Program-made: the position numbers and the translations under genes | The notes under the pieces: generated by a model | The model's database searches: none | What the model was told of the DNA's origin: nothing | Seen by the model: only the letters and a program-made list of their open reading frames with translations | In this document: piece after piece, positions 1 to 64,000 of the stretch | How positions within the stretch are numbered: the stretch's first letter is position 1 | Layout of the letters: every line of letters begins with the position of its first letter | IMG/VR virus record: IMGVR_UViG_3300032304_003098 | Span: 1-64,000 of that record | Length of the DNA stretch: 64,000 bases | DNA from: a virus | Direction: 5' to 3' (one strand)

Positions 1-1
1 A

Positions 2-994
2 GTTCAAAATGTTGCGATAGGAAACGATGCTTTGGGAGCAAACGCTACCAACAGCAACAACGTGGCTGTAGGGCACAATGCGTTGTTGGTGAACACGGCT
101 GACAACAACGTAGCAGTAGGTTCATTAGCTCTAGACGCCAACACGACTGGAACACCTAACGTAGCCATAGGAACTAACGCATTGGGTCTCAACAACACAG
201 GTGCCAACAACGTAGCGGTTGGACATCAGGCCTTGGATGCCAACACAACAGGAAGTGATAATATTGCCATGGGAACTAATTCTCTAGGAGCTAACACAAC
301 TGGTATCAACAATGTGGCAATTGGAACTAGTTCTTTAGTGGCCAATACAACTGGAACAGAGAATACTGCAATTGGTTTTGAAGCTCTTAAAAATTTAAAT
401 GGTGGTACAACAAACGTTTCTGTTGGTGCTGGATCTCTTACTGGAGTTACTACTGGCACAAGAAATACTGCTATTGGTTTTGGAGCCGGTGAAGTTCTTA
501 CGACCGGAACCTCTAACATATACATAGGTCGTAGATCACAAGCTTCCGCGGCAGGAGTAAATAACGAGATAGTTTTAGGTGACAATTTAATTGGAAAGGG
601 TAACAACACCTTTTTTGTTGCTGGATCTGGTGGGGTCTACAATGAAAACGACACCACTACATGGGATACAATTTCTGATCTTAGATTAAAGAAGAATATC
701 GTTGATAATTTTGAGGGTCTTTCAATAGTTAATCAAATCAAGGTTAGAAATTTCGAGTTTAGAACCGCTGAAGAAATCACAGAAGTTCCGCAAGCTTGTG
801 CCATTAAAAAATCTGGATTTCAGATTGGTGTTATAGCCCAGGAATTTCAAACAGTTTTACCCGAGTCTGTGAATGTAACTAGTGATGGAATTTTATCGAT
901 TAACAGCGATAGACTTTTTTGGCACTTGGTTAGAGCTATACAAGAGCTTTCTGCCAGGATTGAAACTTTAGAAAATTCTATTCCTAAAAATTAG
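2..994 (+). CDS. Tail fibre/spike C-terminal part (5'-truncated by the window) with intramolecular chaperone (peptidase S74-like) domain
   Basis: Frame open from the window start; ~14-aa repeats ANTTGxxNVA(I/V)GxxAL; C-terminal SDLRLKKNI...IGVIAQE...LVRAIQELSARIETLE autocleavage chaperone signature. Confidence 0.85.
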   Translation, partial: VQNVAIGNDALGANATNSNNVAVGHNALLVNTADNNVAVGSLALDANTTGTPNVAIGTNALGLNNTGANNVAVGHQALDANTTGSDNIAMGTNSLGANTTGINNVAIGTSSLVANTTGTENTAIGFEALKNLNGGTTNVSVGAGSLTGVTTGTRNTAIGFGAGEVLTTGTSNIYIGRRSQASAAGVNNEIVLGDNLIGKGNNTFFVAGSGGVYNENDTTTWDTISDLRLKKNIVDNFEGLSIVNQIKVRNFEFRTAEEITEVPQACAIKKSGFQIGVIAQEFQTVLPESVNVTSDGILSINSDRLFWHLVRAIQELSARIETLENSIPKN

Positions 995-1015
995 GAAATA
1001 CAATCTAAATCGTCT

Positions 1016-1666
1016 ATGTTGAAAAAAATTATGGTAGGAACTCCATCTTATGATGGGACAGTTACTGTCCACTATGTTGCCTCTTTGGTTGCTGCTACTA
1101 AGGAAGCAGCAAAAAAAAATATTGATTTGGTGCCAGTTTTTCTTTCTTATGACGCCTTAGTACAGAGAGCCAGAAATGAACTCGTAAAACTTGCAGTTGA
1201 GTTCAATGTAGAAAGTCTAATTTTCATAGATCATGATTTGGAATTTAACCCACAATGGGTTGTTGAATTGGCAGAGAGTCAACTTGATGTTATTGGCGGA
1301 ACATATCCCAAAAAAACAGACGAAAAAGAAATTTATCCTATCTCAGCTAGTAATTTAGAATTAAATGGGGATGGATTAATAGAAGTCCAAGGAATTGGTA
1401 CTGGTTTCTTGAAACTGTCAAGAAAGGCCCTTTTAACCTTATGGGAGAAAAGTTCAATCTATTGGAACGAAGGAGCCCAGAATCGAATGGTTTTTGATAT
1501 TGGGATTATTGACGGTAACCTTTATGGAGAAGACAGGATGATGTGTAAAAAATTTACAGATCTAGGTTTTAAAATTTGGCTAAATCCTTCTATGTGCTGT
1601 AAACACATCGGTGTTAAAATCTACGAAAGAAATTTTTTAGATTATCTATCCAGATTGAAAAAATAA
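1016..1666 (+). CDS. GT-A fold (GT2-like) glycosyltransferase
   Basis: GTPSYDG start, RARNELV, FIDHD (DxD), GTGFL, GEDxxxC, HIG motifs. Confidence 0.7.
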   Translation: MLKKIMVGTPSYDGTVTVHYVASLVAATKEAAKKNIDLVPVFLSYDALVQRARNELVKLAVEFNVESLIFIDHDLEFNPQWVVELAESQLDVIGGTYPKKTDEKEIYPISASNLELNGDGLIEVQGIGTGFLKLSRKALLTLWEKSSIYWNEGAQNRMVFDIGIIDGNLYGEDRMMCKKFTDLGFKIWLNPSMCCKHIGVKIYERNFLDYLSRLKK

Positions 1667-1690
1667 TTTATTTCTGGGTTAATTTCCAAA

Positions 1691-1698
1691 GATATATA
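1691..1698 (+). promoter_or_regulatory. Putative late promoter GATATATA
   Basis: Motif recurs just upstream of many structural genes in this window. Confidence 0.6.
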
Positions 1699-1717
1699 AA
1701 AAAATTAATAGAAATCT

Positions 1718-2026
1718 ATGGCCATTCAGATTACAGGTTTATTCAAAAATCCAACCTCGAAATTAATCCACGACTCTCCTCTTTTGAAGATCGGAGCCCA
1801 TTTATCTTATCAAGGAAATTTGCACGTTGACCTTCATGTTGTCTCCGAAGATGGAATTCACCGAGATACCGTGGTTTTTTCAAACGTAGATCGTAGCAAG
1901 TTGGATTATGACATTTCTATTTCGGATTCTTATAACAGTCTTATTCACTCAATAGAAACTTTTGTTATTCCAGAACTACAATCAGCAAATTCGATTAATT
2001 CACAAGCAACGTTTTCTCGCACATGA
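1718..2026 (+). CDS. Hypothetical protein
   Basis: ORF behind a GATATATA motif. Confidence 0.6.
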   Translation: MAIQITGLFKNPTSKLIHDSPLLKIGAHLSYQGNLHVDLHVVSEDGIHRDTVVFSNVDRSKLDYDISISDSYNSLIHSIETFVIPELQSANSINSQATFSRT

Positions 2027-2304
2027 ACAATATAGAAGAAACAGGAAAAGAAGAATATCCAGCCATGATACAGCCAGAAGAATTAAAGAAAATTCAAGAA
2101 TTCGGGAAATCTGGGAATATGTTCTTGGTTGAATTTGGTTCTCTTAAGATAGAAGAAATTAATCTCCAAGAAAGGAAAAAAGAGACGGAAAGAAAATTTT
2201 TGAAATTTAGAGAGGAAGAAAAAAATTTTATGTCTCTAATGGAATATAAATACGGGAATGTCAATTTAGACCTAGAAACTGGTATTTTAACTCCTAGAAA
2301 TTAA
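2023..2304 (+). CDS. Small coiled-coil protein, paralog of 2513..2785
   Basis: Both have PEELxKIQ and a C-terminal KYGxxxLDxxxG. Confidence 0.65.
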   Translation: MNNIEETGKEEYPAMIQPEELKKIQEFGKSGNMFLVEFGSLKIEEINLQERKKETERKFLKFREEEKNFMSLMEYKYGNVNLDLETGILTPRN

Positions 2305-2422
2305 CGAGATTTTAGAAGTTCATCGTAGACCTCTGTCATTTTTTCTCCAGCATTTTTCCATGTAAAAATCTCACAGGTTTTTCTAGCCTATCTGGGACCA
2401 AACTTAAAATTTTAGGTTTCAT
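2301..2422 (-). pseudogene. Remnant of an internally deleted GT4-like glycosyltransferase
   Basis: Minus strand reads MKPKILSLVPD, then out of frame ARKTCEIFTWKNAGEKMTEVYDELLKSR*, resembling a GT-B/GT4 C-terminal helix. Confidence 0.45.
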
Positions 2423-2512
2423 TCTTGAATTTTAGATTGTACAGAAAAAACATAAAAATTCTAAATAACAGGATTGAAATATTTTGATGATTTCGGAGTA
2501 CAAAAAATAAAA

Positions 2513-2785
2513 ATGGAAAATCAAATTAAACTTACCCCTGAAGAATTGGATAAGATTCAAAATTTAAGGGAGGCAGCTCGAAATAACATTCAGCAAATAG
2601 GTCAACTCAATACACAAAAATTCTTTCTTGAAAGAGAGGTAACCACGGTTGGAGAACAAATTCAAAACCTTTATCAAGAGACTCTCCAATTAAACGAAAG
2701 CGAAAAACAACTCGTGGATGAAATCGTTTCCAAATATGGAGAGGGAAAGCTAGATTTCAATTCTGGCGTTTATAGCATTAATTGA
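2513..2785 (+). CDS. Small coiled-coil protein, paralog of 2023..2304 (ATG 2513 preferred over TTG 2474)
   Basis: MENQIKLTPEELDKIQ...KYGEGKLDFNSGVY. Confidence 0.65.
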   Translation: MENQIKLTPEELDKIQNLREAARNNIQQIGQLNTQKFFLEREVTTVGEQIQNLYQETLQLNESEKQLVDEIVSKYGEGKLDFNSGVYSIN

Positions 2786-2844
2786 ATTTTGAATTAAATT
2801 GATTCAAAATTAAAAGATCCAAATTTTTTTAAAATATATAGGTC

Positions 2845-4263
2845 ATGGCTACAGCCCGACCTTTTGCATACAATACTGGATCTGAAATTACAGGAACCGA
2901 ACAAATTGGAGATTTAGCAATTGGATTTCCGACAAACGGTTTTGCATCCACTGAACTCCAGTGGTGGAATGGACCCGACGAGGATTTAGGCTACGTAATT
3001 GCTGCATCTAATCCGGGTGGTACTAGACCTACCCCAGTTCCTGGGTTTTTTGCATCTGTTGGTTTTTTTAGATCTGCTGAAAAAAACGAAAATTCATTTG
3101 TTGCTTTAGCAAATGTTATTCAAAATGGTAGTACAGCTCCGTTTACGACTGGATCTGAGGCTAGAACCTGGCTTAACATAAATGGATATTGGACCTCCTA
3201 TCCGGTAATTGTAAATCAAACATTCGTGAGTATATGGACTACTTCATCATCTAATGAAACGATAGTATTACCCTTGGTATCAAATGGAACTTATAGTTTT
3301 GAAGTTGACTGGGGCGACGGTAACACACAAACTATTACAAGTTATACCCAAAGATCTCACACCTACACCACTGCAGGAAATTACACCATTTCTATTGATG
3401 GCACAATAGAGGGTTGGAATTTCAACACTGTTAATACGTCTAAAGACAAGATAAAATCTATTTTATCGTGGGGGTCTCTGAAATTGAGTAATACTGCAGG
3501 TCAGTTTGCCTATTGTACAAATTTAGACATCAGCAATGTTACTGACACCTTAAATTTAACAGGAATTACAAACTTAGGATTTTGTTTTGCCTTTTGTGAC
3601 AATTTGTACGGCATAGCTAACATAAATTCCTGGGATATGTCTGCAATCACAGACATTGGTTTAATGTTTTATAATTCTCCCAATTTTAATTCTCCAGTTG
3701 GAAATTGGAATACAAGTTCCGTTACATATGCGGCGGCTGTGTTCAGAAATGCTTTACCAGGACAATTCAATCAACCAATCAACAATTGGGATATGGGTGG
3801 GGTGACTGATTTGACCGAGATGTTCGCAAATTGTGTGAATTTTAACCAGGATTTGAGTTCTTGGGATGTTAGTTCTGTAACCAGTCTGTACCAGACATTT
3901 GCCGGGTGTAGTTCTTTCAATCAAGATTTAAGTTCTTGGAATGTTAGTTCTGTTACCAACATGAACACTACCTTTCTTGGCTGTTTTGTTTACAATCAAC
4001 CTTTGAATACATGGAACGTAAGCAGCGTTACAGATATGGGACAAATGTTCAGTGGAGCAAAGAAGTTCAATCAACCTTTAGGCAGCTGGAATGTTTGTTC
4101 GGTATCAAATATGATTTTAATGTTTGAAACAGCAGAAGAATTTGACCAAAATATCTCTGCTTGGACAGTACCATTAATCGGATCAAAACCTTTTTGGTTT
4201 GACGAAAACACTCCGGTCACTTGGACTGGAGGCGAAAAACCTCAATGGGGTGTTCCTTGTTAA
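2845..4263 (+). CDS. PKD-domain plus BspA/DUF285-type leucine-rich repeat protein, possibly a virion adhesin
   Basis: VDWGDG...HTYTTAGNYTISI (PKD); ~25-aa repeats FNQxLxxW(N/D)VSSVTxMxxMF. Confidence 0.8.
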   Translation: MATARPFAYNTGSEITGTEQIGDLAIGFPTNGFASTELQWWNGPDEDLGYVIAASNPGGTRPTPVPGFFASVGFFRSAEKNENSFVALANVIQNGSTAPFTTGSEARTWLNINGYWTSYPVIVNQTFVSIWTTSSSNETIVLPLVSNGTYSFEVDWGDGNTQTITSYTQRSHTYTTAGNYTISIDGTIEGWNFNTVNTSKDKIKSILSWGSLKLSNTAGQFAYCTNLDISNVTDTLNLTGITNLGFCFAFCDNLYGIANINSWDMSAITDIGLMFYNSPNFNSPVGNWNTSSVTYAAAVFRNALPGQFNQPINNWDMGGVTDLTEMFANCVNFNQDLSSWDVSSVTSLYQTFAGCSSFNQDLSSWNVSSVTNMNTTFLGCFVYNQPLNTWNVSSVTDMGQMFSGAKKFNQPLGSWNVCSVSNMILMFETAEEFDQNISAWTVPLIGSKPFWFDENTPVTWTGGEKPQWGVPC

Positions 4264-4280
4264 TAACAAGAACAAAGATT

Positions 4281-4307
4281 GAAATATTTTTGTCTTTAAG
4301 AGTATAA
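4281..4307 (+). promoter_or_regulatory. Putative ECF-type middle promoter GAAAT-N16-GTATAA
   Basis: Matches a bipartite motif recurring in 9 intergenic or leader regions. Confidence 0.45.
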
Positions 4308-4342
4308 ATCAAGATAATTGTCAAAATTAAAATTTACATCAA

Positions 4343-5404
4343 ATGGACTCTTGTGTTGATCTTCTTCGAAAAATAGAATATGATTTAACCCGGAATCTTG
4401 CACTTGTGAAATCAAAAATCCATGAAATTTCTGGGGAAAAACCTAGAATATTGTATATAGCTCCACATTTGTCTACCGGGGGAATGCCGCAATATCTCTG
4501 TAAGTGTATCGAGAAATTATTGCCTGCAGCAGAAATTTACTGTGTTGAGTATAGCAATCTCTCCGATGATTTTGTTGTTCAACGTAACAAAATCCAAAAT
4601 CTTTTGGGTGAAAATTATTTTAGATTAGATGGTGAAGATAAAACAGAATTGCTACAAATCGTCAAGAGAGTTTGTCCAGATGTCATTCACTTTCAAGATT
4701 TTGTAGAATTTTTCGTGGGAGATCAAATTTGCGAAAAAATATTTTCTCCAGACAGACCCTGGTTCATCTTTGAAACTTGTCATTCCTCTAATGTAAAACC
4801 TGATGATAAATTTTGGGCTCCTGACAAGATTGTCATGGTAAATAGGTGGATGGTAGAGGTTTTCAAAAATTCTGGGTTTGAACTCGATGTTTTAGAATAT
4901 CCAATAGAAAATTTTCCAAGAATGGAGAAAGAGCATGCACATACTTTATTGGGTCTTGACCCATCTAAAAAACACGTCATCAATATTGGTTTATTTACCA
5001 GAGGAAAAAATCAAGGAGAACTTTTCGAATATGCCAGACAATTAACGGATCTACCCATAGAATTTCATTTTATAGGCAACCAGGCGATCAATTTTCAAGA
5101 TTATTGGGAACCTTTGATGCAAAATATTCCAAGTAATTGTAAAATATGGGGGGAAAGGCACGACACCGATCTTTTTTATCAGGCCGCTGATTTATTTGTT
5201 TTTAATTCCACCTGGGAATTAAATCCCATCGTCATCAAAGAATCTTTGTCGTGGGGATTGCCCATCATGATGCGGAGACTTCCTTCCTATATGGACGATT
5301 ATGATTCAAATCCACTTGTGCATTATTTTGCCAAAGATTGGCACAAAAAAGACGATGATTACAATGTAATCAAAATTAAAGAAATTTTAGGATTTATCAC
5401 ATGA
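4343..5404 (+). CDS. GT4-family glycosyltransferase
   Basis: HLSTGGMPQY, IGLFTRGKNQ, FYQAADLFVFNSTWELNPIVIKESLSWGLP (E-X7-E). Confidence 0.85.
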   Translation: MDSCVDLLRKIEYDLTRNLALVKSKIHEISGEKPRILYIAPHLSTGGMPQYLCKCIEKLLPAAEIYCVEYSNLSDDFVVQRNKIQNLLGENYFRLDGEDKTELLQIVKRVCPDVIHFQDFVEFFVGDQICEKIFSPDRPWFIFETCHSSNVKPDDKFWAPDKIVMVNRWMVEVFKNSGFELDVLEYPIENFPRMEKEHAHTLLGLDPSKKHVINIGLFTRGKNQGELFEYARQLTDLPIEFHFIGNQAINFQDYWEPLMQNIPSNCKIWGERHDTDLFYQAADLFVFNSTWELNPIVIKESLSWGLPIMMRRLPSYMDDYDSNPLVHYFAKDWHKKDDDYNVIKIKEILGFIT

Positions 5405-6594
5405 ATAAAAGAGGCATAGAGGTTTATAAAAATTTGAAGAAAAATCCTTTGGTTAAAGTACCGGAGAAATTTGATTTTAAATTTAGTTTTGATTATGGTC
5501 CGAAGGTGGATATGATTGGCAATAGTCATCGAATTCACAAAACAATTAAATTCAAAGATCCCACCACCGGAGACTATGTGTACACTGGAGACATGACACC
5601 AGGTCTTTTTACCACTTTGTTCAGAAAATGGTTCACCCCTTGGATTGTTGAAGCCTATGATGGAGATAAATTGGTTTGGGAATTCGATTTCGAAAAGACT
5701 TTACCCAATCAAAAAATTATAATTTCATTTGATAGTAGTTCATTAGGAGACACCCTAGCATGGCTTCCCGTGGTAGAACTATTCAGAGAAAAGTTTTCAG
5801 CCGACGTTTATGTGACAACTTTTTGGAATTCCCTGGTAAGTCACTTTTTTCCAAAATTGAGATTTTTACATCCCGGATTTAGAGACCCAAACATCAAATT
5901 TGTTTTTGGTGTAGGCTGGTATGAAGAAGAAGACGGAAACGTTCACAAGAGAGATCCTAGATCCATTTCTTTACAACAAGTGGCAGGGGATATTCTGGGT
6001 ATAACTTTCGATAAAGACGTTTTACCTCCACAAATTCCGACCTGGCTCCCTGCGTCTTCCCGCCCTATTGAAAAAAAATATGTGTGTATTGGAACAGAAT
6101 CAACGGCTAACGCTAAGCATTGGCATCATCCAGGGGGTTGGCAAATTTTAGTTAACCATTTGAAGTCAATTGGATATGAGGTCATGGTGATTCACAGTCA
6201 ACAGAACACTTTAGAAGGAGTCATAGACCAAACTGGAGAAATTGATATGCTAGACCGTATGATTCAACTGTATCATGCTGATTTCTTTATAGGAATTGGC
6301 TCTGGACTTTCGTGGTTGGCTTGGGCTCTCAGAAAACCTGTGGTGATGATTTCTGGGTTTTCCAGCCCAACCTGCGAATTTTCAACCTCAAATTACCGGG
6401 TGATTAACACTGATGTTTGTCATGGGTGCTTCAACGACGTGAGACACAAATTCGACCGTGGAGATTGGAATTGGTGTCCCAGATTAAAAAATACAGAAAG
6501 AATGTTTGAATGTACCACGAAAATTCATCCCGAACAAGTAATTTTCAAGATTGAACAACTGATCCTAGAGCAAAAATTAATGACTCTGGAATAA
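5401..6594 (+). CDS. Autotransporter-type protein O-heptosyltransferase (Aah/TibC family)
   Basis: SLGDTLAW, FIGIGSGLSWLAWA, VVMISGFS and the iron-finger-like VCHGCFND...FDRGDWNWCP...FECT. Confidence 0.8.
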   Translation: MNKRGIEVYKNLKKNPLVKVPEKFDFKFSFDYGPKVDMIGNSHRIHKTIKFKDPTTGDYVYTGDMTPGLFTTLFRKWFTPWIVEAYDGDKLVWEFDFEKTLPNQKIIISFDSSSLGDTLAWLPVVELFREKFSADVYVTTFWNSLVSHFFPKLRFLHPGFRDPNIKFVFGVGWYEEEDGNVHKRDPRSISLQQVAGDILGITFDKDVLPPQIPTWLPASSRPIEKKYVCIGTESTANAKHWHHPGGWQILVNHLKSIGYEVMVIHSQQNTLEGVIDQTGEIDMLDRMIQLYHADFFIGIGSGLSWLAWALRKPVVMISGFSSPTCEFSTSNYRVINTDVCHGCFNDVRHKFDRGDWNWCPRLKNTERMFECTTKIHPEQVIFKIEQLILEQKLMTLE

Positions 6595-6600
6595 ATTGGT

Positions 6601-6608
6601 GATATATA
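6601..6608 (+). promoter_or_regulatory. Putative late promoter GATATATA
   Basis: Upstream of the neck/terminase operon. Confidence 0.65.
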
Positions 6609-6644
6609 CTCGAAAAGGTTCTCTTTTCGGAATATTCGCCATCC

Positions 6645-9194
6645 ATGTCTCCCTTACCTCCAAACAAAGCTTTATTCACTGGACTTCCCGTCTACAACGG
6701 GAACGGCGAGCAAAAAAACTTGTCTGATCCAAGATATGAATATCAGGATAATTTAGCCAACACCGCTAAAGTTCAAGAAACCAGCACCGATAATCTTTAT
6801 GGGACAACGGGAGCTGCTTTGGCCAGAGCAATTCAAATCGGCTGTAACGGATATCACACTGTTTTAGCTTCGAATGGAACCTATTATTATGCTCCCTGTC
6901 AATCTCAAGAATGGCTGATAGAAAGATTGACCCAATTAGACTCTGCCCTCAATTTTACCTATATTGGCAATTATAGAGTTCTAAGTTACGATCAACCTTT
7001 TTACTATGTAAGTTCTTTTAATGGCTGGATTATTGATGCAGCCAGTGCATTGGAAGGTTATAATGTTGATTTAGATACTGTTGCTGATGCCGAAATCCCA
7101 AACGGAATTACTATTGATTTCAGATATTCCATCGATGGAGAAACCTGGTCTTTATGGGTTAACATGGGTTTTGCTACGACTGGTTTACAAAATTCTTATG
7201 GCTCGGGAGAAAAAGCTGAAATTTTTTCCGTCGATCTGGATCCAAGTAAACCTTTTTATCCCGAATTCAGATTTACTTCTGTTATCATCAATCAAGACGG
7301 CAGTATTGCCTACCAATCAGACGAACCTATTTCTCCAAGTGTGGTGATTGTGAATTTCGAGTTGGATCTAACTTACGATGATGAGATAGCAACTGGACCC
7401 GATAATTTGGTTATTCGCAATCCTGTTCCCCAATGTTCACCTGAACAATCCAATCGTCCTGTCGTTTTCAATGAATGTGGACCTTTCACATTCAATCCCT
7501 ATAACATTAACAAGGCGATTAATCTTTATCGTGATTTAAGTTTAATTGTTAATAAAATGTTTGGTTTTGAAACTAATTATTATTCGGTTCAACCTCAATC
7601 TAGGTCCAAAGATGTGGTCCTGAAGGAATGGACTTTATATGATGTGGTCGAGGAAAGATGTGTGAAAGTCATGGTGCCGCAGAATCAATTTCCTGACAAC
7701 AAACCCAATTACGACCCGTTTGGTATTTCTTTCGAAGAACCCTTTGAAATACACATCGACAAAGTGTATTTTGAAAGTTTTTTTGGTAGAGGATCCCAGC
7801 CCAGAAAAAGAGATATTTTGTATTTTCCTCTTACAAATCGAATTTATGAGATCAATTCAACTTACCTGTTTAGGGATTTCATGTATTCCCCCGTTTACTT
7901 TAAAATCGAGTTGAAGAAATACAACCCTAAATCTAACACGTACTTTAGAGACCCGGCCTACAAAGAAGAGCTGGATGGAATCGCACTAAACTCGCAAAAG
8001 TTATTTGGAGCCGAAACTGAAGCACAGGAAGAATTGATCACCAAACCCCAACAGTATGTCACGACCACGAACGACCGGGGGACCGATCCCACGAGATCGT
8101 ACGTGTACGAGAAACTCCCAATTGTGAATTATGATTTAAACAACAACTGGACAATTGTTTTCAACAATTATTATGATTTATATGATGCTTTCCAGTCTAA
8201 TCCTGAATTTGTCTTTGAGCCAGACAAATATCGCAGTGGCGTGAGATATTTAACCACTCCCAAATTGGATGCGGAGGGAGAAATAGCTTTTACCTGCTGG
8301 TTTTCCATTAAAAATTATGTGAATGAAAATTCACTGACCAAAAAACCCTTTGCTCCCATGCCGATGGTTCAGGAAACAGTGACCCCCACCAGGATTGTCT
8401 ATAACACCTCACCATATAAACATGGACTTTCCCCATGGCTGGGTTTTGCAGAGAATCCTGATGGATATGTTGCTATCAAAGCAAGTCAAAATCAATCGGG
8501 TGGATTTCAGGTCACCTCTGTGATTGATCAATTTAAATTTTCGGTCGCAAACCCGAATTTACCTTTTTCTCTGGATCCTCCTCCTCTCAAAATGCAAAAG
8601 GCTCAAGCCAGAAATTTGATAGCAGGTGATTATCTGGATCCAAACACCGGACCCCAAGGTCTGCGAGTAGATATAATTTATTCTGGTTCCCAGGAACCCA
8701 ACAACACAAACTTTCTCCAGGAGGGAAGCATTCAGATTAATTTGAACGATTTTGTGTTTAATTCCAAACTTCAGTTCGTACCCGAGATCGGAGAATGGTA
8801 CGCTATTGTGGTAAACATTTCGAATAAATACCATCAAATGGGGGTAAACATGTGGAAGATGAGTTACGATGCCAACAACCCACAAGAACAGAGTTCAAAT
8901 CTGATCACGGTCCATGAAGATTTCAGAACTTTATCTCAGACCTATACATTCGACTTACCGAAAGACATCGTGACGAATCCAGCTAGCCCCTTATATGGAA
9001 CTGATAACAATGCCTATCGAATTTATACCTCCCCTGTTTTATTATCTAATATTAGAATTTTCAAATCGATGATAGATATTAATAAACAATCTATTGTGTT
9101 GAATCAAAATGTTGTGAGGGACGCTCAACTTGCCCACATCATCGATAACGCCAAACCAGTTTTAGCCATCCCCAAAATCCCCAGAAAGGGTTAA
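6645..9194 (+). CDS. Extended neck protein (T4 gp14-like core with added N- and C-terminal domains)
   Basis: Central PRKRDILYFPLTNRIYEI resembles the gp14 PxEGDLIYFPL motif; C-terminal LamG/ConA-like features (FTCWF, EWYAIVVN, LSNIRIF). Confidence 0.6.
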   Translation: MSPLPPNKALFTGLPVYNGNGEQKNLSDPRYEYQDNLANTAKVQETSTDNLYGTTGAALARAIQIGCNGYHTVLASNGTYYYAPCQSQEWLIERLTQLDSALNFTYIGNYRVLSYDQPFYYVSSFNGWIIDAASALEGYNVDLDTVADAEIPNGITIDFRYSIDGETWSLWVNMGFATTGLQNSYGSGEKAEIFSVDLDPSKPFYPEFRFTSVIINQDGSIAYQSDEPISPSVVIVNFELDLTYDDEIATGPDNLVIRNPVPQCSPEQSNRPVVFNECGPFTFNPYNINKAINLYRDLSLIVNKMFGFETNYYSVQPQSRSKDVVLKEWTLYDVVEERCVKVMVPQNQFPDNKPNYDPFGISFEEPFEIHIDKVYFESFFGRGSQPRKRDILYFPLTNRIYEINSTYLFRDFMYSPVYFKIELKKYNPKSNTYFRDPAYKEELDGIALNSQKLFGAETEAQEELITKPQQYVTTTNDRGTDPTRSYVYEKLPIVNYDLNNNWTIVFNNYYDLYDAFQSNPEFVFEPDKYRSGVRYLTTPKLDAEGEIAFTCWFSIKNYVNENSLTKKPFAPMPMVQETVTPTRIVYNTSPYKHGLSPWLGFAENPDGYVAIKASQNQSGGFQVTSVIDQFKFSVANPNLPFSLDPPPLKMQKAQARNLIAGDYLDPNTGPQGLRVDIIYSGSQEPNNTNFLQEGSIQINLNDFVFNSKLQFVPEIGEWYAIVVNISNKYHQMGVNMWKMSYDANNPQEQSSNLITVHEDFRTLSQTYTFDLPKDIVTNPASPLYGTDNNAYRIYTSPVLLSNIRIFKSMIDINKQSIVLNQNVVRDAQLAHIIDNAKPVLAIPKIPRKG

Positions 9195-9206
9195 TAAAAT
9201 CAACTT

Positions 9207-9989
9207 ATGCCTAGACGTAAACCCAAGCCAGAGAAGGTTGTCCAAGAAAGAATCAAAGCAAATTTAGATTCCATTTTATTGGAAGAAAATTTGGAAATTG
9301 AATCTTTAACTGTCGATAACCTGCCCCGGATAAAAACTACGGAAGTTCTGGATTTTCAAAACCAAATCCAATCTACCGGCACAGACTCTAAAGATCTTTT
9401 AGAATCTCTGGTAAAATTCTATGTGGATGAAAATTTGATTGATGAATCAGATTTTATTGTTTACAAGAAAAAAATTGATGCGATGAATGTTGCATCTATG
9501 ATGTTACAATTGAAAACAGCCCAACATGCGATCACTAAGCTCGTAGAAGAAATTGATTTAGGAAACACTGCCCCGCGAATGTTCGAAGTTTTAGCCCAAC
9601 TTCAATCTCAAATTATGCAGATGTCCAAAGATCATCAGGCCTATTTAGACAAAACAGAGGCTAGTTATAAAAATTTGAGAAAACAGCTGGAAACAAAAGT
9701 TTCTTCTGGTTCAGTTCCTTTGCAACAAAATCAAAGCCAAGACGGAAGTTTTGAGACGATTAAGAATCCAGAGCAAGGATTTAATTCGGCTTTAAGAGTT
9801 AGAGGAACTAAAAATTTAATGGAGGGTCTTCGTGACATTTTAGGCACAGAGATCCAAGACGTAAAAATCGAGGAAGTCAACGAAAATGCAGTGGTAAACG
9901 CCAGACAAAAAGCAAGTCAAGACGCCAGCAAAAATGTCTATGATAACGGAGAATCGACTTTTGAAATAGACGACGAATTGTTTCAATAA
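9207..9989 (+). CDS. Probable terminase small subunit (gp16-like)
   Basis: PRMFEVLAQL resembles the gp16 PRAYEV motif; directly upstream of the large terminase. Confidence 0.55.
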   Translation: MPRRKPKPEKVVQERIKANLDSILLEENLEIESLTVDNLPRIKTTEVLDFQNQIQSTGTDSKDLLESLVKFYVDENLIDESDFIVYKKKIDAMNVASMMLQLKTAQHAITKLVEEIDLGNTAPRMFEVLAQLQSQIMQMSKDHQAYLDKTEASYKNLRKQLETKVSSGSVPLQQNQSQDGSFETIKNPEQGFNSALRVRGTKNLMEGLRDILGTEIQDVKIEEVNENAVVNARQKASQDASKNVYDNGESTFEIDDELFQ

Positions 9990-10000
9990 AAAGAATTCGA

Positions 10001-11800
10001 ATGAGTAAACACGAGGAAGAACAAATTGACTCCAATTACTGGTCCACTAAAAGAATTGAGGACTTATTAAGAAAAGTAGAAGAGGAAGGATTAGATTACA
10101 AATCGGTAGATAATCCATTTCATGATGGGGATCCTGATTTGAAAAAATCTAATTTGTTGTGGGAATACACCACAGAGGAGGTTCAAGAAATGCAGAAGTG
10201 CGCAAAAGACGTGGTTCATTTTGCACAATATTGCCAGGTAATGACAGACGATGGTTTACAGTACATTGGACTTAGAGATTATCAAGAATCTGTTCTACAA
10301 GAATATCAAAATAATCGTTTCAATATTTTATTGGCCCCGAGACAGATCGGAAAATCGATTTGTTCTTCTATCATTTTGATGTGGTATTTACTCTTCAACC
10401 ACGATAAAAACGCCATGATTTTAGCTAATGTGGGTTCTACAGCCGAAGAATTGATGGACAAAATTAAATCTATTGTTAAAGGATTGCCTTGGTTTCTAAA
10501 ACCCGGCATGATTGTAAACAACGTTATGTCAATGAAGTTTGATAACGGGTGTCGGGCCATAGCCAAGACAACTACCAAAACTACCGCGATTGGTTATACA
10601 ATTCATTTTCTGTATATGGACGAGTTTGCACACATTCATCCTAACTTCATTGAATCTTTTTTCAGATCTACCTATCCAACCGTATCTTCATCCAAAGTTT
10701 CTAGGATTATTATTACCTCGACACCAAATGGAATGAACAAATTCTATGATATTTATCAAGGAGCATTGTCCGGAGACAATTCTTTCAATCCGGTTCGGGT
10801 TGATTGGTGGCAAGTTCCAGGCAGAGACGAAGAATGGAAAAGAGAGGAAATCGCCAACTTAGGCAGTGAAGAACTTTTCAATCAAGAGTATGGAAATCAA
10901 TTTTTGAGTTCCACTTCTTTGCTTCTAGGTTCTAACGAGTTAAAAAAAATCAAATCCAATGAATCTGAGTATGTATGGAAAGAAATAGATGTTTTAGGAG
11001 ATTTGAGCATTGTATATGAAAACTTCAGATGGCATCCCAAATTTTCTTTGGACGACGCTTTTTTGGAAGATAAAAATTTTGTTTTTTCTGTGGATTTAGC
11101 CGGCGGGGGGAGAGGAGATTTTACGGTGATTAATATTTTTAGAGTTGTGCCTTTACCTAAAAAATTGATAGAATCTAACACCGATTACAAAGACGAAGCG
11201 GATTTTTTTGGTTTACTTCAGGTTGGGGTCTTCCGGGATAATGGTATTCAAATTGAAGATATTAAAAAAATGTTGGAGGCTTTGATTCTAAATGTTTTTG
11301 ACAAAGATAGACTCACAATCATTTTAGAGATGAATTTCAGAGGAGAACTTCTCTTAGATAAACTAATTTCTAATGATGAAATTTCTTTAGACATGTTTTT
11401 ACACACCAAACACACTGAATCTGCACGTTCAGCTAAACCCGGGATCAAATACAACGAAAAAAACAAAATGAAATATTGTGAAATGTTAAGGTCTCTGTTC
11501 CGACAAAATAGAGTCATGGTCAATGAAAAGGCCTGGACAATTCCCGAACTTTTTTCTTTTGGTTTGAATAACAGTGGCACATATTCTTCTCAATCTGGAC
11601 ACGATGACGTAGCTATGACCCTGGTTAACTTATCTGCTTTGTTTGAAACTTCTGCTTTCTATGATTTGATTGGGGATCTGTATGACAGAATGGACGAAGG
11701 TTATAGAGATTTGATTGAGTCCAAATTAGACGACAAGGAAAACGATGGAAAAACCAAGGAAGGAAACTTCTATAATTCTTTTAGTAAACTTATGTCGTGA
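10001..11800 (+). CDS. terL: Terminase large subunit (T4 gp17-like)
   Basis: LRDYQ, Walker A APRQIGKS, Walker B LYMDEFAH, ITSTPNG, nuclease SVDLAGG and GHDDVAM. Confidence 0.95.
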   Translation: MSKHEEEQIDSNYWSTKRIEDLLRKVEEEGLDYKSVDNPFHDGDPDLKKSNLLWEYTTEEVQEMQKCAKDVVHFAQYCQVMTDDGLQYIGLRDYQESVLQEYQNNRFNILLAPRQIGKSICSSIILMWYLLFNHDKNAMILANVGSTAEELMDKIKSIVKGLPWFLKPGMIVNNVMSMKFDNGCRAIAKTTTKTTAIGYTIHFLYMDEFAHIHPNFIESFFRSTYPTVSSSKVSRIIITSTPNGMNKFYDIYQGALSGDNSFNPVRVDWWQVPGRDEEWKREEIANLGSEELFNQEYGNQFLSSTSLLLGSNELKKIKSNESEYVWKEIDVLGDLSIVYENFRWHPKFSLDDAFLEDKNFVFSVDLAGGGRGDFTVINIFRVVPLPKKLIESNTDYKDEADFFGLLQVGVFRDNGIQIEDIKKMLEALILNVFDKDRLTIILEMNFRGELLLDKLISNDEISLDMFLHTKHTESARSAKPGIKYNEKNKMKYCEMLRSLFRQNRVMVNEKAWTIPELFSFGLNNSGTYSSQSGHDDVAMTLVNLSALFETSAFYDLIGDLYDRMDEGYRDLIESKLDDKENDGKTKEGNFYNSFSKLMS

Positions 11801-11809
11801 TGTTCTGAA

Positions 11810-11868
11810 GATATATAAAGAGGAACTCTAGTAATATCTCCAATTGTGATAATTCATTTCGATATATA
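11810..11868 (+). promoter_or_regulatory. Tandem late promoters GATATATA (11810 and 11861)
   Basis: Two copies in the 96-bp gap before the sheath gene. Confidence 0.65.
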
Positions 11869-11896
11869 CTAGGGAAAAAATATCTTCAAAACGATA

Positions 11897-14800
11897 ATGG
11901 CTAAGAAAATCAAACTCGATTTATCACAATTCAAAGCTTCTGGTGTGTACACGCTGGAATTTGATGCCTCTGAAAACATCATCTTAACTTCACAAACGAT
12001 TCGTTTGGTGGTTGGTTTTTCAAATAAAGGTCCATTCAATGCTCCAGTTTATATCCCAGATGTAACAACCGCTGTTGCTATTTTTGGTGACATCGATAAA
12101 AATCTCGAATCACAAGGCTCATATTTCCAAAGATCAATTTTAACATGTCTTGCAACTGGGCCAGTTTTTGCCTTGAATTTGCTTCGTCTGAATAACGATG
12201 TTGATTCCCCAACAGCAGATAAAGTAGACTATTTTGGTTTTTCCGTCGCTACAGATGAACCTAACGGGGTTTTAACCTCTCGTCTATATTCTTCTTTCTA
12301 CAACAAAGAAAGATTTTGGTTTGCCGATGTGGATTATTTTCTGGCTACCATGTCGGTAGTAGACCAAGGTAGAATTTTTAATTTGGTGAATCTTGGACAG
12401 CAATCTATGTCTGTTATTGTTAGAAAATCCACCGATGCAACTCCTCCTTTGCAGGGATATGACGTATTTGCTATCGATTGGTATGGTGCCAATAACGTGC
12501 CCAGTTATGTTCACCCTTATGATTATATTTCAGATTGGTTTATTGATGTAATTGCTGTTTCTGGGAATTGGACTGACTATCAGGCTTTATCAGAAGATCC
12601 AGAATGGTCGGCTTTCTTTACCCCCAATGGATTCATCAAAAGTCAAATTAACAATTTCTTGAGTCAACAAAACGTAAACATTATTACGCAAGTAACTGGG
12701 TGTTTAATTCTAGATTTTGTAGATCTGAATGGGAACAATCAGTTTATTCAAACGCTGGTTAACAACAATACACCATCAACTGGTCTTTTCTGTGCTGTAG
12801 ACGCCGAAGGATTGGAATATCTTTGTCAAAATAGATTTAAAGTTGATTTGGTCGGTAACTTCTTAATTGACGAATTAACTGCAGATAGAGATCTAGCAGA
12901 TCCCAAGTTAAATTTCTTGAGTTATGATCAACAGTTAATTCAGGATTATCTTTACACCCAAAATTCAATTGGAATAACTGGCGGAGGAGTTACTGGAGGA
13001 ACAGCAGGTGTTGACTACACTTCATTGAACGTTGGAACATTATTTAACCTAGGTGGGGCAACTGGACCTACTGCTGGTGTACCAGCATCCGCTCTAGAAC
13101 CTTACGACCCAAGTTTAACATTTGGTGGTCTTCATTATCTTCGTACCAATTCTGGTGTTACTGGTGGTGCAGTAGTTAACGTGTGGGTTGGGGCAAGCGG
13201 GGGATCTGGGTACACTACAGCTCCTACAGTTACTTTTGTTAATCCGGCAGGAGCAACGGGAGCTTCAGCTTATGCTGTGATAAGCAGCGGGGGAAGTGTA
13301 ACTTCAATTGTTTTGACAAGCGGTGGATCAGGATATACTACTGCTCCTACAATTAGTCTAACTGGCGGTGGAGGTTCAGGAGCACAGGCTTACGCCGAAA
13401 TTTTAACCCAGCCTTCTTTAACCTCAGCAGAAAAATTAAGATTAAAAGATTTTGTTACGCCCACTCCTTCATACACCCCATTCATTCTTGGTACAGTTAC
13501 AATTCCTGCAGCAGCTACTGGAAACGTTATTAATCAATTTACAACAGGTGACTTGGTCAAACTCAAAATAACAGGGGTCAGGGAAATTTCAGGTAATTTA
13601 ACCATAACTTTCACACATCCACTAGATACTCCTGTTTATGCTTCCCAAGGAATTCAGGTTAGTCCTACTTCCTTTACAATGGGAACAACCTCTGGAACAG
13701 TTTCTGAATTTTATCAGCAGTTCGGGGCTTCAGATTATCTAGATATTGTAAGTGTGGCATCGATTACCGGTGGCACAGCTTCTAACTCACTAACAGGTCA
13801 GCTTACAACCAGTTTGTATCAAAATATCCTTTATCGTGAAATCGAGGATGGGGATATTATATGGTTAAATGAAACTGGAACAAATCTTTACTATGTGGAC
13901 ACACAATTGACGGTAGATAGAGACCAATTCAATGTTTCGTATGTCAGAGCATTTGATAATGTGGCTAGACAAAATCCAGACAATTTAGTAAACTATCCTG
14001 CCTTTGGAACAGTTTATGCTTTTGATAATATCGGTTTGCCAGTCTCTGCAGGAAAAACTGATATTATATCTAACGTAGCCTCAATCAATCAATTTCTGGA
14101 CGTGTTGACGAAAATAGATTCAACCAGTTTCACCTTTGTGCCCGACCAAGTGAATAATAAAATAATTTCAGTTGGCGATTATCTAGTTTCAACTGATTTA
14201 GAATTGTGTGAAACTGTAGGTGCAAACAGACAATCAAGATTGACCAAAGTAACCTCTGTGGCCCAAACCACGACTGCAGGTGTAGTAAGAGTAACATGTG
14301 CTAGACCTATATTTTATTATGCTGGATCACCAATTCAAGTCCAAAAGTTCAAATCAATTCCACAATTTACTAGATCGTTCGATTTTATCTACCTGAACGG
14401 CTACACCATGAGAGACGCCCAAAGGCCAAATGGGACTGATTTGAGGGTAGATGAAATTCTAAATGTTCTTTATGACACAAATTTGGCTGCAACTTTGGCA
14501 ACCAAAGATGTTATTTCTTTCCGTTACATTGTGGATACGTTTAGCGGTACAATTCAGCCAAATTCTAAGTACCAGCTTTCGAAATTGGCCATGATGAGGC
14601 AAAAAGCTTTGGCTTTTATCAATGCTCCTTCGATGGCTCAGTTCAGAGCTAGTACAGACCCTAGATTTACCAACGCACCTACTCCATCTGATCCATTCCC
14701 TTCTCTGGAAGCACAGTACATAGCTGAAGGGGGTAACTTATCTTTGAATCCTTCCTATACTTTTAGCCTTCCTACACAAGATTTAGGAGCTTCATTCGCT

Positions 14801-15439
14801 GGATATTTCACCCCTTACATTACCATCAGGGAAAATAACAGAAACACAAACGTACCTCCCGCAGCTTACGTTTCAAACAATTTTGTTAGAAAATTTGCCA
14901 ACGGGGAACCCTACAACATTATTGCAGGTCAGAAAAGAGGTACCATCTCAGGAGGCAATATTGTAGGTTTAGAGTATGACTTCACTGATGAAGATCGTGG
15001 TTGGTTAGAACCATTCGGGTTGAACCCTATTATTAAGAAGAGGGGATTTGGCGTTGTTATCTTTGGCAACCAAACTGCTTATCAAACTGTGAATTCTGCG
15101 TTTAGTTTGCTTCACGTGAGAGATCTTCTTATAAGTCTTGAGAACGATGTGGAAGAAATTTTGGCTAATTACCTGTTTGATTTCAACGAAGATTCCATTC
15201 GCTTAGAAATCAAAACTCTGGTTGATACTTATTTGGATGGTGTCAGAGCAGGAGGAGGAATTTATGCCTACCAAGTTATCATGGATGCATCTAACAATCC
15301 TCCTTCGGTCATCGACATGAATATGGGAATCATTGATGTTATCATAGAGCCTGCTCGAGGCATACAGAAGTTTATCAATCGAATCACTGTAACCCGCACA
15401 GGAGGCATCGCTTCAGGAGGTTTCATCAATTTCGTATAA
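11897..15439 (+). CDS. Contractile tail sheath protein (gp18-like) with large insertions
   Basis: N-terminal SGVYTLEFD, GFSNKGPFNAPV; C-terminal VPPAAYVS, LNPII, IFGNQT, LHVRDLL, YLFDFN. Confidence 0.93.
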   Translation: MAKKIKLDLSQFKASGVYTLEFDASENIILTSQTIRLVVGFSNKGPFNAPVYIPDVTTAVAIFGDIDKNLESQGSYFQRSILTCLATGPVFALNLLRLNNDVDSPTADKVDYFGFSVATDEPNGVLTSRLYSSFYNKERFWFADVDYFLATMSVVDQGRIFNLVNLGQQSMSVIVRKSTDATPPLQGYDVFAIDWYGANNVPSYVHPYDYISDWFIDVIAVSGNWTDYQALSEDPEWSAFFTPNGFIKSQINNFLSQQNVNIITQVTGCLILDFVDLNGNNQFIQTLVNNNTPSTGLFCAVDAEGLEYLCQNRFKVDLVGNFLIDELTADRDLADPKLNFLSYDQQLIQDYLYTQNSIGITGGGVTGGTAGVDYTSLNVGTLFNLGGATGPTAGVPASALEPYDPSLTFGGLHYLRTNSGVTGGAVVNVWVGASGGSGYTTAPTVTFVNPAGATGASAYAVISSGGSVTSIVLTSGGSGYTTAPTISLTGGGGSGAQAYAEILTQPSLTSAEKLRLKDFVTPTPSYTPFILGTVTIPAAATGNVINQFTTGDLVKLKITGVREISGNLTITFTHPLDTPVYASQGIQVSPTSFTMGTTSGTVSEFYQQFGASDYLDIVSVASITGGTASNSLTGQLTTSLYQNILYREIEDGDIIWLNETGTNLYYVDTQLTVDRDQFNVSYVRAFDNVARQNPDNLVNYPAFGTVYAFDNIGLPVSAGKTDIISNVASINQFLDVLTKIDSTSFTFVPDQVNNKIISVGDYLVSTDLELCETVGANRQSRLTKVTSVAQTTTAGVVRVTCARPIFYYAGSPIQVQKFKSIPQFTRSFDFIYLNGYTMRDAQRPNGTDLRVDEILNVLYDTNLAATLATKDVISFRYIVDTFSGTIQPNSKYQLSKLAMMRQKALAFINAPSMAQFRASTDPRFTNAPTPSDPFPSLEAQYIAEGGNLSLNPSYTFSLPTQDLGASFAGYFTPYITIRENNRNTNVPPAAYVSNNFVRKFANGEPYNIIAGQKRGTISGGNIVGLEYDFTDEDRGWLEPFGLNPIIKKRGFGVVIFGNQTAYQTVNSAFSLLHVRDLLISLENDVEEILANYLFDFNEDSIRLEIKTLVDTYLDGVRAGGGIYAYQVIMDASNNPPSVIDMNMGIIDVIIEPARGIQKFINRITVTRTGGIASGGFINFV

Positions 15440-15492
15440 CACATTGAATGAATTTTAAAAGAAGAGATAAATAAAAAAAGAAAAAAGAATTA

Positions 15493-16047
15493 ATGGCCGG
15501 TTTACCACACTACCAAAATTCGTTATATTCGATCAATAAATACGAACCCGTTTATCTTAACCAATTTGAGGTAACTGTGATTCCACCCGCTGCTGTCCAA
15601 GGTGGTCAAATTTTGTTACAGCAGGTTGTAAATGTAAACGGCTTAGATGTGGATAAAAACCCATCTTTCGTGTTCCAGAAATATAAGTTTGCCAAAAGAA
15701 ACTATGCAGGAGGTAAGCCGGATAAAACCTCTTTAGATTTGAGTGTAAAATTCACAGTGAATTTAAACGATGATAATTCTATGTACTCGTTTAAAACTCT
15801 TAGACAATGGTCAGATCTGATTTATAACCCTTTGACCGGAGCTATGGGCATTAAAACTGACTACACTGGAACGATTATTATATCTATTTTCAACAAAAAT
15901 GGAGACGTCTTCCGAAGAATCACGTGTCGTGACTGTTTCCCCATGAAAGCTATTGATCCTATGGAGTTAGACTATATAAACGGAACTACTTTGTATGAAA
16001 TCACCATGACATGGGCGGTAGATTATTGGGAAGACCTTTTCACCTAA
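15493..16047 (+). CDS. Tail tube protein 1 (gp19-like)
   Basis: Follows sheath; LRQWSDLIYNPLTG...DY, CFP, final W-x-x-DYW; preceded by GATAAATA at 15466. Confidence 0.85.
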   Translation: MAGLPHYQNSLYSINKYEPVYLNQFEVTVIPPAAVQGGQILLQQVVNVNGLDVDKNPSFVFQKYKFAKRNYAGGKPDKTSLDLSVKFTVNLNDDNSMYSFKTLRQWSDLIYNPLTGAMGIKTDYTGTIIISIFNKNGDVFRRITCRDCFPMKAIDPMELDYINGTTLYEITMTWAVDYWEDLFT

Positions 16048-16062
16048 AAAATTAAAAAATAA

Positions 16063-16644
16063 ATGGCAGGTTTACCTCATTTCAATAATTCACTCGCAGC
16101 TCGCAACAATTACGAGCCAGTTTTTCTGAACCAGTTTGAAGTTTTAATTACTCCCCCAGCGGGTGTGACTTTAGCAAATGTGAGATTCAATGGAGAATCT
16201 ATCATGACCCAGCAGGTCAAAAGCGTGACCGGATCTTTGGCTGTAGACATTCAACCTTCGGCCCCGGTGACACAATATTACAAATTTGCAGAAAGAAGAT
16301 ATGCAGGGGGTGAACCTTCAACTTCGGATGTGCAATTTTCAATTGCTTTCGAGGTAAATCTAAATCAAAACAATTCTATGACCATTTTCAAAATTTTGCG
16401 TCAATGGTCAGATTTGATTTATAATCCTCTCACGGGTGCTATGGGTCTGAAAAGAGATTACGTGGGTCAAATCGTGGTTTCTATTTTTAACAAGCAAGGT
16501 GATGTTTTCCGTAGAATAACTTTAAATAACTGTTTTTTGATTGAGCCATTGACAAGTATGGCATTAAGTTATGACACTGGTGATTCCATTTATGTTCTAG
16601 ATACAACTTGGAAATCTGATTACTGGCAGGACCAGTTCCTATAA
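16063..16644 (+). CDS. Tail tube protein 2 (paralog)
   Basis: Shares MAGLPH, YEPVxLNQFEV and LRQWSDLIYNPLTGAMG with the preceding gene. Confidence 0.85.
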   Translation: MAGLPHFNNSLAARNNYEPVFLNQFEVLITPPAGVTLANVRFNGESIMTQQVKSVTGSLAVDIQPSAPVTQYYKFAERRYAGGEPSTSDVQFSIAFEVNLNQNNSMTIFKILRQWSDLIYNPLTGAMGLKRDYVGQIVVSIFNKQGDVFRRITLNNCFLIEPLTSMALSYDTGDSIYVLDTTWKSDYWQDQFL

Positions 16645-16709
16645 TCGGAACTTTTTTTCTTTGATACATATATAAGAAACACATTTTTGTGTGACTTAAA
16701 CACCTTTAT

Positions 16710-17804
16710 ATGGATCCTAATAATTTGTCCCCTGAAAAAATTTTACAAGAAAAAGAAAAACTAGGCGGAATATCTTTCGACGATAGAATTGCAGATCTAA
16801 ATCCAATAAACCCTTTGGAGGAAAGAGCACAAAAGGAGGCGGAAGCTCTAGCCGAGCAAGCACGAGGAAAATCCCAAATTGTGGCTGAAACAAAATTGGC
16901 ACAACAGCTTAAATCTGACCAAGATCAAAATTCTAATTTTGAAAATTCAACACAGAAACAGTTTAGTCCATCTGATTTAGGGTGGAAAAATTTACCCCCT
17001 GTCCTTTTGCCCTCTGGTGGTTTATTTTACCCAGAGGGGGTCCAAATTGCTATCCGCCCTGCTGAGGTAAAAGAGATTCGCCACTTTTCAACGATCGATG
17101 AAACAGATATGTTGGACATAGATTCTAAACTAAATTTAATTTTAGAAAGATGTTGTGTCATTAAATTCCCTCAGCATGGAGTTGTTTCTTACAAGGAAAT
17201 CAAACAAGAGGACCGTTTTTTTATTATCATGACAATTCGGGATTTAACTTTCGTGAGGGGAGAAAACATGGTTGTCTTGAAACCACAAACTGGATGTGAA
17301 ACTTCATCTTGCCCCTTCGAACATGGCATCGAATTGAGAACTGGGGTTTTGTCTAAATATACTATTGACGATAAACTGATGTCCTATTATTCTAAAACGG
17401 AAAGAAAGTTTGTTTTACATATTCAAAAGTTATCCAAGACTGTAAAAATGACTGTGCCATCGATTGGAGTTGTAGAAGCAATTTCTAATTACGCCAGAAC
17501 CAGGATTAGACAGGGTAAAGACGTGGATGAAAGTTTCATCAAAATAGCTCCTTATTTGTATGATGATTGGAGATCTTTGACTGAAAACAAATTAGCAGAA
17601 TTGGAAGAGGCCTCAAATTCTTGGTCCAAGGAAGAATTTTCACTTTTTTTCCAAATCACGGATCTTCTAAAAATTGGAACAAAACTAGAGGTGAGTGTAC
17701 CTTGCCCAAAATGCGGTGCCCAGGAGGTCACCGCACCGATTTACTTTCCCGAAGGGATCAGATCTCTTTTCGTTATTTCAGATATCTTTGGACAACTTCT
17801 TTGA
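16710..17804 (+). CDS. Baseplate hub / tail assembly protein (gp26-like)
   Basis: LPSGGLFYP...IRPAEVKE, C-terminal CPKCG; position after the tube genes. Confidence 0.65.
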   Translation: MDPNNLSPEKILQEKEKLGGISFDDRIADLNPINPLEERAQKEAEALAEQARGKSQIVAETKLAQQLKSDQDQNSNFENSTQKQFSPSDLGWKNLPPVLLPSGGLFYPEGVQIAIRPAEVKEIRHFSTIDETDMLDIDSKLNLILERCCVIKFPQHGVVSYKEIKQEDRFFIIMTIRDLTFVRGENMVVLKPQTGCETSSCPFEHGIELRTGVLSKYTIDDKLMSYYSKTERKFVLHIQKLSKTVKMTVPSIGVVEAISNYARTRIRQGKDVDESFIKIAPYLYDDWRSLTENKLAELEEASNSWSKEEFSLFFQITDLLKIGTKLEVSVPCPKCGAQEVTAPIYFPEGIRSLFVISDIFGQLL

Positions 17805-17976
17805 TTTAAAATTTAGATTGTGGTTCGAACACAAGCTGGACCCAGATTGGGTAGAAAAAATTCCTTATTATGAATATCAGATTTGGCTTCAAAAGTTAAA
17901 TGTTGAAATAGAAAAAGAAAACAGAGAAGCACAAGAAAACTCTGGTCAGTCCGAAGTTTTCAATTTTTCTAAGTAA
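17788..17976 (+). CDS. Small hub-assembly ORF overlapping the gp26-like gene in the +1 frame (TTG start or frameshift fusion)
   Basis: SLDNFFDLKFRL..EH...E.IPYYEYQI..L...IEKEN resembles the small ORF that follows gp26 in T4-like phages. Confidence 0.55.
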   Translation: MDNFFDLKFRLWFEHKLDPDWVEKIPYYEYQIWLQKLNVEIEKENREAQENSGQSEVFNFSK

Positions 17977-18015
17977 TGAGTTAATAGTGGATCTGGATAT
18001 ATAATTTTATTTTAT

Positions 18016-19455
18016 ATGGCACAGGATTCTGCAACAATTTTAAAAGAACTATCTGTTCTGTCCAGTAATATGGATGCCTTAGTGCGAGAGTTAAAGGAAC
18101 AAAATAAAACAACCGCAGAGAATACAAAAGGAATCAATGATTTGGTAACCCAGATTAAAGAAAACCCAATTTCTAAAACCCAAAAGCCAGTTGACCAAAA
18201 GGAAAGTCCAACAAAATTATTTGAAAATTTAGTTTCTTCCTTTTCGAAAGAAATTTCCAAGTCTAATGAGATTTTGCAAAAAAATTTAGACAAACAGATG
18301 GGAAGTTCGTTAAAGGATTTAGCGAAAAATGTATTTAAACCAGCGGAGGTAAAGCCCAATCCTAATCTTGATTTTTTTAAGGCTTTAGGTTTAGACAAGT
18401 TACCCCAGCTGAAAGACGGTGGACAAATTCAAAAAGACGGAGTGGCTATTGTAGGAGAAAAAGGACCAGAGCTTGTAGATTTAAAAAAGGATCAGCGTGT
18501 AATTTCCAACCAGGATTTTCTTCTGCAAGAAGAATTGAAAGAAATGGCGGTGAAGGAAGCAAAGCAGAATCAGGCTCAGCAAAACACCTCTGACCTGGTA
18601 ACCGGATCACAAAATTTGACAGATAGTGTAACCAATTCATTTGGGGCTAAGGTTTCTAAGAAAGAAATAGATGGATATCGTGATAGAATGCTAAGAGAAG
18701 ATGCAGATTATTACGAAGAATATCCAGACGAACTTGAAAGTGACATAAAATCCTTCATAGAAAACTATAGAGAACCCTACGATTTTTCAAAGTTTTTAAA
18801 CTCTAAACTAGAAAATCAAGAACAGCTAAAATCTATAAAAGAACAGCCAGTAGCAAACCCAGCGGAGGAACTTTCACGAGGGGATAAAAGAAAGAAGGAT
18901 AGCGAAGAAAAAAAAGCTGGGAATGAAAAACTAGAAAGCGTTGTTACTCCCACTAAGCCTAAACTGTTAGAGTCTCTTAAATCTAAAGGAAAGGAATTTG
19001 GTTCTAACCTAAAGCAAAGCATTTCATCTAAAGTAGAATCAGCTAAACAAACATTAAGTGGAAAAATTCCACCAGATGGGTTGGAAACGTATGCTTCCGT
19101 GTCCCAACAAATGCAAAAACTTTCCAAGGATATGAGCGAATCAGTGGAAATGAAAAAAGAAACCTCAGCTTTAAAAAAGGCGGAAGGGGAAAAATCTAAA
19201 CCAAAATCTACACCAGCCCCTTCTCTACCCCAGCAGCAAGCTATTGAATCTGTTACCCCAAAAGTTGCAGAAACACAAGCCTCTCCTAGTAAAATCCAGG
19301 AAAATAAAGTAGAAAAAAAAGAAACTGCCGAAACTTTACCTCATCAGGAGATTAAAGAAATAAAAGCTCTTTTGGCAGGAATCTATAAAGCCTTATCTGG
19401 TCCATTAAGAATTGCAAATGACACTCCATTTAGACCGAATTCTAATATCATATAA
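18016..19455 (+). CDS. Tape-measure-related / tail protein
   Basis: LKDGG...IVGEKGPELV motif typical of tape-measure-type proteins; coiled and low complexity; GATATATA at 17996. Confidence 0.4.
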   Translation: MAQDSATILKELSVLSSNMDALVRELKEQNKTTAENTKGINDLVTQIKENPISKTQKPVDQKESPTKLFENLVSSFSKEISKSNEILQKNLDKQMGSSLKDLAKNVFKPAEVKPNPNLDFFKALGLDKLPQLKDGGQIQKDGVAIVGEKGPELVDLKKDQRVISNQDFLLQEELKEMAVKEAKQNQAQQNTSDLVTGSQNLTDSVTNSFGAKVSKKEIDGYRDRMLREDADYYEEYPDELESDIKSFIENYREPYDFSKFLNSKLENQEQLKSIKEQPVANPAEELSRGDKRKKDSEEKKAGNEKLESVVTPTKPKLLESLKSKGKEFGSNLKQSISSKVESAKQTLSGKIPPDGLETYASVSQQMQKLSKDMSESVEMKKETSALKKAEGEKSKPKSTPAPSLPQQQAIESVTPKVAETQASPSKIQENKVEKKETAETLPHQEIKEIKALLAGIYKALSGPLRIANDTPFRPNSNII

Positions 19456-19493
19456 AAAAATTAAGGTTTCATTTTTTTAAGGCACATACAGTT

Positions 19494-19501
19494 TATATTT
19501 G
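19494..19501 (+). promoter_or_regulatory. Putative host-type (Bacteroidota -7 box TAnnTTTG) early promoter
   Basis: TATATTTG just upstream of the dCMP deaminase-sigma operon. Confidence 0.4.
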
Positions 19502-19525
19502 GACTTTTTAACCCCAAGATCTTTC

Positions 19526-20104
19526 ATGAGTTTAATTAAATTCAAGTTCAAAGAAATTCCTTCGTTCGATTTTTTTCAAAATTTGTCAGAGTATGATGAA
19601 TTTTCATGGGTTGCTAACCCTAAATCCGATTTTATTTATATCTTCAGTGAATTAGAAAATCTTACCGACGAAACTTTTTATACGGCCAAAGATATTAAAA
19701 CGGATCCTGTGTATTTGTCTATGGCAGAAACCTGGGCCACTAATTCATATTGCAGAAGAATGAAAGTAGGGAGTTTGATTGTCAAAAACAAATCCATTAT
19801 TTCGGATGGATACAATGGTTCTCCTACAGGATTCCCCAATCAATGTGAAGATGAAGATTTTGTTACTTTAAATTATGTGTTACATGCCGAAGCAAACGCA
19901 ATCACCAAACTTGCCAAAAGTACTCAGAGTTCCGAGGGTTCAACTATGTACGTGACGGTTTCTCCTTGTTTTGAGTGTTCAAAATTGATTATTCAATCGG
20001 GAATAAAAAGAATAGTTTTTGGCAAAGTCTATCGAAAACCTGAGCCCTTGTCTTTTTTATTACAGGCAGGAATTGAAATTGTAAAATTGGGAAAAAAAAT
20101 CTAA
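19526..20104 (+). CDS. dCMP deaminase
   Basis: SYCRRMKVG, GYNG, HAEANAI, SPCFECSK zinc motifs. Confidence 0.92.
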   Translation: MSLIKFKFKEIPSFDFFQNLSEYDEFSWVANPKSDFIYIFSELENLTDETFYTAKDIKTDPVYLSMAETWATNSYCRRMKVGSLIVKNKSIISDGYNGSPTGFPNQCEDEDFVTLNYVLHAEANAITKLAKSTQSSEGSTMYVTVSPCFECSKLIIQSGIKRIVFGKVYRKPEPLSFLLQAGIEIVKLGKKI

Positions 20105-20115
20105 GAAAATTAAGA

Positions 20116-20736
20116 ATGGCAAAAGAAAAAAACATCCAGGTATTAGCAGAGAATTTTATTCAGGGAAAAGATGACACATCGTTTAAATTTTTATTCGACC
20201 GGTTAAAGCCCGGAGTTTTAAACCACTGTTTCACAATTCTTAAAGATATGGAATTAGCAGAAGACGCTTTTTTAAATTCCATGGCCAAGGTCTGGCAAAA
20301 AATTGACCAATATGATGTAGAAAAGGGTAATTTTTCTACGTGGTGCTATAATATAGCCAAGAATGAATCATTACTTTTACAAAAAAGTAGAAAAAGATTA
20401 GTCAGTAAAACAACGGAAGAAATAGAACTAGATTCTACAAAAATGGATTCTGATTCTGTGGTTTATTCCGTGGAAGATGACCCGATCTGGAGTTTCCTGG
20501 CTGGAGGGTCAGATATAGACGAGGTTTATGAACAAGTGGTGGACGAAATAAGAGACCTTCCTGTTCTTTATCGTGACATCATGATCGACCGAGAGATCAA
20601 CGGCATGAAGTATAAAGACATAGCGGATAAATATGGAATAAAGAAAAGATCCATAGCTACAAGGATTAGAAGGGCGAGAACAAAAATTCGCAAGAAAATT
20701 GAGACCCTCACAAAAAAACCAATGAGAAATGATTGA
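20116..20736 (+). CDS. ECF-type RNA polymerase sigma factor
   Basis: Region 2 AEDAF...FSTWCYNIAKN; region 4 LP...GMKYKDIA...IATRIRRAR. Confidence 0.88.
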   Translation: MAKEKNIQVLAENFIQGKDDTSFKFLFDRLKPGVLNHCFTILKDMELAEDAFLNSMAKVWQKIDQYDVEKGNFSTWCYNIAKNESLLLQKSRKRLVSKTTEEIELDSTKMDSDSVVYSVEDDPIWSFLAGGSDIDEVYEQVVDEIRDLPVLYRDIMIDREINGMKYKDIADKYGIKKRSIATRIRRARTKIRKKIETLTKKPMRND

Positions 20737-21211
20737 TTTTATTTCTAGAATTATAGTCTCTGTCAAAATTTGGGAAATTTTCAAAGACTTAAAATTGTAT
20801 TCAGATTACCTTTCTATTATCAAAAAGGAATCTTTGAGTTCTCCTCAATGGAGTAAGCTGAAATTAAGAAAAGATTGGTTCGGTAGAATTTATACCGTGG
20901 TTAATCTTCCAGCCGAAGTTACACAATCGAGAGATTTCCCTACCGAGGCTAGGCCCGCGTATGTTTTCGAAGAAATTAGACCCATCAACGAATACCTCAC
21001 ACGATTAAATTTACATGAAATTATTGCTCCCCTCCTACAGCCTATAAAAGATACTGGCGGGGACTCCTATTTAGTAATTTATTATTTTGTTTTCCGTGAA
21101 ATAAGTTGGATTTGGCTTGTAAGATTTTCTTTGGAAGTCTTTGGTTTGATTTACGCAATTCAAAATTGGCATGAAATTTTACATGTGATAAACTCAACAT
21201 TTACATGGTAA
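20729..21211 (+). CDS. Hypothetical membrane protein
   Basis: Translationally coupled ORF with hydrophobic C-terminus. Confidence 0.6.
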   Translation: MIDFISRIIVSVKIWEIFKDLKLYSDYLSIIKKESLSSPQWSKLKLRKDWFGRIYTVVNLPAEVTQSRDFPTEARPAYVFEEIRPINEYLTRLNLHEIIAPLLQPIKDTGGDSYLVIYYFVFREISWIWLVRFSLEVFGLIYAIQNWHEILHVINSTFTW

Positions 21212-22005
21212 ATTGGGAAGAGGTCAAGTCAGATTATCAAAAAAAATTGGATTTTTTTAAAGATCCCTATTTCATTTTCGAAGAACAAAGTCACTCTTAT
21301 ACTTACCGGGGAGTTGTCTATGACTCGGTAACAACTTTTCTCAGAAGATTTAAAATTCCCTTTGATCGTGATTATTGGATCAAAAGGAAAGCAGCAGAAG
21401 CAGGGGTAGACCCTTCCGTCATAGAAAACGACTGGACACAAAAGGCAGTAACAGCAGCTTCTTTAGGAACTAGAGTTCATAAATGGATTGAAGATTTCTG
21501 GAGTGGGGAAAATCCGGTTATGCCAGAAAAGGAAGAAGATATTAGAAGAGTTGAATCTTTTTTACAATTATACGAATCCAAATTGAAAAACTTAGTGCCT
21601 TTGAAATCTGAATTGAAGATATTTTCCAAAAAATGGAGACTGGCTGGCACTGTAGATCAACCTTTTCTGATGTGGGATGAAAAACAAAGTAAAGTTTTGT
21701 TTTTGGTTGGGGACTGGAAAACCAACAAAGACTTCAAAGACGATGAACACCCTAAAGGCAGATATAAAAAATTACTTCATCCCTTTGCCGATCTGTACGA
21801 AAACTCACACAACGAATATTCCATTCAAATTAGTTTGTATCGTCTGATTTTAGAGGATGAATTAGGAATAGAAACTCATGGAGGTTTTTTGGTTCACATT
21901 GGTCCAGAAGGCAATGCCAAAATTCATCCGGTGAAAGATCTAAGGGAAAGATTGAAAGCGTATCTTCAACAAAATAGAGAAAAATTTGACGTTTTTGCGA
22001 TTTGA
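21205..22005 (+). CDS. PD-(D/E)XK superfamily exonuclease
   Basis: SVTT, GTRVH, LAGTVD, DWKT, YSIQISLY motifs. Confidence 0.8.
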   Translation: MVNWEEVKSDYQKKLDFFKDPYFIFEEQSHSYTYRGVVYDSVTTFLRRFKIPFDRDYWIKRKAAEAGVDPSVIENDWTQKAVTAASLGTRVHKWIEDFWSGENPVMPEKEEDIRRVESFLQLYESKLKNLVPLKSELKIFSKKWRLAGTVDQPFLMWDEKQSKVLFLVGDWKTNKDFKDDEHPKGRYKKLLHPFADLYENSHNEYSIQISLYRLILEDELGIETHGGFLVHIGPEGNAKIHPVKDLRERLKAYLQQNREKFDVFAI

Positions 22006-22051
22006 CTTGAAACAAAAATTGGGTTTTTTCTAAAAATAGAAAAAAATAACC

Positions 22052-22576
22052 ATGTCAAAAAAAGCAACGGTAAAAAATACCAGAATTGAAAATTCTTCTT
22101 CGGTGAAAGAAATAACAAAAGCCGAATTAGACGATATTGTCAGCCATCTTGATGAAAATAGAATTCAAGAATGTGAAAAAAGATTGAACGAGGCTAAAGA
22201 AGATTTGAGCCAAAAAGTTTATGCAGTCAAATTTGAGAAGAAAGAAGATGTAGATTCTTTTTTCGATTTCATTTCTTTAGAGGCAGAATGGAAAGAAAAA
22301 GAAGCTTTGGGGATTATTGAGATTTGCAGAATTATCGAAGAAATCAAAAAACAAGGAGTCAAACAAAATACCTTGTTTCTAAATGCTTTACCTTTGGAAG
22401 CTAGCCACTATTTTCTTTCTAAAGTTTCCGGTAAGGGTCTCAAGGAAGCTAAAAGATTCATTTCTATTTTGAAACCATTTGGTTTAGCTTTAGAATTAGC
22501 CAAGCAAGATGCAGCTAAAATTGGAGATTTAGAAAAGGAATTGGCCGCTGCCCAACAAGGTTTAGAGCTTTCTTGA
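22052..22576 (+). CDS. Hypothetical helical protein
   Basis: ORF behind GAAAC-N16-CTAAAA (22009). Confidence 0.65.
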   Translation: MSKKATVKNTRIENSSSVKEITKAELDDIVSHLDENRIQECEKRLNEAKEDLSQKVYAVKFEKKEDVDSFFDFISLEAEWKEKEALGIIEICRIIEEIKKQGVKQNTLFLNALPLEASHYFLSKVSGKGLKEAKRFISILKPFGLALELAKQDAAKIGDLEKELAAAQQGLELS

Positions 22577-22668
22577 TTTGGATCGGTTTGATACATCAAA
22601 TCAAATAAAAATACAAGCCAAACAATAAAAAAGTCAAAAATTAATTAGTACAAATTAAATTTTGGTCG

Positions 22669-22715
22669 AAAGCCTCATAAAGGATCTACAAATTATCCTT
22701 ATGAGGCTTTTTTTT
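22669..22715 (+). terminator. Rho-independent terminator
   Basis: aaagcctcataaaggat...atccttatgaggcttt stem followed by a T-run. Confidence 0.8.
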
Positions 22716-22801
22716 AATCTATACCTTCAAAATTTTGGTGTAAATCGAAGTTGTTAAAAATAGATTTGAAAGAGGGATATATAGAAAATAAAATTATTTC
22801 T

Positions 22802-23080
22802 ATGATACAAAAAATTAAAAACAATTACCAGGTAATTTTTCTTTGTCTTTTTTTTCTGTTTTTTTTAAAACAGTGTGGCATCAGCAGAGATATAGAAAGA
22901 ATTAAAAAAGAAAATTTGAAAATTTCAGGTAAAATGGATTCACTCGTTTCGAAAAAAGATCTTATTATAGAGGGATTAAAAACCGAAAATAGAATGATTC
23001 AATCCACAGACAGAAAGATGATAGATGTAACCAGACAATCATCAATTCGCCAAGAAATTCAAAAATTAGAAAACGAATGA
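22802..23080 (+). CDS. Small membrane-anchored coiled-coil protein, possibly lysis-related
   Basis: Hydrophobic N-terminus ending in KQC; GATATATA at 22776 favours ATG 22802. Confidence 0.5.
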   Translation: MIQKIKNNYQVIFLCLFFLFFLKQCGISRDIERIKKENLKISGKMDSLVSKKDLIIEGLKTENRMIQSTDRKMIDVTRQSSIRQEIQKLENE

Positions 23081-23865
23081 AAAAGCATTTGCACTGGTTC
23101 ATCATTTCTACTTTTGTCTCACTGTATTTGGTTGTCAGTATTATCTCTACTATCCACGTTATAGATTTTTTTAAATTATCAAATCCAGATTGGCTTGCTA
23201 TATTTTTGGCCATTTCGTTTGAAATAGGAGCTGCAGCTTCTTTAGCATCCTTGATAGTACTAGAAAAAATGAATAAAACCCTCGTTTGGGTTCTATTCTT
23301 GTTATTGACCGCCATGCAAGCTATGGGAAACACATATTATGCTTTCATAAATCTGGAAAATTTTGAAGCATGGAGCCAACTTTTTGGTTTAGAAGAGGAG
23401 GAATTAATATTTCAAAAAAGAATTTTGAGTTTAATCTCGGGTGCTATTTTACCTTTGGTTGCCCTTGGCTTTATCAAATCTTTGGTTGATTATTTAAAAC
23501 CAAGTGAAAAAAATTCATATGTCACAAAAACGGATGATTTAAATTCAGATGGCAAAACCTCTGAAACGTCAAAGAGGGATGAAAATATTTCTATGAAAGA
23601 CCCACGACAAGTAGAAATGATTATCGACGGAGGTGGGATTTTAGTCAATTCTGTGGAAGATTCAGAACTTATTAGTTCGGAGAACCCAACAGCAGAGGAA
23701 ATAGTGGAAAATCTAAATCCAGTCTTAATAGAAAAGGAAAGTGAAATTGAACAATTAGATAAAAGCCAAAATTCAGAAAACAATTCAAACCTCGAAAATG
23801 CAAATACTAACCGCCCAAAATTAAGCGATCGACCTTCATCCCAGGTGGATCCTACTCTTTTGTAA
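23077..23865 (+). CDS. Multi-pass membrane protein with acidic disordered tail
   Basis: About 4 hydrophobic segments in the N-terminal half. Confidence 0.6.
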   Translation: MKKHLHWFIISTFVSLYLVVSIISTIHVIDFFKLSNPDWLAIFLAISFEIGAAASLASLIVLEKMNKTLVWVLFLLLTAMQAMGNTYYAFINLENFEAWSQLFGLEEEELIFQKRILSLISGAILPLVALGFIKSLVDYLKPSEKNSYVTKTDDLNSDGKTSETSKRDENISMKDPRQVEMIIDGGGILVNSVEDSELISSENPTAEEIVENLNPVLIEKESEIEQLDKSQNSENNSNLENANTNRPKLSDRPSSQVDPTLL

Positions 23866-23866
23866 T

Positions 23867-24547
23867 ATGTTAAACGAGAACAATTCTATAATTGGTGGAG
23901 ATCTTGATATTTATGGAGGTAGTTCTTCAGCTGTCACGGGAGGTACTTATTTCGGTGAGGGTTCTTCCGAAATAGGATTAGATCCGGGACCCTCTGCTAA
24001 TTTTGATACTAGATACACTTTAATTGCTTTGAATCCGGGGGGTTTAGAGAGGGTTAATCTTACTTTTTCAAATTTCAACGACCCCCACAATATTAGATTT
24101 TACAACACATCCATGAATGTTGCTTGGCAAGACGTAACCGAGCAAAAATTGGATTTGGTTGATTTTTTCTATCCTATTAGAGATTTTTCTGGGTATCAGC
24201 AGCAAACTTTTGTCATAGCTCCCTACACTTCTGTTAATTTAGATCAAGGAGATTTTGACACAACTCTAGGAGAAATTGGACTATTTGTTGCCCGTGCACA
24301 ATTTTATGCTGATGCAACCCCCGACCAAAGAATGCTTTATTGGCAGTACGGTGGGTCTAATCGTTATATCATGGCTGATTTCATGATGTTAACTGGACAA
24401 GTGAAAAATGGACAGATTTGGAAAGGATGGCAAACCAGCAATAACGTTAGTTCTGAAATTGGATATACTGGTGCAGCGACTGGGGGTTTTATTTTTTCAA
24501 ACCCAACAGAATACAATGTAAAATTAACGGTTTTAACCGCAAGTTAA
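23867..24547 (+). CDS. Putative structural protein, paralog of 24549..25091
   Basis: Both end GGxxFxNP...(Y/F)xVKLxVLxA. Confidence 0.55.
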   Translation: MLNENNSIIGGDLDIYGGSSSAVTGGTYFGEGSSEIGLDPGPSANFDTRYTLIALNPGGLERVNLTFSNFNDPHNIRFYNTSMNVAWQDVTEQKLDLVDFFYPIRDFSGYQQQTFVIAPYTSVNLDQGDFDTTLGEIGLFVARAQFYADATPDQRMLYWQYGGSNRYIMADFMMLTGQVKNGQIWKGWQTSNNVSSEIGYTGAATGGFIFSNPTEYNVKLTVLTAS

Positions 24548-24548
24548 G

Positions 24549-25091
24549 ATGGCTACCCGACCTATTATTTGTCCCCCAACTCCTCCCAACGGCTGGGTTT
24601 TTTTCAAAAACGAATTTGTATTGGAGGAGAATTTCAATTATACAACTTTTTTTAATTTCAAAGATTTAGTCTTTGGAGTTGAAACTTACTCTAGACTGCA
24701 AATCACATTGAAAAGAAATAAATCTATTTTGTTGAGTCAAACCGATATAGCAACGGAAGGATTTGTTAGATGGATAGCGGTTAAGGTACAATACCCTGCT
24801 CCTAAGAATCCCATTTTATTCTCTGCTCAAACCCCGATTATTCCTGGACTACCGAGACCTACCAATGGAACACCCCAAATTCAAAAGTATATTCATTGGA
24901 CATATGAAGGTAAAACTTACAATCTAGGCGAACTTATGGTACTAAGCGGAAACCCTTTGGGTTCAACCGATGCTGATGTTACTGGTTGGAATTTAAGCGA
25001 ATATGACTTGGTTTACCCAGGAGGAGGCATAACTTTCACCAACCCACATTCCGATTTTGATGTGAAGTTACAAGTTTTGATTGCTAAATAA
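24549..25091 (+). CDS. Putative structural protein, paralog of 23867..24547
   Basis: Shared C-terminal motif and W-x-Y-x-G segment. Confidence 0.55.
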   Translation: MATRPIICPPTPPNGWVFFKNEFVLEENFNYTTFFNFKDLVFGVETYSRLQITLKRNKSILLSQTDIATEGFVRWIAVKVQYPAPKNPILFSAQTPIIPGLPRPTNGTPQIQKYIHWTYEGKTYNLGELMVLSGNPLGSTDADVTGWNLSEYDLVYPGGGITFTNPHSDFDVKLQVLIAK

Positions 25092-25153
25092 AAAAAAATT
25101 CGGAAAATTAAAGTTCTGGATGATATATATGAAGAAAAAAATTTCAAAGTAAA

Positions 25154-27820
25154 ATGGATTTACTCAATAAACTAAAAACTCTTAGAAATACAACTACTTC
25201 TCCTGAAGTGAAAGCTATCTGCGAATCTAACATTCAAAAAATAGAAAGGGGGGAGCCAAACATTAATTCAGATTCGATTATGGAGTCGATCCAAAATTTC
25301 GAACCGCTGAACGAAAATGTTCAAGATCCCTTTCAATTAATGAGAGAGCAAGAACTAAATCGTTCTAAAAATGCTGCCAGCAGATTAATGGAATCCTGGG
25401 GAGGAATTGGTAACGGCTTGTCAAAAAATGCTGGAAGTTATGTTGAGGGAGAAAAAGCACAGCCTCAAAAATTTGATTCCACTAGTTTGAACGAAAGCTT
25501 GTCCCACCTTTCTTCACAAGACCAAGGAGCAGCAGCATTCTTGAAGTCCGAAGAAGTAAACAACTTGGGTGTTTTTGAAAGCATTAACACGATTAGGAAT
25601 TCTGGGATTTTTGAACATCCTTCTATCAAAATTATTTGTGAAAAATACTTTCATCTTTTAAAAAACAAGAATATGCCAGAATTTTTGGTAGCAGAAGGAT
25701 TTTTACAGGATTTAAAAAACTTCGATTGGGATGAAAGAATTCAGGACATCACCGAATCGCTGAGTGAAAAATTGACAGATCTAAGACCAGAAATAGAAGT
25801 TTCAAAAGCTCTTTATGCTATTTCAAGTAATGCTGGCTCTGATTTCTATTCCCCGGTTACTGAATCTTTAAACAAATGGCTCGTGTCGGAAAACAAATCT
25901 ATCTCTTTATTGTCTAAAGATATTTCCAGATGGCAGTTTAATCCGATAGTTAGAAATTTGCTGAACAATCTTTCTCTTTTGGAAAAAGACTCTTCAAAAT
26001 TGAATATTCCTATTCACGCCGGAAATTCTTCAGTCCGCAGGGTTTATTCTCCGGTTTTGGTAGAAGGGGGAAAAACAATTTTTACCGTCGGATCGAATGT
26101 ATTTGAAGGTTCAAACCAAGGTCTGAAAAGATTGAATCGTGGCCAAGTTGCTGCTTTACCTAAAAATTACTTGTCAGTTTTGGAATCTTTCTATGCTTCA
26201 TATGTGAAGGTAAACGAAAATGGATTGAATGTATTTGTAGGTAAACACAAATTTTCATTGATTGAAGAATCCGAAAAAACTTCAGTTCTTTGTAATGGTA
26301 ACCCCCTGAGGTTTGATTCCAAAATCAATCTTTCTAAAGCTATCGGTATAGAAATTTCAGGTTCTACTGGAGTAAATGAAAACAAAGTTGTATTTGACAT
26401 TTTGAATTTGTACGAGAACTTTTCGTCTATCGTGGAACTAGACTTTGCTAAAAGAATCGAGTCCAAAGTCTATGAAGGAGCTTCTGTTAATTTAATTAAA
26501 TGGCAGGACAGAATCTTCTTAAATAGAATCAATGAATCAATGTCTGATAATTCTGTATTTGAAGTCAATGGAACTCAGGCCACAAACATGGTAAGAGAAT
26601 TTTTGAAGTATGATATTTCAGAGGGTCTTACTGAATTTTTGGAAGGAGAATCTAGGATTAAGTCCATTATGCTCAATGATAGAAAGAAGCTGATGGAAAA
26701 TATCACTGTTTTGGAAGGGCAATTAAATAAAGTTGAATCTCAAATGAGTCTTAGTCCGTTGTTTGCCAATTCTCCAGAATTACATAGGGCACAAAATTTG
26801 TTGGAAAAAGAACTTTCATCTCTCCGCAAAAAATGGTCAGCAGTAAATGCTGAATTGGAAAAGATTGAATCCCAACCTCTTTCTTTCGAGGAAATGTTCG
26901 AAGACGACAAATTCAACGTGGGTGAATATATTAAGGTAATTGAATCAGGGAATACTGGTAAAATAATTTCTATTGATAGCACTTCTGGATCTTATACGGT
27001 CCTCATGGATAATGGCAGAACCGGAGATTTCAAAATTGATGAAATTGTAAATCTGGATGATGCTTTATCTATGGCAGGTGACGAGAATCAAGCAGATGCC
27101 GAAACTCAGGAGGAACTGAAAGAAGCTTCTCAACAGTTGGCTACAGCACCTGGTAAATCAACCAAGGAAAAAAAGGATGCAGTCCCCGGTAATACAATGA
27201 GAAAAAATACCAAAGCTGCTCCTAAAGGTAAAGACAACAACAAACTAGGACAGAAAGATTATGAAAATTTGAAAGATGCAAATTTAGAAGAAGCTCCAGA
27301 AGGCAAGGAAAAACACACCAAGTACAAAGCAACTAAAGGAGCTGGTTATAATTTGTCGGAAGATACCAGGTTCAATAAATCTGATGTTAAACTTATGAAA
27401 CTTGCTGAGACCCCTGGATCTGAAGAAGGAGATGCAGATTACGACGTGAAGGGAATCAGATATAAGGCAAAAAACCCACAAGTCATGAAGACTGATCCAA
27501 ATTTTGCTTCAGCTCCAGGTAGTGTTAAAGGGAAAAAACTTCATTACAAGGTAGATGATGAAATGGGTTACAATGTGGATGAGCAAAATGATTTAGAAAA
27601 AACAAACCAAAATTTGGCTGTTGCTCCTGGTAAATCCGAAGGAGAAGCTGGATATGCAGTGAGAACTATCAAAGGTAAAGCACACAGTCCCCAGTTGGAT
27701 AAGACAAATCCAAATTTTGCAATAGCGCCTTCTAAAGGAGCAGATGGAAAGTTGGGATACAAGTCAAATTCAGAAATGGGTTATAACATTGACGAAAGCG
27801 AAGAGTCAAAAAAAAACTAA
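25154..27820 (+). CDS. Large putative prohead-core/internal head protein with an SH3/KOW-like domain and C-terminal AP repeats
   Basis: GATATATA at 25122; many (L/I/V)xES sites; FNVGEYIKV...GKIISID; repeats LATAPGK/FASAPGS/LAVAPGK/FAIAPSK. Confidence 0.55.
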   Translation: MDLLNKLKTLRNTTTSPEVKAICESNIQKIERGEPNINSDSIMESIQNFEPLNENVQDPFQLMREQELNRSKNAASRLMESWGGIGNGLSKNAGSYVEGEKAQPQKFDSTSLNESLSHLSSQDQGAAAFLKSEEVNNLGVFESINTIRNSGIFEHPSIKIICEKYFHLLKNKNMPEFLVAEGFLQDLKNFDWDERIQDITESLSEKLTDLRPEIEVSKALYAISSNAGSDFYSPVTESLNKWLVSENKSISLLSKDISRWQFNPIVRNLLNNLSLLEKDSSKLNIPIHAGNSSVRRVYSPVLVEGGKTIFTVGSNVFEGSNQGLKRLNRGQVAALPKNYLSVLESFYASYVKVNENGLNVFVGKHKFSLIEESEKTSVLCNGNPLRFDSKINLSKAIGIEISGSTGVNENKVVFDILNLYENFSSIVELDFAKRIESKVYEGASVNLIKWQDRIFLNRINESMSDNSVFEVNGTQATNMVREFLKYDISEGLTEFLEGESRIKSIMLNDRKKLMENITVLEGQLNKVESQMSLSPLFANSPELHRAQNLLEKELSSLRKKWSAVNAELEKIESQPLSFEEMFEDDKFNVGEYIKVIESGNTGKIISIDSTSGSYTVLMDNGRTGDFKIDEIVNLDDALSMAGDENQADAETQEELKEASQQLATAPGKSTKEKKDAVPGNTMRKNTKAAPKGKDNNKLGQKDYENLKDANLEEAPEGKEKHTKYKATKGAGYNLSEDTRFNKSDVKLMKLAETPGSEEGDADYDVKGIRYKAKNPQVMKTDPNFASAPGSVKGKKLHYKVDDEMGYNVDEQNDLEKTNQNLAVAPGKSEGEAGYAVRTIKGKAHSPQLDKTNPNFAIAPSKGADGKLGYKSNSEMGYNIDESEESKKN

Positions 27821-27996
27821 AAAAAATACTCAGCCGGGTTTGGGCTTTCGCACCCTCGAGTCCAGATCAAGACAAAAAACCCGAGCCTTTTGTGAATGAT
27901 TATAAAAAAGGTTTGAGTTTTGCTCCTACTGGGAAACCTGAGTCTGAAAATAACTTAGAATTTAGGGGAGATAATACTGAGGAAAATAAAGTCTAA
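27806..27996 (+). other. Candidate -1 programmed frameshift (A AAA AAC) and 59-codon extension
   Basis: -1 frame 27817..27996 is open and encodes two more AP repeats. Confidence 0.6.
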
Positions 27997-27998
27997 GT

Positions 27999-28026
27999 GA
28001 AACTAACCTCGAGGTTAAAACTAAGA
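27999..28026 (+). promoter_or_regulatory. Putative ECF-type middle promoter GAAAC-N17-CTAAGA
   Basis: Directly upstream of the gp55-like gene; matches the recurrent motif. Confidence 0.45.
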
Positions 28027-28054
28027 TTCTAAGTTATCCATTTTCAAACAAATA

Positions 28055-28414
28055 ATGTCTAAAGTTTATGTTACAAATGCTAGTTTAATGGAAGCCATTT
28101 TGGAGTCCAAAGAAAAAGGGCAGTTGACACCAAAAACTATAGAAATGTTTAATTTGATGATAACAGGTATTTCCAAGAAAATGGCTTACAAAGATCCAGA
28201 CGACAAAGCAGATTGTATGGCTTTTGCAATGGAAGACCTTTGTAAATATTGGAACAGATTTGATCCTGCCAAATCTAATAATCCGTTTGCTTATTATACG
28301 CAGATAGCTAAAAATGGATTTGCCAAGGGATGGAAAAAAATACATCCTCCAAAAGCACCCAAAACTATTCCATTTTCTTATATTACAGGAGAAGACAATT
28401 CCTATAATATTTAG
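28055..28414 (+). CDS. Late-transcription sigma factor (T4 gp55-like, short)
   Basis: YVTNxxL start; FDPAKSNNPFAYYTQIAKN signature. Confidence 0.8.
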   Translation: MSKVYVTNASLMEAILESKEKGQLTPKTIEMFNLMITGISKKMAYKDPDDKADCMAFAMEDLCKYWNRFDPAKSNNPFAYYTQIAKNGFAKGWKKIHPPKAPKTIPFSYITGEDNSYNI

Positions 28415-28900
28415 ATGACTGACATTAAGAAAATCAAGCCTAATGGGGATTATAAATCTGGTTTGTATGTGCCAGTCAATCCTGAAAAATATGTGGGTGA
28501 TATCCACAATATTATTTGTAGATCTAGTTGGGAATTTCGTTTTTGTAAATATTGCGATAACAACGAAAAAATTCTGAAGTGGAGTTCAGAGCCTGCGGCG
28601 ATTCCTTATTACAATCCACTCGACAAGAAAGAACATCAATATAACGTAGATTTTTACATTAGAGTTCTTCAAGATAATGGCACAGAACAAGACTGGTTAG
28701 TAGAAGTAAAACCCCAAAAACAACACCAGAAGCCAATCTATGAAGGAACCTACACCGAGGAAAAATTAAAATCATACAATCATAAAATGCAAATTTGGAT
28801 TACGAATCAATCCAAGTTCAAAGCCGCTAAACATTGGGCAGAAAGCAGGGGTATGAAATTTGGTGTAGTGGACGAAAAATTCTTGTTTCAAGGTAAATGA
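28415..28900 (+). CDS. Head completion nuclease (T4 gp4-like, TnsA-N fold)
   Basis: PVNPEKYVGD, RSSWE, WSSE, YNVDF, VEVKP, NQSKFKAA. Confidence 0.88.
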   Translation: MTDIKKIKPNGDYKSGLYVPVNPEKYVGDIHNIICRSSWEFRFCKYCDNNEKILKWSSEPAAIPYYNPLDKKEHQYNVDFYIRVLQDNGTEQDWLVEVKPQKQHQKPIYEGTYTEEKLKSYNHKMQIWITNQSKFKAAKHWAESRGMKFGVVDEKFLFQGK

Positions 28901-29499
28901 AAGACTTTGTAGAACAAGCTAAAAAGTTGAGAAATGAATTCTCTTCTCTGTCCAAATTGAATTCTTCAGTGAATGAAGAATTTTTGAAAAAATACGGCCC
29001 AAATTCAGATGAATCTTTAGAAAAATTTTCCTCTTTCAAAAGTGGAAAAATTTACTTTGCACTTAATACTACAAAATACAAAGCAGGAGAAAAGAATTCT
29101 TTTGTAAATAGATATCCGTGTTTCCTGTTCCTTTCAGAGGAAAGAACACAAAGCGGTATAATCTGTAAAGTGATGGACTTAACTATAATTCCTTCTGATT
29201 ATAGAGCGGAAATTCTCACCAGACTGACTTCAACTTTTGGTGAAATTATTCAAGAGAATATAAGAAACTTACAAAGTTCCCAAATGCCTTTAAATTTAAA
29301 AGGCGAAAATTTACAAAAAATTCTGAAAGGTACGGGATACGAGTTTGCAATTTTTGGTTTTAAAATGGAAAATTTACAAAATATCAAAATTGTAGATTAT
29401 GCAGATTGGATTAAAATTCCCTTCCTAAGTCATGCTTCTTTAGAGGGTCTCTCATTACAAAAGATATATAGCGAATATAAATCGAAAATAAAAATCTGA
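28897..29499 (+). CDS. Possible DNA end-protector (gp2-like) protein
   Basis: GKIYF...NRYP motif, adjacent to the gp4-like gene; weak match. Confidence 0.35.
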   Translation: MKDFVEQAKKLRNEFSSLSKLNSSVNEEFLKKYGPNSDESLEKFSSFKSGKIYFALNTTKYKAGEKNSFVNRYPCFLFLSEERTQSGIICKVMDLTIIPSDYRAEILTRLTSTFGEIIQENIRNLQSSQMPLNLKGENLQKILKGTGYEFAIFGFKMENLQNIKIVDYADWIKIPFLSHASLEGLSLQKIYSEYKSKIKI

Positions 29500-29529
29500 T
29501 TATGACTATAAAATCAAATTTCTGGCAAG

Positions 29530-31176
29530 ATGGCAGGATTTAACGAGAATCCAAACACCAACCCTATTTTTCAAAGAATCAGGGATTCCGTCAAAAATCT
29601 GAGTAATTTCGGATTGAGATATGGAGACATGGTGGTAAAAAATTCTCAAGCTATCGGTACCACGGAAGCGGAATTTTTAAAAAAAGGTCCAATTGAAGAC
29701 GAGACGACTTTTTTTTCTTTAGGCCGTCAGGATACCACAACAAGGCAATACATTTCTTATTTCGATAAAGATTATGCAGGAAAAAGAGACTATCTGAGAA
29801 AATTTTCTTTGAATCCAGAAATCGAATACATTTTAGATACTGTTTGTGATGAATCTATTTCCTATGATGGTTATAATTTTTTTGCTTATCCGGCATTTTT
29901 AAACATTACAGGAATTAAGGAAGGGGTCATAGATAAGATTGACTCCACATACAAGAAATTGTATGACATGTTTGGCTTCAACGATGACATTTCTGCTTGG
30001 CAGTATTTCAGGCAATTATTGGTTGATGGATTTGTTGCCTTTGAAATTATTTACGACGATAAGGGAAAAAACATTATAGGTTTCAAAGAACTCGATGCAA
30101 CCACGCTGATGCCATCTGTAGAAAAACAGAAGGATGGTACTTTTTTGAATGTTTGGTATCAATACCCTAAAGACGAAAGAAAAAGGAGAATGCTTTATGA
30201 TTCTCAGATTATTTACATCTCCTACGCCAAAGGCAATTCTGTGTCAAGAGTTAGTTACACCGAAAGATTAATCCGCCCTTATAACGTCCTGAGGATCATT
30301 GAATATACACGTGTTATTTGGTCAGTGATGAATGCATCATTTCGTCTCAAAATGACAGTTCCCGTGGGGTCCAGATCGCAACAAAAGGCGATGCAAACCT
30401 TAGGTGAATTAATGAGTATCTATAAAGAAGACATTCAGTTCAATGATGAAAGTGGAGAACTTTCAGTAAATGGTCAACCTAAGATTCAGTTTTACAAAAA
30501 CTATCTGATGCCCAAAGGTGCATTAGGAACTCCAAACATTGAGCCTCTAAACACTGTCGGTCCAAATTTAAATGATCCGGCTCCACTGGCTTATTTTTTT
30601 GATAAACTTGTTCAGGAATCAAAAATTCCTTTCTCGAGATTTCAAGGTCCAGATGGAGGATCTATTGGTAAATATGCTAACTCTGCTGAAGGCCTGGATA
30701 AGGAAGAAATTAGGTTTGCCAAGTTTATCATGAGGTTAAGATCTATTTTTCAAGATATTCTAATCAAACCTTTGTGGATTCAATTGTGTAGAGACTTTCC
30801 CCAGTTGGAGAAAGATTATATGTTCAGAAGTCAATTGGGCCTTACCTTTATTTCTGATAATCCCTTTAGGGTGAATCAGGAGATAGAAACTATGAACAAA
30901 AGAAAAGAGTCTATTGATGCCATGTACCAGTTGGTAGATGGAGAGGGACAACCTTTCTTTTCTTTGGGATATTTGATTGAAAATTTTCTTGGTATGACGG
31001 AAGACGATATTCGTTCTAACGAAGAGGCCAAGGAAAAAACAGAAAAAAAGAAAAAGAAATCTGAACCAGGAGAAGAGGACGGAGAAGAAGCTGGAGCAGC
31101 CCCAGGGGAATCCCCTACACCTCCAGCAGGTCCTGAACCTGGTGGTACACCCCCTGAAACAGAAACACCGGAATAA
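29530..31176 (+). CDS. Portal protein 1 (T4 gp20-like)
   Basis: PEIEYILD, FRQLLVDG, SYTERLIRPYNVL, KIPFSRF, EEIRFAKFIMRLR; GATATATA at 29463. Confidence 0.88.
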   Translation: MAGFNENPNTNPIFQRIRDSVKNLSNFGLRYGDMVVKNSQAIGTTEAEFLKKGPIEDETTFFSLGRQDTTTRQYISYFDKDYAGKRDYLRKFSLNPEIEYILDTVCDESISYDGYNFFAYPAFLNITGIKEGVIDKIDSTYKKLYDMFGFNDDISAWQYFRQLLVDGFVAFEIIYDDKGKNIIGFKELDATTLMPSVEKQKDGTFLNVWYQYPKDERKRRMLYDSQIIYISYAKGNSVSRVSYTERLIRPYNVLRIIEYTRVIWSVMNASFRLKMTVPVGSRSQQKAMQTLGELMSIYKEDIQFNDESGELSVNGQPKIQFYKNYLMPKGALGTPNIEPLNTVGPNLNDPAPLAYFFDKLVQESKIPFSRFQGPDGGSIGKYANSAEGLDKEEIRFAKFIMRLRSIFQDILIKPLWIQLCRDFPQLEKDYMFRSQLGLTFISDNPFRVNQEIETMNKRKESIDAMYQLVDGEGQPFFSLGYLIENFLGMTEDDIRSNEEAKEKTEKKKKKSEPGEEDGEEAGAAPGESPTPPAGPEPGGTPPETETPE

Positions 31177-31178
31177 TT

Positions 31179-32780
31179 ATGGCAGGTTTTAATGATGATA
31201 GTAGTCAACAGCGTTCCTTTTTAGGCAACTTGTATCGAAATTTGTCTAGAATCGGGAGATTTGGGATGCAATATGAGGATATGGTAATCCGAAATTCCCA
31301 GGCTATAGGAGCCACCGAATCTACATTCTTTAATAATCAAGGAACTGGATTTACTGAGGATGATGCTTTCTTTTGGACTTTAGGTTATCAAGACACTAGG
31401 GTAAGAAAATATATTGCCTATTTCGATAAAGATTATTTGGGCAAAAGAGAATTTCTCAGAAAATTTGCTCTAAATGGAGAAATTGATTTTATTCTAGACA
31501 CCTTGTCTGACGATGGAATTAATTACGATGACAAAAATTTCTTCGGCTATCCTTCTCTATTAAATGTAGATTTGAAACCGGAAGTTCGAACCAAAGTAGA
31601 GGAGAATTTCAGAACTCTGTATATGCTTTTTGGTTTTCAACAAAGCACTTTGGCTTGGCAGTATTTTCGTCAATTTCTAGTAGATGGTTTTTTAGCTTTT
31701 GAAATTGTTTATTCTACGGATGGCAAGAAAATTGTTGGATTCAAAGAATTAGATGCCACATCTTTGCAACCAGCCACCGAACAACAGCCCAACAAGGAAT
31801 TTCAACAAATTTGGATTCAATATCCCGGAGATCCCCGGATGACCCGTAAACTAAAAGCTGAACAAGTTATTTATCTCTCTTATGCTAAAGGAAACTCCGT
31901 TTCTAGAGTAAGTTATACAGAAAGACTTATTAGATCCTATAATATTCTAAGGGTGATGGAAAACACCAGAATAATTTGGAATGTGATGAATGCCTCATAT
32001 CGCTTGAAGTTTGTCATCCCAGTCGGAACCCAATCCGCCCAGAAAGCGATGCAAACCTTGGGTCAACTTATGTCTCAGTACAAGGAGGAAATTCAAATTA
32101 ACGATACTTCCGGTGAATTAACAGTAAACGGAGCACCCAAGATTCAATTTTATAAAAATTATTTGTTCCCTGAAAAGGACGGAGAAAGCCCAGACATCAA
32201 CACATTAAATCCCAATGGTCCTGATTTCAATGTGATGGAAAATGTTGTGTATTTTTACAATAAATTGAAATTAGATTCGAAGATCCCCTATGCTAGGTTT
32301 GCTTCCCGTAGTGGACCAGCTACCTATCAAATTTCTATCGATCAGTTGGAGAGGGATGAAATTAGATATGAAAAATTTGTAACCCGCCTGAGATCAGTCT
32401 TTCAAGAGCTTTTGGTTAAACCTCTGTACATTCAAACCTGTTTAGATTTTCCAGCTTTATCTGAAGATAGATCTTTCAAAGTAAATTTGGGGTTAAATTT
32501 TGTGAAGGAAAATGTCTTTGAACAACTCATTATGTTGTCCAATTACACCAAAAGAACTGCTTTCATAACAGCTTTAGGTGACATGAAACAAAGAATAGGA
32601 GAGGAAGAAATTCCCTATTTCGATAAAGAATGGCTGATTAAAAGGTGGCTAGGTTTAAGTATGGACGAATATAGGGCCAATGAAAAATACAAAGAGGAAG
32701 AAAAGAAAAGAGCAGAAAAAGATAAGAAGAACAAGAAGCCAGAGGGAGCAGAAGGAGGAGCACCGGAATTCACTCTTTAA
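31179..32780 (+). CDS. Portal protein 2 (full-length paralog)
   Basis: Collinear with portal 1: YFDKDY, FRQFLVDG, YAKGNSVSRVSYTERLIR, QKAMQTLG, RDEIRYEKFVTRLR. Confidence 0.88.
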   Translation: MAGFNDDSSQQRSFLGNLYRNLSRIGRFGMQYEDMVIRNSQAIGATESTFFNNQGTGFTEDDAFFWTLGYQDTRVRKYIAYFDKDYLGKREFLRKFALNGEIDFILDTLSDDGINYDDKNFFGYPSLLNVDLKPEVRTKVEENFRTLYMLFGFQQSTLAWQYFRQFLVDGFLAFEIVYSTDGKKIVGFKELDATSLQPATEQQPNKEFQQIWIQYPGDPRMTRKLKAEQVIYLSYAKGNSVSRVSYTERLIRSYNILRVMENTRIIWNVMNASYRLKFVIPVGTQSAQKAMQTLGQLMSQYKEEIQINDTSGELTVNGAPKIQFYKNYLFPEKDGESPDINTLNPNGPDFNVMENVVYFYNKLKLDSKIPYARFASRSGPATYQISIDQLERDEIRYEKFVTRLRSVFQELLVKPLYIQTCLDFPALSEDRSFKVNLGLNFVKENVFEQLIMLSNYTKRTAFITALGDMKQRIGEEEIPYFDKEWLIKRWLGLSMDEYRANEKYKEEEKKRAEKDKKNKKPEGAEGGAPEFTL

Positions 32781-32790
32781 ATTAGTATAG

Positions 32791-33768
32791 ATGGAATTCA
32801 AAAATTTATTTTCTACTAAAAAAATTCTAGTAGTTGGGGATTCTATTTTAGATCACTATGTGTATGGAAAGGTGCACAGGATATCGCCAGAAGCTCCTGT
32901 TCCTGTTGTGTTGAAGAGTGAGGAAGAATTTTTTCTAGGCGGAGCTGCTAACGTGGCCCAGAATATTACAGCCTTTGGAGCCCAGTGTACTTTGTTATCC
33001 TTAACTGGGCTCGATTTAGAGAGGGATATATTATCCCAAAAGTGTTTTGAACAAAATATAAATCCGGTTTTTATAGTAGATGAAAGTAGACCCACAACTA
33101 AAAAAACAAGGGTGTTGGGGAACAAACACCAAATTGTAAGAATCGATCACGAGAAAACACACGGATTGTCTGTTGGATTAAGTCTTAAAGTATCCCAAAT
33201 TTTCGAAAATGAAATTCTAAACCATGACGGGGTTATTTTTCAAGACTATGGTAAAGGTTTGCTAACTAGAGATTTACTGAAGCTTTTAATTCAAATTTCA
33301 CAAAAACACAATCGACAAATTTTAGTAGATCCCAAAGAACCTGATCTTTTTAGATACCAAGGAGTTTCTTATATCAAACCAAATTTGAATGAGTTCAAGT
33401 CCATGCTAAATTTGAAAATCGAAGAAGAGTTGGAAATTCCTCAAATCGTAGATTATGCTCAAAAAGCATTGAGTGATTTTGATTATGAATGTTTTCTCAT
33501 CACCTTGTCAGAACGTGGAATTTTGGTGGTTAAAAAAGACTTCTGGCACCACGTACCTGGCATCAAAGTGGATGTTTCTGATGTGTCTGGGGCTGGTGAC
33601 ACAGTCAGTGCAGTATTTGCTTTGGGAATTTTTGCTGGACTAAGAAAGCCTATTTCTGAGTTGGAACTTGTCCAAATTGCAGAGTCGGCAAATTTGGCTG
33701 GATCTCTAGTTTGCAGACACCTGGGGGCGGTGCCAGTTGACCCTGTTGAATTATTTAATTACCCTTAA
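32791..33768 (+). CDS. rfaE: D-glycero-beta-D-manno-heptose-7-phosphate kinase (HldE/RfaE domain I, PfkB family)
   Basis: LVVGDSILDHY, RISPEAPVPV, GGAANVA, DYGKG, DVSGAGDTV. Confidence 0.9.
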   Translation: MEFKNLFSTKKILVVGDSILDHYVYGKVHRISPEAPVPVVLKSEEEFFLGGAANVAQNITAFGAQCTLLSLTGLDLERDILSQKCFEQNINPVFIVDESRPTTKKTRVLGNKHQIVRIDHEKTHGLSVGLSLKVSQIFENEILNHDGVIFQDYGKGLLTRDLLKLLIQISQKHNRQILVDPKEPDLFRYQGVSYIKPNLNEFKSMLNLKIEEELEIPQIVDYAQKALSDFDYECFLITLSERGILVVKKDFWHHVPGIKVDVSDVSGAGDTVSAVFALGIFAGLRKPISELELVQIAESANLAGSLVCRHLGAVPVDPVELFNYP

Positions 33769-33830
33769 AAAATTTCAAAATTTTCTAAATTTTATTTTTT
33801 TTATTCGAATTTTAGTTCTATATTTACATC

Positions 33831-35180
33831 ATGAAAAACGAACTAAAAGTACTTGCACAAGTGGAGCTTCTCACTGGTAATGGCTCCCAGAAAGAAAAAC
33901 AAAGGTTGATTTCGGAATCTCTTTCAGAAGAGATGCTGTATATCCTAGACGTTTGTTTTAATCCTTTCGTCACCACCAAATTACACAAGCTAGAAATCGA
34001 AAAAAATCGGGGTTTAATCCCCCCTGTTTCTTTTCCAGGATTTACGGTTTTCAAAGATCTGATTGAGGATCTAAAAAAAGCTCCTGCCGCTAATGACTCT
34101 TTGAGACAAAGAGCAAATTTTTTGATTAACACCCAACTGGACGAAGATCCTAATACGGACCTTGTTTTGAGGGATATTCTAATGAAAATCCTGACCAAAA
34201 GAATGAATATAGGAATTGGTGCCAAGCTGATTAACAAAGCAGTTGGCAGTGAATTAATTCCAGATCCTTCTTTGATGTTAGCTTCTGACGATCAAAAAGA
34301 GGTGTCAGGATGGAGCAAGATTTACTGCGAGGAAAAGTATGACGGCGTTCGTGTTATTGCGGTGGGCAATAGAGAATCTGGTTTTCAATTTTACACCCGT
34401 GCTTTCAACGAACTGGACAAAACAAAACTTTCCCACATAGAAGCTGAGTTAGTCAAGATTCTACATGGAGCCAATATAATTTCTGATGTTTTCTTTGACG
34501 GAGAGCTCACTGACCTGAACAGAAAATCAGTCTCTGGAAAAGTAACCCAGATTCTGAAGGGGACTGCCCCCGATAATATTGATAAAGAATTTATTTTCAA
34601 TGTCTTTGATCTTGAAAAATCGGAAGTTTTAAAGTCAGGCAAAGGGAATACACCTTTCACCAAAAGAAGGCAAGAACTAGAATTTCTAAGTTCTTTTTTA
34701 TCACCCACTGGACCTGTAAAATTGGCCCGGCAGTGGGTCGTTGATTCCTTTGAAGAAACTCAGTCTATCTACGGTTTGATTGTTTCTATGGGAGGAGAAG
34801 GTGTTATTCTCAAGCCAGGAGATCACGTCTATGAGTGTAAGCGCAGTAAGAGCTGGGTAAAATTAAAACAAATTCAAGACTGTGATTTGGAAATAACTGG
34901 CTGGTACCCAGGAGAAGGCAAAAGAGAAGGTTTTATTGGAGGGTTTATTTGTACAGATGCCTCTAGAACTCTAGAGGTCAAAATTGGTTCAGGCTTCACC
35001 GATCTTGATTTAAAAACACTAAGTTTAAATCCAAACGAATGGATTGGTAAAGTAGCAGCAGTTCAGTTCAACGAACCCATCACCGATAAATTTGGCAACC
35101 GCAGTCTTTTTTTACCTCGATTTATCGAAATAAGGACTGACAAGAACCAAGCTGATGACATGACTTCTTTTTTTAAGTAA
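33831..35180 (+). CDS. lig: ATP-dependent DNA ligase
   Basis: EEKYDGVR, FDGEL, EGVILK, WVKLK, KIGSGF, LFLPRF. Confidence 0.95.
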   Translation: MKNELKVLAQVELLTGNGSQKEKQRLISESLSEEMLYILDVCFNPFVTTKLHKLEIEKNRGLIPPVSFPGFTVFKDLIEDLKKAPAANDSLRQRANFLINTQLDEDPNTDLVLRDILMKILTKRMNIGIGAKLINKAVGSELIPDPSLMLASDDQKEVSGWSKIYCEEKYDGVRVIAVGNRESGFQFYTRAFNELDKTKLSHIEAELVKILHGANIISDVFFDGELTDLNRKSVSGKVTQILKGTAPDNIDKEFIFNVFDLEKSEVLKSGKGNTPFTKRRQELEFLSSFLSPTGPVKLARQWVVDSFEETQSIYGLIVSMGGEGVILKPGDHVYECKRSKSWVKLKQIQDCDLEITGWYPGEGKREGFIGGFICTDASRTLEVKIGSGFTDLDLKTLSLNPNEWIGKVAAVQFNEPITDKFGNRSLFLPRFIEIRTDKNQADDMTSFFK

Positions 35181-35226
35181 GAGGAAACCTTTAGCCGAAT
35201 TTTCATAAAATTTAAAAGAAAGAACC

Positions 35227-36177
35227 ATGGTCAATCAACTACTGACTGAAAAGCTCAGGCCCCAGGAATTAAAACATATGATTTTACCGGACCGAATCCG
35301 TAATTTATTCGACGGAAAACCTTTGGCACAGAATGTTTTGCTGGCAGGATCGCCTGGATGTGGTAAAACCACTCTAGCCAAAATCTTAGCAGCAAATTCC
35401 CCACACCTCTTCATCAACGTATCCGATGAGAGCTCAGTCGACGTCATCCGAACAAAAATTAATGATTTTTGTTCCACCTTAAGTATTATGGATGGTAAAT
35501 CTGCCTTGAAAGTTGTTATTTTAGATGAGTTTGATGGTGCCTCAGATCAATTTTACAAAGCTTTAAGAGGCACAATAGAAAAGTTTGCTAAGAATGCCAG
35601 GTTTGTAGCCACCTGTAATTGGATAGCCAAAGTCCCTGAGGCGATTCAGTCCAGATTCGAGGTTATAAATTTTGATCCGGCCAATTCCGAAGAGGAACAG
35701 GGTCTAAAAGAGGAATGGAGAAAAAGAATTACCTTGATTTTGAACAAGCTTTCTATCTCTATCGACGAAGAGGCTTTAGATGTTTTTGAAAGAGATTTTT
35801 TTCCAGATTTAAGGTCCGCCTTAAATAAGATTCAAGCCTGGTCCATCGAAGGTTTAAAGAAAATTGATGCCAAAAAGATAAAGGATTCTTCTTATTCCCA
35901 CGAAGAGCTTTATCATTTAATTTGTAAGGGAAAAAATCCAATTGAAAATTATCAATTCGTCGTGTCTCAGTATTCCGGTAAAGTAGACAGCGTTATGTTG
36001 GCCTTGGGAAATGAATTTGTGGGGTGGGTCCAACACAATCGTCCTGACTTAAGCCAAATTATTCCATCAGTGATTGTGATGGTCGCTGAACACCAGGCCC
36101 AAAGAATGTTGGTTATTGACCCAATAGTTTCACTCTTGGCTTTGGTGTATAAAATTCAAAAACAAATTCAAGCATGA
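35227..36177 (+). CDS. Clamp loader AAA+ subunit (gp44/RFC-like)
   Basis: EKLRP, GSPGCGKTT, ILDEFD, IQSRF, FPDLR; GAAAC-N16-ATAAAA at 35184. Confidence 0.92.
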   Translation: MVNQLLTEKLRPQELKHMILPDRIRNLFDGKPLAQNVLLAGSPGCGKTTLAKILAANSPHLFINVSDESSVDVIRTKINDFCSTLSIMDGKSALKVVILDEFDGASDQFYKALRGTIEKFAKNARFVATCNWIAKVPEAIQSRFEVINFDPANSEEEQGLKEEWRKRITLILNKLSISIDEEALDVFERDFFPDLRSALNKIQAWSIEGLKKIDAKKIKDSSYSHEELYHLICKGKNPIENYQFVVSQYSGKVDSVMLALGNEFVGWVQHNRPDLSQIIPSVIVMVAEHQAQRMLVIDPIVSLLALVYKIQKQIQA

Positions 36178-36488
36178 TAGAATTACTTCCGGACGAAATT
36201 AAAAGAAATACATTTATCTACCGACTTGTAAAAAGAGGAGAAAAAGCCATGATGTACGAACAGTTCAGTTTGGACGCTCAAAAGGTTATTGCATGGGAAG
36301 TATTTAAAAGAAAGATTGATCCGCCAAAAGAGGTGTTTGGAGTTCAGCTGGGAGAAAGAGAAATATTTCCTGGTAATGAAGATTTTGGCAAGTGGGCTTG
36401 GTCTCCATTTGATTTAGAGAGAGCAGAATATATTTTCTCCCAACTAGAACAGGGTTTAAGTCACAAAAAAGATGATGGAGATGAATGA
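36174..36488 (+). CDS. Hypothetical protein
   Basis: Translationally coupled ORF. Confidence 0.6.
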   Translation: MIELLPDEIKRNTFIYRLVKRGEKAMMYEQFSLDAQKVIAWEVFKRKIDPPKEVFGVQLGEREIFPGNEDFGKWAWSPFDLERAEYIFSQLEQGLSHKKDDGDE

Positions 36489-37122
36489 ATTTGACTCAGA
36501 GGGTAAAATCAATTACAATCAGAATTTATTTCACGAAGAGCCCAGCTTTGAGACTGTGTACGCCTCTAGTTTGTTTTTCACAAAAAAAATTAAAAGATTA
36601 ATTTTGTGTGGAAAGGGTGGATCTGGAAAGGATCATCTGCGTCAAATATTGGAACAAAGGGGTTTTAAATATTGTGTTTCTCACACAACCCGTCCACGTA
36701 GAACAAATGAAGAGCAAGACAAAGACTACTTTTTCGTGGAAAATCTAAAAGATTTTGAAATTCTGAAAGGTATGTTTGAAAGAAAAGAATTTTACGAGGT
36801 CAATCTTTTTGCTGGCTGGATTTATGGGACTTCCATACAGGAATTCAATTCGAGCAATTTGATGATTCTGACCCCTTCTGGTATTTCTAATCTTAAACCA
36901 GAGGACAGAGAAGAATCTTTCGTTCTATTTCTAGACATAGATCAAAGAATCAGAAAATCCAGACTCTCTGCCAGAAAAGATGTGGATAGCGTGGAAAGAA
37001 GATTAAAAACTGACGAAGAAGATTTTGCAAATTTTTCGAATTTCGATTTCAAAATATGCGATCCTAATTTCCAAGTAGGCTCAGAAATTTGGTTTGACTT
37101 AAGTTATTATCAACATGATTAA
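36472..37122 (+). CDS. gmk: Guanylate kinase-like protein
   Basis: GKGGSGKD, VSHTTRPRR.NE...DYFFV, YGT. Confidence 0.85.
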   Translation: MMEMNEFDSEGKINYNQNLFHEEPSFETVYASSLFFTKKIKRLILCGKGGSGKDHLRQILEQRGFKYCVSHTTRPRRTNEEQDKDYFFVENLKDFEILKGMFERKEFYEVNLFAGWIYGTSIQEFNSSNLMILTPSGISNLKPEDREESFVLFLDIDQRIRKSRLSARKDVDSVERRLKTDEEDFANFSNFDFKICDPNFQVGSEIWFDLSYYQHD

Positions 37123-38248
37123 TATTTTAATTGATGGCAATTATTTGCTGCATAAAACTTTTGGTATTTTTGGTGGTTATGGTGCCAAGGATCCAGCAGA
37201 GGTTTTGAAAACCAAGAATGAACAAGCCATGTTTATTCGAAAAGTTGCAACAGACCTTTGTGCAGCTTTAAGAGAACTTCCTACTGGGGGAAGATTGGTT
37301 TTTACGGCAGATTCTAGAAGTTGGAGAAAAGACATTGAAATCGAGGGCGGAGGTTACAAGTCCAACAGAGTCAAGGATGAGACAGTAGATTGGTCTATCT
37401 TTTTCAACCTCCTTGATTCTTTTGGCAAACAACTGGAAAAAATGGGATTTATTTACTCTCGGGCTAATGGTGCGGAGGGTGACGATTTATTGTATTTTTG
37501 GGCAGACTATTTCACTACCAAAGGTCAAGATTGCATTATTATCTCTGGAGACAAGGATTTACATCAACTTGCCCGCTGGAAAGGTGACAATTGGACTTTG
37601 GTTTGGAGCAACAATTCAAAAAACAATGTTGTTTCTTGCCCTGAAAAATGGAAAGAAGATTGGTTGGACCATCAGCCGCAGGTTTCCATTTTTGAAATGT
37701 CAGAATCAGCACAGCCAGATAAAACAAAAATGAAAAAGTGGATTGAGAAACTTCTTTTAAATCCAATCACTCCTCGGGATTTTGTTTTTGTTAAAATGTT
37801 AATTGGTGACGATGGTGATGCCGTTCCTGGAGTTTGGAACTTTGAAGCAACTCCAGGTAAAATCTCTAGAATGACCCCAAAAAAGGCAGAACAGCTGATG
37901 GAATCCCTTCATCAATCGAAGTGGGCACAAATTTCTTTTCGTGAATTGCTGGAAGATGTGGAATTTTTGGATTGGGCTGGGGGTTATATCATGAGACTGA
38001 TGAAAGATTTAGACTCCAAAGAAAACAGAGAGAAAGCATCCAGAAATCTGAAAAGAAATTATCAGCTCATGTGGTTAGATAAAGTCGTTATTCCTGAATG
38101 GGTGGTCTCGAATGTGCTGGCTGAAATTAAAAGGGGTATGAATTTAGACAGAAGACCAGTCACCTTAGATCGAATTAAAATTCTAGAAGGCACGGAGTGG
38201 GTTACAGTTACCTCTATTCCTAAAATGTACAATCCATTTCCCGATTAA
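37115..38248 (+). CDS. 5'-3' exonuclease / T4 RNase H-like (FEN family)
   Basis: LIDGN, YKSNR, EGDDL, SGDKDLHQL, GDDGDAVPG. Confidence 0.9.
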   Translation: MINILIDGNYLLHKTFGIFGGYGAKDPAEVLKTKNEQAMFIRKVATDLCAALRELPTGGRLVFTADSRSWRKDIEIEGGGYKSNRVKDETVDWSIFFNLLDSFGKQLEKMGFIYSRANGAEGDDLLYFWADYFTTKGQDCIIISGDKDLHQLARWKGDNWTLVWSNNSKNNVVSCPEKWKEDWLDHQPQVSIFEMSESAQPDKTKMKKWIEKLLLNPITPRDFVFVKMLIGDDGDAVPGVWNFEATPGKISRMTPKKAEQLMESLHQSKWAQISFRELLEDVEFLDWAGGYIMRLMKDLDSKENREKASRNLKRNYQLMWLDKVVIPEWVVSNVLAEIKRGMNLDRRPVTLDRIKILEGTEWVTVTSIPKMYNPFPD

Positions 38249-38250
38249 AC

Positions 38251-38685
38251 ATGGAACTCTTTGATGTCGTTAAGGCCATCTTCGGTCCAGAAAAAACGTG
38301 GAACTCTGTAGGTAAGGCAGATAAGACCCGAAATTTTTTTATGGTCAATAGGATTATGTCGATCCAATTTCCTCTTCAAGCCCAAGAATTCAATCATACT
38401 AAAATTGTTCCTGATCTAGTGGTAAACTGGTGGAGATCTGCTTTATCGCCCAAATTCAACAAAGCTCCAGGGTGGATATCTACATCCACCTCCAAAAAAG
38501 AAGGCAATAAATCTACCCAGAAAATTAAAAACTTCGAAGTGGTAGAGGATTTTATTAGGACCAGGTATCAAATTAGCAAAAGGGAACTGCAAGAAATGAA
38601 ACAATTCTTTCCCGAACAATATCATGATTGGCTAAAATCATTGTCCCAACAATTGGGAACAGAAAATATAAAAGCCGATATATAA
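38251..38685 (+). CDS. Probable clamp loader small subunit (gp62-like)
   Basis: MELFD..., FMVNRIMS, PGW pattern similar to gp62; near the gp44-like gene. Confidence 0.5.
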   Translation: MELFDVVKAIFGPEKTWNSVGKADKTRNFFMVNRIMSIQFPLQAQEFNHTKIVPDLVVNWWRSALSPKFNKAPGWISTSTSKKEGNKSTQKIKNFEVVEDFIRTRYQISKRELQEMKQFFPEQYHDWLKSLSQQLGTENIKADI

Positions 38686-38707
38686 GAAGAAAAATAACCA
38701 CGTTGCC

Positions 38708-39238
38708 ATGGAGAAAGGAATTCAAAAAATTGTTGATAAGCTGGTTCAAAGTTTGGATTGGAATTCTATTTTGATGATCCATAAAGCATTTAAACACGGG
38801 ATAGGCCAAGGCAGCGAAGTTATTCCTGGTTTGAAAAGGAAAAATTACGACCAAAATTTAGAGGTTAAAGATCTTAAACATGAACTCAAAACCATTCTCA
38901 AATATGTGGTCTTAAACGACTATCAAAGTTTCACCTATGGGAACTGGATCGTGTCTTGGTACAACCAAGAATGGAACCAAGACACCGTCATCGAAACACT
39001 AAGTCAAGAGGACGAAGAAATTGAATTCGAAGTTGAATTACCAAACACCAGGTTAGAGGTAATTTATGCTCCTCAAAGAATTTGTATTTCTGTGGACACA
39101 GGTAGTGCCCCATCCGGGGTTTCGGATCTTGACACTTTAAAAGCCATGTTGGAAAATGCTTTGGCCGAAGAAAATTATGAGATGGCCCAAAAAATTCAAG
39201 ACATCCTGAAGATGTCACACAAATCCGAAGAAATTTAG
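38708..39238 (+). CDS. Protein with C-terminal UVR (UvrB/UvrC) motif
   Basis: LKAMLENALAEENYEMAQKIQDIL. Confidence 0.65.
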   Translation: MEKGIQKIVDKLVQSLDWNSILMIHKAFKHGIGQGSEVIPGLKRKNYDQNLEVKDLKHELKTILKYVVLNDYQSFTYGNWIVSWYNQEWNQDTVIETLSQEDEEIEFEVELPNTRLEVIYAPQRICISVDTGSAPSGVSDLDTLKAMLENALAEENYEMAQKIQDILKMSHKSEEI

Positions 39239-39261
39239 ATACATAGAAAAAACAGTTTTCT

Positions 39262-39744
39262 TTGAAACACATTCTTACCCTCAACGAATTTTTTGACACC
39301 GGAGTTTTTGGTGATACCTATGGGTATGGTGGGGCAAACGGCATTTTCAAGGTTCAATATAAACCTTATAAAGATTTGTCCGTTTCTGTAGGACCTGATC
39401 CTAGAGTTCCTAGAAACATCCCAGGCTCAAAATTCCAGGTGGGAGATATTGTCCTTGGAGTACCCATTAATGATGATAAGAAGGTGGCCGGCATGGTCGT
39501 TAAAAATATTTTGGCCCCAGATCACAAATCATATCGTTTTTTTGTTCAGATCCACACCAAAGGTAAGAAGGATCAAAAAGTTTTAGAGCTAAAGCCAGAC
39601 ACGGTAGAATTTGTAGATATGGGAGACAAAGGGCATCGACAGGTTGTATCTCAATATAAATTTAACGATATGCCCGGTGATGCTTATAATTCTAAAACAG
39701 TTTATACAAATCCTGGTTTGGGGATCGAAGCGGTGGGAAGCTGA
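39262..39744 (+). CDS. Hypothetical late protein with capsid-targeting-like leader and SH3-like region
   Basis: MKHILTLNEF; FQVGDIV; GATACATA at 39238. Confidence 0.55.
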   Translation: MKHILTLNEFFDTGVFGDTYGYGGANGIFKVQYKPYKDLSVSVGPDPRVPRNIPGSKFQVGDIVLGVPINDDKKVAGMVVKNILAPDHKSYRFFVQIHTKGKKDQKVLELKPDTVEFVDMGDKGHRQVVSQYKFNDMPGDAYNSKTVYTNPGLGIEAVGS

Positions 39745-39778
39745 GAAACTTTTACTGTTCTCCTGTGTACAGCACAGG

Positions 39779-40660
39779 ATGATTTTAAGCAAAACCCCAC
39801 ACAAATTAGGTTCTATTGCTGGAAATTTCAAGTTCACGAAGAACGATGAAGTTTCTCCTAGCCAATTTTTACAATTTCTGTCGGATACCATCGGCAGACA
39901 CGTCAAAAACGGGATAGATGTCACTTGTTTCCAATTAACCGAAGCAGATTACAATTTGCCAGATTTTTCCAATTTGGAAGAAGGTCATTCAGATTTAAAC
40001 CTTCTAGATAATTTAAGTCAAAATCTAAGAGTTCATTCCCACAGGATTTTATTTTTTCTATCTCAACATTTTTTTCTAGGTTCAAAGTTGCCAGATTCTG
40101 TCGAACAAACTCATGTGATGATAGGAAAACTTGCTTCTTTGATAGAGGGTTTGGGCATTTCTGAACCCTGTGTGCTACTCAGAGTAGGAAGTGCCTATGG
40201 TAACAGAAAAGAAACTGCCCAGAGATTTTGTGAAGAAATACAAAAATTTCCGATGTCTATCAGAAAAATGTTGGCCGTCACAAATGATGATAAGCCCTCT
40301 CTTTTTTCTGTAACTGATTTATTAGCTGGAGTTTTTTATCCTGTTAAAATTCCAATTTGTTTTAGATCTTTACCGCATCAATTTAATTCTGGTGGTCTAA
40401 ATTTTAGAGAGGCTTTATTTTTAAGTTGCTCTACTTGGGAATCTCCGCATAAGCCAATTTATTTTCACGGGGAAAGTTCTATTTTAGATGACAAAGGAAT
40501 TTCAATCTCCCCAAATCCATCTGTAAGATTATCCCACCGTATTCCAACTTTTGGTTTGGATGTGGATGTTGTGGTTGAATCACCAGATTCCTATAAAACT
40601 TGTATCCAATATTTGTCCGAACACAAATCTTTGATTCCTTTGATAATTCCAAAAATTTAA
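39779..40660 (+). CDS. UV-damage endonuclease (UvsE/UVDE)-like protein with degenerate active site
   Basis: VGSAYGNRK...RF, NDDKPSLFSVTDL, IPICF, STW; canonical metal ligands appear substituted. Confidence 0.7.
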   Translation: MILSKTPHKLGSIAGNFKFTKNDEVSPSQFLQFLSDTIGRHVKNGIDVTCFQLTEADYNLPDFSNLEEGHSDLNLLDNLSQNLRVHSHRILFFLSQHFFLGSKLPDSVEQTHVMIGKLASLIEGLGISEPCVLLRVGSAYGNRKETAQRFCEEIQKFPMSIRKMLAVTNDDKPSLFSVTDLLAGVFYPVKIPICFRSLPHQFNSGGLNFREALFLSCSTWESPHKPIYFHGESSILDDKGISISPNPSVRLSHRIPTFGLDVDVVVESPDSYKTCIQYLSEHKSLIPLIIPKI

Positions 40661-40695
40661 GAATTTTATTGAATTAATTTGTTTATTTTTACGCC

Positions 40696-41493
40696 ATGCC
40701 AGAATTAGCAGAAGTCAGATTAACCGCGGAATATGTTCAAAAAATTTCGCAGGGTAAAATTTTTCATGGTGTTTGGAAAAACCCTCAGCATAAAGGAAAG
40801 GAATTCACTTTAGAATCTCCGTTTAAAATTCAAGCCACTTCCAGAGGAAAGGAAATGCTTTTGTTATTAGAAACCATGGAAGATTTTCCAGTTTCAACGA
40901 AGTCTAAAATTCTTTCTTTAAAAATGACTATGGGCATGTCTGGACATTTTAAATGGGCAGATCCAGGTTTGAGACCTAAACACACACATTTAAGTTTTCT
41001 TTCCTCTGAAGGAGAAGTGTGTTTCGTGGATGTAAGAAGATTTGGTAGATGGTCTTTCGAATCTTGGAATCCGGAACGAGGTCCAGATCCAACTAGAGAT
41101 TTTGAAGCATTTAAAATTCGTGTCTTATCAAATTTGAAATCAAAAGCATTCGAGAAACCTATCCATGAAGTTCTAATGAACCAAAAATTCTTCAACGGAA
41201 TTGGTAACTATTTAAGAGCTGAAATTTTATATCGTATTGACTCTAACCCCTTTGAGGCAGCTGGAGATTACATCACACAACATCCAATTATTTTAGATTT
41301 GTGTCGAGATTTACCTACCATAGCCTACACTCTCGGCGGGGGTAGAATTAAAGATTGGAAAAATCCAGACGGCAAAATCCCTACCAATTGGGATGAATTT
41401 ATGTTGTGCTACGGCAATCCTCTGATGTCTAAAATGACAGATAAAAATGATAGAACCTTTTGGTTTGATTCCAAATGGAATACAAAAAAATAA
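40696..41493 (+). CDS. nei: Fpg/Nei-family DNA glycosylase/lyase, NEIL1-like
   Basis: N-terminal PE, RGKE, GMSG, FVDVRRFG, H2TH NQKFFNGIGNYLRAEILY, zincless finger DRTFWF. Confidence 0.92.
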   Translation: MPELAEVRLTAEYVQKISQGKIFHGVWKNPQHKGKEFTLESPFKIQATSRGKEMLLLLETMEDFPVSTKSKILSLKMTMGMSGHFKWADPGLRPKHTHLSFLSSEGEVCFVDVRRFGRWSFESWNPERGPDPTRDFEAFKIRVLSNLKSKAFEKPIHEVLMNQKFFNGIGNYLRAEILYRIDSNPFEAAGDYITQHPIILDLCRDLPTIAYTLGGGRIKDWKNPDGKIPTNWDEFMLCYGNPLMSKMTDKNDRTFWFDSKWNTKK

Positions 41494-41495
41494 AT

Positions 41496-42197
41496 ATGAT
41501 TTCACTTCCTATCCTCAAAAATTGTCTTTTCTTCGATGTTGAAACTGCTGGTTGGTGTCCAGACTTGGAATGTCTCCGCCAAGAAAATCCTAGATTAGCG
41601 AAACTCTGGGAAAGAAGAGTAAAATATTACAGATCCTATCCAGAATTTCAAAACTCTACTAGCGATGAAATTTACCTTCAAAAAGCGGGATTAGAACCAG
41701 AATATTCTAGGATTGTGTGTATTTCTTTTGGTACCATCAACGAAGATGAAACTTCAAGATTTATTTCTTTTTATGGAGAAGATGAGATTGATATTTTAAC
41801 CAAGGCTAAAAAAGTTCTTTCCAATTCGATGACCAAAGGCATGAAACTTGCTGGTCACAACATCAAAGGTTTTGATGTCCCGTGTGTGGGCAAAAGAATG
41901 ATTTACAATGGAATTGAACTCCCTGGTAATTTAAAAGTCTGGGATAAAAAACCATGGGAAATTCCATTTTTTGACACCTCTGAGATTTTCGCTTTCGGTA
42001 GCTGGAGTCAGCAAAAATATTTAAGTTTAGACTTACTTTCTTGTTCAATGGGGGTAGAATCTCCCAAAGAAGATATAGACGGATCTCAGGTTCATTCCAC
42101 GTTCTGGGTAGAAAAAGATTTTGAAAGAATCAAGGTCTATTGTGAAAAAGACGTCGAAACTGTAATTCAAGTTTTACTTACCGCAAGTAAATTGTAG
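41496..42197 (+). CDS. PolB-like 3'-5' exonuclease (DEDD)
   Basis: FFDVET, GHNIKGFDVP, YCEKDV. Confidence 0.88.
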   Translation: MISLPILKNCLFFDVETAGWCPDLECLRQENPRLAKLWERRVKYYRSYPEFQNSTSDEIYLQKAGLEPEYSRIVCISFGTINEDETSRFISFYGEDEIDILTKAKKVLSNSMTKGMKLAGHNIKGFDVPCVGKRMIYNGIELPGNLKVWDKKPWEIPFFDTSEIFAFGSWSQQKYLSLDLLSCSMGVESPKEDIDGSQVHSTFWVEKDFERIKVYCEKDVETVIQVLLTASKL

Positions 42198-42209
42198 TAC
42201 CCTTCGGAA

Positions 42210-42238
42210 ATTTATTTGGATATATAGTCCAAATAAAT
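42210..42238 (+). promoter_or_regulatory. GATATATA promoter embedded in an 11-bp inverted repeat
   Basis: atttatttgga-tatatag-tccaaataaat. Confidence 0.55.
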
Positions 42239-42247
42239 GACCGAATT

Positions 42248-43018
42248 TTGGGATTTCCTGTTTTTAATTTTAATGAATTTCTAGGGGAGAATGATTCAAG
42301 CCATTCTCCTCTAAGTTCTGATTTGTGTCAAAAATTTTGGGATAAATATAAACATCCGACAGGAATGACTAAATGGGATCTAGATCCCATCGTTAGAAAA
42401 AAATTAATTAAGATTTCGGAGTCTTTTATTGGTGATCTTGAAGAATCCATCGAAGACCGTTGTACAATTTCGGATATTCGTTTGGTTGGTCCAATGTGTG
42501 GACCACATTACAGCGAGGATTCTCCGTTGGAGGTTGAGATTGTTTTCGATTTAGATCCACAAAAAGAAAAAAAGGCTTTAGTAGCAGAAAAAATTAATCG
42601 CCAAGCTTTTTTGTGGCAATCTAAACCAGAAGTTACTCTGCGGGGCCATGAGGTCGAGCTGGAAGTTATAGGCGTTGGGGAATCTAGGGTCAAGTCTGGG
42701 ATTTATTCTTTGAAACAAAACAAATGGATAAAGACACCCAATCTGGAAGAAAAGGAAAATTTTGGGGTAGATGAAAAAAAAGCTATGAGTGTTTGTTATC
42801 TCCTCGAAAAATTGGAAAGAATCCAAAGTTCAGAGTTTGCAGATACCAAGGTCCAAAAGCAGATCATTAAAAAAATCCAATCTAATCTTGGTAAATTAAG
42901 AAAAAAAGCTTACACTTCAAAAACTAAATCACTGGCGGAGCAATCTGCCTACCGTAAGCTCCTCGAAGGAGGATACATAAAAAGACTGGTTAAAATACTA
43001 GAACATAACACCAAATAA
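42248..43018 (+). CDS. Pol-beta-like nucleotidyltransferase-fold protein with degenerate motifs
   Basis: DIRLVGP...YSEDSPLEVEI, GHEVEL, GIYSLKQNKWIK parallel a phage NTase family; GS and DxD absent. Confidence 0.5.
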   Translation: MGFPVFNFNEFLGENDSSHSPLSSDLCQKFWDKYKHPTGMTKWDLDPIVRKKLIKISESFIGDLEESIEDRCTISDIRLVGPMCGPHYSEDSPLEVEIVFDLDPQKEKKALVAEKINRQAFLWQSKPEVTLRGHEVELEVIGVGESRVKSGIYSLKQNKWIKTPNLEEKENFGVDEKKAMSVCYLLEKLERIQSSEFADTKVQKQIIKKIQSNLGKLRKKAYTSKTKSLAEQSAYRKLLEGGYIKRLVKILEHNTK

Positions 43019-43027
43019 TTAAACCTT

Positions 43028-45676
43028 ATGATTTTACTGTTCAAAAAAAATTCCGCATTCACTGCTAGTAAAGACCCAGATAAATCCGGTTCCGTTTTTC
43101 CTTTAATTAATCTACCCACAAATATAGAAGGAACACCTACAGATTTAAATGATTTTCAGTGGTGGTCTTATACCGATAAATGGCAAGAATGGTTGAAAAA
43201 AAATCCCAGAAGTTGGACTGCAGAAGCAGAATCTTATTTTGAATTGGGGAAAAGCTTGCTGGAGAATATAGAGCAAGCCGATGATTTTTACCGTCAATTT
43301 TTTGAATTTGAAGTTAATTCTCTAACAAGTTCTGGTCACCTTTCCGGATTTGATGAATTTTTAAAAGTATATGAAGCCGAAGAAAAATCCGGAGATCCAG
43401 ACAAACGAGCAATCCGTTTCATGTATGCAATCGATGCTTTGGAAAAATCAGGAGAACTTAAAACCACTTTAGAACTGGATGGTTTGGAAGAAGGTAAACA
43501 ATACGCTGTTGTAATAGAACCTTTCGATGAAGCAGGAAGCACAGTTCCTGAAGGCAGACAAGCTCTCAGATTTAAGAAAATTAAAGACACTCCAAATTTA
43601 ATCGTGGCCGAAGTTGATTATTCGATTCCCTTGGAAAAGGAATTAAAGGGGGATGCACAATCTTACCTTTCGTCAGTCTCCGAATTTGTTTCACAAGCTT
43701 TCACTGCTGCTCTTGGTTTAGGGGGTATTCTAGTAGCTGCAAAAGTAGCAGGGGGAATAGCTTCAGCTTTACTTCTAAGAAAAGCAGCCAGGGGTATTTT
43801 CAAGGGAAAAAATACAATCCAAGCTGTTGCAGGTAAAGGTAAATGGGAAACTCTTAAAAGTTTTTTTAGCGGAGGACCTTCTTTGAAAGGTAAAACAGTT
43901 CAACTCCCTAATGGTGTATTTGTAAAAAATGGAATTCCTTATGTAAGACAAGCAGGTGGGGTGACCAGAAAATTGGGGGGAGCAGTTGGAAATGCCGCTA
44001 TAAAAAGAGCTAAACAAAAATTATCGGGCAAAGTTGCAGCCAAAGGAGCTACTAAAGCAGGAGGAAAATTTTTAGGCAAAACAGTTGCTTCAATAGGTTC
44101 TAAAATAGCTCTTGCTTTAGGTGTTGTACAAGCCGGTCAACAAATCTACAACTGGTTTTCAAAAAATCAAGCCCCAAGATATGGTGAGGTAGATGATTTT
44201 GCCTCGAAAACGTTTGAACCCGGTAAAATCCAAACCGGAAAACCAATCACCATTTGTTGGACCAATGATGCCGGGGGAGGCTGGGCTAGTTACGTTTTTG
44301 CTACTGATACTAGAACCACCATGGATTTAATGAAAGTAGCTCAAATCGATGGGCTCTCTTATTTCTTGCTAATTGACGTCCATTCTAAGGAATTAAAAAA
44401 ATTGGTTACTGGAAATGAACTTGTTCTTTTAGTTTTTAATGCCAATGACAAGTTTGGACATGGATTGGTAGATAATGATGATCTAGAATTCGAGACAATT
44501 GCATTACAATCTATGGAAGAACACATGGTGGCAACTTCTTTTTATGGTTACTGTGATTGGGACCAAATGGAAAAAGCTTATGCAGAAGCACCGGATGAAA
44601 TGTATTTTGTGCCAGAAGAGGCTCCAGATTCCTATGAATTTAATTTTCAAAACCAGGATGGAAATAAATTAAATGTGGCTGGAAAATTAATGGGGCAAGA
44701 AGATTTAAAAAACGCAGGCGTAGATAAAATATTAGTTTCGTTAGCAGGAGAAAACCAACAAGAGGTTAAAGAAAATTTCGCTTACCCGCAAAAACAAATT
44801 TTAAACGAAAATTTGAAATTAGTTTCTTTTTCAGATTTTAAAATGATTTCGGAAGCTGAAGAGTCAGAGGAAGATAATCCTATTTTGAATCCTTTTGGCA
44901 GAAAAAAAGAAGATGAAAATAAAAAAGACTCTAAAAAGTCAGAAGGTAAAAGTTCAGAAGAAGAAGAATGGGCTGAAGATTTCGAAAGTTCCGAAAAAGT
45001 TAAGACCAACAAAGAAAAAATAATGCGGAGAGAAGAAGATTCTCCCTATTCGAGATTTGCTACTCCCATTTATCGCATATCTACTATTCAATTTGTTGAC
45101 CCAAACATCAAACAGCAAGCACCAGAAATTGCTTATTTTGTAGTTGGAGAAGAAAGTTTTGACGCTTCTCCAGGAGATTCTATCGTGGTTGAAGTAACAA
45201 CGGATGATCCTGTTTATAATCCTCGGTATGGATTGGCTACTTATGAGGCTCCAAAAAAAGATGATTCCGAGTCGAAAAAAGAGGAAGAAGATGAAATTGC
45301 TCCTCTCACACCAGGTCCAGGAAAGGGGTCTAAGGATAAAATCAAAGCTTCCCCTGATGATGTACAAATTGTAGATAAAAAAAGGAGACTTGTTATTAAG
45401 GATGATCCAGATGGAGATGCAGGCGAGGACGTAAACGTTGCAGAAGAATTTTTAACCCCGGAACAAAGAAAAGAATTAGGCATCGAAAATTGGAAAACTG
45501 TGACTAAAGTAACCTTGGTGTACGACAGAGATAAAAAACCCGCCAAGGTAATTTTAAGAAACAAAGAAGCTGGAATTTTAGGGGATAGAATTAGAAGAAT
45601 TCGAAAAGGACAGGCTGGGTTTGAAGCGGCAGTCAAATTCGCAAAAGATATTAAAGATAGAATTTCATACAAATAA
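43028..45676 (+). CDS. Large putative internal/ejection protein with Gly/Ala-rich hydrophobic segments
   Basis: AALGLGGILVAAKVAGGIASALLL; internal FDEFLKVYE and FSDFKMISE motifs. Confidence 0.5.
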   Translation: MILLFKKNSAFTASKDPDKSGSVFPLINLPTNIEGTPTDLNDFQWWSYTDKWQEWLKKNPRSWTAEAESYFELGKSLLENIEQADDFYRQFFEFEVNSLTSSGHLSGFDEFLKVYEAEEKSGDPDKRAIRFMYAIDALEKSGELKTTLELDGLEEGKQYAVVIEPFDEAGSTVPEGRQALRFKKIKDTPNLIVAEVDYSIPLEKELKGDAQSYLSSVSEFVSQAFTAALGLGGILVAAKVAGGIASALLLRKAARGIFKGKNTIQAVAGKGKWETLKSFFSGGPSLKGKTVQLPNGVFVKNGIPYVRQAGGVTRKLGGAVGNAAIKRAKQKLSGKVAAKGATKAGGKFLGKTVASIGSKIALALGVVQAGQQIYNWFSKNQAPRYGEVDDFASKTFEPGKIQTGKPITICWTNDAGGGWASYVFATDTRTTMDLMKVAQIDGLSYFLLIDVHSKELKKLVTGNELVLLVFNANDKFGHGLVDNDDLEFETIALQSMEEHMVATSFYGYCDWDQMEKAYAEAPDEMYFVPEEAPDSYEFNFQNQDGNKLNVAGKLMGQEDLKNAGVDKILVSLAGENQQEVKENFAYPQKQILNENLKLVSFSDFKMISEAEESEEDNPILNPFGRKKEDENKKDSKKSEGKSSEEEEWAEDFESSEKVKTNKEKIMRREEDSPYSRFATPIYRISTIQFVDPNIKQQAPEIAYFVVGEESFDASPGDSIVVEVTTDDPVYNPRYGLATYEAPKKDDSESKKEEEDEIAPLTPGPGKGSKDKIKASPDDVQIVDKKRRLVIKDDPDGDAGEDVNVAEEFLTPEQRKELGIENWKTVTKVTLVYDRDKKPAKVILRNKEAGILGDRIRRIRKGQAGFEAAVKFAKDIKDRISYK

Positions 45677-45747
45677 TTTAGAAGTTTTAAAAAGATTAAA
45701 ATTTTGTAAAGTCATTTAGATATATAAAAGATAAAAAAAAGATCAGT

Positions 45748-47775
45748 ATGGAAGATCTACCATTTATGAACGAGAACTGGGTGTTTATTTTGGAGAAGCA
45801 AGGTCATCACGTAGAGGCTTCTAAAACCTCAGATGGCTACACTCTACAGGGTATAGCAGCACAGTTTGGCAAAGAAAATAACAACAACAGGATCTACGAG
45901 GAAAGCGAGTATCTGCCACATCTGGATTATCTGAAAGAAAAAATCAAACAAAAAAGATTGGTTGGTGAATTAGACCATCCTGAAAAATTTGATGTTTCTC
46001 TGAAAAACATTTCTCATATTATAGAAGATTTACAGTACGACAAAAGTGCTCGGGTATTGAAGATCAAGGTCAAATTGCTTGATACTCCAGCTGGTCAAAT
46101 TGCCAAAAAATTGGTTGAAGCTGGAATTCCTCTTTCCATTTCTTCTCGTGCCGCTGGTAATGTGGGTCCTAACAAAAAAGTTCAAATTAAAAAAATCTTC
46201 ACTTATGATTTGGTAGCTGATCCTGGATTTCAGGATGCACAACTAGAAAGAGTGTACGAAAGTGCTGGTTTTTCATTCTCTGAATTTTCAGATAGACACA
46301 AAAATTCCGTTGTTAACGATTTAAAATGTTTGAATGAGTCCTTAGGAATCAAAAATGATTCGGGAGTGATGATATATAAGGTTGATGATAACGAAGAATT
46401 CAAAAAAATATTCAAAACAGAAAAAAATAAAATTGACATCATGGAGTCCAGAAAAGAATATGTAACGAGTGAAGAACTCAACAATTATTCCATTTTCTTA
46501 AAGAAAAAAATGGATGAGCTCGAGTCTCAAATTAAAGAAGCTAAGTCTACCCAGAATTTGGTAGAAAGCTCGGATTCATACACACAAAAACTTGAAGAAA
46601 GAGTAGACCGTCTTGAAAAGTACTGTGAGTACTTGGCCGAGAATTTGGAAAATTCCATTAAGTATGGTGAATATGTAGCCGAGAATTTGGACAATTCCAT
46701 CACTTACAGTAAATATCTAGCCGAGAATTTGGACAAGAACATTTCTTACTCTAAGTATCTGGCTGAAAACGTAGATAAGTCAATTCTCTATTCAGAGTAC
46801 GTGGCAGAAAATGTCGACAAAGGAATTAACTACTCTAAATATCTTGCCGAGAAATTAGATGACAGCATTCAATATGCAGAATACCTGGCTGAAAATGTGG
46901 ATCATACAATTTCCTATTCCGAATACCTGGCCGAAAATGTGGACAGAAATATTTCTTATTCTGAGTATTTGGCAGAGAAGTTGGACAGAAACATTTCTTA
47001 TGCCGAATACCTGGCCGAGAATTTGGACAAAGGCATAGCCTACTCAGAGTATCTAGGCGAAAATCTCGATAAAGGGATTGCTTACTCTGAATATCTGGGT
47101 GAAAAACTAGAACAAGGAATTTCTTATTCGGAATATCTAGCGGAAAATGTGAATAGAACCATCTCCTATTCCGAGTACATCGCAGAAAAATTAAATGGCA
47201 CGATTTCGTTCACCGAGTCTGTATCCGAAAGCGTTGGTTATCAACCCCTAGTTGAAAAAGACGCACGGAGACAGGCAGAAGTCGCCTCAAGAACTGAATT
47301 AGCGGAGTCTGGCTTTGCCGGAGATTATACCAATCTCGGCAAACAAATTGATTTTCTAATTGAGTCGGTCCAAACCCAAAAGACCGAAACAAACCAAAAA
47401 CAGGCTGCAAGCAAATGGCAGCCGACTGCTGACACACAAAAAGCAGATCAAGTTCTCAATGAGAACGATGAAGCCAAATTTAAAACTGGCCACAAGTTCA
47501 TTGATGAGATGCCAACGGATTACGTTCCGATTTGGGAGTCGTTAAGTGAAGGACACCAGCAATCTATTATTGCCCAGGCTGCTCTTCGTAATCTTAACAC
47601 CCCTTATCAGATTAGAAATTTCTGGTCAACTCGTCAGTTTGGACCTAAGCCTTTGGCTTTGCAAAAATTGCAAGAGAATGAAAATTTCTCAGAGGCCTCT
47701 AACCCTCGGACCCCAACTCCTTACAACAACGATTACCTAAGTTGGGTGGCTAAGTCGCTAGAAGGCAAATTCTAA
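45748..47775 (+). CDS. Prohead protease (gp21-like) fused to scaffold (gp22-like)
   Basis: ENNNNRIY, GELDHP, LLDTPAG, ISSRAAG, YDLVADPGF, then coiled-coil repeats; GATATATA at 45719. Confidence 0.92.
   Translation: MEDLPFMNENWVFILEKQGHHVEASKTSDGYTLQGIAAQFGKENNNNRIYEESEYLPHLDYLKEKIKQKRLVGELDHPEKFDVSLKNISHIIEDLQYDKSARVLKIKVKLLDTPAGQIAKKLVEAGIPLSISSRAAGNVGPNKKVQIKKIFTYDLVADPGFQDAQLERVYESAGFSFSEFSDRHKNSVVNDLKCLNESLGIKNDSGVMIYKVDDNEEFKKIFKTEKNKIDIMESRKEYVTSEELNNYSIFLKKKMDELESQIKEAKSTQNLVESSDSYTQKLEERVDRLEKYCEYLAENLENSIKYGEYVAENLDNSITYSKYLAENLDKNISYSKYLAENVDKSILYSEYVAENVDKGINYSKYLAEKLDDSIQYAEYLAENVDHTISYSEYLAENVDRNISYSEYLAEKLDRNISYAEYLAENLDKGIAYSEYLGENLDKGIAYSEYLGEKLEQGISYSEYLAENVNRTISYSEYIAEKLNGTISFTESVSESVGYQPLVEKDARRQAEVASRTELAESGFAGDYTNLGKQIDFLIESVQTQKTETNQKQAASKWQPTADTQKADQVLNENDEAKFKTGHKFIDEMPTDYVPIWESLSEGHQQSIIAQAALRNLNTPYQIRNFWSTRQFGPKPLALQKLQENENFSEASNPRTPTPYNNDYLSWVAKSLEGKF
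46441..47775 (+). CDS. Putative nested in-frame scaffold protein
   Basis: Internal GATATATA at 46371 plus an A-rich leader before in-frame ATG 46441. Confidence 0.55.
   Translation: MESRKEYVTSEELNNYSIFLKKKMDELESQIKEAKSTQNLVESSDSYTQKLEERVDRLEKYCEYLAENLENSIKYGEYVAENLDNSITYSKYLAENLDKNISYSKYLAENVDKSILYSEYVAENVDKGINYSKYLAEKLDDSIQYAEYLAENVDHTISYSEYLAENVDRNISYSEYLAEKLDRNISYAEYLAENLDKGIAYSEYLGENLDKGIAYSEYLGEKLEQGISYSEYLAENVNRTISYSEYIAEKLNGTISFTESVSESVGYQPLVEKDARRQAEVASRTELAESGFAGDYTNLGKQIDFLIESVQTQKTETNQKQAASKWQPTADTQKADQVLNENDEAKFKTGHKFIDEMPTDYVPIWESLSEGHQQSIIAQAALRNLNTPYQIRNFWSTRQFGPKPLALQKLQENENFSEASNPRTPTPYNNDYLSWVAKSLEGKF
46621..47208 (+). repeat. 14 tandem 42-bp coding repeats (YSEYLAENLDKxIS)
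   Basis: Counted in the translation; period 14 aa. Confidence 0.95.
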
Positions 47776-47800
47776 AAAAACCAAAAAAAATACTAAAAAA

Positions 47801-49519
47801 ATGAAACTAATTAATGAAGCTGAGATCTTCGATACCTGGTCGCCTATCATCGAGCAGAAAGCCGGTATCACTGATCCATCCAAAAAAGCGTGGTTGTCTA
47901 TATACTGCCACTATCACTCCCTCAACGAGTCTGCTGGTGCATACCAGTCTTTGAACGTCGTCAACGGTATGGGAGCCGTTGCACCTCCTGTTTTCCCAGC
48001 CTCAACTCAAGCTGGCTCTGTTGGTGGTTACGGGCCAAACCAAGGATTCTACAGCCAATCTTGGCAAGGATCTGGCGATAAGTTTCCTTCGCTTTTGCCT
48101 TTGGCTATTCAGGTAGCTGCAAAAACCGTAGGTTTCGATATTGTTCCAGTTATTCCAATGTCTGGTCCTTCCGGTGTTCTATCCTATCTGGACTATGTGT
48201 ATGCTGGCGGTAAGCTCAGCCCACAATCTACAGGTACCACTGCAGCCGATGCCTTGGCCGCAGCTCCTGCTATGATTAAGCTGCAAATTACTTCCTATGC
48301 TGGAGGATATCCTGGTAGTTTCGTAGTAGGTACAACTTATTTCATCACCAATGCTTCTTCAGCAGCTGAATATATCACCACTAAGTTTGTTGGTCTTTCA
48401 AGAATCGATGGTTTCCCAATCTTCGAAATTACTGCAATCACTGCAGGGGAATCTGTTGCATCTGTTATCAATGGAGGTGCTACCAAAGTCGGTACTGGAG
48501 TAGATGGAAGCCAAGCAGGAACCACTACTGCTTCGGCTTCTTTGGTTAAGGCACTTGAAGATCACATCCAAGGTTTCTCTGGAGCTGGTTTCTACGACAA
48601 CCAAGACTGGCAGGGTCCTTACGTTGATGGTACCAAGACGTACAACCCAATGCTTAGAAGCGTAGGTGAAGAAAACTACTACAACTTGATGGGTCTTTCG
48701 ACTTTCACAAAGTTTGTAGAAGCCGACACTTTCCAAGTAGCTGCTTCCGTCACCACGGAGCAAATCCAAGACCTTAATAAGCAGTTCGGTATCGATGTCA
48801 TTTCGATGATTGAGAACGCACTGGTCAATGAGGTTTCTCAGGCTATTAACAAGCACATTCTTGCCAGAGCTTTTGCTTTAGGCTGGTCTAACTGTGATAA
48901 CTTCAACACAGTAGAAGGTCAAAATTTGAACTTGAATCTGGTCATCGGTGGAACCGCTGGTTCTTACACCATTCCTTCTTATGTTGGAAAAACAGACCAG
49001 GCTTTGACCATGACTGGTACTGCAGGTCCTGCTTCTGGAACTTATGAGAACTTGTCAACTCTACAAAGAAGACTTTTCTCTCGTATCCTGGCAGCCGCTA
49101 ACGTAGTAGCTAACAGAGGTAGAAGAGGTCCTGCTAACTTCATTGTCACCAACGCAAACTTGGCTTCGGCAATGCAGGATATCAGCCAATTCACCTTTGC
49201 TCCTTTCACTAATACCTTGACTCAGAACAACGGTACTTTGTACCCAGTTGGTTCTTTGGCCGGTATGACAGTGTATGTGGACCAAAACATGAGGTACAAC
49301 GATACCAGAATCCTCGTTGGAAGAAAAGGTGGTGATGATGAGCCAGGTCTCAAATTCATGCCTTACATGATGGCAGAATCAATTCAGACAATCTCTGAAG
49401 GTACAATGTCTCCTAAAATCGCAGTTAAGTCTCGTTACGCTCTTGTAGAGGCTGGTTTCCACCCCGAAACCATGTATCTTTGCTTTAATGTTAACTTGCC
49501 TGCTGGCGGTCTGGTTTAA
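47801..49519 (+). CDS. Major capsid protein (T4 gp23-like)
   Basis: VPVIPMSGPSG, TEQIQDL..QFGID, RRGPANFIV, VYVD, FMPY, KSRYAL; LNE cleavage-like site. Confidence 0.95.
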   Translation: MKLINEAEIFDTWSPIIEQKAGITDPSKKAWLSIYCHYHSLNESAGAYQSLNVVNGMGAVAPPVFPASTQAGSVGGYGPNQGFYSQSWQGSGDKFPSLLPLAIQVAAKTVGFDIVPVIPMSGPSGVLSYLDYVYAGGKLSPQSTGTTAADALAAAPAMIKLQITSYAGGYPGSFVVGTTYFITNASSAAEYITTKFVGLSRIDGFPIFEITAITAGESVASVINGGATKVGTGVDGSQAGTTTASASLVKALEDHIQGFSGAGFYDNQDWQGPYVDGTKTYNPMLRSVGEENYYNLMGLSTFTKFVEADTFQVAASVTTEQIQDLNKQFGIDVISMIENALVNEVSQAINKHILARAFALGWSNCDNFNTVEGQNLNLNLVIGGTAGSYTIPSYVGKTDQALTMTGTAGPASGTYENLSTLQRRLFSRILAAANVVANRGRRGPANFIVTNANLASAMQDISQFTFAPFTNTLTQNNGTLYPVGSLAGMTVYVDQNMRYNDTRILVGRKGGDDEPGLKFMPYMMAESIQTISEGTMSPKIAVKSRYALVEAGFHPETMYLCFNVNLPAGGLV

Positions 49520-49537
49520 TTTTAACCAGCTAACACC

Positions 49538-49568
49538 AAAAACCCCGGGTTTCGACCTGGGGTTTTTT
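49538..49568 (+). terminator. Rho-independent terminator with UUCG loop
   Basis: aaaaaccccgggt-ttcg-acctggggtttttt after the capsid gene. Confidence 0.9.
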
Positions 49569-49611
49569 GTTGTAATAGAAAAGATATATAGATAAAAATA
49601 CACCCCAGATC

Positions 49612-50202
49612 ATGTCGAAAGTACAGGATTTCAATCATTTCGTCGATTCGCATTTCAAATCAAAATCGGGCAATTCACATCTTCAAGAAGGATTTATGGA
49701 TTCTTTGGCAAATGCAATCGATAGCCTTATGCCATTTTCAAAAACAAAAACAATCAATTCAGTCATTGATAATATGTTAGAGTATGAAAAGGACTTATTG
49801 AAGGCAAAATATGAACTTAAAAAAACTTTGAAATCCATGGAGTTAAAACTTCGAGAAATCAGAGGTAGAACCCCGGTTAATACAGAAGCAGTTGAATCTA
49901 TTAAAGAAGAAATTGAAGCCAAGACGAATGAATATAGAGCTATGGTTAAATCCAAAACCGTAGCTTTAGAAAAAGCCAAAGATTTGCTAAGAAGGGAAGG
50001 AGCTAAATCCCCTCGCTTAAAGGAAGTCATGAAAGCAAAAATGGCTGAATTGGAGATTGAATTAGCGGAATTTGAATATGAACAAGCTAAAAAGATTTCA
50101 GCAGAAGCTGGAGAAATACAAAATTTGAAAGATGCTCTAGAACAAGCTAAAAAAGAAGCTCAAGAAATGCTGAATAAGCTGAGCAATGCTCCAACCCCTT
50201 AA
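49612..50202 (+). CDS. Coiled-coil putative internal head protein
   Basis: MSKVQDFNHF...LQEG leader; GATATATA at 49583. Confidence 0.55.
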   Translation: MSKVQDFNHFVDSHFKSKSGNSHLQEGFMDSLANAIDSLMPFSKTKTINSVIDNMLEYEKDLLKAKYELKKTLKSMELKLREIRGRTPVNTEAVESIKEEIEAKTNEYRAMVKSKTVALEKAKDLLRREGAKSPRLKEVMKAKMAELEIELAEFEYEQAKKISAEAGEIQNLKDALEQAKKEAQEMLNKLSNAPTP

Positions 50203-50215
50203 AATAATCCAAGCG

Positions 50216-51127
50216 ATGCTTTATAATTTTAAACAGTGGGACCATTACAATTCTCTGAATGAGGGTAAATCAATGAAAGATATTTTGAATTGGTTTGGTT
50301 CTTTTTTCGGAGGATCCCTGTCCAAGATAGATTCTTATTTGGAAGATATAGTTCAGATTGAAGAAGATTACATCAAAGAATGGGATAAAGTTGTCACAGA
50401 AATTGATTCTTTACAGGTTCAAAAAGCCCAGATATCTAACGACCCAGCCGAATCTAGAAAATTGGACAGAATGATTGAAAGGAATGAAAGACTTCTCAAT
50501 TCCATGCTCAGTAAAAAGAACTCTTCCGTGATGGAGCTAGAAGAAAAGGTGAAAAAAATTGTGGACAAAGATTCCAAATTGGTGTCCTATTGGAATTTGA
50601 AAAAAACTGAGGCGGAAAAAGAAATTGCTGAGAGATTATATGATGTTGCTAAGAAACTCACAGATCCTGATTTGGGTGAAGAATTGTATGATAAATATAA
50701 ACAGGCAGCTTTAATAGCAAAACAAAAAGATGAAGATTTCAGAAAGAAATATGGCGACATGAAATTGCCTTCTTCGTCTCTTGTTTCATCCTCTACTACC
50801 AAAAAATCTCCGAAATACTATGGACAGTCAAAATTATCTAAGGATTCTCTAAATAAAATCATGTCCTATTCTGGCTCTGAATTTGAAAAATATGCAGAGA
50901 AATTGAGTAAAGAAGATGCAAAGGATTTGATTCGGGAATTAACTAGGGTTAAAAATGAGATGTGTGCACTCAGAGATTTAGATTTGGAAAAATTCGAGGA
51001 TGAAGCTAAAAGAAAAGGCATGAGTGAAGTCCAAATGAAAAAAGAAATCAGGGACCTTAGAAATTACCACACCAACAAAATAGGAGATCTTAGAACGAAA
51101 ATAACGTTAGCAAGAAGATATGACTAA
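50216..51127 (+). CDS. Coiled-coil putative internal head protein, loosely similar to the preceding gene
   Basis: MLYNFKQW...LNEG leader. Confidence 0.55.
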   Translation: MLYNFKQWDHYNSLNEGKSMKDILNWFGSFFGGSLSKIDSYLEDIVQIEEDYIKEWDKVVTEIDSLQVQKAQISNDPAESRKLDRMIERNERLLNSMLSKKNSSVMELEEKVKKIVDKDSKLVSYWNLKKTEAEKEIAERLYDVAKKLTDPDLGEELYDKYKQAALIAKQKDEDFRKKYGDMKLPSSSLVSSSTTKKSPKYYGQSKLSKDSLNKIMSYSGSEFEKYAEKLSKEDAKDLIRELTRVKNEMCALRDLDLEKFEDEAKRKGMSEVQMKKEIRDLRNYHTNKIGDLRTKITLARRYD

Positions 51128-51389
51128 AATTCTTTTGGATTTAAACGATTTTCAACTCAACGAGGATGTAAATTCCGATCTGGTTAATGCAAAAAAAGCG
51201 GTCAATGACCAATTACAAGCAATTAGAGATGAGATCCAAAATGAAAAAAAACAAACAGAAGTAGCACAAAAATCTGCCAGTTTAAAAAAACAGGCAACTT
51301 TATACTCTGCTTTACCCGCCATGTTGAACAAACTGGCTACGGCGATGGAAGCAAAAGATAAATCTGGGGATAAAACAAACATATACTAG
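51120..51389 (+). CDS. Small putative internal head protein
   Basis: LLDLNDFQLNED leader. Confidence 0.55.
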   Translation: MTKILLDLNDFQLNEDVNSDLVNAKKAVNDQLQAIRDEIQNEKKQTEVAQKSASLKKQATLYSALPAMLNKLATAMEAKDKSGDKTNIY

Positions 51390-51391
51390 AA

Positions 51392-53854
51392 ATGCATAAT
51401 TATTTCACACACAATCCAGCTGCTAAAGCTATCATCACAAATTTTATGAATTTGAATGAAAACGCTTCGGTGGACAATCTTCTCAAACGGGCCACCGAAA
51501 TTAGTCTTGATACTTTCAAGAAAATTGTTTTTGATCTGGCTTCTCATGATAACCGTAACCCTGATGTTTTAAGAGCTATGTTGTTGGACGTTGCCTCTGC
51601 TAAAACTGTCAAAAGTCTGGTGGCCAAATTTAAAGACTATGCCGGTGAAGCGGAACTAGGTGATGCTAGATTCTCCAAAGTTAAAAATATGTACATTAAC
51701 GCCTTAAATTCTTTGGGTGATGCACTTAAAAGACTTGTTGAGGTCGATTCCAAGTTGGAAGATGGAATTATTAATACCTTCAAAATTTCGGCCAATAGAT
51801 TGATTTCATCTTTAGATTCTATTGCTGTTAATTATTCTAAGAAACAAACCGCCAATGAAAATTTGAGTTTAGGTTTTGGTCTTGAAGAGATCAACGAATC
51901 TTTGTTCATTGGATTTAAAGGTAGAATCGAAAAACTAAGAAAGAAGCTGGTAAATCTAATTTCCGATTCTAAAGGTAAAGATGCCAAAAACGGTTATGGT
52001 AGAGATTGGCAAAGACTTTTCACTACTTTAGAACAAAAACTAGAAGCGATTGAAAATTCTAAAGATTTAACCGGAGAAAGAGACAGAAAAACTTTAGGCG
52101 AGTTGGAAAAACAGGCGGATTCTTTATCTGAAGAATATTACAATTATAAGATTAAAGCTGCGGAGATGAGCATGAAAAAAATCATCGAAGACGATGAGCT
52201 TATTACCAAGTATTCTGATGTGACTGAGATTATTACTGCTGCTTTGGATATGATAGCTAAAGCAAATGTGCAAGAATTGTTAATTGATAAAACTTTGCGG
52301 GAGGAGATGGATGAGATGGAACAAAAAGTTATTCAAAAGGTTTTCCCCATTAAGATAGGGGCGAAGGATACAGATTTAAAATTTAAGAAGTCTGGTATCA
52401 CAGCTGCAGTGCAAAAATCTTTGATGGCAGCTTTCCCTCCATTCAAAACTTTTTTGCAAAAACACGGGGGAGCAGACGGTAAATATGGACCTGCAACCTC
52501 AGCCTGTATTAAATCTATCCAGTCTCTACTGGGCAACAAAAACGCCAATGGTGAATTAGACAAACCTTTGTTTGATTCATTTTTAAAAATGGAACAAATT
52601 TCATCCGAAAACAAAAAAGCATTGACTAAGGCTTTGGATGTTTTGAAAAAAACATACGCTATGTCTGAATCAGAAGTTGTTGGAATAAATCAATTTTCAA
52701 AGATGTTTGAGGCCATTTTTATCGATGACGATGATTTGGAAAGAGAACTTGAAAAAAACACGGCAGAATTAGCCAAAATGCCAGATTCCGGGACAAGAGC
52801 AGAAAAAGAAGAAAAAACCACTGCTGATTCTAAATTGGCCAAAAATTTGGCCAAAAATTTAAGAAAGGGTTACAATAGAAATGCGGAGGAAGAGGATTTC
52901 TTAAAAGAGGATGGAACCTTGAAAAGTTCTTATCCAACCGAATTTGTCGAGGCCTGGTTGAAAACTTTAGAAGAAAATTCACGGGAATCGGACAAACCAG
53001 CCTTTTTTTGGATGCAGGGTTCTGACGAGAAAACGGGAGCTCTCTACTCGACCAAAAGATTGGCTGGAAATTACAAAAAACCTTATAATTGGTCCAAGTG
53101 GAAAGAATTTTCTGGTGGTGACACCCCACAAGACAGAGATTCTTTTGCCAAATGGTATACTGGATATTTCTCTAAGTTTGGTGGAATTCAGGACGACCAA
53201 AGAGAAAAAGTAATTAGTGAAATTTTAAACTTTTACTCCAATCCCAAAAACTCCTCCGGGGTTAATCCCAAATTAGCGGAATCTTTTAACTCTTGTGCTA
53301 GCTTTTATGATGATATCAAAGATGCATTGAAGAGTGGAAAATCCTCCCCTGATGCGGAAACCTATGAATATTTTAAACAGGGTTATTTAACTACTGAAGC
53401 TCTGCAAAAAATTGTAGCTGCTGCATCGAGAGCTGCACAAATTGACGATGAAGAACCGGACTTAGATTTTTATGATTTTCTGATGTTAGCAGTTTGTGTT
53501 TTTTTATGTGGTTCCACTTTAGCGTGGAATTCAGAAAAGAAAAAGTGGGATTCTTCCCTTTCCATTCTGAAAGATAAAGTTTTGAAGGAAGGGGTTCTCA
53601 ACAGAATCATGGAAAATAAGGTGGTTGAAAATGATCCTAAGGCTTTAATTCCATCTCTAAATAAAGAGGGGGTTGAAATTTTGAACAAAGGCTATGAAGG
53701 TAATTCCAAAAGAATTTTCAAAGAAAATTTAGAAAGAGCTTCATCTGTACTGGAACCTTTAATTCAGAGACATGCAGACAGAATCAATTACAAAACAAAG
53801 GAAGACATTAAGACTTTCGATTCGAAAAATGTTTTTGTTGTTAATTTAGATTGA
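51392..53854 (+). CDS. Large helical protein with a peptidoglycan-binding-like domain
   Basis: VQKSL...ADGKYGPATSACIKSIQ...NGELD; LNE and INES sites. Confidence 0.6.
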   Translation: MHNYFTHNPAAKAIITNFMNLNENASVDNLLKRATEISLDTFKKIVFDLASHDNRNPDVLRAMLLDVASAKTVKSLVAKFKDYAGEAELGDARFSKVKNMYINALNSLGDALKRLVEVDSKLEDGIINTFKISANRLISSLDSIAVNYSKKQTANENLSLGFGLEEINESLFIGFKGRIEKLRKKLVNLISDSKGKDAKNGYGRDWQRLFTTLEQKLEAIENSKDLTGERDRKTLGELEKQADSLSEEYYNYKIKAAEMSMKKIIEDDELITKYSDVTEIITAALDMIAKANVQELLIDKTLREEMDEMEQKVIQKVFPIKIGAKDTDLKFKKSGITAAVQKSLMAAFPPFKTFLQKHGGADGKYGPATSACIKSIQSLLGNKNANGELDKPLFDSFLKMEQISSENKKALTKALDVLKKTYAMSESEVVGINQFSKMFEAIFIDDDDLERELEKNTAELAKMPDSGTRAEKEEKTTADSKLAKNLAKNLRKGYNRNAEEEDFLKEDGTLKSSYPTEFVEAWLKTLEENSRESDKPAFFWMQGSDEKTGALYSTKRLAGNYKKPYNWSKWKEFSGGDTPQDRDSFAKWYTGYFSKFGGIQDDQREKVISEILNFYSNPKNSSGVNPKLAESFNSCASFYDDIKDALKSGKSSPDAETYEYFKQGYLTTEALQKIVAAASRAAQIDDEEPDLDFYDFLMLAVCVFLCGSTLAWNSEKKKWDSSLSILKDKVLKEGVLNRIMENKVVENDPKALIPSLNKEGVEILNKGYEGNSKRIFKENLERASSVLEPLIQRHADRINYKTKEDIKTFDSKNVFVVNLD

Positions 53855-53905
53855 GTGTTATAGAATGTTATTTTTTTCTTAAATTTGGACATTAAATCAA
53901 ATGTC

Positions 53906-54265
53906 ATGAACAAATTAATTTTGTTTTGGTGTACGATTCTGCTTCTTTCGTGTCAGAATAAACAAACCATTAGTCCAATCGATCCCGGATTTACTAAATC
54001 TGAAATTAACGAGCAGATCATAAAACCAGCTTTACAACAAGGTAATCTTTTAAAAGATAAACCCCTCTCCCTCAAAATCAATAAGACTTTAGCAAAATTT
54101 AGAGCCCAATACCCGACAGAATATATGAAATTTGGTCAGGTGGATGGTGATATTGAAAGAGCAAATTTTCTAAAGGGTAACAGAAAATTCAAAAAAATTT
54201 GGAAAAAATTGGGTTATTCCAAAAAGGAACTTATGCAGATTATTCACCTAAGAAGATGTGAATAA
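53906..54265 (+). CDS. Putative lipoprotein
   Basis: MNKLILFWCTILLLSC lipobox; TAAATTTG at 53880. Confidence 0.6.
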   Translation: MNKLILFWCTILLLSCQNKQTISPIDPGFTKSEINEQIIKPALQQGNLLKDKPLSLKINKTLAKFRAQYPTEYMKFGQVDGDIERANFLKGNRKFKKIWKKLGYSKKELMQIIHLRRCE

Positions 54266-54273
54266 ATTGATAA

Positions 54274-55137
54274 ATGTTCAAACAATCTATTTATTTGTTG
54301 TTGTTTCACACGGAGGGGTTTCCACACGACGAAGGGTTTGATATTTCTAAATCTGCCCAAGACGTGGAAAAAGCTTTAAGTGGAGTTTTTACCGATATTC
54401 TAATTTATACACCACGTAAGTTGAAACAACTTCCTGGATCAGAAAATTTTTGTAATTTTCACGAAGGTGAATTTTCTTTGAATCCTGGGTTAAATCAAAT
54501 AGGGTGTGGGGATTTTAAATCGTTTTTAATTGAACATACACTGAATGAAATCCCACCAAACTCTTTATTGATTTATCACGACTGTAACTTTGAAAAATAT
54601 GTCCAGTATTGGCAAACTGATTGGTCAGATTTGGAAAATATTTGTGATTATTTTTTGGATCAAAACTTTTCTGATTTTTTTATCCCTTTTGAGGAAAGAG
54701 ATCATGCAGGAAATTATCCTAAGGTTAAACATTTTGGAAAAAGATACACAACTCAGTATTTTTTTACAGATCAGGAATTGGTTAGAATTTTAGAAGAATC
54801 CCCTATGCTGGGATCTTCTAGAATGATTATTAGAAACACTCCTGCCTCAAGAGAGTTTTTCTCTGATTTTAGAAAATTCAACGAGAAAAAGGACCTTTTA
54901 ACTAAATGGCCAAATGCAGATCCGCATCCAGAATTCATTCATTCGTGTCCAGAACAACACATATTAAATTTGTTGGTGTTTAAATACATCACAGAAGGTA
55001 AACTTCATCCGTACTTTCCAAGATTTAGATTTTGCCATAGAAGGATGAGAATCGATGAATATTTAGAATCCTATAAAAATGAAAATCTATTTAATTATCT
55101 AAAAAAAATTCAAACTATCCATGATTACAATTTTTGA
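54274..55137 (+). CDS. Possible nucleotide-diphospho-sugar transferase-like protein
   Basis: LIYHDC and HPEFIH..EQHILNLL resemble GT-A-like viral proteins; weak match. Confidence 0.35.
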   Translation: MFKQSIYLLLFHTEGFPHDEGFDISKSAQDVEKALSGVFTDILIYTPRKLKQLPGSENFCNFHEGEFSLNPGLNQIGCGDFKSFLIEHTLNEIPPNSLLIYHDCNFEKYVQYWQTDWSDLENICDYFLDQNFSDFFIPFEERDHAGNYPKVKHFGKRYTTQYFFTDQELVRILEESPMLGSSRMIIRNTPASREFFSDFRKFNEKKDLLTKWPNADPHPEFIHSCPEQHILNLLVFKYITEGKLHPYFPRFRFCHRRMRIDEYLESYKNENLFNYLKKIQTIHDYNF

Positions 55138-55663
55138 AGGTGCCAGGAACTCGGGAAAAACCTTTCTTGCCAACTCTTATGCCAAACAAACTAACCTCCC
55201 TATTTACAAATTTGAATTTTCAGGTTGGTTTTCTGAATTAATGATTCCAGATGATGATCCTGTAACTCACTATTTTGCTTTGGGCAAAGAGGCCATGCTA
55301 CTACAACTAAACAGAGATGGATTTTTATCTGATTTTATTTTGGATCGGGGATTTCTCACAGTTTTAACTTGGGGAATTATTAGTGACCGGATTACTCATC
55401 AACTGGCTTTACAACAGCTCAATCTCTTCAGAGATAAAGGTTTATTGGGCAATTTGAAAATTATTTTAGTCGAAGGTACAAATCCTTCATCTGAAGCCCG
55501 AAATAAAGATTTGTGGGATTTTAGAGAAAATACCTCGCAGGAAAAAGAAACTTTACTTAATTTGGTTTCAACACTTCAATTAATTGAACCAGATATACAA
55601 ATTGTGAAACTTACCAATGATTTTACAGATAAGACATCAAGTAATTTAACCGAATTAATTTGA
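55121..55663 (+). CDS. P-loop nucleoside monophosphate kinase (thymidylate kinase-like)
   Basis: IFEGARNSGKT, ILDRG. Confidence 0.75.
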   Translation: MITIFEGARNSGKTFLANSYAKQTNLPIYKFEFSGWFSELMIPDDDPVTHYFALGKEAMLLQLNRDGFLSDFILDRGFLTVLTWGIISDRITHQLALQQLNLFRDKGLLGNLKIILVEGTNPSSEARNKDLWDFRENTSQEKETLLNLVSTLQLIEPDIQIVKLTNDFTDKTSSNLTELI

Positions 55664-55664
55664 T

Positions 55665-57074
55665 ATGTGTGGAATCTTCATAAACATAGACGGAGAAAAA
55701 GAAAGATTAAATTCTTTGTCCCACAGAGGCATCGAATCTAATACTATCGAAAGAGAGGGAATCTATTTATGTCATACTAGACTTCCCATCCAAACAGAAG
55801 AGGGTGACGGATGGAAGCAACCAATTGAGATTTCACCTGGAATTTTTCTTTTGTACAACGGGGAAATCTTCAATTATGACACTTCTGTGTTTGGGTCTGA
55901 TATCGAATATTTATGTCACATTTTCTCTTCTTGGAAAGGAGGTTCTTTCGAAATGTTTTGTTCAATGTTTATGCCTAGGGTCCAAACATGGGATGGTTTT
56001 TGGGCTTTAGCTATCTATGATGCTAAAAATAAAGATGTTATCTGTTTCACGGATCCTTTGGGAAAAAAATGTCTTTATGTAAATGAAGATGGAGAATTAG
56101 CCTCGGAAATTAAATCCGTTAAACATTGGTTTAGCCCTAAAGATTCTCATTTTATTTCTACTGTTAGAAAATTTGGCTATGTGACCGACGATTCCACTTC
56201 ATATTTGGATGTGAAAAGAATTTTACCAAACACAATCTACCATTATAATCTGAATTCTCCAAGTTTTAAAACCACTTATGCTAATTATTATCAGGGTTTC
56301 AATTTCCCCATCGAAAATTTAGCTTCTGGAGATTATGAAGCCCATATGGAGTGGCTGTGGGCAAAACTTTTTGAATCTGTCCGAAACAGATTAATTTCTA
56401 AAAACTACCCTATTTCCCTTTTGGTATCTGGAGGTTTAGATTCCTCAATTATTGCTGGAATTTTGAAAGAGCTAGCACCAGAGGTAAAATGGTTTTCTAT
56501 TGAAAATGGAGAATCTGAATATGTTAATATTTTATCCAGATTTCATCAAAAGACGGTGAATTTTCTAGATTACAAAATGGATGAATTGCAAATTAAAAAA
56601 ATCTATCAAGATTGGAATGAAAGTCCTATTGATTTAGGATCTGTAGTTCCTCAATACTTCCTTTTTGAATCTGTTAAAAAATATGGTGAATCTAGAATTG
56701 TTTTGAGTGGGGATGGAGCTGATGAGCTTTTTGGGGGTTACTCTAGAATTCATGAATATGATTCCCAATTTTCGGATGTTTTCGATGAGTTGAGATTTTA
56801 TCATTTACCTAGATTAGATAAGCTTTCTATGGCACACACCTTAGAACTTAGAAATCCTTTCCTCAATTTGGATTTAGTACGGTTTGCCCTTCATCTTCCT
56901 AGAGAATGGAGAACCGATAAAAAAATTCTAAAAGACACATTTGGTCCCTTACTGCCTGTAGAAATTGTAAATAGACCGAAGGAGGCACTGAAGAACCCCA
57001 AAATCAAAGAAAACAAATTAAAATACCGTCAGCATGCGGTAGATCTTTTTTTAGATCCCGAATCAAACCAATGA
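55665..57074 (+). CDS. asnB: Asparagine synthetase B-like amidotransferase
   Basis: N-terminal CGI, HRG, NGEIFNY, SGGLDSS, SGDGADELFGGY, LELRNPFL. Confidence 0.9.
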   Translation: MCGIFINIDGEKERLNSLSHRGIESNTIEREGIYLCHTRLPIQTEEGDGWKQPIEISPGIFLLYNGEIFNYDTSVFGSDIEYLCHIFSSWKGGSFEMFCSMFMPRVQTWDGFWALAIYDAKNKDVICFTDPLGKKCLYVNEDGELASEIKSVKHWFSPKDSHFISTVRKFGYVTDDSTSYLDVKRILPNTIYHYNLNSPSFKTTYANYYQGFNFPIENLASGDYEAHMEWLWAKLFESVRNRLISKNYPISLLVSGGLDSSIIAGILKELAPEVKWFSIENGESEYVNILSRFHQKTVNFLDYKMDELQIKKIYQDWNESPIDLGSVVPQYFLFESVKKYGESRIVLSGDGADELFGGYSRIHEYDSQFSDVFDELRFYHLPRLDKLSMAHTLELRNPFLNLDLVRFALHLPREWRTDKKILKDTFGPLLPVEIVNRPKEALKNPKIKENKLKYRQHAVDLFLDPESNQ

Positions 57075-57115
57075 TTTCAAAAAGGAAAGTAGATATATAG
57101 AAAAAAGTCTACTCG

Positions 57116-57838
57116 ATGAAAATCCAGAAAGTCCAAAATTTTGACCAGTTTACATCCCAAAAAATTGAAGAAGCTAATGATTCGTTTTTCTCTTTTGATT
57201 TTTTAGGTAATCTTTTTAACAAAGGGTTTGATGCTTTCACTGACGTTTTAAAGAACAAAGTTATAGCCCATCTTCTGGAATATTTAGGCATAGGCGAAGG
57301 CACAATTTTAAGTAAACTTGTTCAAAACTTCGTTGAACAAATTGAGGTTAAAGATTATTACGCTATTCTATTTAAATCGAAGATGAATGCTCGATATCTT
57401 GCCCCAAAAGCTGCTAATGCTACCATGGAGTTTTTAGTTGAAAATGGATTTAATGATGTAGCCAAAGCCTTGGGTGTAACTGATACTAATGGTTATATTT
57501 ACAGAACAATACAAGAAGGATTGGTAAATGAGGTTACACGAAAAGATTTTGCTAAAAGATTGGAGTCTTTTTATCTGATGTTATTTGGCGGAGTTCCTGA
57601 ACAATCTGTAGAGATCTTTCAAAAATCTCTTAAGCCTGAAGAAAAAGCAAAATTACAAAACGACCTGGTCACAAAAGCAAAATCTGCGGGGATCAAAGCA
57701 GAAAAACCAGAAGAAAAAAATGCTATGCTGACCAACTTTTTTGCAAATATAGGATCTCTAAATCAAGCCAATCCAACCCAGATCGCAACTACCGCTGGAG
57801 AAGATTTATTCACGAGCTTAATCCAGCCTACAAAATAA
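57116..57838 (+). CDS. Putative internal head protein
   Basis: VQNFDQF...IEEA leader; GATATATA at 57092. Confidence 0.55.
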   Translation: MKIQKVQNFDQFTSQKIEEANDSFFSFDFLGNLFNKGFDAFTDVLKNKVIAHLLEYLGIGEGTILSKLVQNFVEQIEVKDYYAILFKSKMNARYLAPKAANATMEFLVENGFNDVAKALGVTDTNGYIYRTIQEGLVNEVTRKDFAKRLESFYLMLFGGVPEQSVEIFQKSLKPEEKAKLQNDLVTKAKSAGIKAEKPEEKNAMLTNFFANIGSLNQANPTQIATTAGEDLFTSLIQPTK

Positions 57839-57846
57839 AATTCAAG

Positions 57847-58191
57847 ATGAATATAAACGATGTATCCAAAAGGGAAATTTTAGATTTCAAAGATTTTTTG
57901 GGCAAGGTTATGGATAATACCTTTAAACCTTTAGCTGCTGAAAATCAAAAAGACAGCTATGATCGCACAGGATTTCATAAAATTAAAAGAGAGCCTGCCT
58001 ATGATTTTGTAGGTTATGCTGATGCAGTCTTTTCACCGGAAAGGGCAGGAATCGGCCTGCCTGGTTACAATGCAGGAGGCAACAGACAATATATTAATGC
58101 TATCGGTGGTCCAGGATTAGTCCAAACCTCTGCTACCAATGAATCTGAAAGTGTGGACCAAACTAAAATTAAAAGATTGTCAGATTTTTAA
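57847..58191 (+). CDS. Small hypothetical late protein
   Basis: ILDFKDF; C-terminal TNES...IKRLSDF. Confidence 0.55.
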   Translation: MNINDVSKREILDFKDFLGKVMDNTFKPLAAENQKDSYDRTGFHKIKREPAYDFVGYADAVFSPERAGIGLPGYNAGGNRQYINAIGGPGLVQTSATNESESVDQTKIKRLSDF

Positions 58192-58210
58192 AATTCTGAT
58201 TTGTAAAATA

Positions 58211-58243
58211 AAAGGGACGGGATCGAAACTCGTCCTTTTTTTT
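58211..58243 (+). terminator. Rho-independent terminator overlapping a GAAAC-N16-GTATAA promoter motif
   Basis: aaagggacgg...tcgtcctttttttt. Confidence 0.75.
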
Positions 58244-58267
58244 GTGTATAACTTTTAAATTATTTGT

Positions 58268-58939
58268 ATGTCGAAAATTCGTTTAGTCCACATTTTAACA
58301 GAAATAGACACACCCAGAGAAAAAGCATCTATCAATTCTTTGTCCCCCCTTGGTGAACTTGGGCTTGAATACGTCCAACAAGTAAATCAGAGATACAAAG
58401 GGGAAGAGTGGAAATTAACAAAAGCTTTAACCCAAAGCGAGCACACAAATCACGGACCTGGACACTACGGTGCTTTTCATTCTTTCAAAAAAGCAATCGA
58501 AGAAAATTTTACGCCCGATCTGGATGCTTTAGTTCTTTGTGAGTGTGATTGTGTGTTGGAAGTTCCCCATCATAACTTTATGCAAACCCTCGATAGGGGC
58601 ATCCAATTTTGCTCCAAACATGATATTCGTTATCTTTCCTTAGGATCCAGGTTTGTAAACGGCTTTCTTCAGAGCCCAGTCTCCGAAACAGATCCAGATT
58701 TTGGGGACTTTTATATCACAACAAAAATTATTTTGGCCCACTGTGTTGTTTTACACAAGAGCTCAAGAGAATTTTATCTAGAGGCTTTGAAAAATCACTC
58801 TTGGGATAGTCCAGATATTTGGTTTAACGAAGTAAATTGGCTTCATAATAATTACAGGTTTGCTATTCCTTGGGAGAGATCTGCCTATCAACACGAAGGA
58901 CATTCTTTAATAGACGATTGTTGGAAAAATTCACAATAG
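58268..58939 (+). CDS. GT25-like glycosyltransferase
   Basis: GHYGAFHS...ALVLCECDC, LAHCVV, PDIW pattern similar to GT25. Confidence 0.5.
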   Translation: MSKIRLVHILTEIDTPREKASINSLSPLGELGLEYVQQVNQRYKGEEWKLTKALTQSEHTNHGPGHYGAFHSFKKAIEENFTPDLDALVLCECDCVLEVPHHNFMQTLDRGIQFCSKHDIRYLSLGSRFVNGFLQSPVSETDPDFGDFYITTKIILAHCVVLHKSSREFYLEALKNHSWDSPDIWFNEVNWLHNNYRFAIPWERSAYQHEGHSLIDDCWKNSQ

Positions 58940-59641
58940 TTCCAGCTTTCTTTCCGTATCACGGACGAACAATTCTTTAGCTATTTTTAAGATATTTGAA
59001 TCTGAATTGAAATCTTCGTGAATCTCCATCGCTGTTATGCTTAGGGAATCGGATTTAACCCCGATAGCCACGATGATTTCATTGATTAGATGATCGTAAT
59101 TTATGGAAAAAAAATTATTTGTGATTTTAACTTTTTTCATCAAAATTCCAAAAGATGAAGAATTGGAATATCTTGACCACCAAAAAGGATGAATTTCGTC
59201 GGTTGCCATATTTCTAACTAAAAGAATGCCGCATTCTGAGTTTTTAACTTCTGGGTTTAAATTATACACCGAAATTCTATCCTCCAATTTTTTCCAAATG
59301 GAAGTAATTATCTCAGCATAACGATACAAACAATCTAAAGAAATTTCAATTATACTAGACAATTCCTCTCTTTCTGCTGTAGTGAGTTTGAGGGCTTCAA
59401 ATTCTTGTGCGATCTCTTTTTCTTTGGCCTGTAAATCATGGAGTGGAAAAATTTGTCCTCCTATAATTTTATCCATTAACTTCAAATCTTTGATTATCGC
59501 AAAAACTTTTCTAATTGGTTGATAAATGTTGTCTTTACGAATTTCTTTATTTACCCCCTGTAAAAAATTTAATAAAATGTATTGTTTATGTTCGGCATCT
59601 ATTGGGGACTTTAGAAACCAGGTAGTATCTATATTTTCCAT
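58931..59641 (-). CDS. Hypothetical protein, the only convincing intact minus-strand gene
   Basis: 236-aa ORF filling a gap; WF...PIDxEHKQYILLxxLQ N-terminus; AATATATA on the minus strand at 59671-59678. Confidence 0.75.
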   Translation of the reverse strand: MENIDTTWFLKSPIDAEHKQYILLNFLQGVNKEIRKDNIYQPIRKVFAIIKDLKLMDKIIGGQIFPLHDLQAKEKEIAQEFEALKLTTAEREELSSIIEISLDCLYRYAEIITSIWKKLEDRISVYNLNPEVKNSECGILLVRNMATDEIHPFWWSRYSNSSSFGILMKKVKITNNFFSINYDHLINEIIVAIGVKSDSLSITAMEIHEDFNSDSNILKIAKELFVRDTERKLELL

Positions 59642-59740
59642 GACCTTGGTTTAAATTTTTAAATTCTGTTTATATATTCTTGTGGACTATCAGAAAAGAA
59701 AAAAAGGATTGACGATATATAGACAAACAAATTTCAAGGC

Positions 59741-60175
59741 ATGAGAATTCAAGATTTTGGTTCATATTCTGTACAGAAGAAAAAAAATTTCACTTCAGAG
59801 TATACATTTACCTGCCCCTTGGATTATTTGGACGTCAAGCTAACAAACAGACCTCCTGAATTGTCAGATGTGGATGATTTGAAGTGCGAAATAGAATACG
59901 AAATTTCAATAGAAAGAAAAAAAGAAGGAGTTCAAGATATTTCATTTAAGATAAATCAAATTGAGTTGGAGTTAAAAGTAGACGACCATCCAGACGATCC
60001 CAAAGAATTCGAATTTGAAATTGTACCTGGTGAAAATATAGATCCAAATTTGGTTGTGGTTAGAAAGGGAGAATCTTTAATCCCTACAAGTCCTACTTTT
60101 TTACATATAGACATGAAGAAGTCTGCTAAAGTTGCCGACTTCAAGATTACAGTTTTATTTGGTAAGAATGAATAA
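59741..60175 (+). CDS. Hypothetical late protein
   Basis: MRIQDF leader; GATATATA at 59714. Confidence 0.6.
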   Translation: MRIQDFGSYSVQKKKNFTSEYTFTCPLDYLDVKLTNRPPELSDVDDLKCEIEYEISIERKKEGVQDISFKINQIELELKVDDHPDDPKEFEFEIVPGENIDPNLVVVRKGESLIPTSPTFLHIDMKKSAKVADFKITVLFGKNE

Positions 60176-61058
60176 GAATACAATTCCTAGTTTTTCAGAT
60201 TTTACAAATCTAAACGAATCAGAATCAACATCCAAGAAAAACCTGGGTATTATAGGTCCTTTGGCAAACTGGTCTCTTAAACTTCAGGTTTATCCAGAGC
60301 CCAATCGGGGCATGATTGGGTATGCTATAGATGAAAATTGGGTTGAAATATTTCATGAAAATAAAAAAGTCAGATTTCCAAAATCTTGCTGTGAAATGAA
60401 ATCTAATCCGAACTCTGCAGTTATCCACATTAAACCCCATACTAAGTGGTTTTCGAAATTGAAAAATAGAGAAGAAATGGAAGAATTCGTTGATAATTTC
60501 ATAGAATCCCATGCCATAAAAAAAGAAAAAGATTCAGAAAGAATTGCAGAAAGCACTCAAATACTGTTGGATTTGTTTGGAATACATTCGGATGTTCAAA
60601 ATACCAAAACTAGGTTTCCCGGCCTTTACGAGTTAACATTGGATAATGGGATGCAAATCGAAATGCAAAAAACAGAAGAATCTGAACTTTTTTCTGACTT
60701 CAAAATTTACAAATCATCAGATGCTAAATTTCCGGATGTTAGAATTAAAAGAAAAAATGACAAGTACCAGATGGAATTCAGAGGTCCCGCCGGGAAATTT
60801 TATGAATCTGAAGAATCTTTAACCGACCTGTTAGAAAACAGGGTTTGTACTTATCTGACCAAATGCGTTTTGGAAATGGATTGTCTAACAGAAGAATCTT
60901 ATTTAATTGAACAATTGAAAAAGACATTATCAGAGAAAATAGATCCGAAAAATGTCGAAAAACTAGAAAAAAGAAAAAGCGATATTCAAAATTTGAGAGG
61001 AATTCTAACCAATTCAATCGAAAACTCAAAGTTGGAAGAAATTCTCCAAAGCGAATAA
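60168..61058 (+). CDS. Putative internal head protein
   Basis: IPSFSDFTNLNES leader. Confidence 0.55.
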   Translation: MNKNTIPSFSDFTNLNESESTSKKNLGIIGPLANWSLKLQVYPEPNRGMIGYAIDENWVEIFHENKKVRFPKSCCEMKSNPNSAVIHIKPHTKWFSKLKNREEMEEFVDNFIESHAIKKEKDSERIAESTQILLDLFGIHSDVQNTKTRFPGLYELTLDNGMQIEMQKTEESELFSDFKIYKSSDAKFPDVRIKRKNDKYQMEFRGPAGKFYESEESLTDLLENRVCTYLTKCVLEMDCLTEESYLIEQLKKTLSEKIDPKNVEKLEKRKSDIQNLRGILTNSIENSKLEEILQSE

Positions 61059-61163
61059 GTTCTACGAAAGGAACTTTCTTTTCATTTTTCATATAAAATC
61101 CAATCAAGTTGTGAATCCTTTTGTGTTGTATATTTTTAAAGTCAAAGTTTTGAATTTTTAAAC

Positions 61164-61802
61164 ATGAAATGGCTAAAGCAGTTTTTTAATAAATCGAAAA
61201 AAATGAATTGGAAAGAAAAAAGCTTAGAGGAGATCCAGGAATTCTTTCAAACTAAAGATTTTCAATGGTTGAAAGGTGACCAGATGGGAAACATAGAAAA
61301 ATTTAAAGCAATTGAAAAAGATGAATCTACTGGATTTACTTTCATTTGTTTCCGTTCTGGAGGAAGAATGAACGTAGATTTAGTACAAGAATATATGGAT
61401 GTTTTTCCCTCCCAAAACATTGACTTTGCTTCATTGGCCTCTGCTTCTCCGCCCCAGCAACCCACTGGAGAAAAATCAACGGCAGTTAAAAGTAAAACCA
61501 ATACAGTTTCTTCGATACAACTTTCAGAGTCTCCGATATATAGTTTGTTGAAGAAACAAAAAAACAATTGGGTTAACGTGAATATTACCTTGAAATTGAA
61601 TCTTCCTTCGAAGAATTTGTATGGTGTGCTTACTTCTTCTTTCGAAGATGCCGACACTGAAATCATCAATTTTGTGACTGAAGGCGTAGATATTGATGAC
61701 ATCAAAGCTGCTTTAGGTGAATCAATACTGTCGTACTATGACAAGAAAAAAAACCTAGTTTCTTCTGATAAATTTTTAGACCAAATTGAAGATGGAAAGT
61801 AA
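61164..61802 (+). CDS. Hypothetical protein
   Basis: ORF behind GGAAC-N16-ATATAA (61070). Confidence 0.65.
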   Translation: MKWLKQFFNKSKKMNWKEKSLEEIQEFFQTKDFQWLKGDQMGNIEKFKAIEKDESTGFTFICFRSGGRMNVDLVQEYMDVFPSQNIDFASLASASPPQQPTGEKSTAVKSKTNTVSSIQLSESPIYSLLKKQKNNWVNVNITLKLNLPSKNLYGVLTSSFEDADTEIINFVTEGVDIDDIKAALGESILSYYDKKKNLVSSDKFLDQIEDGK

Positions 61803-62367
61803 TTTACTTTTTGAAAACAAACTCTTCCGCGTGGAAGAAAGAAACGGTTTTACTGGGATGGTACCTCTTTTCACTAATGTTATGATTATGCCATTTATTT
61901 CAGATGAACAAGGTTTACCCCTTTCCATTGGCGTTCTAAAAGAACCAAATCCTTTTAGAGATGGTGGCATGTCTATTTCTTTAATTACTGGCACTACCGA
62001 AGAAGAAGATCCAGATCTACTTTCGACCGCCAAGAGAGAACTCAAAGAAGAAAGTGGCTATGATGTACAAGACAATAAAAGGTGGTTTTATTTAGGATCT
62101 GTTACTGCTTCCAAATTTGTCGACCATGAACAGCCTTGTTTTGCAGTAGACGTTACAGATGTTGTAAAGGGAGAGCCAAATCCAGATAACAACGAGAAGG
62201 AAAACTCGATGGAATTCAAATTTATTTCCGCAAACGATGTTGTCAAACATAAAGATATTTTTATACCTGGACTTTTTCTGAAGTTGTTTAAATTCGTCTT
62301 GGGATTCGATGTGCAAAACAAACAAGAGGGTTTGGAAAAAAGCAAAGGTTTTAAATTTTCAATTTAA
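61786..62367 (+). CDS. Nudix hydrolase
   Basis: Nudix box GTTEEED...AKRELKEESGY. Confidence 0.85.
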   Translation: MKMESNLLFENKLFRVEERNGFTGMVPLFTNVMIMPFISDEQGLPLSIGVLKEPNPFRDGGMSISLITGTTEEEDPDLLSTAKRELKEESGYDVQDNKRWFYLGSVTASKFVDHEQPCFAVDVTDVVKGEPNPDNNEKENSMEFKFISANDVVKHKDIFIPGLFLKLFKFVLGFDVQNKQEGLEKSKGFKFSI

Positions 62368-62372
62368 ATTTT

Positions 62373-62696
62373 ATGAGTCAAGCTAGAAAAGCCAGAAGGG
62401 CAATTGCAAAATCTTTAGGGTATCTTAAAAAAGATGAATCCGTGTTATCTTTTAGAGAAAGAGTCAGGAGAGCACATCAGATGGGTAAACAATTTCACAC
62501 CATCCATCTCCAAAATATTATGAATCAAGAAATTCAGGCAGGTAGAATTTTAACTAATCAAAACTTGGAAAATTTGGCAATTGAAAAAAACAATAACGAA
62601 GAGAATTTTGGAACTAATTTGAATTCGTTTAATTTTTTAAGCGAATTCAAACCCGAAGGATCACCAGAGATAGAGATCCAGGATAACCCAAAATAG
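62373..62696 (+). CDS. Hypothetical protein with basic N-terminus
   Basis: MSQARKARRAIAK. Confidence 0.6.
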   Translation: MSQARKARRAIAKSLGYLKKDESVLSFRERVRRAHQMGKQFHTIHLQNIMNQEIQAGRILTNQNLENLAIEKNNNEENFGTNLNSFNFLSEFKPEGSPEIEIQDNPK

Positions 62697-62697
62697 T

Positions 62698-63030
62698 ATG
62701 ATTGATTGTTTGGCTGGATTTAAATTTTTTCTGACCGAATGCTCTGCCAAAGAGACCAAAAAGAAATTCTTTGGTTATTCAGACTTCTATCTTATAGATA
62801 TTGGGAAGGTTATCCGCGAACTGGGATATAATAATCAAAATTTAACCCAAGAGTCTGAATTCATCATAAATTACACTGTTCGTAGGAAAATAGACCAGGG
62901 GATATATAATACAAAGAATAACACCATTTTGATCGTCCACAAAAATATCTCTCCAGATTTTATTGAAAATCTGACTTGTTTTTTGAAAGAATACGGAGAT
63001 AATTTTCAGTTTGAGATAGAAATGGTTTAA
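62698..63030 (+). CDS. Hypothetical protein
   Basis: Closely packed ORF. Confidence 0.55.
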   Translation: MIDCLAGFKFFLTECSAKETKKKFFGYSDFYLIDIGKVIRELGYNNQNLTQESEFIINYTVRRKIDQGIYNTKNNTILIVHKNISPDFIENLTCFLKEYGDNFQFEIEMV

Positions 63031-63047
63031 AAATTTGTATGAGATAA

Positions 63048-64000
63048 ATGCCAAACAACAGTTCTTTTCAAGGAACAAACATTCCCACCTCAGGTAATAC
63101 ATTTTCTCTTGCAGATCAGAATTTAAATCCTTTGTTAAAGGATTATTGGTTTGGGTCAAGAGAAGCTTCTCAACAAGAGATTTCGAATGACATCGTTTCT
63201 AGATTTTCTAATCTAGGGTCGGTAAATCCCAACAAAGGGCCCACTGCCAGATCTCTTTTTTATAATGCTGCTAATTTATATGGAGATGATGCCAAATTTG
63301 GACAATTTCTTTTTTATTCCTTTTCAAACAATTCAAATACTTTCCGTCAAGAATATTACCAATCTGAACAAACTCAGTTCAACGCCGCAATTTCTTCGGT
63401 AGCATCAAAAAATCCATCCGCCGGAGCTTTGGTCAGAGCCAGCAATGAAACCATGGCCTCTACCCAGCCAGGTCAGATGGGAAACACAACCAACACCGGT
63501 AACAATACGATTGGCAATCCAGGTAAAATTATTGGTGGAGCATCTGCTCCTTATTATTGGAGAGACTTTTTGTATTGTAAATATTATGGAACAATTCCTA
63601 ATAATTACATGATTACCCTGCGCAGATTCCCTGCTCCCATGAGGGATAATTTATCTCTTCCCCCCCAACTTAATCAATCTGATGCTTTCAAAAAAGAGGG
63701 GGCTGGACGGCCGGTCGCTCAAGCAGTCACCTGGTGGGGTGGACAGACCGGAAACACTTTAAATGACATTTTGTCTTTTTCGACTGGTTTGAAATTTGAC
63801 CCTAAAACTCAAGCAGAAATAGCTAAAGTTGAAGGTTTTGACCAAGGTTTTTTTAAATCAGTTTTGGGTAGAGCTTTGGGAACATCGGCTAATATTTTAG
63901 GAGGTGGTGCTTTATTTGGAGCCCTGGGCGACGTAGCTTCGGTGCTCATTTCTTCTACGGATTCTGGAAGGGGCGGAATAACAATTCCAAAAATTAATAA
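63048..64000 (+). CDS. Large putative structural (tail/baseplate) protein, 3'-truncated by the window and absent from the ORF track
   Basis: ATG 63048 opens MPNNSSFQG...DFLYCKYYGTIPNNYMITLRRFP with no stop seen to the window end; GATATATA at 62901. Confidence 0.65.
   Translation, partial: MPNNSSFQGTNIPTSGNTFSLADQNLNPLLKDYWFGSREASQQEISNDIVSRFSNLGSVNPNKGPTARSLFYNAANLYGDDAKFGQFLFYSFSNNSNTFRQEYYQSEQTQFNAAISSVASKNPSAGALVRASNETMASTQPGQMGNTTNTGNNTIGNPGKIIGGASAPYYWRDFLYCKYYGTIPNNYMITLRRFPAPMRDNLSLPPQLNQSDAFKKEGAGRPVAQAVTWWGGQTGNTLNDILSFSTGLKFDPKTQAEIAKVEGFDQGFFKSVLGRALGTSANILGGGALFGALGDVASVLISSTDSGRGGITIPKIN

Follow-up and report, generated by a model that had tools for sequence, protein, structure and literature searches.

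The window analyzed here is a stretch of 64,000 nt from the 109-kb record, about 40% complete, of a large uncultured phage from lake water. The phage appears to be lytic and T4-like, and no lysogeny genes were seen in the annotated parts of the window. Near the start of the window, genes for glycosyltransferases follow a truncated tail-fiber gene and are surrounded by late structural genes, and a gene for a PfkB kinase lies farther along (Table 1). The original prediction had read these genes as a phage-encoded system for heptosylation of virion proteins, and its main items are all present where it had placed them. It had also sited the central transferase between fiber and neck genes; the fiber side has matches to PHROG tail-fiber families, and the neck side shows weak neck or head-closure matches (positions 6645-9194), with TerL and the sheath next. 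The DUF285 gene is variable cargo within the cassette, found in the window phage and in L005, a 99% identical contig, only. The late-promoter-like motif has 17 copies in the window, 17 of 17 on the + strand, compared to 1.5 expected, and these mostly precede structural genes. The scan of the window gave no motif belonging to the GT4-BAHT pair itself, which counts against the cassette reading preferred below.

Table 1. Positions in the window of the genes and motifs considered in this report
Feature	Coordinates	Strand	Basis
Tail-fiber gene, C-terminal part, cut by contig start	2..994	+	PHROG tail-fiber families
Predicted GT-A-fold glycosyltransferase	1016..1666	+	AF2 model, Foldseek
GATATATA late-promoter-like motif, the closest one 5' of the GT4-BAHT pair	1691..1698	+	
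DUF285 (BspA-like repeat) protein	2845..4263	+	Pfam DUF285, 3e-99
GT4 glycosyltransferase, BAHT partner	4343..5404	+	Pfam Glycos_transf_1 and Glyco_trans_1_4
TibC/Aah-family (BAHT) protein O-glycosyltransferase, 397 aa	5401..6594	+	TIGR04414, PDB 4RAP, AF2 model
GATATATA motif preceding the portal-portal-kinase gene run	29463..29470	+	
Heptose-7-phosphate-kinase homolog (PfkB)	32791..33768	+	TIGR02198, PDB 4E84
Possible divergent GT25-like transferase	58268..58939	+	Weak GT25-like leads

Judged by its sequence and predicted fold, the central gene of the cassette encodes a genuine TibC/Aah-family (BAHT) enzyme and, by homology, a putative heptosyltransferase. The protein scores 282.4 bits against the curated model hepto_Aah_TibC (TIGR04414; equivalog cut-off, 200) and just 28.5 bits against the model of LPS heptosyltransferase I (TIGR02193); it groups with Aah/TibC and not with the LPS GT9 enzymes, so the family originally proposed for it stands. 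It matches the TibC structure (PDB ID 4RAP) at E = 2e-57. Its AF2 model (pLDDT, 89.9) superimposes on 4RAP in Foldseek with a TM score of 0.82-0.85 and an rmsd of 2.7 Å over ~384 columns, compared to TM scores of 0.41-0.59 for WaaC and WaaF. The modeled fold consists of an N-terminal flattened beta-barrel and a GT-B catalytic domain, with the iron finger included.

The catalytic base of TibC is Asp-110, the donor is bound by Thr-226, Lys-230, Arg-286, and Trp-305, and the four-Cys iron finger is made up of Cys-339, Cys-342, Cys-358, and Cys-370 (PMC4358343). D110, T226, K230, and W305 correspond to D117, T235, K239, and W305 of the window enzyme, and the four cysteines correspond to C340, C343, C359, and C371, residues from which an iron finger is predicted, as had been recognized before. 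The catalytic Asp, the T/K/W donor-binding residues, and the four Cys are invariant in 34 of 34 phage BAHT domains. R286, which contacts the heptose, is kept in the window enzyme and in 13 of the 34 domains and is replaced in 21, so that the donor may differ between lineages. Position 300 is Pro in TibC, Ser in Aah, and Gly in the window enzyme; in phage BAHTs generally it is Gly or Ser, never Pro. The beta-hairpin thumb (Phe-265/Val-266), which TibC needs for its dodecameric ring (PMC4358343), is a segment of 33 residues in TibC, 24 in the window enzyme (9 shorter), and 23-29 in all phage homologs. The tip of the hairpin is without counterpart in the alignment of the window enzyme, and with the thumb so shortened the ring mechanism of TibC may not apply.

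The likeness to the TibC-TibA and Aah-AIDA-I systems of E. coli (PDB IDs 4RAP and 4RB4) thus takes in the curated HMM family, the fold with its N-terminal beta-barrel, and the catalytic, donor-binding, and iron-finger residues, and as in those systems the enzyme gene adjoins the gene for a long repetitive surface fiber. The window enzyme differs in being phage-encoded, in its thumb, and in its coupling to a GT4, to which it is fused in other phages. The repeat protein next to it is also of another kind: TibC and Aah go with the beta-helix of an autotransporter passenger, whereas no autotransporter is adjacent to the window BAHT gene, and its neighbor is a tail fiber in which a collagen-like Gly-Ser/Thr-Ser tract is combined with NTTG repeats and an S74 chaperone domain.

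The GT4 partner passes the gathering cut-offs of both of its Pfam families (33.1 versus 26.4 bits and 33.8 versus 27 bits). Its coupling to the BAHT gene, already part of the original prediction, is seen in a 4-nt overlap with the BAHT start and in GT4-BAHT fusions elsewhere. The protein is 40-46% identical (E = 1e-56 to 1e-91) to GT4 domains fused or adjacent to BAHT in other phages, and in >40 of them a GT4 domain of this subfamily makes up the N-terminal side of a fusion with BAHT. The gene that begins 21 nt after the fiber gene was likewise correctly picked out as a further transferase. It has no Pfam family above cut-off (a weak GT2 match has E = 0.077), but every top Foldseek match of its AF2 model (pLDDT, 96.4) is a GT-A enzyme, with E values down to 2.6e-10 and TM scores of 0.5-0.65; these matches are STIV A197, the collagen glycosyltransferases LH3 and COLGALT1, Mnn9, and PBCV-1 A64R. 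Both aspartates of its DxD motif, D72-x-D74, are invariant in 42 homologs, and there is an ESM Atlas lead as well. On this model the gene product is a GT-A-fold transferase. Two more distant transferase candidates are less convincing. The gene at 58268 may be weakly GT25-like, given an ESM Atlas lead at 0.96, a weak Pfam GT25 match (2e-4) in 1 of 28 homologs, and a JGI GT25 name on one of them; the window protein itself has no Pfam match, its PDB profile search was empty, and its membership of the system is uncertain. For the possible transferase at 54274-55137, searches of Pfam, NCBIfam, PHROGs, and PDB sequences all gave nothing in its favor.

The fiber gene at the contig start encodes NNVAIG..NTTG beta-helix-like repeats and the S74 chaperone domain. 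In L005 the same gene runs on upstream into a collagen-like (Gly-Ser-Ser/Gly-Thr-Ser)n tract (translation of L005:2-2368; Pfam Collagen, 6e-22; Peptidase_S74, 5e-10), and a second (GSS/GTS)n-type protein is encoded at the end of the window record. Proline-free Gly-Ser/Thr-Ser tracts of this sort occur at 35 of 63 BAHT loci but at none of 114 viral loci taken at random (p = 5e-20), counts that, like those of the reciprocal set, overstate independence because related phage lineages share both BAHT and tract. The remaining 28 of the 63 loci have no tract within 10 kb. The reciprocal set consisted of contigs picked solely by the DNA pattern (GGN WSN WSN)x8, and a BAHT gene was present in 16 of these 35 contigs, compared to 0 of 24 random contigs (p = 4.8e-5); in 11 of the 16 the tract is 0.3-6.6 kb from the BAHT gene, with 3.5 expected. 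This genomic association suggests that the best acceptor candidate is the proline-free Gly-Ser/Thr-Ser tracts of the fiber encoded just upstream, which the original prediction had not mentioned, with the NTTG repeats of the same fiber as a possible acceptor. Repetitive Ser/Thr-rich surface fibers that are densely O-glycosylated by dedicated transferases include the collagen-like glycoprotein BclA of Bacillus and the Ser-rich-repeat adhesins (GT4 GtfA/B). These serve as an analogy only: they belong to cells rather than viruses, and their enzymes and sugars have no relation to those considered here.

The sheath and capsid S/T-G loops had been put forward as acceptors as well, and nothing singles them out; the signal across phages tracks the Gly-Ser/Thr-Ser tracts. 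It is rather unlikely, in our view, that the virion is glycosylated on Ser/Thr-Gly loops of the sheath, capsid, or baseplate or on the NTTG repeats instead of the collagen-like tracts. The known substrate of TibC is a beta-helix whose short loops carry Ser (PMC4358343), a description that the fiber repeats recall, and G-x-[ST]-G exceeds shuffled expectation in the sheath and in large baseplate/fiber proteins (z = 5-8), but this motif is generic in beta-rich structural proteins and the baseline is shuffled sequence, not phages that lack BAHT. The specificity of the cross-phage signal for collagen-like tracts also argues against such acceptors, as does the nearest bacterial BAHT gene, from an Arenicellales MAG, which speaks for acceptors of the (GSS)n type: the lipoprotein-like gene beside it has a (GSS)n tail and no beta-helix repeats.

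That bacterial pair indicates that cellular acceptors of such a kind exist, and so it favors a reading in which the phage glycosyltransferases and sugar kinase remodel the host surface, altering envelope glycans or surface proteins so that superinfection is blocked or adsorption is changed. Jumbo-phage sugar clusters with the same kinds of genes (PfkB kinase, nucleotidyltransferase, and GTases) were described by Iyer et al. 2021 (PMC7824862), who proposed that they modify host outer polysaccharides against superinfection; the text of that paper does not mention heptosyltransferase, TibC, or collagen-like acceptors ("heptos" and "collagen" have 0 occurrences). The GT4 and GT-A families, moreover, often act on lipid-linked glycans. 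Known BAHT enzymes, however, are protein-specific (PMC4358343), and the cassette sits within a late structural block, next to fiber genes, in a phage that appears lytic. Phages also encode (GSS/GTS)n tracts themselves, usually a few kb from BAHT, and all told we give host remodeling a small chance only.

A very improbable alternative is that the GT-B enzymes decorate hypermodified bases of the phage DNA. Glucosyltransferases of T4 do so, and a dCMP deaminase gene is present in our phage. DNA-glycosylating GT-B enzymes of phages are among those cited in PMC12619734. The window enzyme, however, is a full-length TibC homolog with N-terminal barrel and iron finger, no thymidylate-synthase-like hydroxymethylase was found in the 109-kb record, and the association with collagen-like tracts would be left unexplained.

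Two portal genes lie in tandem, and the kinase gene starts 10 nt past the second of them, 27 kb from the BAHT gene. Its best family, rfaE_dom_I (TIGR02198), scores 299.1 bits, below the equivalog-domain cut-off of 345, with clade relatives at 302-318 bits and the next PfkB family at only 59 bits; an HldE-domain-I-type kinase directly behind the portals had been predicted, and this is what we find. HldA (PDB ID 4E84) matches residues 9-322 at E = 1e-45, the pattern GD..LD.Y..G...RISPEAPVPV and GAGD align, and the RISPEAPVPV segment near the N terminus and the GAGD motif are identical in 4E84. The kinase is stand-alone, as are HldA and the Bacteroidota kinases, and differs from HldA and HldE domain I in its sub-cut-off score, in being phage-borne, in its place behind portals, and in the absence of the other pathway genes from the available DNA. 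The search of the wider record, 109 kb and ~40% complete, found no gmhA, gmhB, or rfaE domain II (adenylyltransferase), nor did that of five relatives of 71-128 kb, so the phage would at most boost host ADP-heptose; the suggestion that it might supply the sugar loses its footing. The premise that most Bacteroidota lack heptose was also weak, since the kinase is in 99 of 151 sampled Bacteroidota genomes and gmhA in 5 of 5 tested; by these gene counts the presumed host phylum, Bacteroidota, would commonly have the ADP-heptose pathway.

The kinase is retained in every clade record that is long enough and in a second BAHT-carrying lineage, so that kinase and BAHT are co-retained across two phage lineages, down to ~48% kinase identity. 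HldE-like kinase or nucleotidyltransferase genes were found in 18 of 59 BAHT phage records, compared to 0 of 24 random contigs (p = 0.001). A convincing heptose gene is missing from four complete BAHT phage genomes of a first set (only G014 gives a weak PfkB match, E = 3.9e-15), and none was found in a complete 548-kb phage with an R286-type BAHT; the kinase is thus dispensable for BAHT function. A tie between the Arg-286 type and heptose genes did not replicate. These complete genomes, the failed tie, the 27-kb distance, and the phage residues at positions 286 and 300 all lend something to the view that the acceptor is the same and the donor is another nucleotide sugar, with the kinase in unrelated use (support of host LPS core synthesis, or production of a heptose phosphate for some other purpose). 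We regard it as unlikely, although the least so of the alternatives: the window enzyme keeps all four sugar-binding residues of TibC, BAHT phages carry HldE-like genes more often than random contigs do, and the kinase has stayed with BAHT across lineages.

The reading we prefer, and put at somewhat better than an even chance, is that of a virion-fiber glycosylation cassette, in which BAHT acts on the phage's own collagen-like fiber tracts with its GT partners and the kinase raises host heptose flux. Late in infection, the BAHT enzyme would put a sugar, most likely heptose from ADP-heptose made by the host, on Ser and Thr of the Gly-Ser/Thr-Ser tracts, with the NTTG beta-helix repeats as a possible second target. 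In the presumed order of transfer, the GT4 partner would then extend the glycan or add further sugars, and the GT-A enzyme probably also does one or the other. The stand-alone kinase would lift flux through the GmhA-kinase-GmhB-adenylyltransferase pathway of the host without replacing it. Late timing would fit the place of the cassette among late structural genes that carry GATATATA motifs, and a freshwater RNA library contains a 185-nt stretch almost identical to part of the BAHT gene. The benefit may lie in shielding, stiffness, or receptor tuning. A more general form of this proposal, to which we lean less than to its opposite, is that in many large aquatic phages proline-free Gly-Ser/Thr-Ser "collagen" fibers are coated Ser by Ser via phage BAHT and GT4, the phage, in the lineage described here, tuning host ADP-heptose supply with its own kinase.

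To our knowledge, virion glycosylation among phages has been experimentally established only for mycobacteriophages, and the roles that we know of for BAHT enzymes are confined to modifying the virulence adhesins of Gram-negative pathogens. We found no description of a phage BAHT fiber-glycosylation system of this kind in the literature. The mycobacteriophage glycans are on capsid and tail-tube C termini (Freeman et al. 2023, as cited in PMC12619734). As far as that citing account goes, the two cases share phage GTs beside structural genes and virion proteins of the phage itself as acceptors, established there and proposed here; they differ in the BAHT family, the proposed collagen-like acceptor, the host phylum, and the heptose link. 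A phage BAHT-GT4 module tied to Ser-rich collagen-like fibers would extend both the virion-glycosylation and the BAHT fields. If the more general proposal is right, it would represent a new class of viral glycoprotein and the first heptosylated virion component, and BAHT, a structurally unusual enzyme family, would gain a new type of acceptor. Such a module would give environmental phages a means to shield, stiffen, or retune their fibers and would explain the heptose-pathway and other sugar genes of large aquatic phages, which have so far been read as host-surface tools.

The source record is 109,577 bp in length with a CheckV completeness of ~40%, and the window is its first 64 kb, where nearly all genes lie on the plus strand. 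The phage's large terminase most closely resembles the terminases of megaphages, Sphingomonas phage PAU, Tenacibaculum phage PTm1, and the Lak phages. Relatives reach further at both ends, which ruled out reading the 109 kb record as a nearly full circle, and all contigs of the clade break at collagen-like repeats. Lake-water DNA runs belonging to 18 studies contain close relatives of the stretch 4343-6594. The features under discussion are listed in the table.

Coordinates of the principal features in the window
Position	Feature	Remark
2-994	Tail fiber, C-terminal part	
1016-1666	Member of an unnamed PHROG	
2845-4263	DUF285 repeat protein	
4343-5404	GT4	
5401-6594	TIGR04414 hepto_Aah_TibC protein	4-nt overlap with GT4
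6645-9194	Neck/head-closure-like protein	Weak matches; followed by TerL and sheath
11897-15439	Tail sheath, 1180 aa	
29530-31176 and 31179-32780	Tandem portal paralogues	
32791-33768	PfkB kinase, best family rfaE_dom_I	Starts 10 nt after second portal

The original prediction assigned the transferase at 5401-6594 to the Aah/TibC type rather than to the LPS enzymes of GT9, and it does group there. It scores 282 bits against TIGR04414 (cut-off, 200), and the sole matches in a search of PDB sequences are two TibC entries (E = 2e-57). With 34 phage homologues as input, AlphaFold gave a model (pLDDT, 89.9) that superimposes on TibC with a TM score of 0.82 to 0.85 and an rmsd of 2.7 Å, compared to a TM score of 0.41 to 0.59 at most for WaaC and WaaF; the superposition spans ~384 columns, so the N-terminal barrel is included in the match. 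In TibC, Asp-110 is the catalytic base, Thr-226, Lys-230, Arg-286, and Trp-305 bind the sugar, and Cys-339, -342, -358, and -370 form the iron finger (PMC4358343). These residues map in the window protein to D117, T235, K239, R286, W305, and C340/343/359/371; all except R286, which the window protein has and which is found in 13 of the 34 phage domains, are invariant across them. Judged by sequence and model, the protein is a true member of this family of protein O-glycosyltransferases, here called BAHT. It differs from its characterized relatives at the position that selects between D,D- and L,D-heptose, occupied in TibC by Pro-300 and in Aah by Ser (PMC4358343), which is Gly in the window protein. 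Furthermore, the β-hairpin thumb that builds the TibC dodecamer (PMC4358343) has 24 residues, compared to 33 in TibC, and ring assembly of the window protein is in doubt because of this 9-residue shortening.

BAHT homologues were found at 63 or more viral loci in IMG/VR. The window clade, 19 loci including the window, has the fixed order GT4, BAHT, an 849-aa neck-like protein, a 260-aa protein, TerL, and sheath. Most other phages encode a protein of ~700 to 1200 aa in which BAHT makes up the C-terminal half and a GT4 domain lies ahead of it, and some of these fusions carry additional methyltransferase or GT2 domains. The coupling of BAHT to GT4 in the window, where the two genes overlap, is matched by gene fusion in other phages. 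The window GT4 is 40 to 46% identical to the fused GT4 domains (E = 1e-56 to 1e-91) and is equally near to GT4-FkbM-methyltransferase proteins adjoining BAHT. In the cultured Microcystis phage Mel-JY01, the module lies within a 1226-aa protein annotated solely as a methyltransferase. Structural neighbors of BAHT include collagen-repeat fibers, DUF5907/Gly-rich fibers, TIG and RCC1 repeat proteins, sheath, and portal; the portal gene directly follows the GT4-BAHT gene at loci L044-L051 of other phages. The window portals are full-length paralogues 2 nt apart, and both match PHROG 213 (E = 6e-60 and 9e-57).

Other neighbors of BAHT in phage loci are a sulfotransferase, an APS kinase, and a GT9-like protein. 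At L040-L043, L055, and L062-L066, which belong to other phage clades, sulfotransferase, APS kinase, and a small GT9-like gene flank BAHT fusions, an arrangement suggestive of sulfated glycans in these phages. In sister phages (L009-L014 and L022), the variable region between the fiber and GT4-BAHT holds an extra opposite-strand GT4 and a gene for a SET-domain protein (L009:4401-4961; Pfam SET, 6e-12), possibly a protein lysine methyltransferase.

A candidate acceptor lies directly beside the cassette. The contig L005, 99% identical to the window, extends 927 bp further upstream; in it, the fiber that ends at 2-994 shows a first part of at least 150 residues of proline-free Gly-Ser-Ser and Gly-Thr-Ser triplets, followed by NNVAIG..NTTG repeats and an S74 chaperone (Pfam Collagen, 6e-22; Peptidase_S74, 5e-10). 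Relatives encode such triplets over as many as about 1050 residues, and Ser/Thr makes up 98% of their X and Y positions. In the full source record, a protein cut by the 3′ end (108272-109576) has two long Gly-Ser/Thr-Ser tracts; two proteins at 100402-103469 have short, ordinary collagen triplets of the GPQ/GEP type.

With a tract defined as 7 or more triplets having a Ser/Thr content of 60% or more, tracts were present at 35 of the 63 BAHT loci (991 kb) and at none of 114 viral control loci (971 kb) that an arbitrary 14-mer had picked out (p = 5e-20). The reverse comparison began from viral contigs, 40 kb or longer, that were selected solely by the DNA pattern (GGN WSN WSN)x8: BAHT was found in 16 of 35 (15 above the cut-off), compared to 0 of 24 random contigs (p = 4.8e-5), both comparisons being of modest samples whose records are partly related and not phylogenetically independent. 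Tract and BAHT are 0.3 to 6.6 kb apart in 11 of the 16 contigs, with about 3.5 expected by chance, and the matches cover BAHT proteins of 683 to 1527 aa and genomes of 50 to 548 kb. Single-sequence scans of bacterial genomes gave just two BAHT loci and no relatives of the kinase. The closest bacterial BAHT, from an Arenicellales MAG (43% identity), has no GT4; its neighbor, in tail-to-tail orientation, is a lipoprotein-like gene with a terminal (GSS)n run of about 85 residues. Here (L072), the chromosomal BAHT and the lipoprotein-like gene, which also encodes a CarboxypepD_reg domain, occupy 5968-7113 and 7194-7844; L073 is a second copy, giving the MAG two such loci.

From these sequence associations, we infer that the cassette (GT-A, GT4, and BAHT) would glycosylate the phage's own fibers in the cytoplasm late in infection, to the benefit of the phage. 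With ADP-heptose as the donor, BAHT would place heptose on Ser/Thr residues of the collagen-like tract; further sugars would be added by GT4 and the GT-A enzyme, and the kinase would raise donor supply. A rival to this reading is that the cassette remodels the host surface, which is how such clusters have been interpreted in print (PMC7824862). DNA glycosylation is another, against which the record has no thymidylate-synthase-like gene. The acceptors might also be other virion proteins: G-x-[ST]-G motifs exceed the shuffled expectation in the sheath and in large baseplate or fiber proteins. We set this excess aside as acceptor evidence, since it is generic for β-rich proteins and had no control. 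An insert in the sheath at about residues 405 to 511 has matches to Ig-like segments in other virion proteins. Our literature search turned up no paper that connects phages to TibC-type enzymes or heptosyltransferases to collagen-like proteins; four core glycosyltransferase families were noted and left unidentified in large freshwater "moraphages" in 2025 (PMC12619734).

Fiber heptosylation would draw on ADP-heptose, and the kinase may bear on its supply. The kinase scores 299 bits against rfaE_dom_I, below the cut-off of 345, with the next family at 59 bits, and its alignment with the solved structure of the heptose kinase HldA (4E84; E = 1e-45) runs over the full length and takes in the RISPEAPVPV and GAGD segments. 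It lies ~27 kb from BAHT in every window-clade record long enough, and in a second, more distant lineage (kinase 45 to 60% identical) BAHT is above the cut-off in 4 of 4 such records. An HldE-like kinase or nucleotidyltransferase was found in 18 of 59 BAHT-bearing records, compared to none of 24 random viral contigs (p = 0.001). Counted roughly by lineage, the figures are 8 of 20 and 0 of 24. An adenylyltransferase exceeds its curated cut-off in two BAHT-bearing records, and no gmhA was found in those searched. The claim that the phage itself supplies ADP-heptose was not upheld: neither the ~40%-complete record nor five relatives of 71 to 128 kb contain gmhA, gmhB, or rfaE domain II. All of these contigs span one shared stretch of the genome and end at the same repeats, so the other ~60% of the genome is unseen. 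No convincing heptose gene is present in several complete genomes of BAHT phages, and a different donor sugar is a competing explanation. Among named cellular homologues of the kinase, the nearest are in Bacteroidota and Ignavibacteriales MAGs; the kinase occurs in 99 of 151 sampled genomes of the phylum of the nearest homologues, and gmhA in all five genomes holding them. Most likely, therefore, the phage draws on and boosts the ADP-heptose pathway of its host.

In a first set of records, all strong heptose matches fell within Arg-286-type BAHT lineages. As a predictor of phage heptose genes, the Arg-286/Gly-300 subtype failed in an independent set, which included a complete 548 kb Arg-type phage without heptose genes and a complete Val-type phage with a short kinase and a nucleotidyltransferase. 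Short (~250 aa) HldE-domain-I-like kinases, covering model positions of about 7 to 66 and 96 to 305 only, are present in five records (G014, G017, G060, G080, and G086) and are paired in the last three with a domain-II-like nucleotidyltransferase below the cut-off.

The timing of expression can be approached through the motif GATATATA, which has 17 copies in the window, all on the plus strand, with 1.5 expected. Its sites, among them 1691, 6601, 11861, 25122, and 29463, are mostly directly upstream of structural genes, such as those for the neck-like protein, sheath, and first portal, and it looks like a late-promoter element. The kinase gene, downstream of the portals with no separate motif, is for that reason probably expressed late. 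The closest copy upstream of GT4-BAHT is at 1691; scans of positions 1 to 7000 for sigma-70 promoters and terminators gave chance levels. Short, near-identical contigs from a single freshwater metatranscriptome fall on several genes of 1-20000 and include 5880-6064 within BAHT. This is a weak sign of transcription; the contigs may be DNA carry-over, and parts without coverage carry no information.

Among the further glycosyltransferases of the original prediction, the one at 1016 stands, 58268 gave soft GT25-like leads only, and 54274 proved to have no glycosyltransferase lead at all; PDB sequence searches with the three gave nothing useful. The product of 1016-1666, whose start is 21 nt past the fiber gene, has a GT-A domain (pLDDT, 96.4) with an invariant D72-x-D74. 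Structurally, it is most like viral and collagen-modifying GT-A enzymes, namely, STIV A197, LH3, COLGALT1, Mnn9, and PBCV-1 A64R (TM, 0.5 to 0.65). The DUF285 (BspA-like) repeat protein is present in the cassette of the window phage and L005 only. The lake-water DNA contig of a relative omits 444 bp (3173 to 3618) inside this gene, and the repeat number therefore varies.

Follow-up and report, generated by a model that had tools for sequence, protein, structure and literature searches.

Two long-retained, diverged portal genes of the T4 gp20 type in a clade of giant phages suggest a DNA gateway ring built from two kinds of subunit

The window, which is the whole stretch of 64,000 nucleotides analysed from the IMG/VR record IMGVR_UViG_3300032304_003098, contains two consecutive open reading frames, designated here copy 1 and copy 2, which both encode intact full-length portal proteins of the T4 gp20 type (see the table). 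The cut-off of Pfam PF07230 (Portal_T4), 22.9 bits, was exceeded by both across nearly the full profile (E 1.1e-60, 206 bits, profile positions 7-431 of 433 for copy 1; E 1.1e-58, 199.4 bits, positions 9-433 of 433 for copy 2), and PHROG 213 (portal) was also matched by both. The two proteins are 52% identical over 506 amino acids with 14 gaps, their identical runs do not exceed 19 residues and their sequences diverge at both termini. These coordinates, profile matches and identity bear out the preliminary description of the locus as two intact, collinear and diverged gp20-type genes lying 2 nt apart. With two full-length portal genes, the window departs from the rule of one such gene per genome.

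AF2 models of copy 1 (pLDDT 69.8) and copy 2 (pLDDT 66.3), in which the wing and helix alpha8 are of high confidence and the clip and tails of low confidence, gave T4 gp20 chains as their top Foldseek matches (E 5.5e-19 and 2.1e-20, respectively, probability 1.0 in both cases), those of copy 1 including 9MKB, 9LU7, 6UZC and 3JA7. The order of secondary structures agrees in both copies with the wing/stem/clip/crown domain map of T4, and the clip alpha6 helix as well as the clip lysine equivalent to T4 K296 are conserved in both. The likeness to T4 gp20 (PF07230; 3JA7, 6UZC, 9MKB, 9LU6, 9LU7) concerns the family, the fold, the domain layout, this lysine and a T4-like late-gene neighbourhood, sequence identity being below 20% in the fold-search alignments. 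The late genes of T4 type found in the window encode a gp55-like sigma factor, a gp4-like head-completion nuclease, the large terminase, sheath, tube, prohead protease and a gp23-like capsid protein.

Features of the portal locus and of the tail-tube pair, in positions of the window
Feature	Position	Strand	Remarks
Tandem tail-tube paralogs (two)	15493..16644	+	184 and 193 aa, 56% identity; blastp and PHROG tail-tube matches
Candidate late promoter GATATATA	29463..29470	+	in the 3'-terminal part of the preceding 200-aa ORF; common to both portal genes
Portal paralog 1 ('up', copy 1)	29530..31176	+	548 aa, T4 gp20 type
Copy 1 tunnel-loop segment	30625..30693	+	residues 366-388, net charge 0 here
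Spacer, copy 1 stop to copy 2 start	31177..31178	+	2 nt, TAA-tt-ATG
Portal paralog 2 ('down', copy 2)	31179..32780	+	533 aa, T4 gp20 type
Copy 2 tunnel-loop segment	32283..32345	+	residues 369-389, net charge +1 here
Copy 2 C-terminal tip F-T-L	32769..32777	+	after an acidic/Lys-rich linker

The pair is not peculiar to this record. Of the 544 relatives detected in IMG/VR, the survey covered 80. Both genes are intact and in the same order at 93 loci, which represent 63 distinct pairs and come from many samples, and the intergenic gap ranges from -1 to 23 nt. Four genomes of 271-373 kb that are 99-100% complete each have exactly two portals, arranged in tandem, and the loci with a single intact portal were all truncated by a contig end, except for one contig (L008/L040) in which copy 2 lacks 1 nt of an A-run. 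DNA contigs from two other samples, used as confirmation of the junction only, span it, and no joint skipping a copy was seen. A megablast search retrieved no near-identical GenBank phage. The source is an uncultured giant phage with two portal genes, like all sampled members of a large clade.

In the portal tree, from which the Lak phage portal was excluded because it has no long ATG-initiated ORF under table 11, the members of all pairs fall into one clade (SH-aLRT 99), with the single-copy portal of LR756500 outside it, and the sister lineage, which resembles LR756500, was confirmed to be single-portal. The upstream copies are grouped in one clade (SH-aLRT 97), and a branch with support 77 sets the downstream copies apart. 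The topology of one subtree is mirrored in the other, and the tree gave no sign of gene conversion between the paralogs. Since synonymous sites are already saturated between orthologues that are about 92% identical in protein, the paralogs must be old, and the trees indicate that the pair goes back to a single ancient event in which a T4 gp20-type portal gene was duplicated in tandem. Phylogeny and synteny in related phages, proposed as a check in the preliminary description, sustain it, with the same tandem order in 63 distinct pairs and one old duplication. Median dN/dS was 0.027 for copy 1 and 0.022 for copy 2, which points to strong purifying selection on both; the relaxed selection that had been named beforehand as speaking against two working portals was found in neither, dN/dS being about 0.02-0.03 in both copies. 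The A-run deletion in copy 2 of one relative is what might be expected if one copy were an assembly artefact, a recent duplicate or a decaying pseudogene, but the 63 distinct intact pairs from many samples, the independent contigs bridging the junction, the identity of only 52% and the dN/dS of about 0.02 for both copies leave this explanation a negligible probability. The early view that the pair is no assembly duplicate is thus upheld by the distinct intact pairs and by the bridging contigs in two other samples, and a second portal copy should not be dismissed as such a duplicate in annotation.

Among GenBank phages, 1,121 records matched the portal protein and each had one full-length copy, the sole second match being a short fragment in LR756501/LR756503. 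The closest portals are those of LR756500 (462 kb, about 45% identity), LR756501-LR756504 and LR745206 (634-735 kb, 35-38%) and Lak phages (35%). The portal gene of LR756500 is preceded by genes of 124, 166 and 212 aa, a size pattern that matches the one in the window, and its product has an acidic or low-complexity C-terminal tail with an aromatic last residue. LR756500 and LR756501 differ from the window in that each of them has a single full-length portal gene and a single tail-tube gene. T4 likewise has one portal gene and a homododecameric ring, whereas here two paralogs with 52% identity are found clade-wide.

The two genes may be expressed together. A candidate late promoter is the motif GATATATA, of which the window contains 17 occurrences (1.5 expected), all on the + strand and mostly just 5' of structural genes. 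Of 64 distinct loci, 62 have it 23-73 nt 5' of copy 1, and none has it within copy 1 or at the junction between the copies; moreover, the 2-nt spacer leaves no space for a promoter or terminator between them. Sigma-70-like promoters and intrinsic terminators showed no excess over chance around the pair, and the T4 late promoter TATAAATA was not enriched (2 matches versus 3.7 expected). From the common promoter motif and the 2-nt spacing, the two copies are predicted to be co-expressed. It has to be considered whether they are alternative, redundant portals, either homomer serving according to conditions or as an insurance against host defences that sense portals. Both copies are complete portals, and bacterial sensors of the Avs type do recognise phage portal proteins. 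Redundant genes, however, are normally lost in some lineages, whereas neither copy is lost in any sampled lineage of this deep clade; the selection on both is strongly purifying, not diversifying, and the genes lie in one operon with no separate regulatory site. We consequently consider redundancy improbable.

The positions at which the copies differ were mapped onto what is known of the T4 portal, in which the wing touches the capsid, the clip binds gp17 and gp13 (PMC4493910, PMC12929587), and adjacent tunnel loops touch and help to set the 12-mer (PMC4493910). Only 3 sites are fixed differently in all three subclades (90% level), which indicates no sharp early specialisation, and the enrichment test was for this reason limited to clades A and B. 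In these two clades, 31 paralog-specific fixed sites were found, with an excess in stem helix alpha7 and the channel loop (6/18, odds ratio 10, p 2e-4) and a deficit in the N-terminal wing (3/184, p 0.003). All 68 sequences have the clip lysine that corresponds to T4 K296. Copy 2 retains the ancestral state at 11 sites, copy 1 at 10.

Tunnel loops were placed through a HMMER alignment to T4 gp20 together with the AF2 secondary structure. Their net charge is zero or below in copy 1 and at least +1 in copy 2 in all 63 distinct pairs, the differences being small, as with 0 versus +1 in this window, and the charges are anticorrelated within pairs (Spearman rho -0.48, not phylogeny-corrected). An opposite charge of the channel loops was not seen in the window, both copies being negative there, and the split concerns the tunnel loop. 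The C-terminal tail of copy 1 is variable, rich in Pro, Glu and Thr and without the hydrophobic tip that ends copy 2. Across the 63 distinct pairs, an [F/V/I]-T-[L/I] end is borne by the downstream copy only in 36, by both in 14, by the upstream copy only in 11 and by neither in 2. At least one copy thus has the tip in 61 of 63 genomes, the copy that lost it differs between subclades, and the pairs lacking it altogether belong to two long-branch lineages (L079 and L117).

These differences may also be read as the mark of two separate homododecamers with different jobs, one being the packaging and ejection portal and the other residing elsewhere, for example within the head, stacked on the crown as the base of a core or inner body, or at a second special vertex. 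Each copy keeps all portal domains and could form a ring alone, the tunnel and channel loops differ consistently between the copies, and giant capsids such as those of phiKZ-like phages often have extra internal structures; indeed, most of the evidence gathered for a ring of mixed composition fits two homododecamers too. Against this, the capsid-contact wing, the clip alpha6 helix and the K296-equivalent lysine are the same in both copies, as would be the case for two proteins that share one site. The loss of the C-terminal tip from either copy according to lineage argues for interchangeable positions, and ancestral residues are kept symmetrically, so that neither copy resembles a derived accessory protein. 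Taken together, we regard separate rings as a rather unlikely explanation, albeit one that deserves attention.

The tail-tube gene is duplicated as well. Six dual-portal records (G001, G003, G004, G006, G007 and G010) have two tail-tube copies each, and the single-portal LR756500, LR756501 and G008 have one, so the tail-tube and portal duplications have the same distribution among the relatives. In contractile injection systems, one of two tube paralogs forms an initiator ring. Because two tube paralogs also occur in these systems (PMC7394362), the co-duplication of the tube may be unrelated to the portal. As regards the head, a single full-length major capsid gene and a single prohead protease are found both in the window and in the complete relatives. 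The alternative head types put forward in the preliminary description are disfavoured on this ground, and this option was rejected.

Among the three options which that description had offered (a heteromeric portal, separate packaging and ejection vertices, alternative heads), the heteromeric portal fits best. It is favoured by the single late operon, the mirrored trees, the common capsid-binding wing and the complementary ancestral residues, by the reciprocal loss of the C-terminal tip and the split in tunnel-loop charge, and by the obligate retention of a pair in which both members are constrained and with which the tail-tube gene is duplicated in the same distribution. The retention of two portal copies suggests a DNA gateway ring built from two kinds of subunit. 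We infer, with an even chance of being right, that both paralogs co-assemble into a single 12-subunit portal ring, probably in an alternating 6+6 order. According to this mechanism, a T4 gp20-type portal gene would have been duplicated once, in tandem, long ago; both genes would be transcribed jointly from one late promoter, giving products in similar amounts that would assemble into one dodecameric ring, and the simplest order, alternating 6+6, would confer six-fold symmetry. Both subunits would retain the capsid-binding wing and the clip helix docking the terminase and the neck, and the channel-side features, namely stem helix alpha7 with the channel loop, tunnel-loop charge, clip charge and the C-terminal tip, would be split between them. 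A more specific version, which we put forward tentatively and judge somewhat likelier to fail than to hold, is that of an obligate alternating A6B6 hetero-dodecamer in the clade of 270-370 kb phages, in which portal and tail tube would have been duplicated together, the whole conduit from portal to tube would have half the usual symmetry, and the subunits would divide between them DNA gating, through tunnel loops that differ in charge, and internal anchoring, through the C-terminal tip.

Rings made heteromeric by gene duplication include the T4 gp23/gp24 capsid, the thermosome alpha/beta, RUVBL1/RUVBL2 and the archaeal heterotrimeric PCNA. The portal pair resembles them in that a gene for a homomeric symmetric assembly was duplicated, both paralogs became indispensable and ancestral features were split; co-assembly was proven experimentally for these analogues, whereas it is proposed for the portal pair. 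The T4 portal-neck junction comprises 12 gp20, 12 gp13 and 6 gp14 (PMC12929587, PMC12929629). The step from 12-fold to 6-fold is thus made below the T4 portal, in the gp13/gp14 neck layer, whereas a 6+6 portal would make it within the portal itself. A weak search for a fused two-portal protein found none at E <=1e-10 among proteins of 960-2740 aa, and no report of two portal genes or of a heteromeric phage portal was found in the literature.

The portal is regarded as a single-gene homododecamer in tailed phages and herpesviruses, and models of head assembly, symmetry mismatch, DNA packaging and DNA gating presume twelve identical subunits. A clade with two long-kept, diverged portal subunits would be a natural experiment, showing which portal functions can be divided between neighbours, i.e. 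the channel and tunnel loops, the clip charge and the internal C-terminal tip, and it would also reveal whether a six-fold portal can work.

Both portal ORFs encode clear members of the gp20 family, and the family's one-gene feature does not hold in this phage. The Portal_T4 profile was covered almost end to end by each protein. The two genes are separated by 2 nt (TAA-tt-ATG), and their products are 52% identical across 506 residues, with a longest identical run of 19 and divergent N- and C-termini. The AF2 models (pLDDT 69.8 for copy 1 and 66.3 for copy 2) both gave T4 gp20 chains (9MKB, 9LU7, 6UZC and 3JA7) as top fold matches, with a probability of 1.0. Two intact tandem T4 gp20-type portal genes, as proposed in the preliminary description, are therefore confirmed by the ORFs, the PF07230 and PHROG 213 assignments and the fold matches. 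Literature searches yielded no account of a phage with two portal genes or a heteromeric portal. The window takes in the initial 64 kb of a viral contig from IMG/VR that is 109.6 kb long (CheckV completeness ~40%), and its late gene set is T4-like.

Features of the window and of related records (window numbering unless another record is named)
Feature	Position	Strand	Remarks
Large terminase	10001-11800		T4-like late gene set
Sheath	11897-15439		T4-like late gene set
Tail-tube gene, first	15493-16047		184 aa; tandem paralogs, 56% identity
Tail-tube gene, second	16063-16644		193 aa
gp55-like sigma	28055-28414		T4-like late gene set
gp4-like head-completion nuclease	28415-28900		T4-like late gene set
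200-aa ORF	28897-29499		no family match
Portal copy 1	29530-31176	+	548 aa; Pfam Portal_T4 PF07230, E 1.1e-60; PHROG 213 'portal protein'
Portal copy 2	31179-32780	+	533 aa; Pfam Portal_T4 PF07230, E 1.1e-58; PHROG 213 'portal protein'
PfkB-family sugar kinase	32791-33768	+	starts 10 nt past copy 2
Prohead protease	45748-47775		T4-like late gene set
gp23-like capsid gene, single	47801-49519		T4-like late gene set
GATATATA, example sites	6601, 11810, 11861, 25122, 29463, 45719, 49583	+	motif search of window
Tail-fibre-like paralogs, tandem	100402-101877 and 101889-103469 of the window's own contig (L122:16402-19469)		outside window; 491 and 526 aa, 36% identity
Short Gp23-family ORF, complete relatives	G001 242467-242988; G002 243037-243558; G004 178465-179139; G003 170687-171217		

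To follow the pair in related viruses, 32 and then 80 loci were taken from at least 544 relatives detected in IMG/VR. The pair was intact and in unchanged order in 93 of these loci, corresponding to 63 distinct pairs, the two genes being -1 to 23 nt apart. All the loci with one intact portal gene were cut by a contig end, with the sole exception of the contig shared by loci L008 and L040. In this 99%-identical relative the copy 2 frame is broken by the loss of one nucleotide from a run of A (A5 to A4, around position 8250 of L008), which may be a sequencing error and is the only broken portal copy among the loci taken. Exactly two Portal_T4 genes, in tandem, were present in each of four relatives of 99-100% completeness (271, 290, 344 and 373 kb, the last with terminal repeats). 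The portal junction was also bridged by contigs of two further samples from the source study, and no copy-skipping joints were found. The distinct pairs, complete relatives and bridging contigs agree with the earlier statement that the pair is not an assembly duplicate, and an artefact or pseudogene reading is refuted. Among the 1,121 GenBank phage records matching copy 1, a second match occurred only in LR756501 and LR756503; in LR756501 it was a 101-aa ORF (locus L007, 15166-15351, minus strand) that lies far from the real portal gene and whose match was confined to the crown end of the Portal_T4 profile, at the C-terminus (positions 374-431, E 1.8e-5).

A maximum-likelihood tree was built from 72 sequences. 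All members of the pairs grouped in a single clade (SH-aLRT 99), outside of which fell the single-copy portals of LR756500, LR756501, LR756504 and PAU. Upstream copies formed one clade (support 97) with the downstream copies across the branch (support 77), and the two subtrees were mirror images, subclade for subclade, with no sign of gene conversion between copies. The sister lineage, made of LR756500 and relatives 64% identical to it, has one portal per locus. The single clade, the mirrored subtrees and this single-portal sister lineage indicate one old duplication followed by vertical inheritance of both copies. Constraint on the two copies is equal: by the Nei-Gojobori method, over sequence pairs with dS 0.05-2, copy 1 had a median dN/dS of 0.027 and copy 2 one of 0.022. 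Relaxed selection on one copy, the pattern that the preliminary description regarded as contrary to its proposal, was thus not observed. That the paralogs are redundant alternative portals appears improbable, as both copies are retained throughout the sampled clade and are equally constrained.

The layout of the pair is that of an operon. The motif GATATATA occurred 17 times in the window, on the + strand only, versus 1.5 expected, mostly immediately 5' of structural genes, and is a candidate for the late promoter recognised by the gp55-like sigma factor. One site lies 60 nt 5' of portal 1 and the next is at 38677. A site was present 23-73 nt 5' of copy 1 in 62 of 64 distinct loci, and in none of the 64 within copy 1 or at the junction. 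Since the motif stands before copy 1 only, we infer that the pair is transcribed as one late bicistronic unit, from which both copies would be co-expressed. T4's TATAAATA was not enriched in the window, and sigma-70-like and terminator-like sites were at chance level. With no promoter motif between copy 2 and the PfkB kinase gene, the latter may belong to the same late transcript. The 200-aa ORF that follows the gp4-like gene and precedes the portals may encode a portal-associated factor; LR756500 and LR756501 have ORFs of comparable length there (212 and 252 aa).

Only three paralog pairs were found in the 109.6-kb contig at E <1e-5: the portals, the tail-tube genes and the fibre-like genes. 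Among the full-length tandem pairs of a complete relative (271 kb), those of the tube and the portal were the two closest. All six dual-portal records tested, including the deepest subclade, had two tube genes, and a single one was present in LR756500, LR756501 and a single-portal sister contig, so that the distributions of the two duplications match. In contractile injection systems, one of the two tube proteins forms an initiator ring. As the gene clusters of such systems are also reported to encode two tube proteins (PMC7394362), a tube-portal link is no more than suggestive. No second full-length capsid gene was found in the contig or in the complete relatives. The latter have one full gp23-like gene and, far from it, a short distant Gp23-family ORF (~305-313 aa), probably a gp24-like vertex protein; the 109.6-kb contig of the window itself yielded no such short ORF.

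No close GenBank phage was found. The nearest portals were those of the huge phage LR756500 (462 kb, ~45% identity), LR756501-LR756504 and LR745206 (634-735 kb, 36-38%) and Lak phages (35%), followed by Bacteroidota-host phages (Tenacibaculum, Chryseobacterium) and Sphingomonas phage PAU. From these matches, a Bacteroidota host is only a guess.

Domains of T4 gp20 (PMC4493910) were transferred using the HMMER alignment and AF2 secondary structure, boundaries past residue 330 being approximate. Only three sites were fixed differently at the 90% level over the three subclades together, so the copies diverged gradually. In subclades A and B, the two main ones, the number of sites fixed differently at the 85% level was 31. 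These were overrepresented in stem helix alpha7 plus the channel loop (6/18, odds ratio 10, p 2e-4), and also in stem alpha5 (4/24), and were depleted in the N-terminal wing (3/184, p 0.003). In T4 gp20, contact with the capsid is made by the wing, and the clip is where terminase gp17 and the neck protein gp13 bind (PMC4493910, PMC12929587). Clip helix alpha6 is almost identical between the copies, which have the capsid-binding wing and clip in common, and all 68 sequences carry the lysine that corresponds to T4 K296. Ancestral residues, as judged from outgroups, are complementary, being kept by copy 2 at 11 sites and by copy 1 at 10. The tunnel-loop segment has a net charge of 0 or less in copy 1 and at least +1 in copy 2 in 63/63 pairs, the two being anticorrelated within pairs (Spearman rho -0.48, uncorrected for phylogeny); outgroup segments are negative, as in copy 1. 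Adjacent tunnel loops are in contact in T4, where loop deletion leads to 11-mers and 13-mers (PMC4493910). The charge split is a consistent but small signal, the window's own copies differing only as 0 versus +1.

Many portal copies end in [F/V/I]-T-[L/I] preceded by an acidic linker, a tip which, by analogy with the T4 crown, would be directed into the capsid interior. In the window, copy 2 ends in F-T-L and copy 1 has a Pro/Glu/Thr-rich tail. Among 63 distinct pairs, the tip was on the downstream copy only in 36, on both in 14, on the upstream copy only in 11 and on neither in two (L079 and L117, both long branches). The copy lacking it varies by subclade: the loss affects the upstream copy in clade A and L084/L088, and the downstream copy in clade C, L077, L097/L099 and L105. 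Such reciprocal loss is expected where either subunit can bear the tip for a shared assembly. That each paralog forms a homomeric ring of its own, with its own role, seems rather unlikely in view of this pattern and the common wing and clip.

The best-supported reading, held with moderate confidence, is that one portal ring is built from both paralogs. The two proteins would co-assemble, most simply with the subunits alternating 6+6. In T4, a 12-fold to 6-fold step takes place just beneath the portal, with 12 gp20, 12 gp13 and 6 gp14 (PMC12929587), which makes a six-fold portal structurally plausible.
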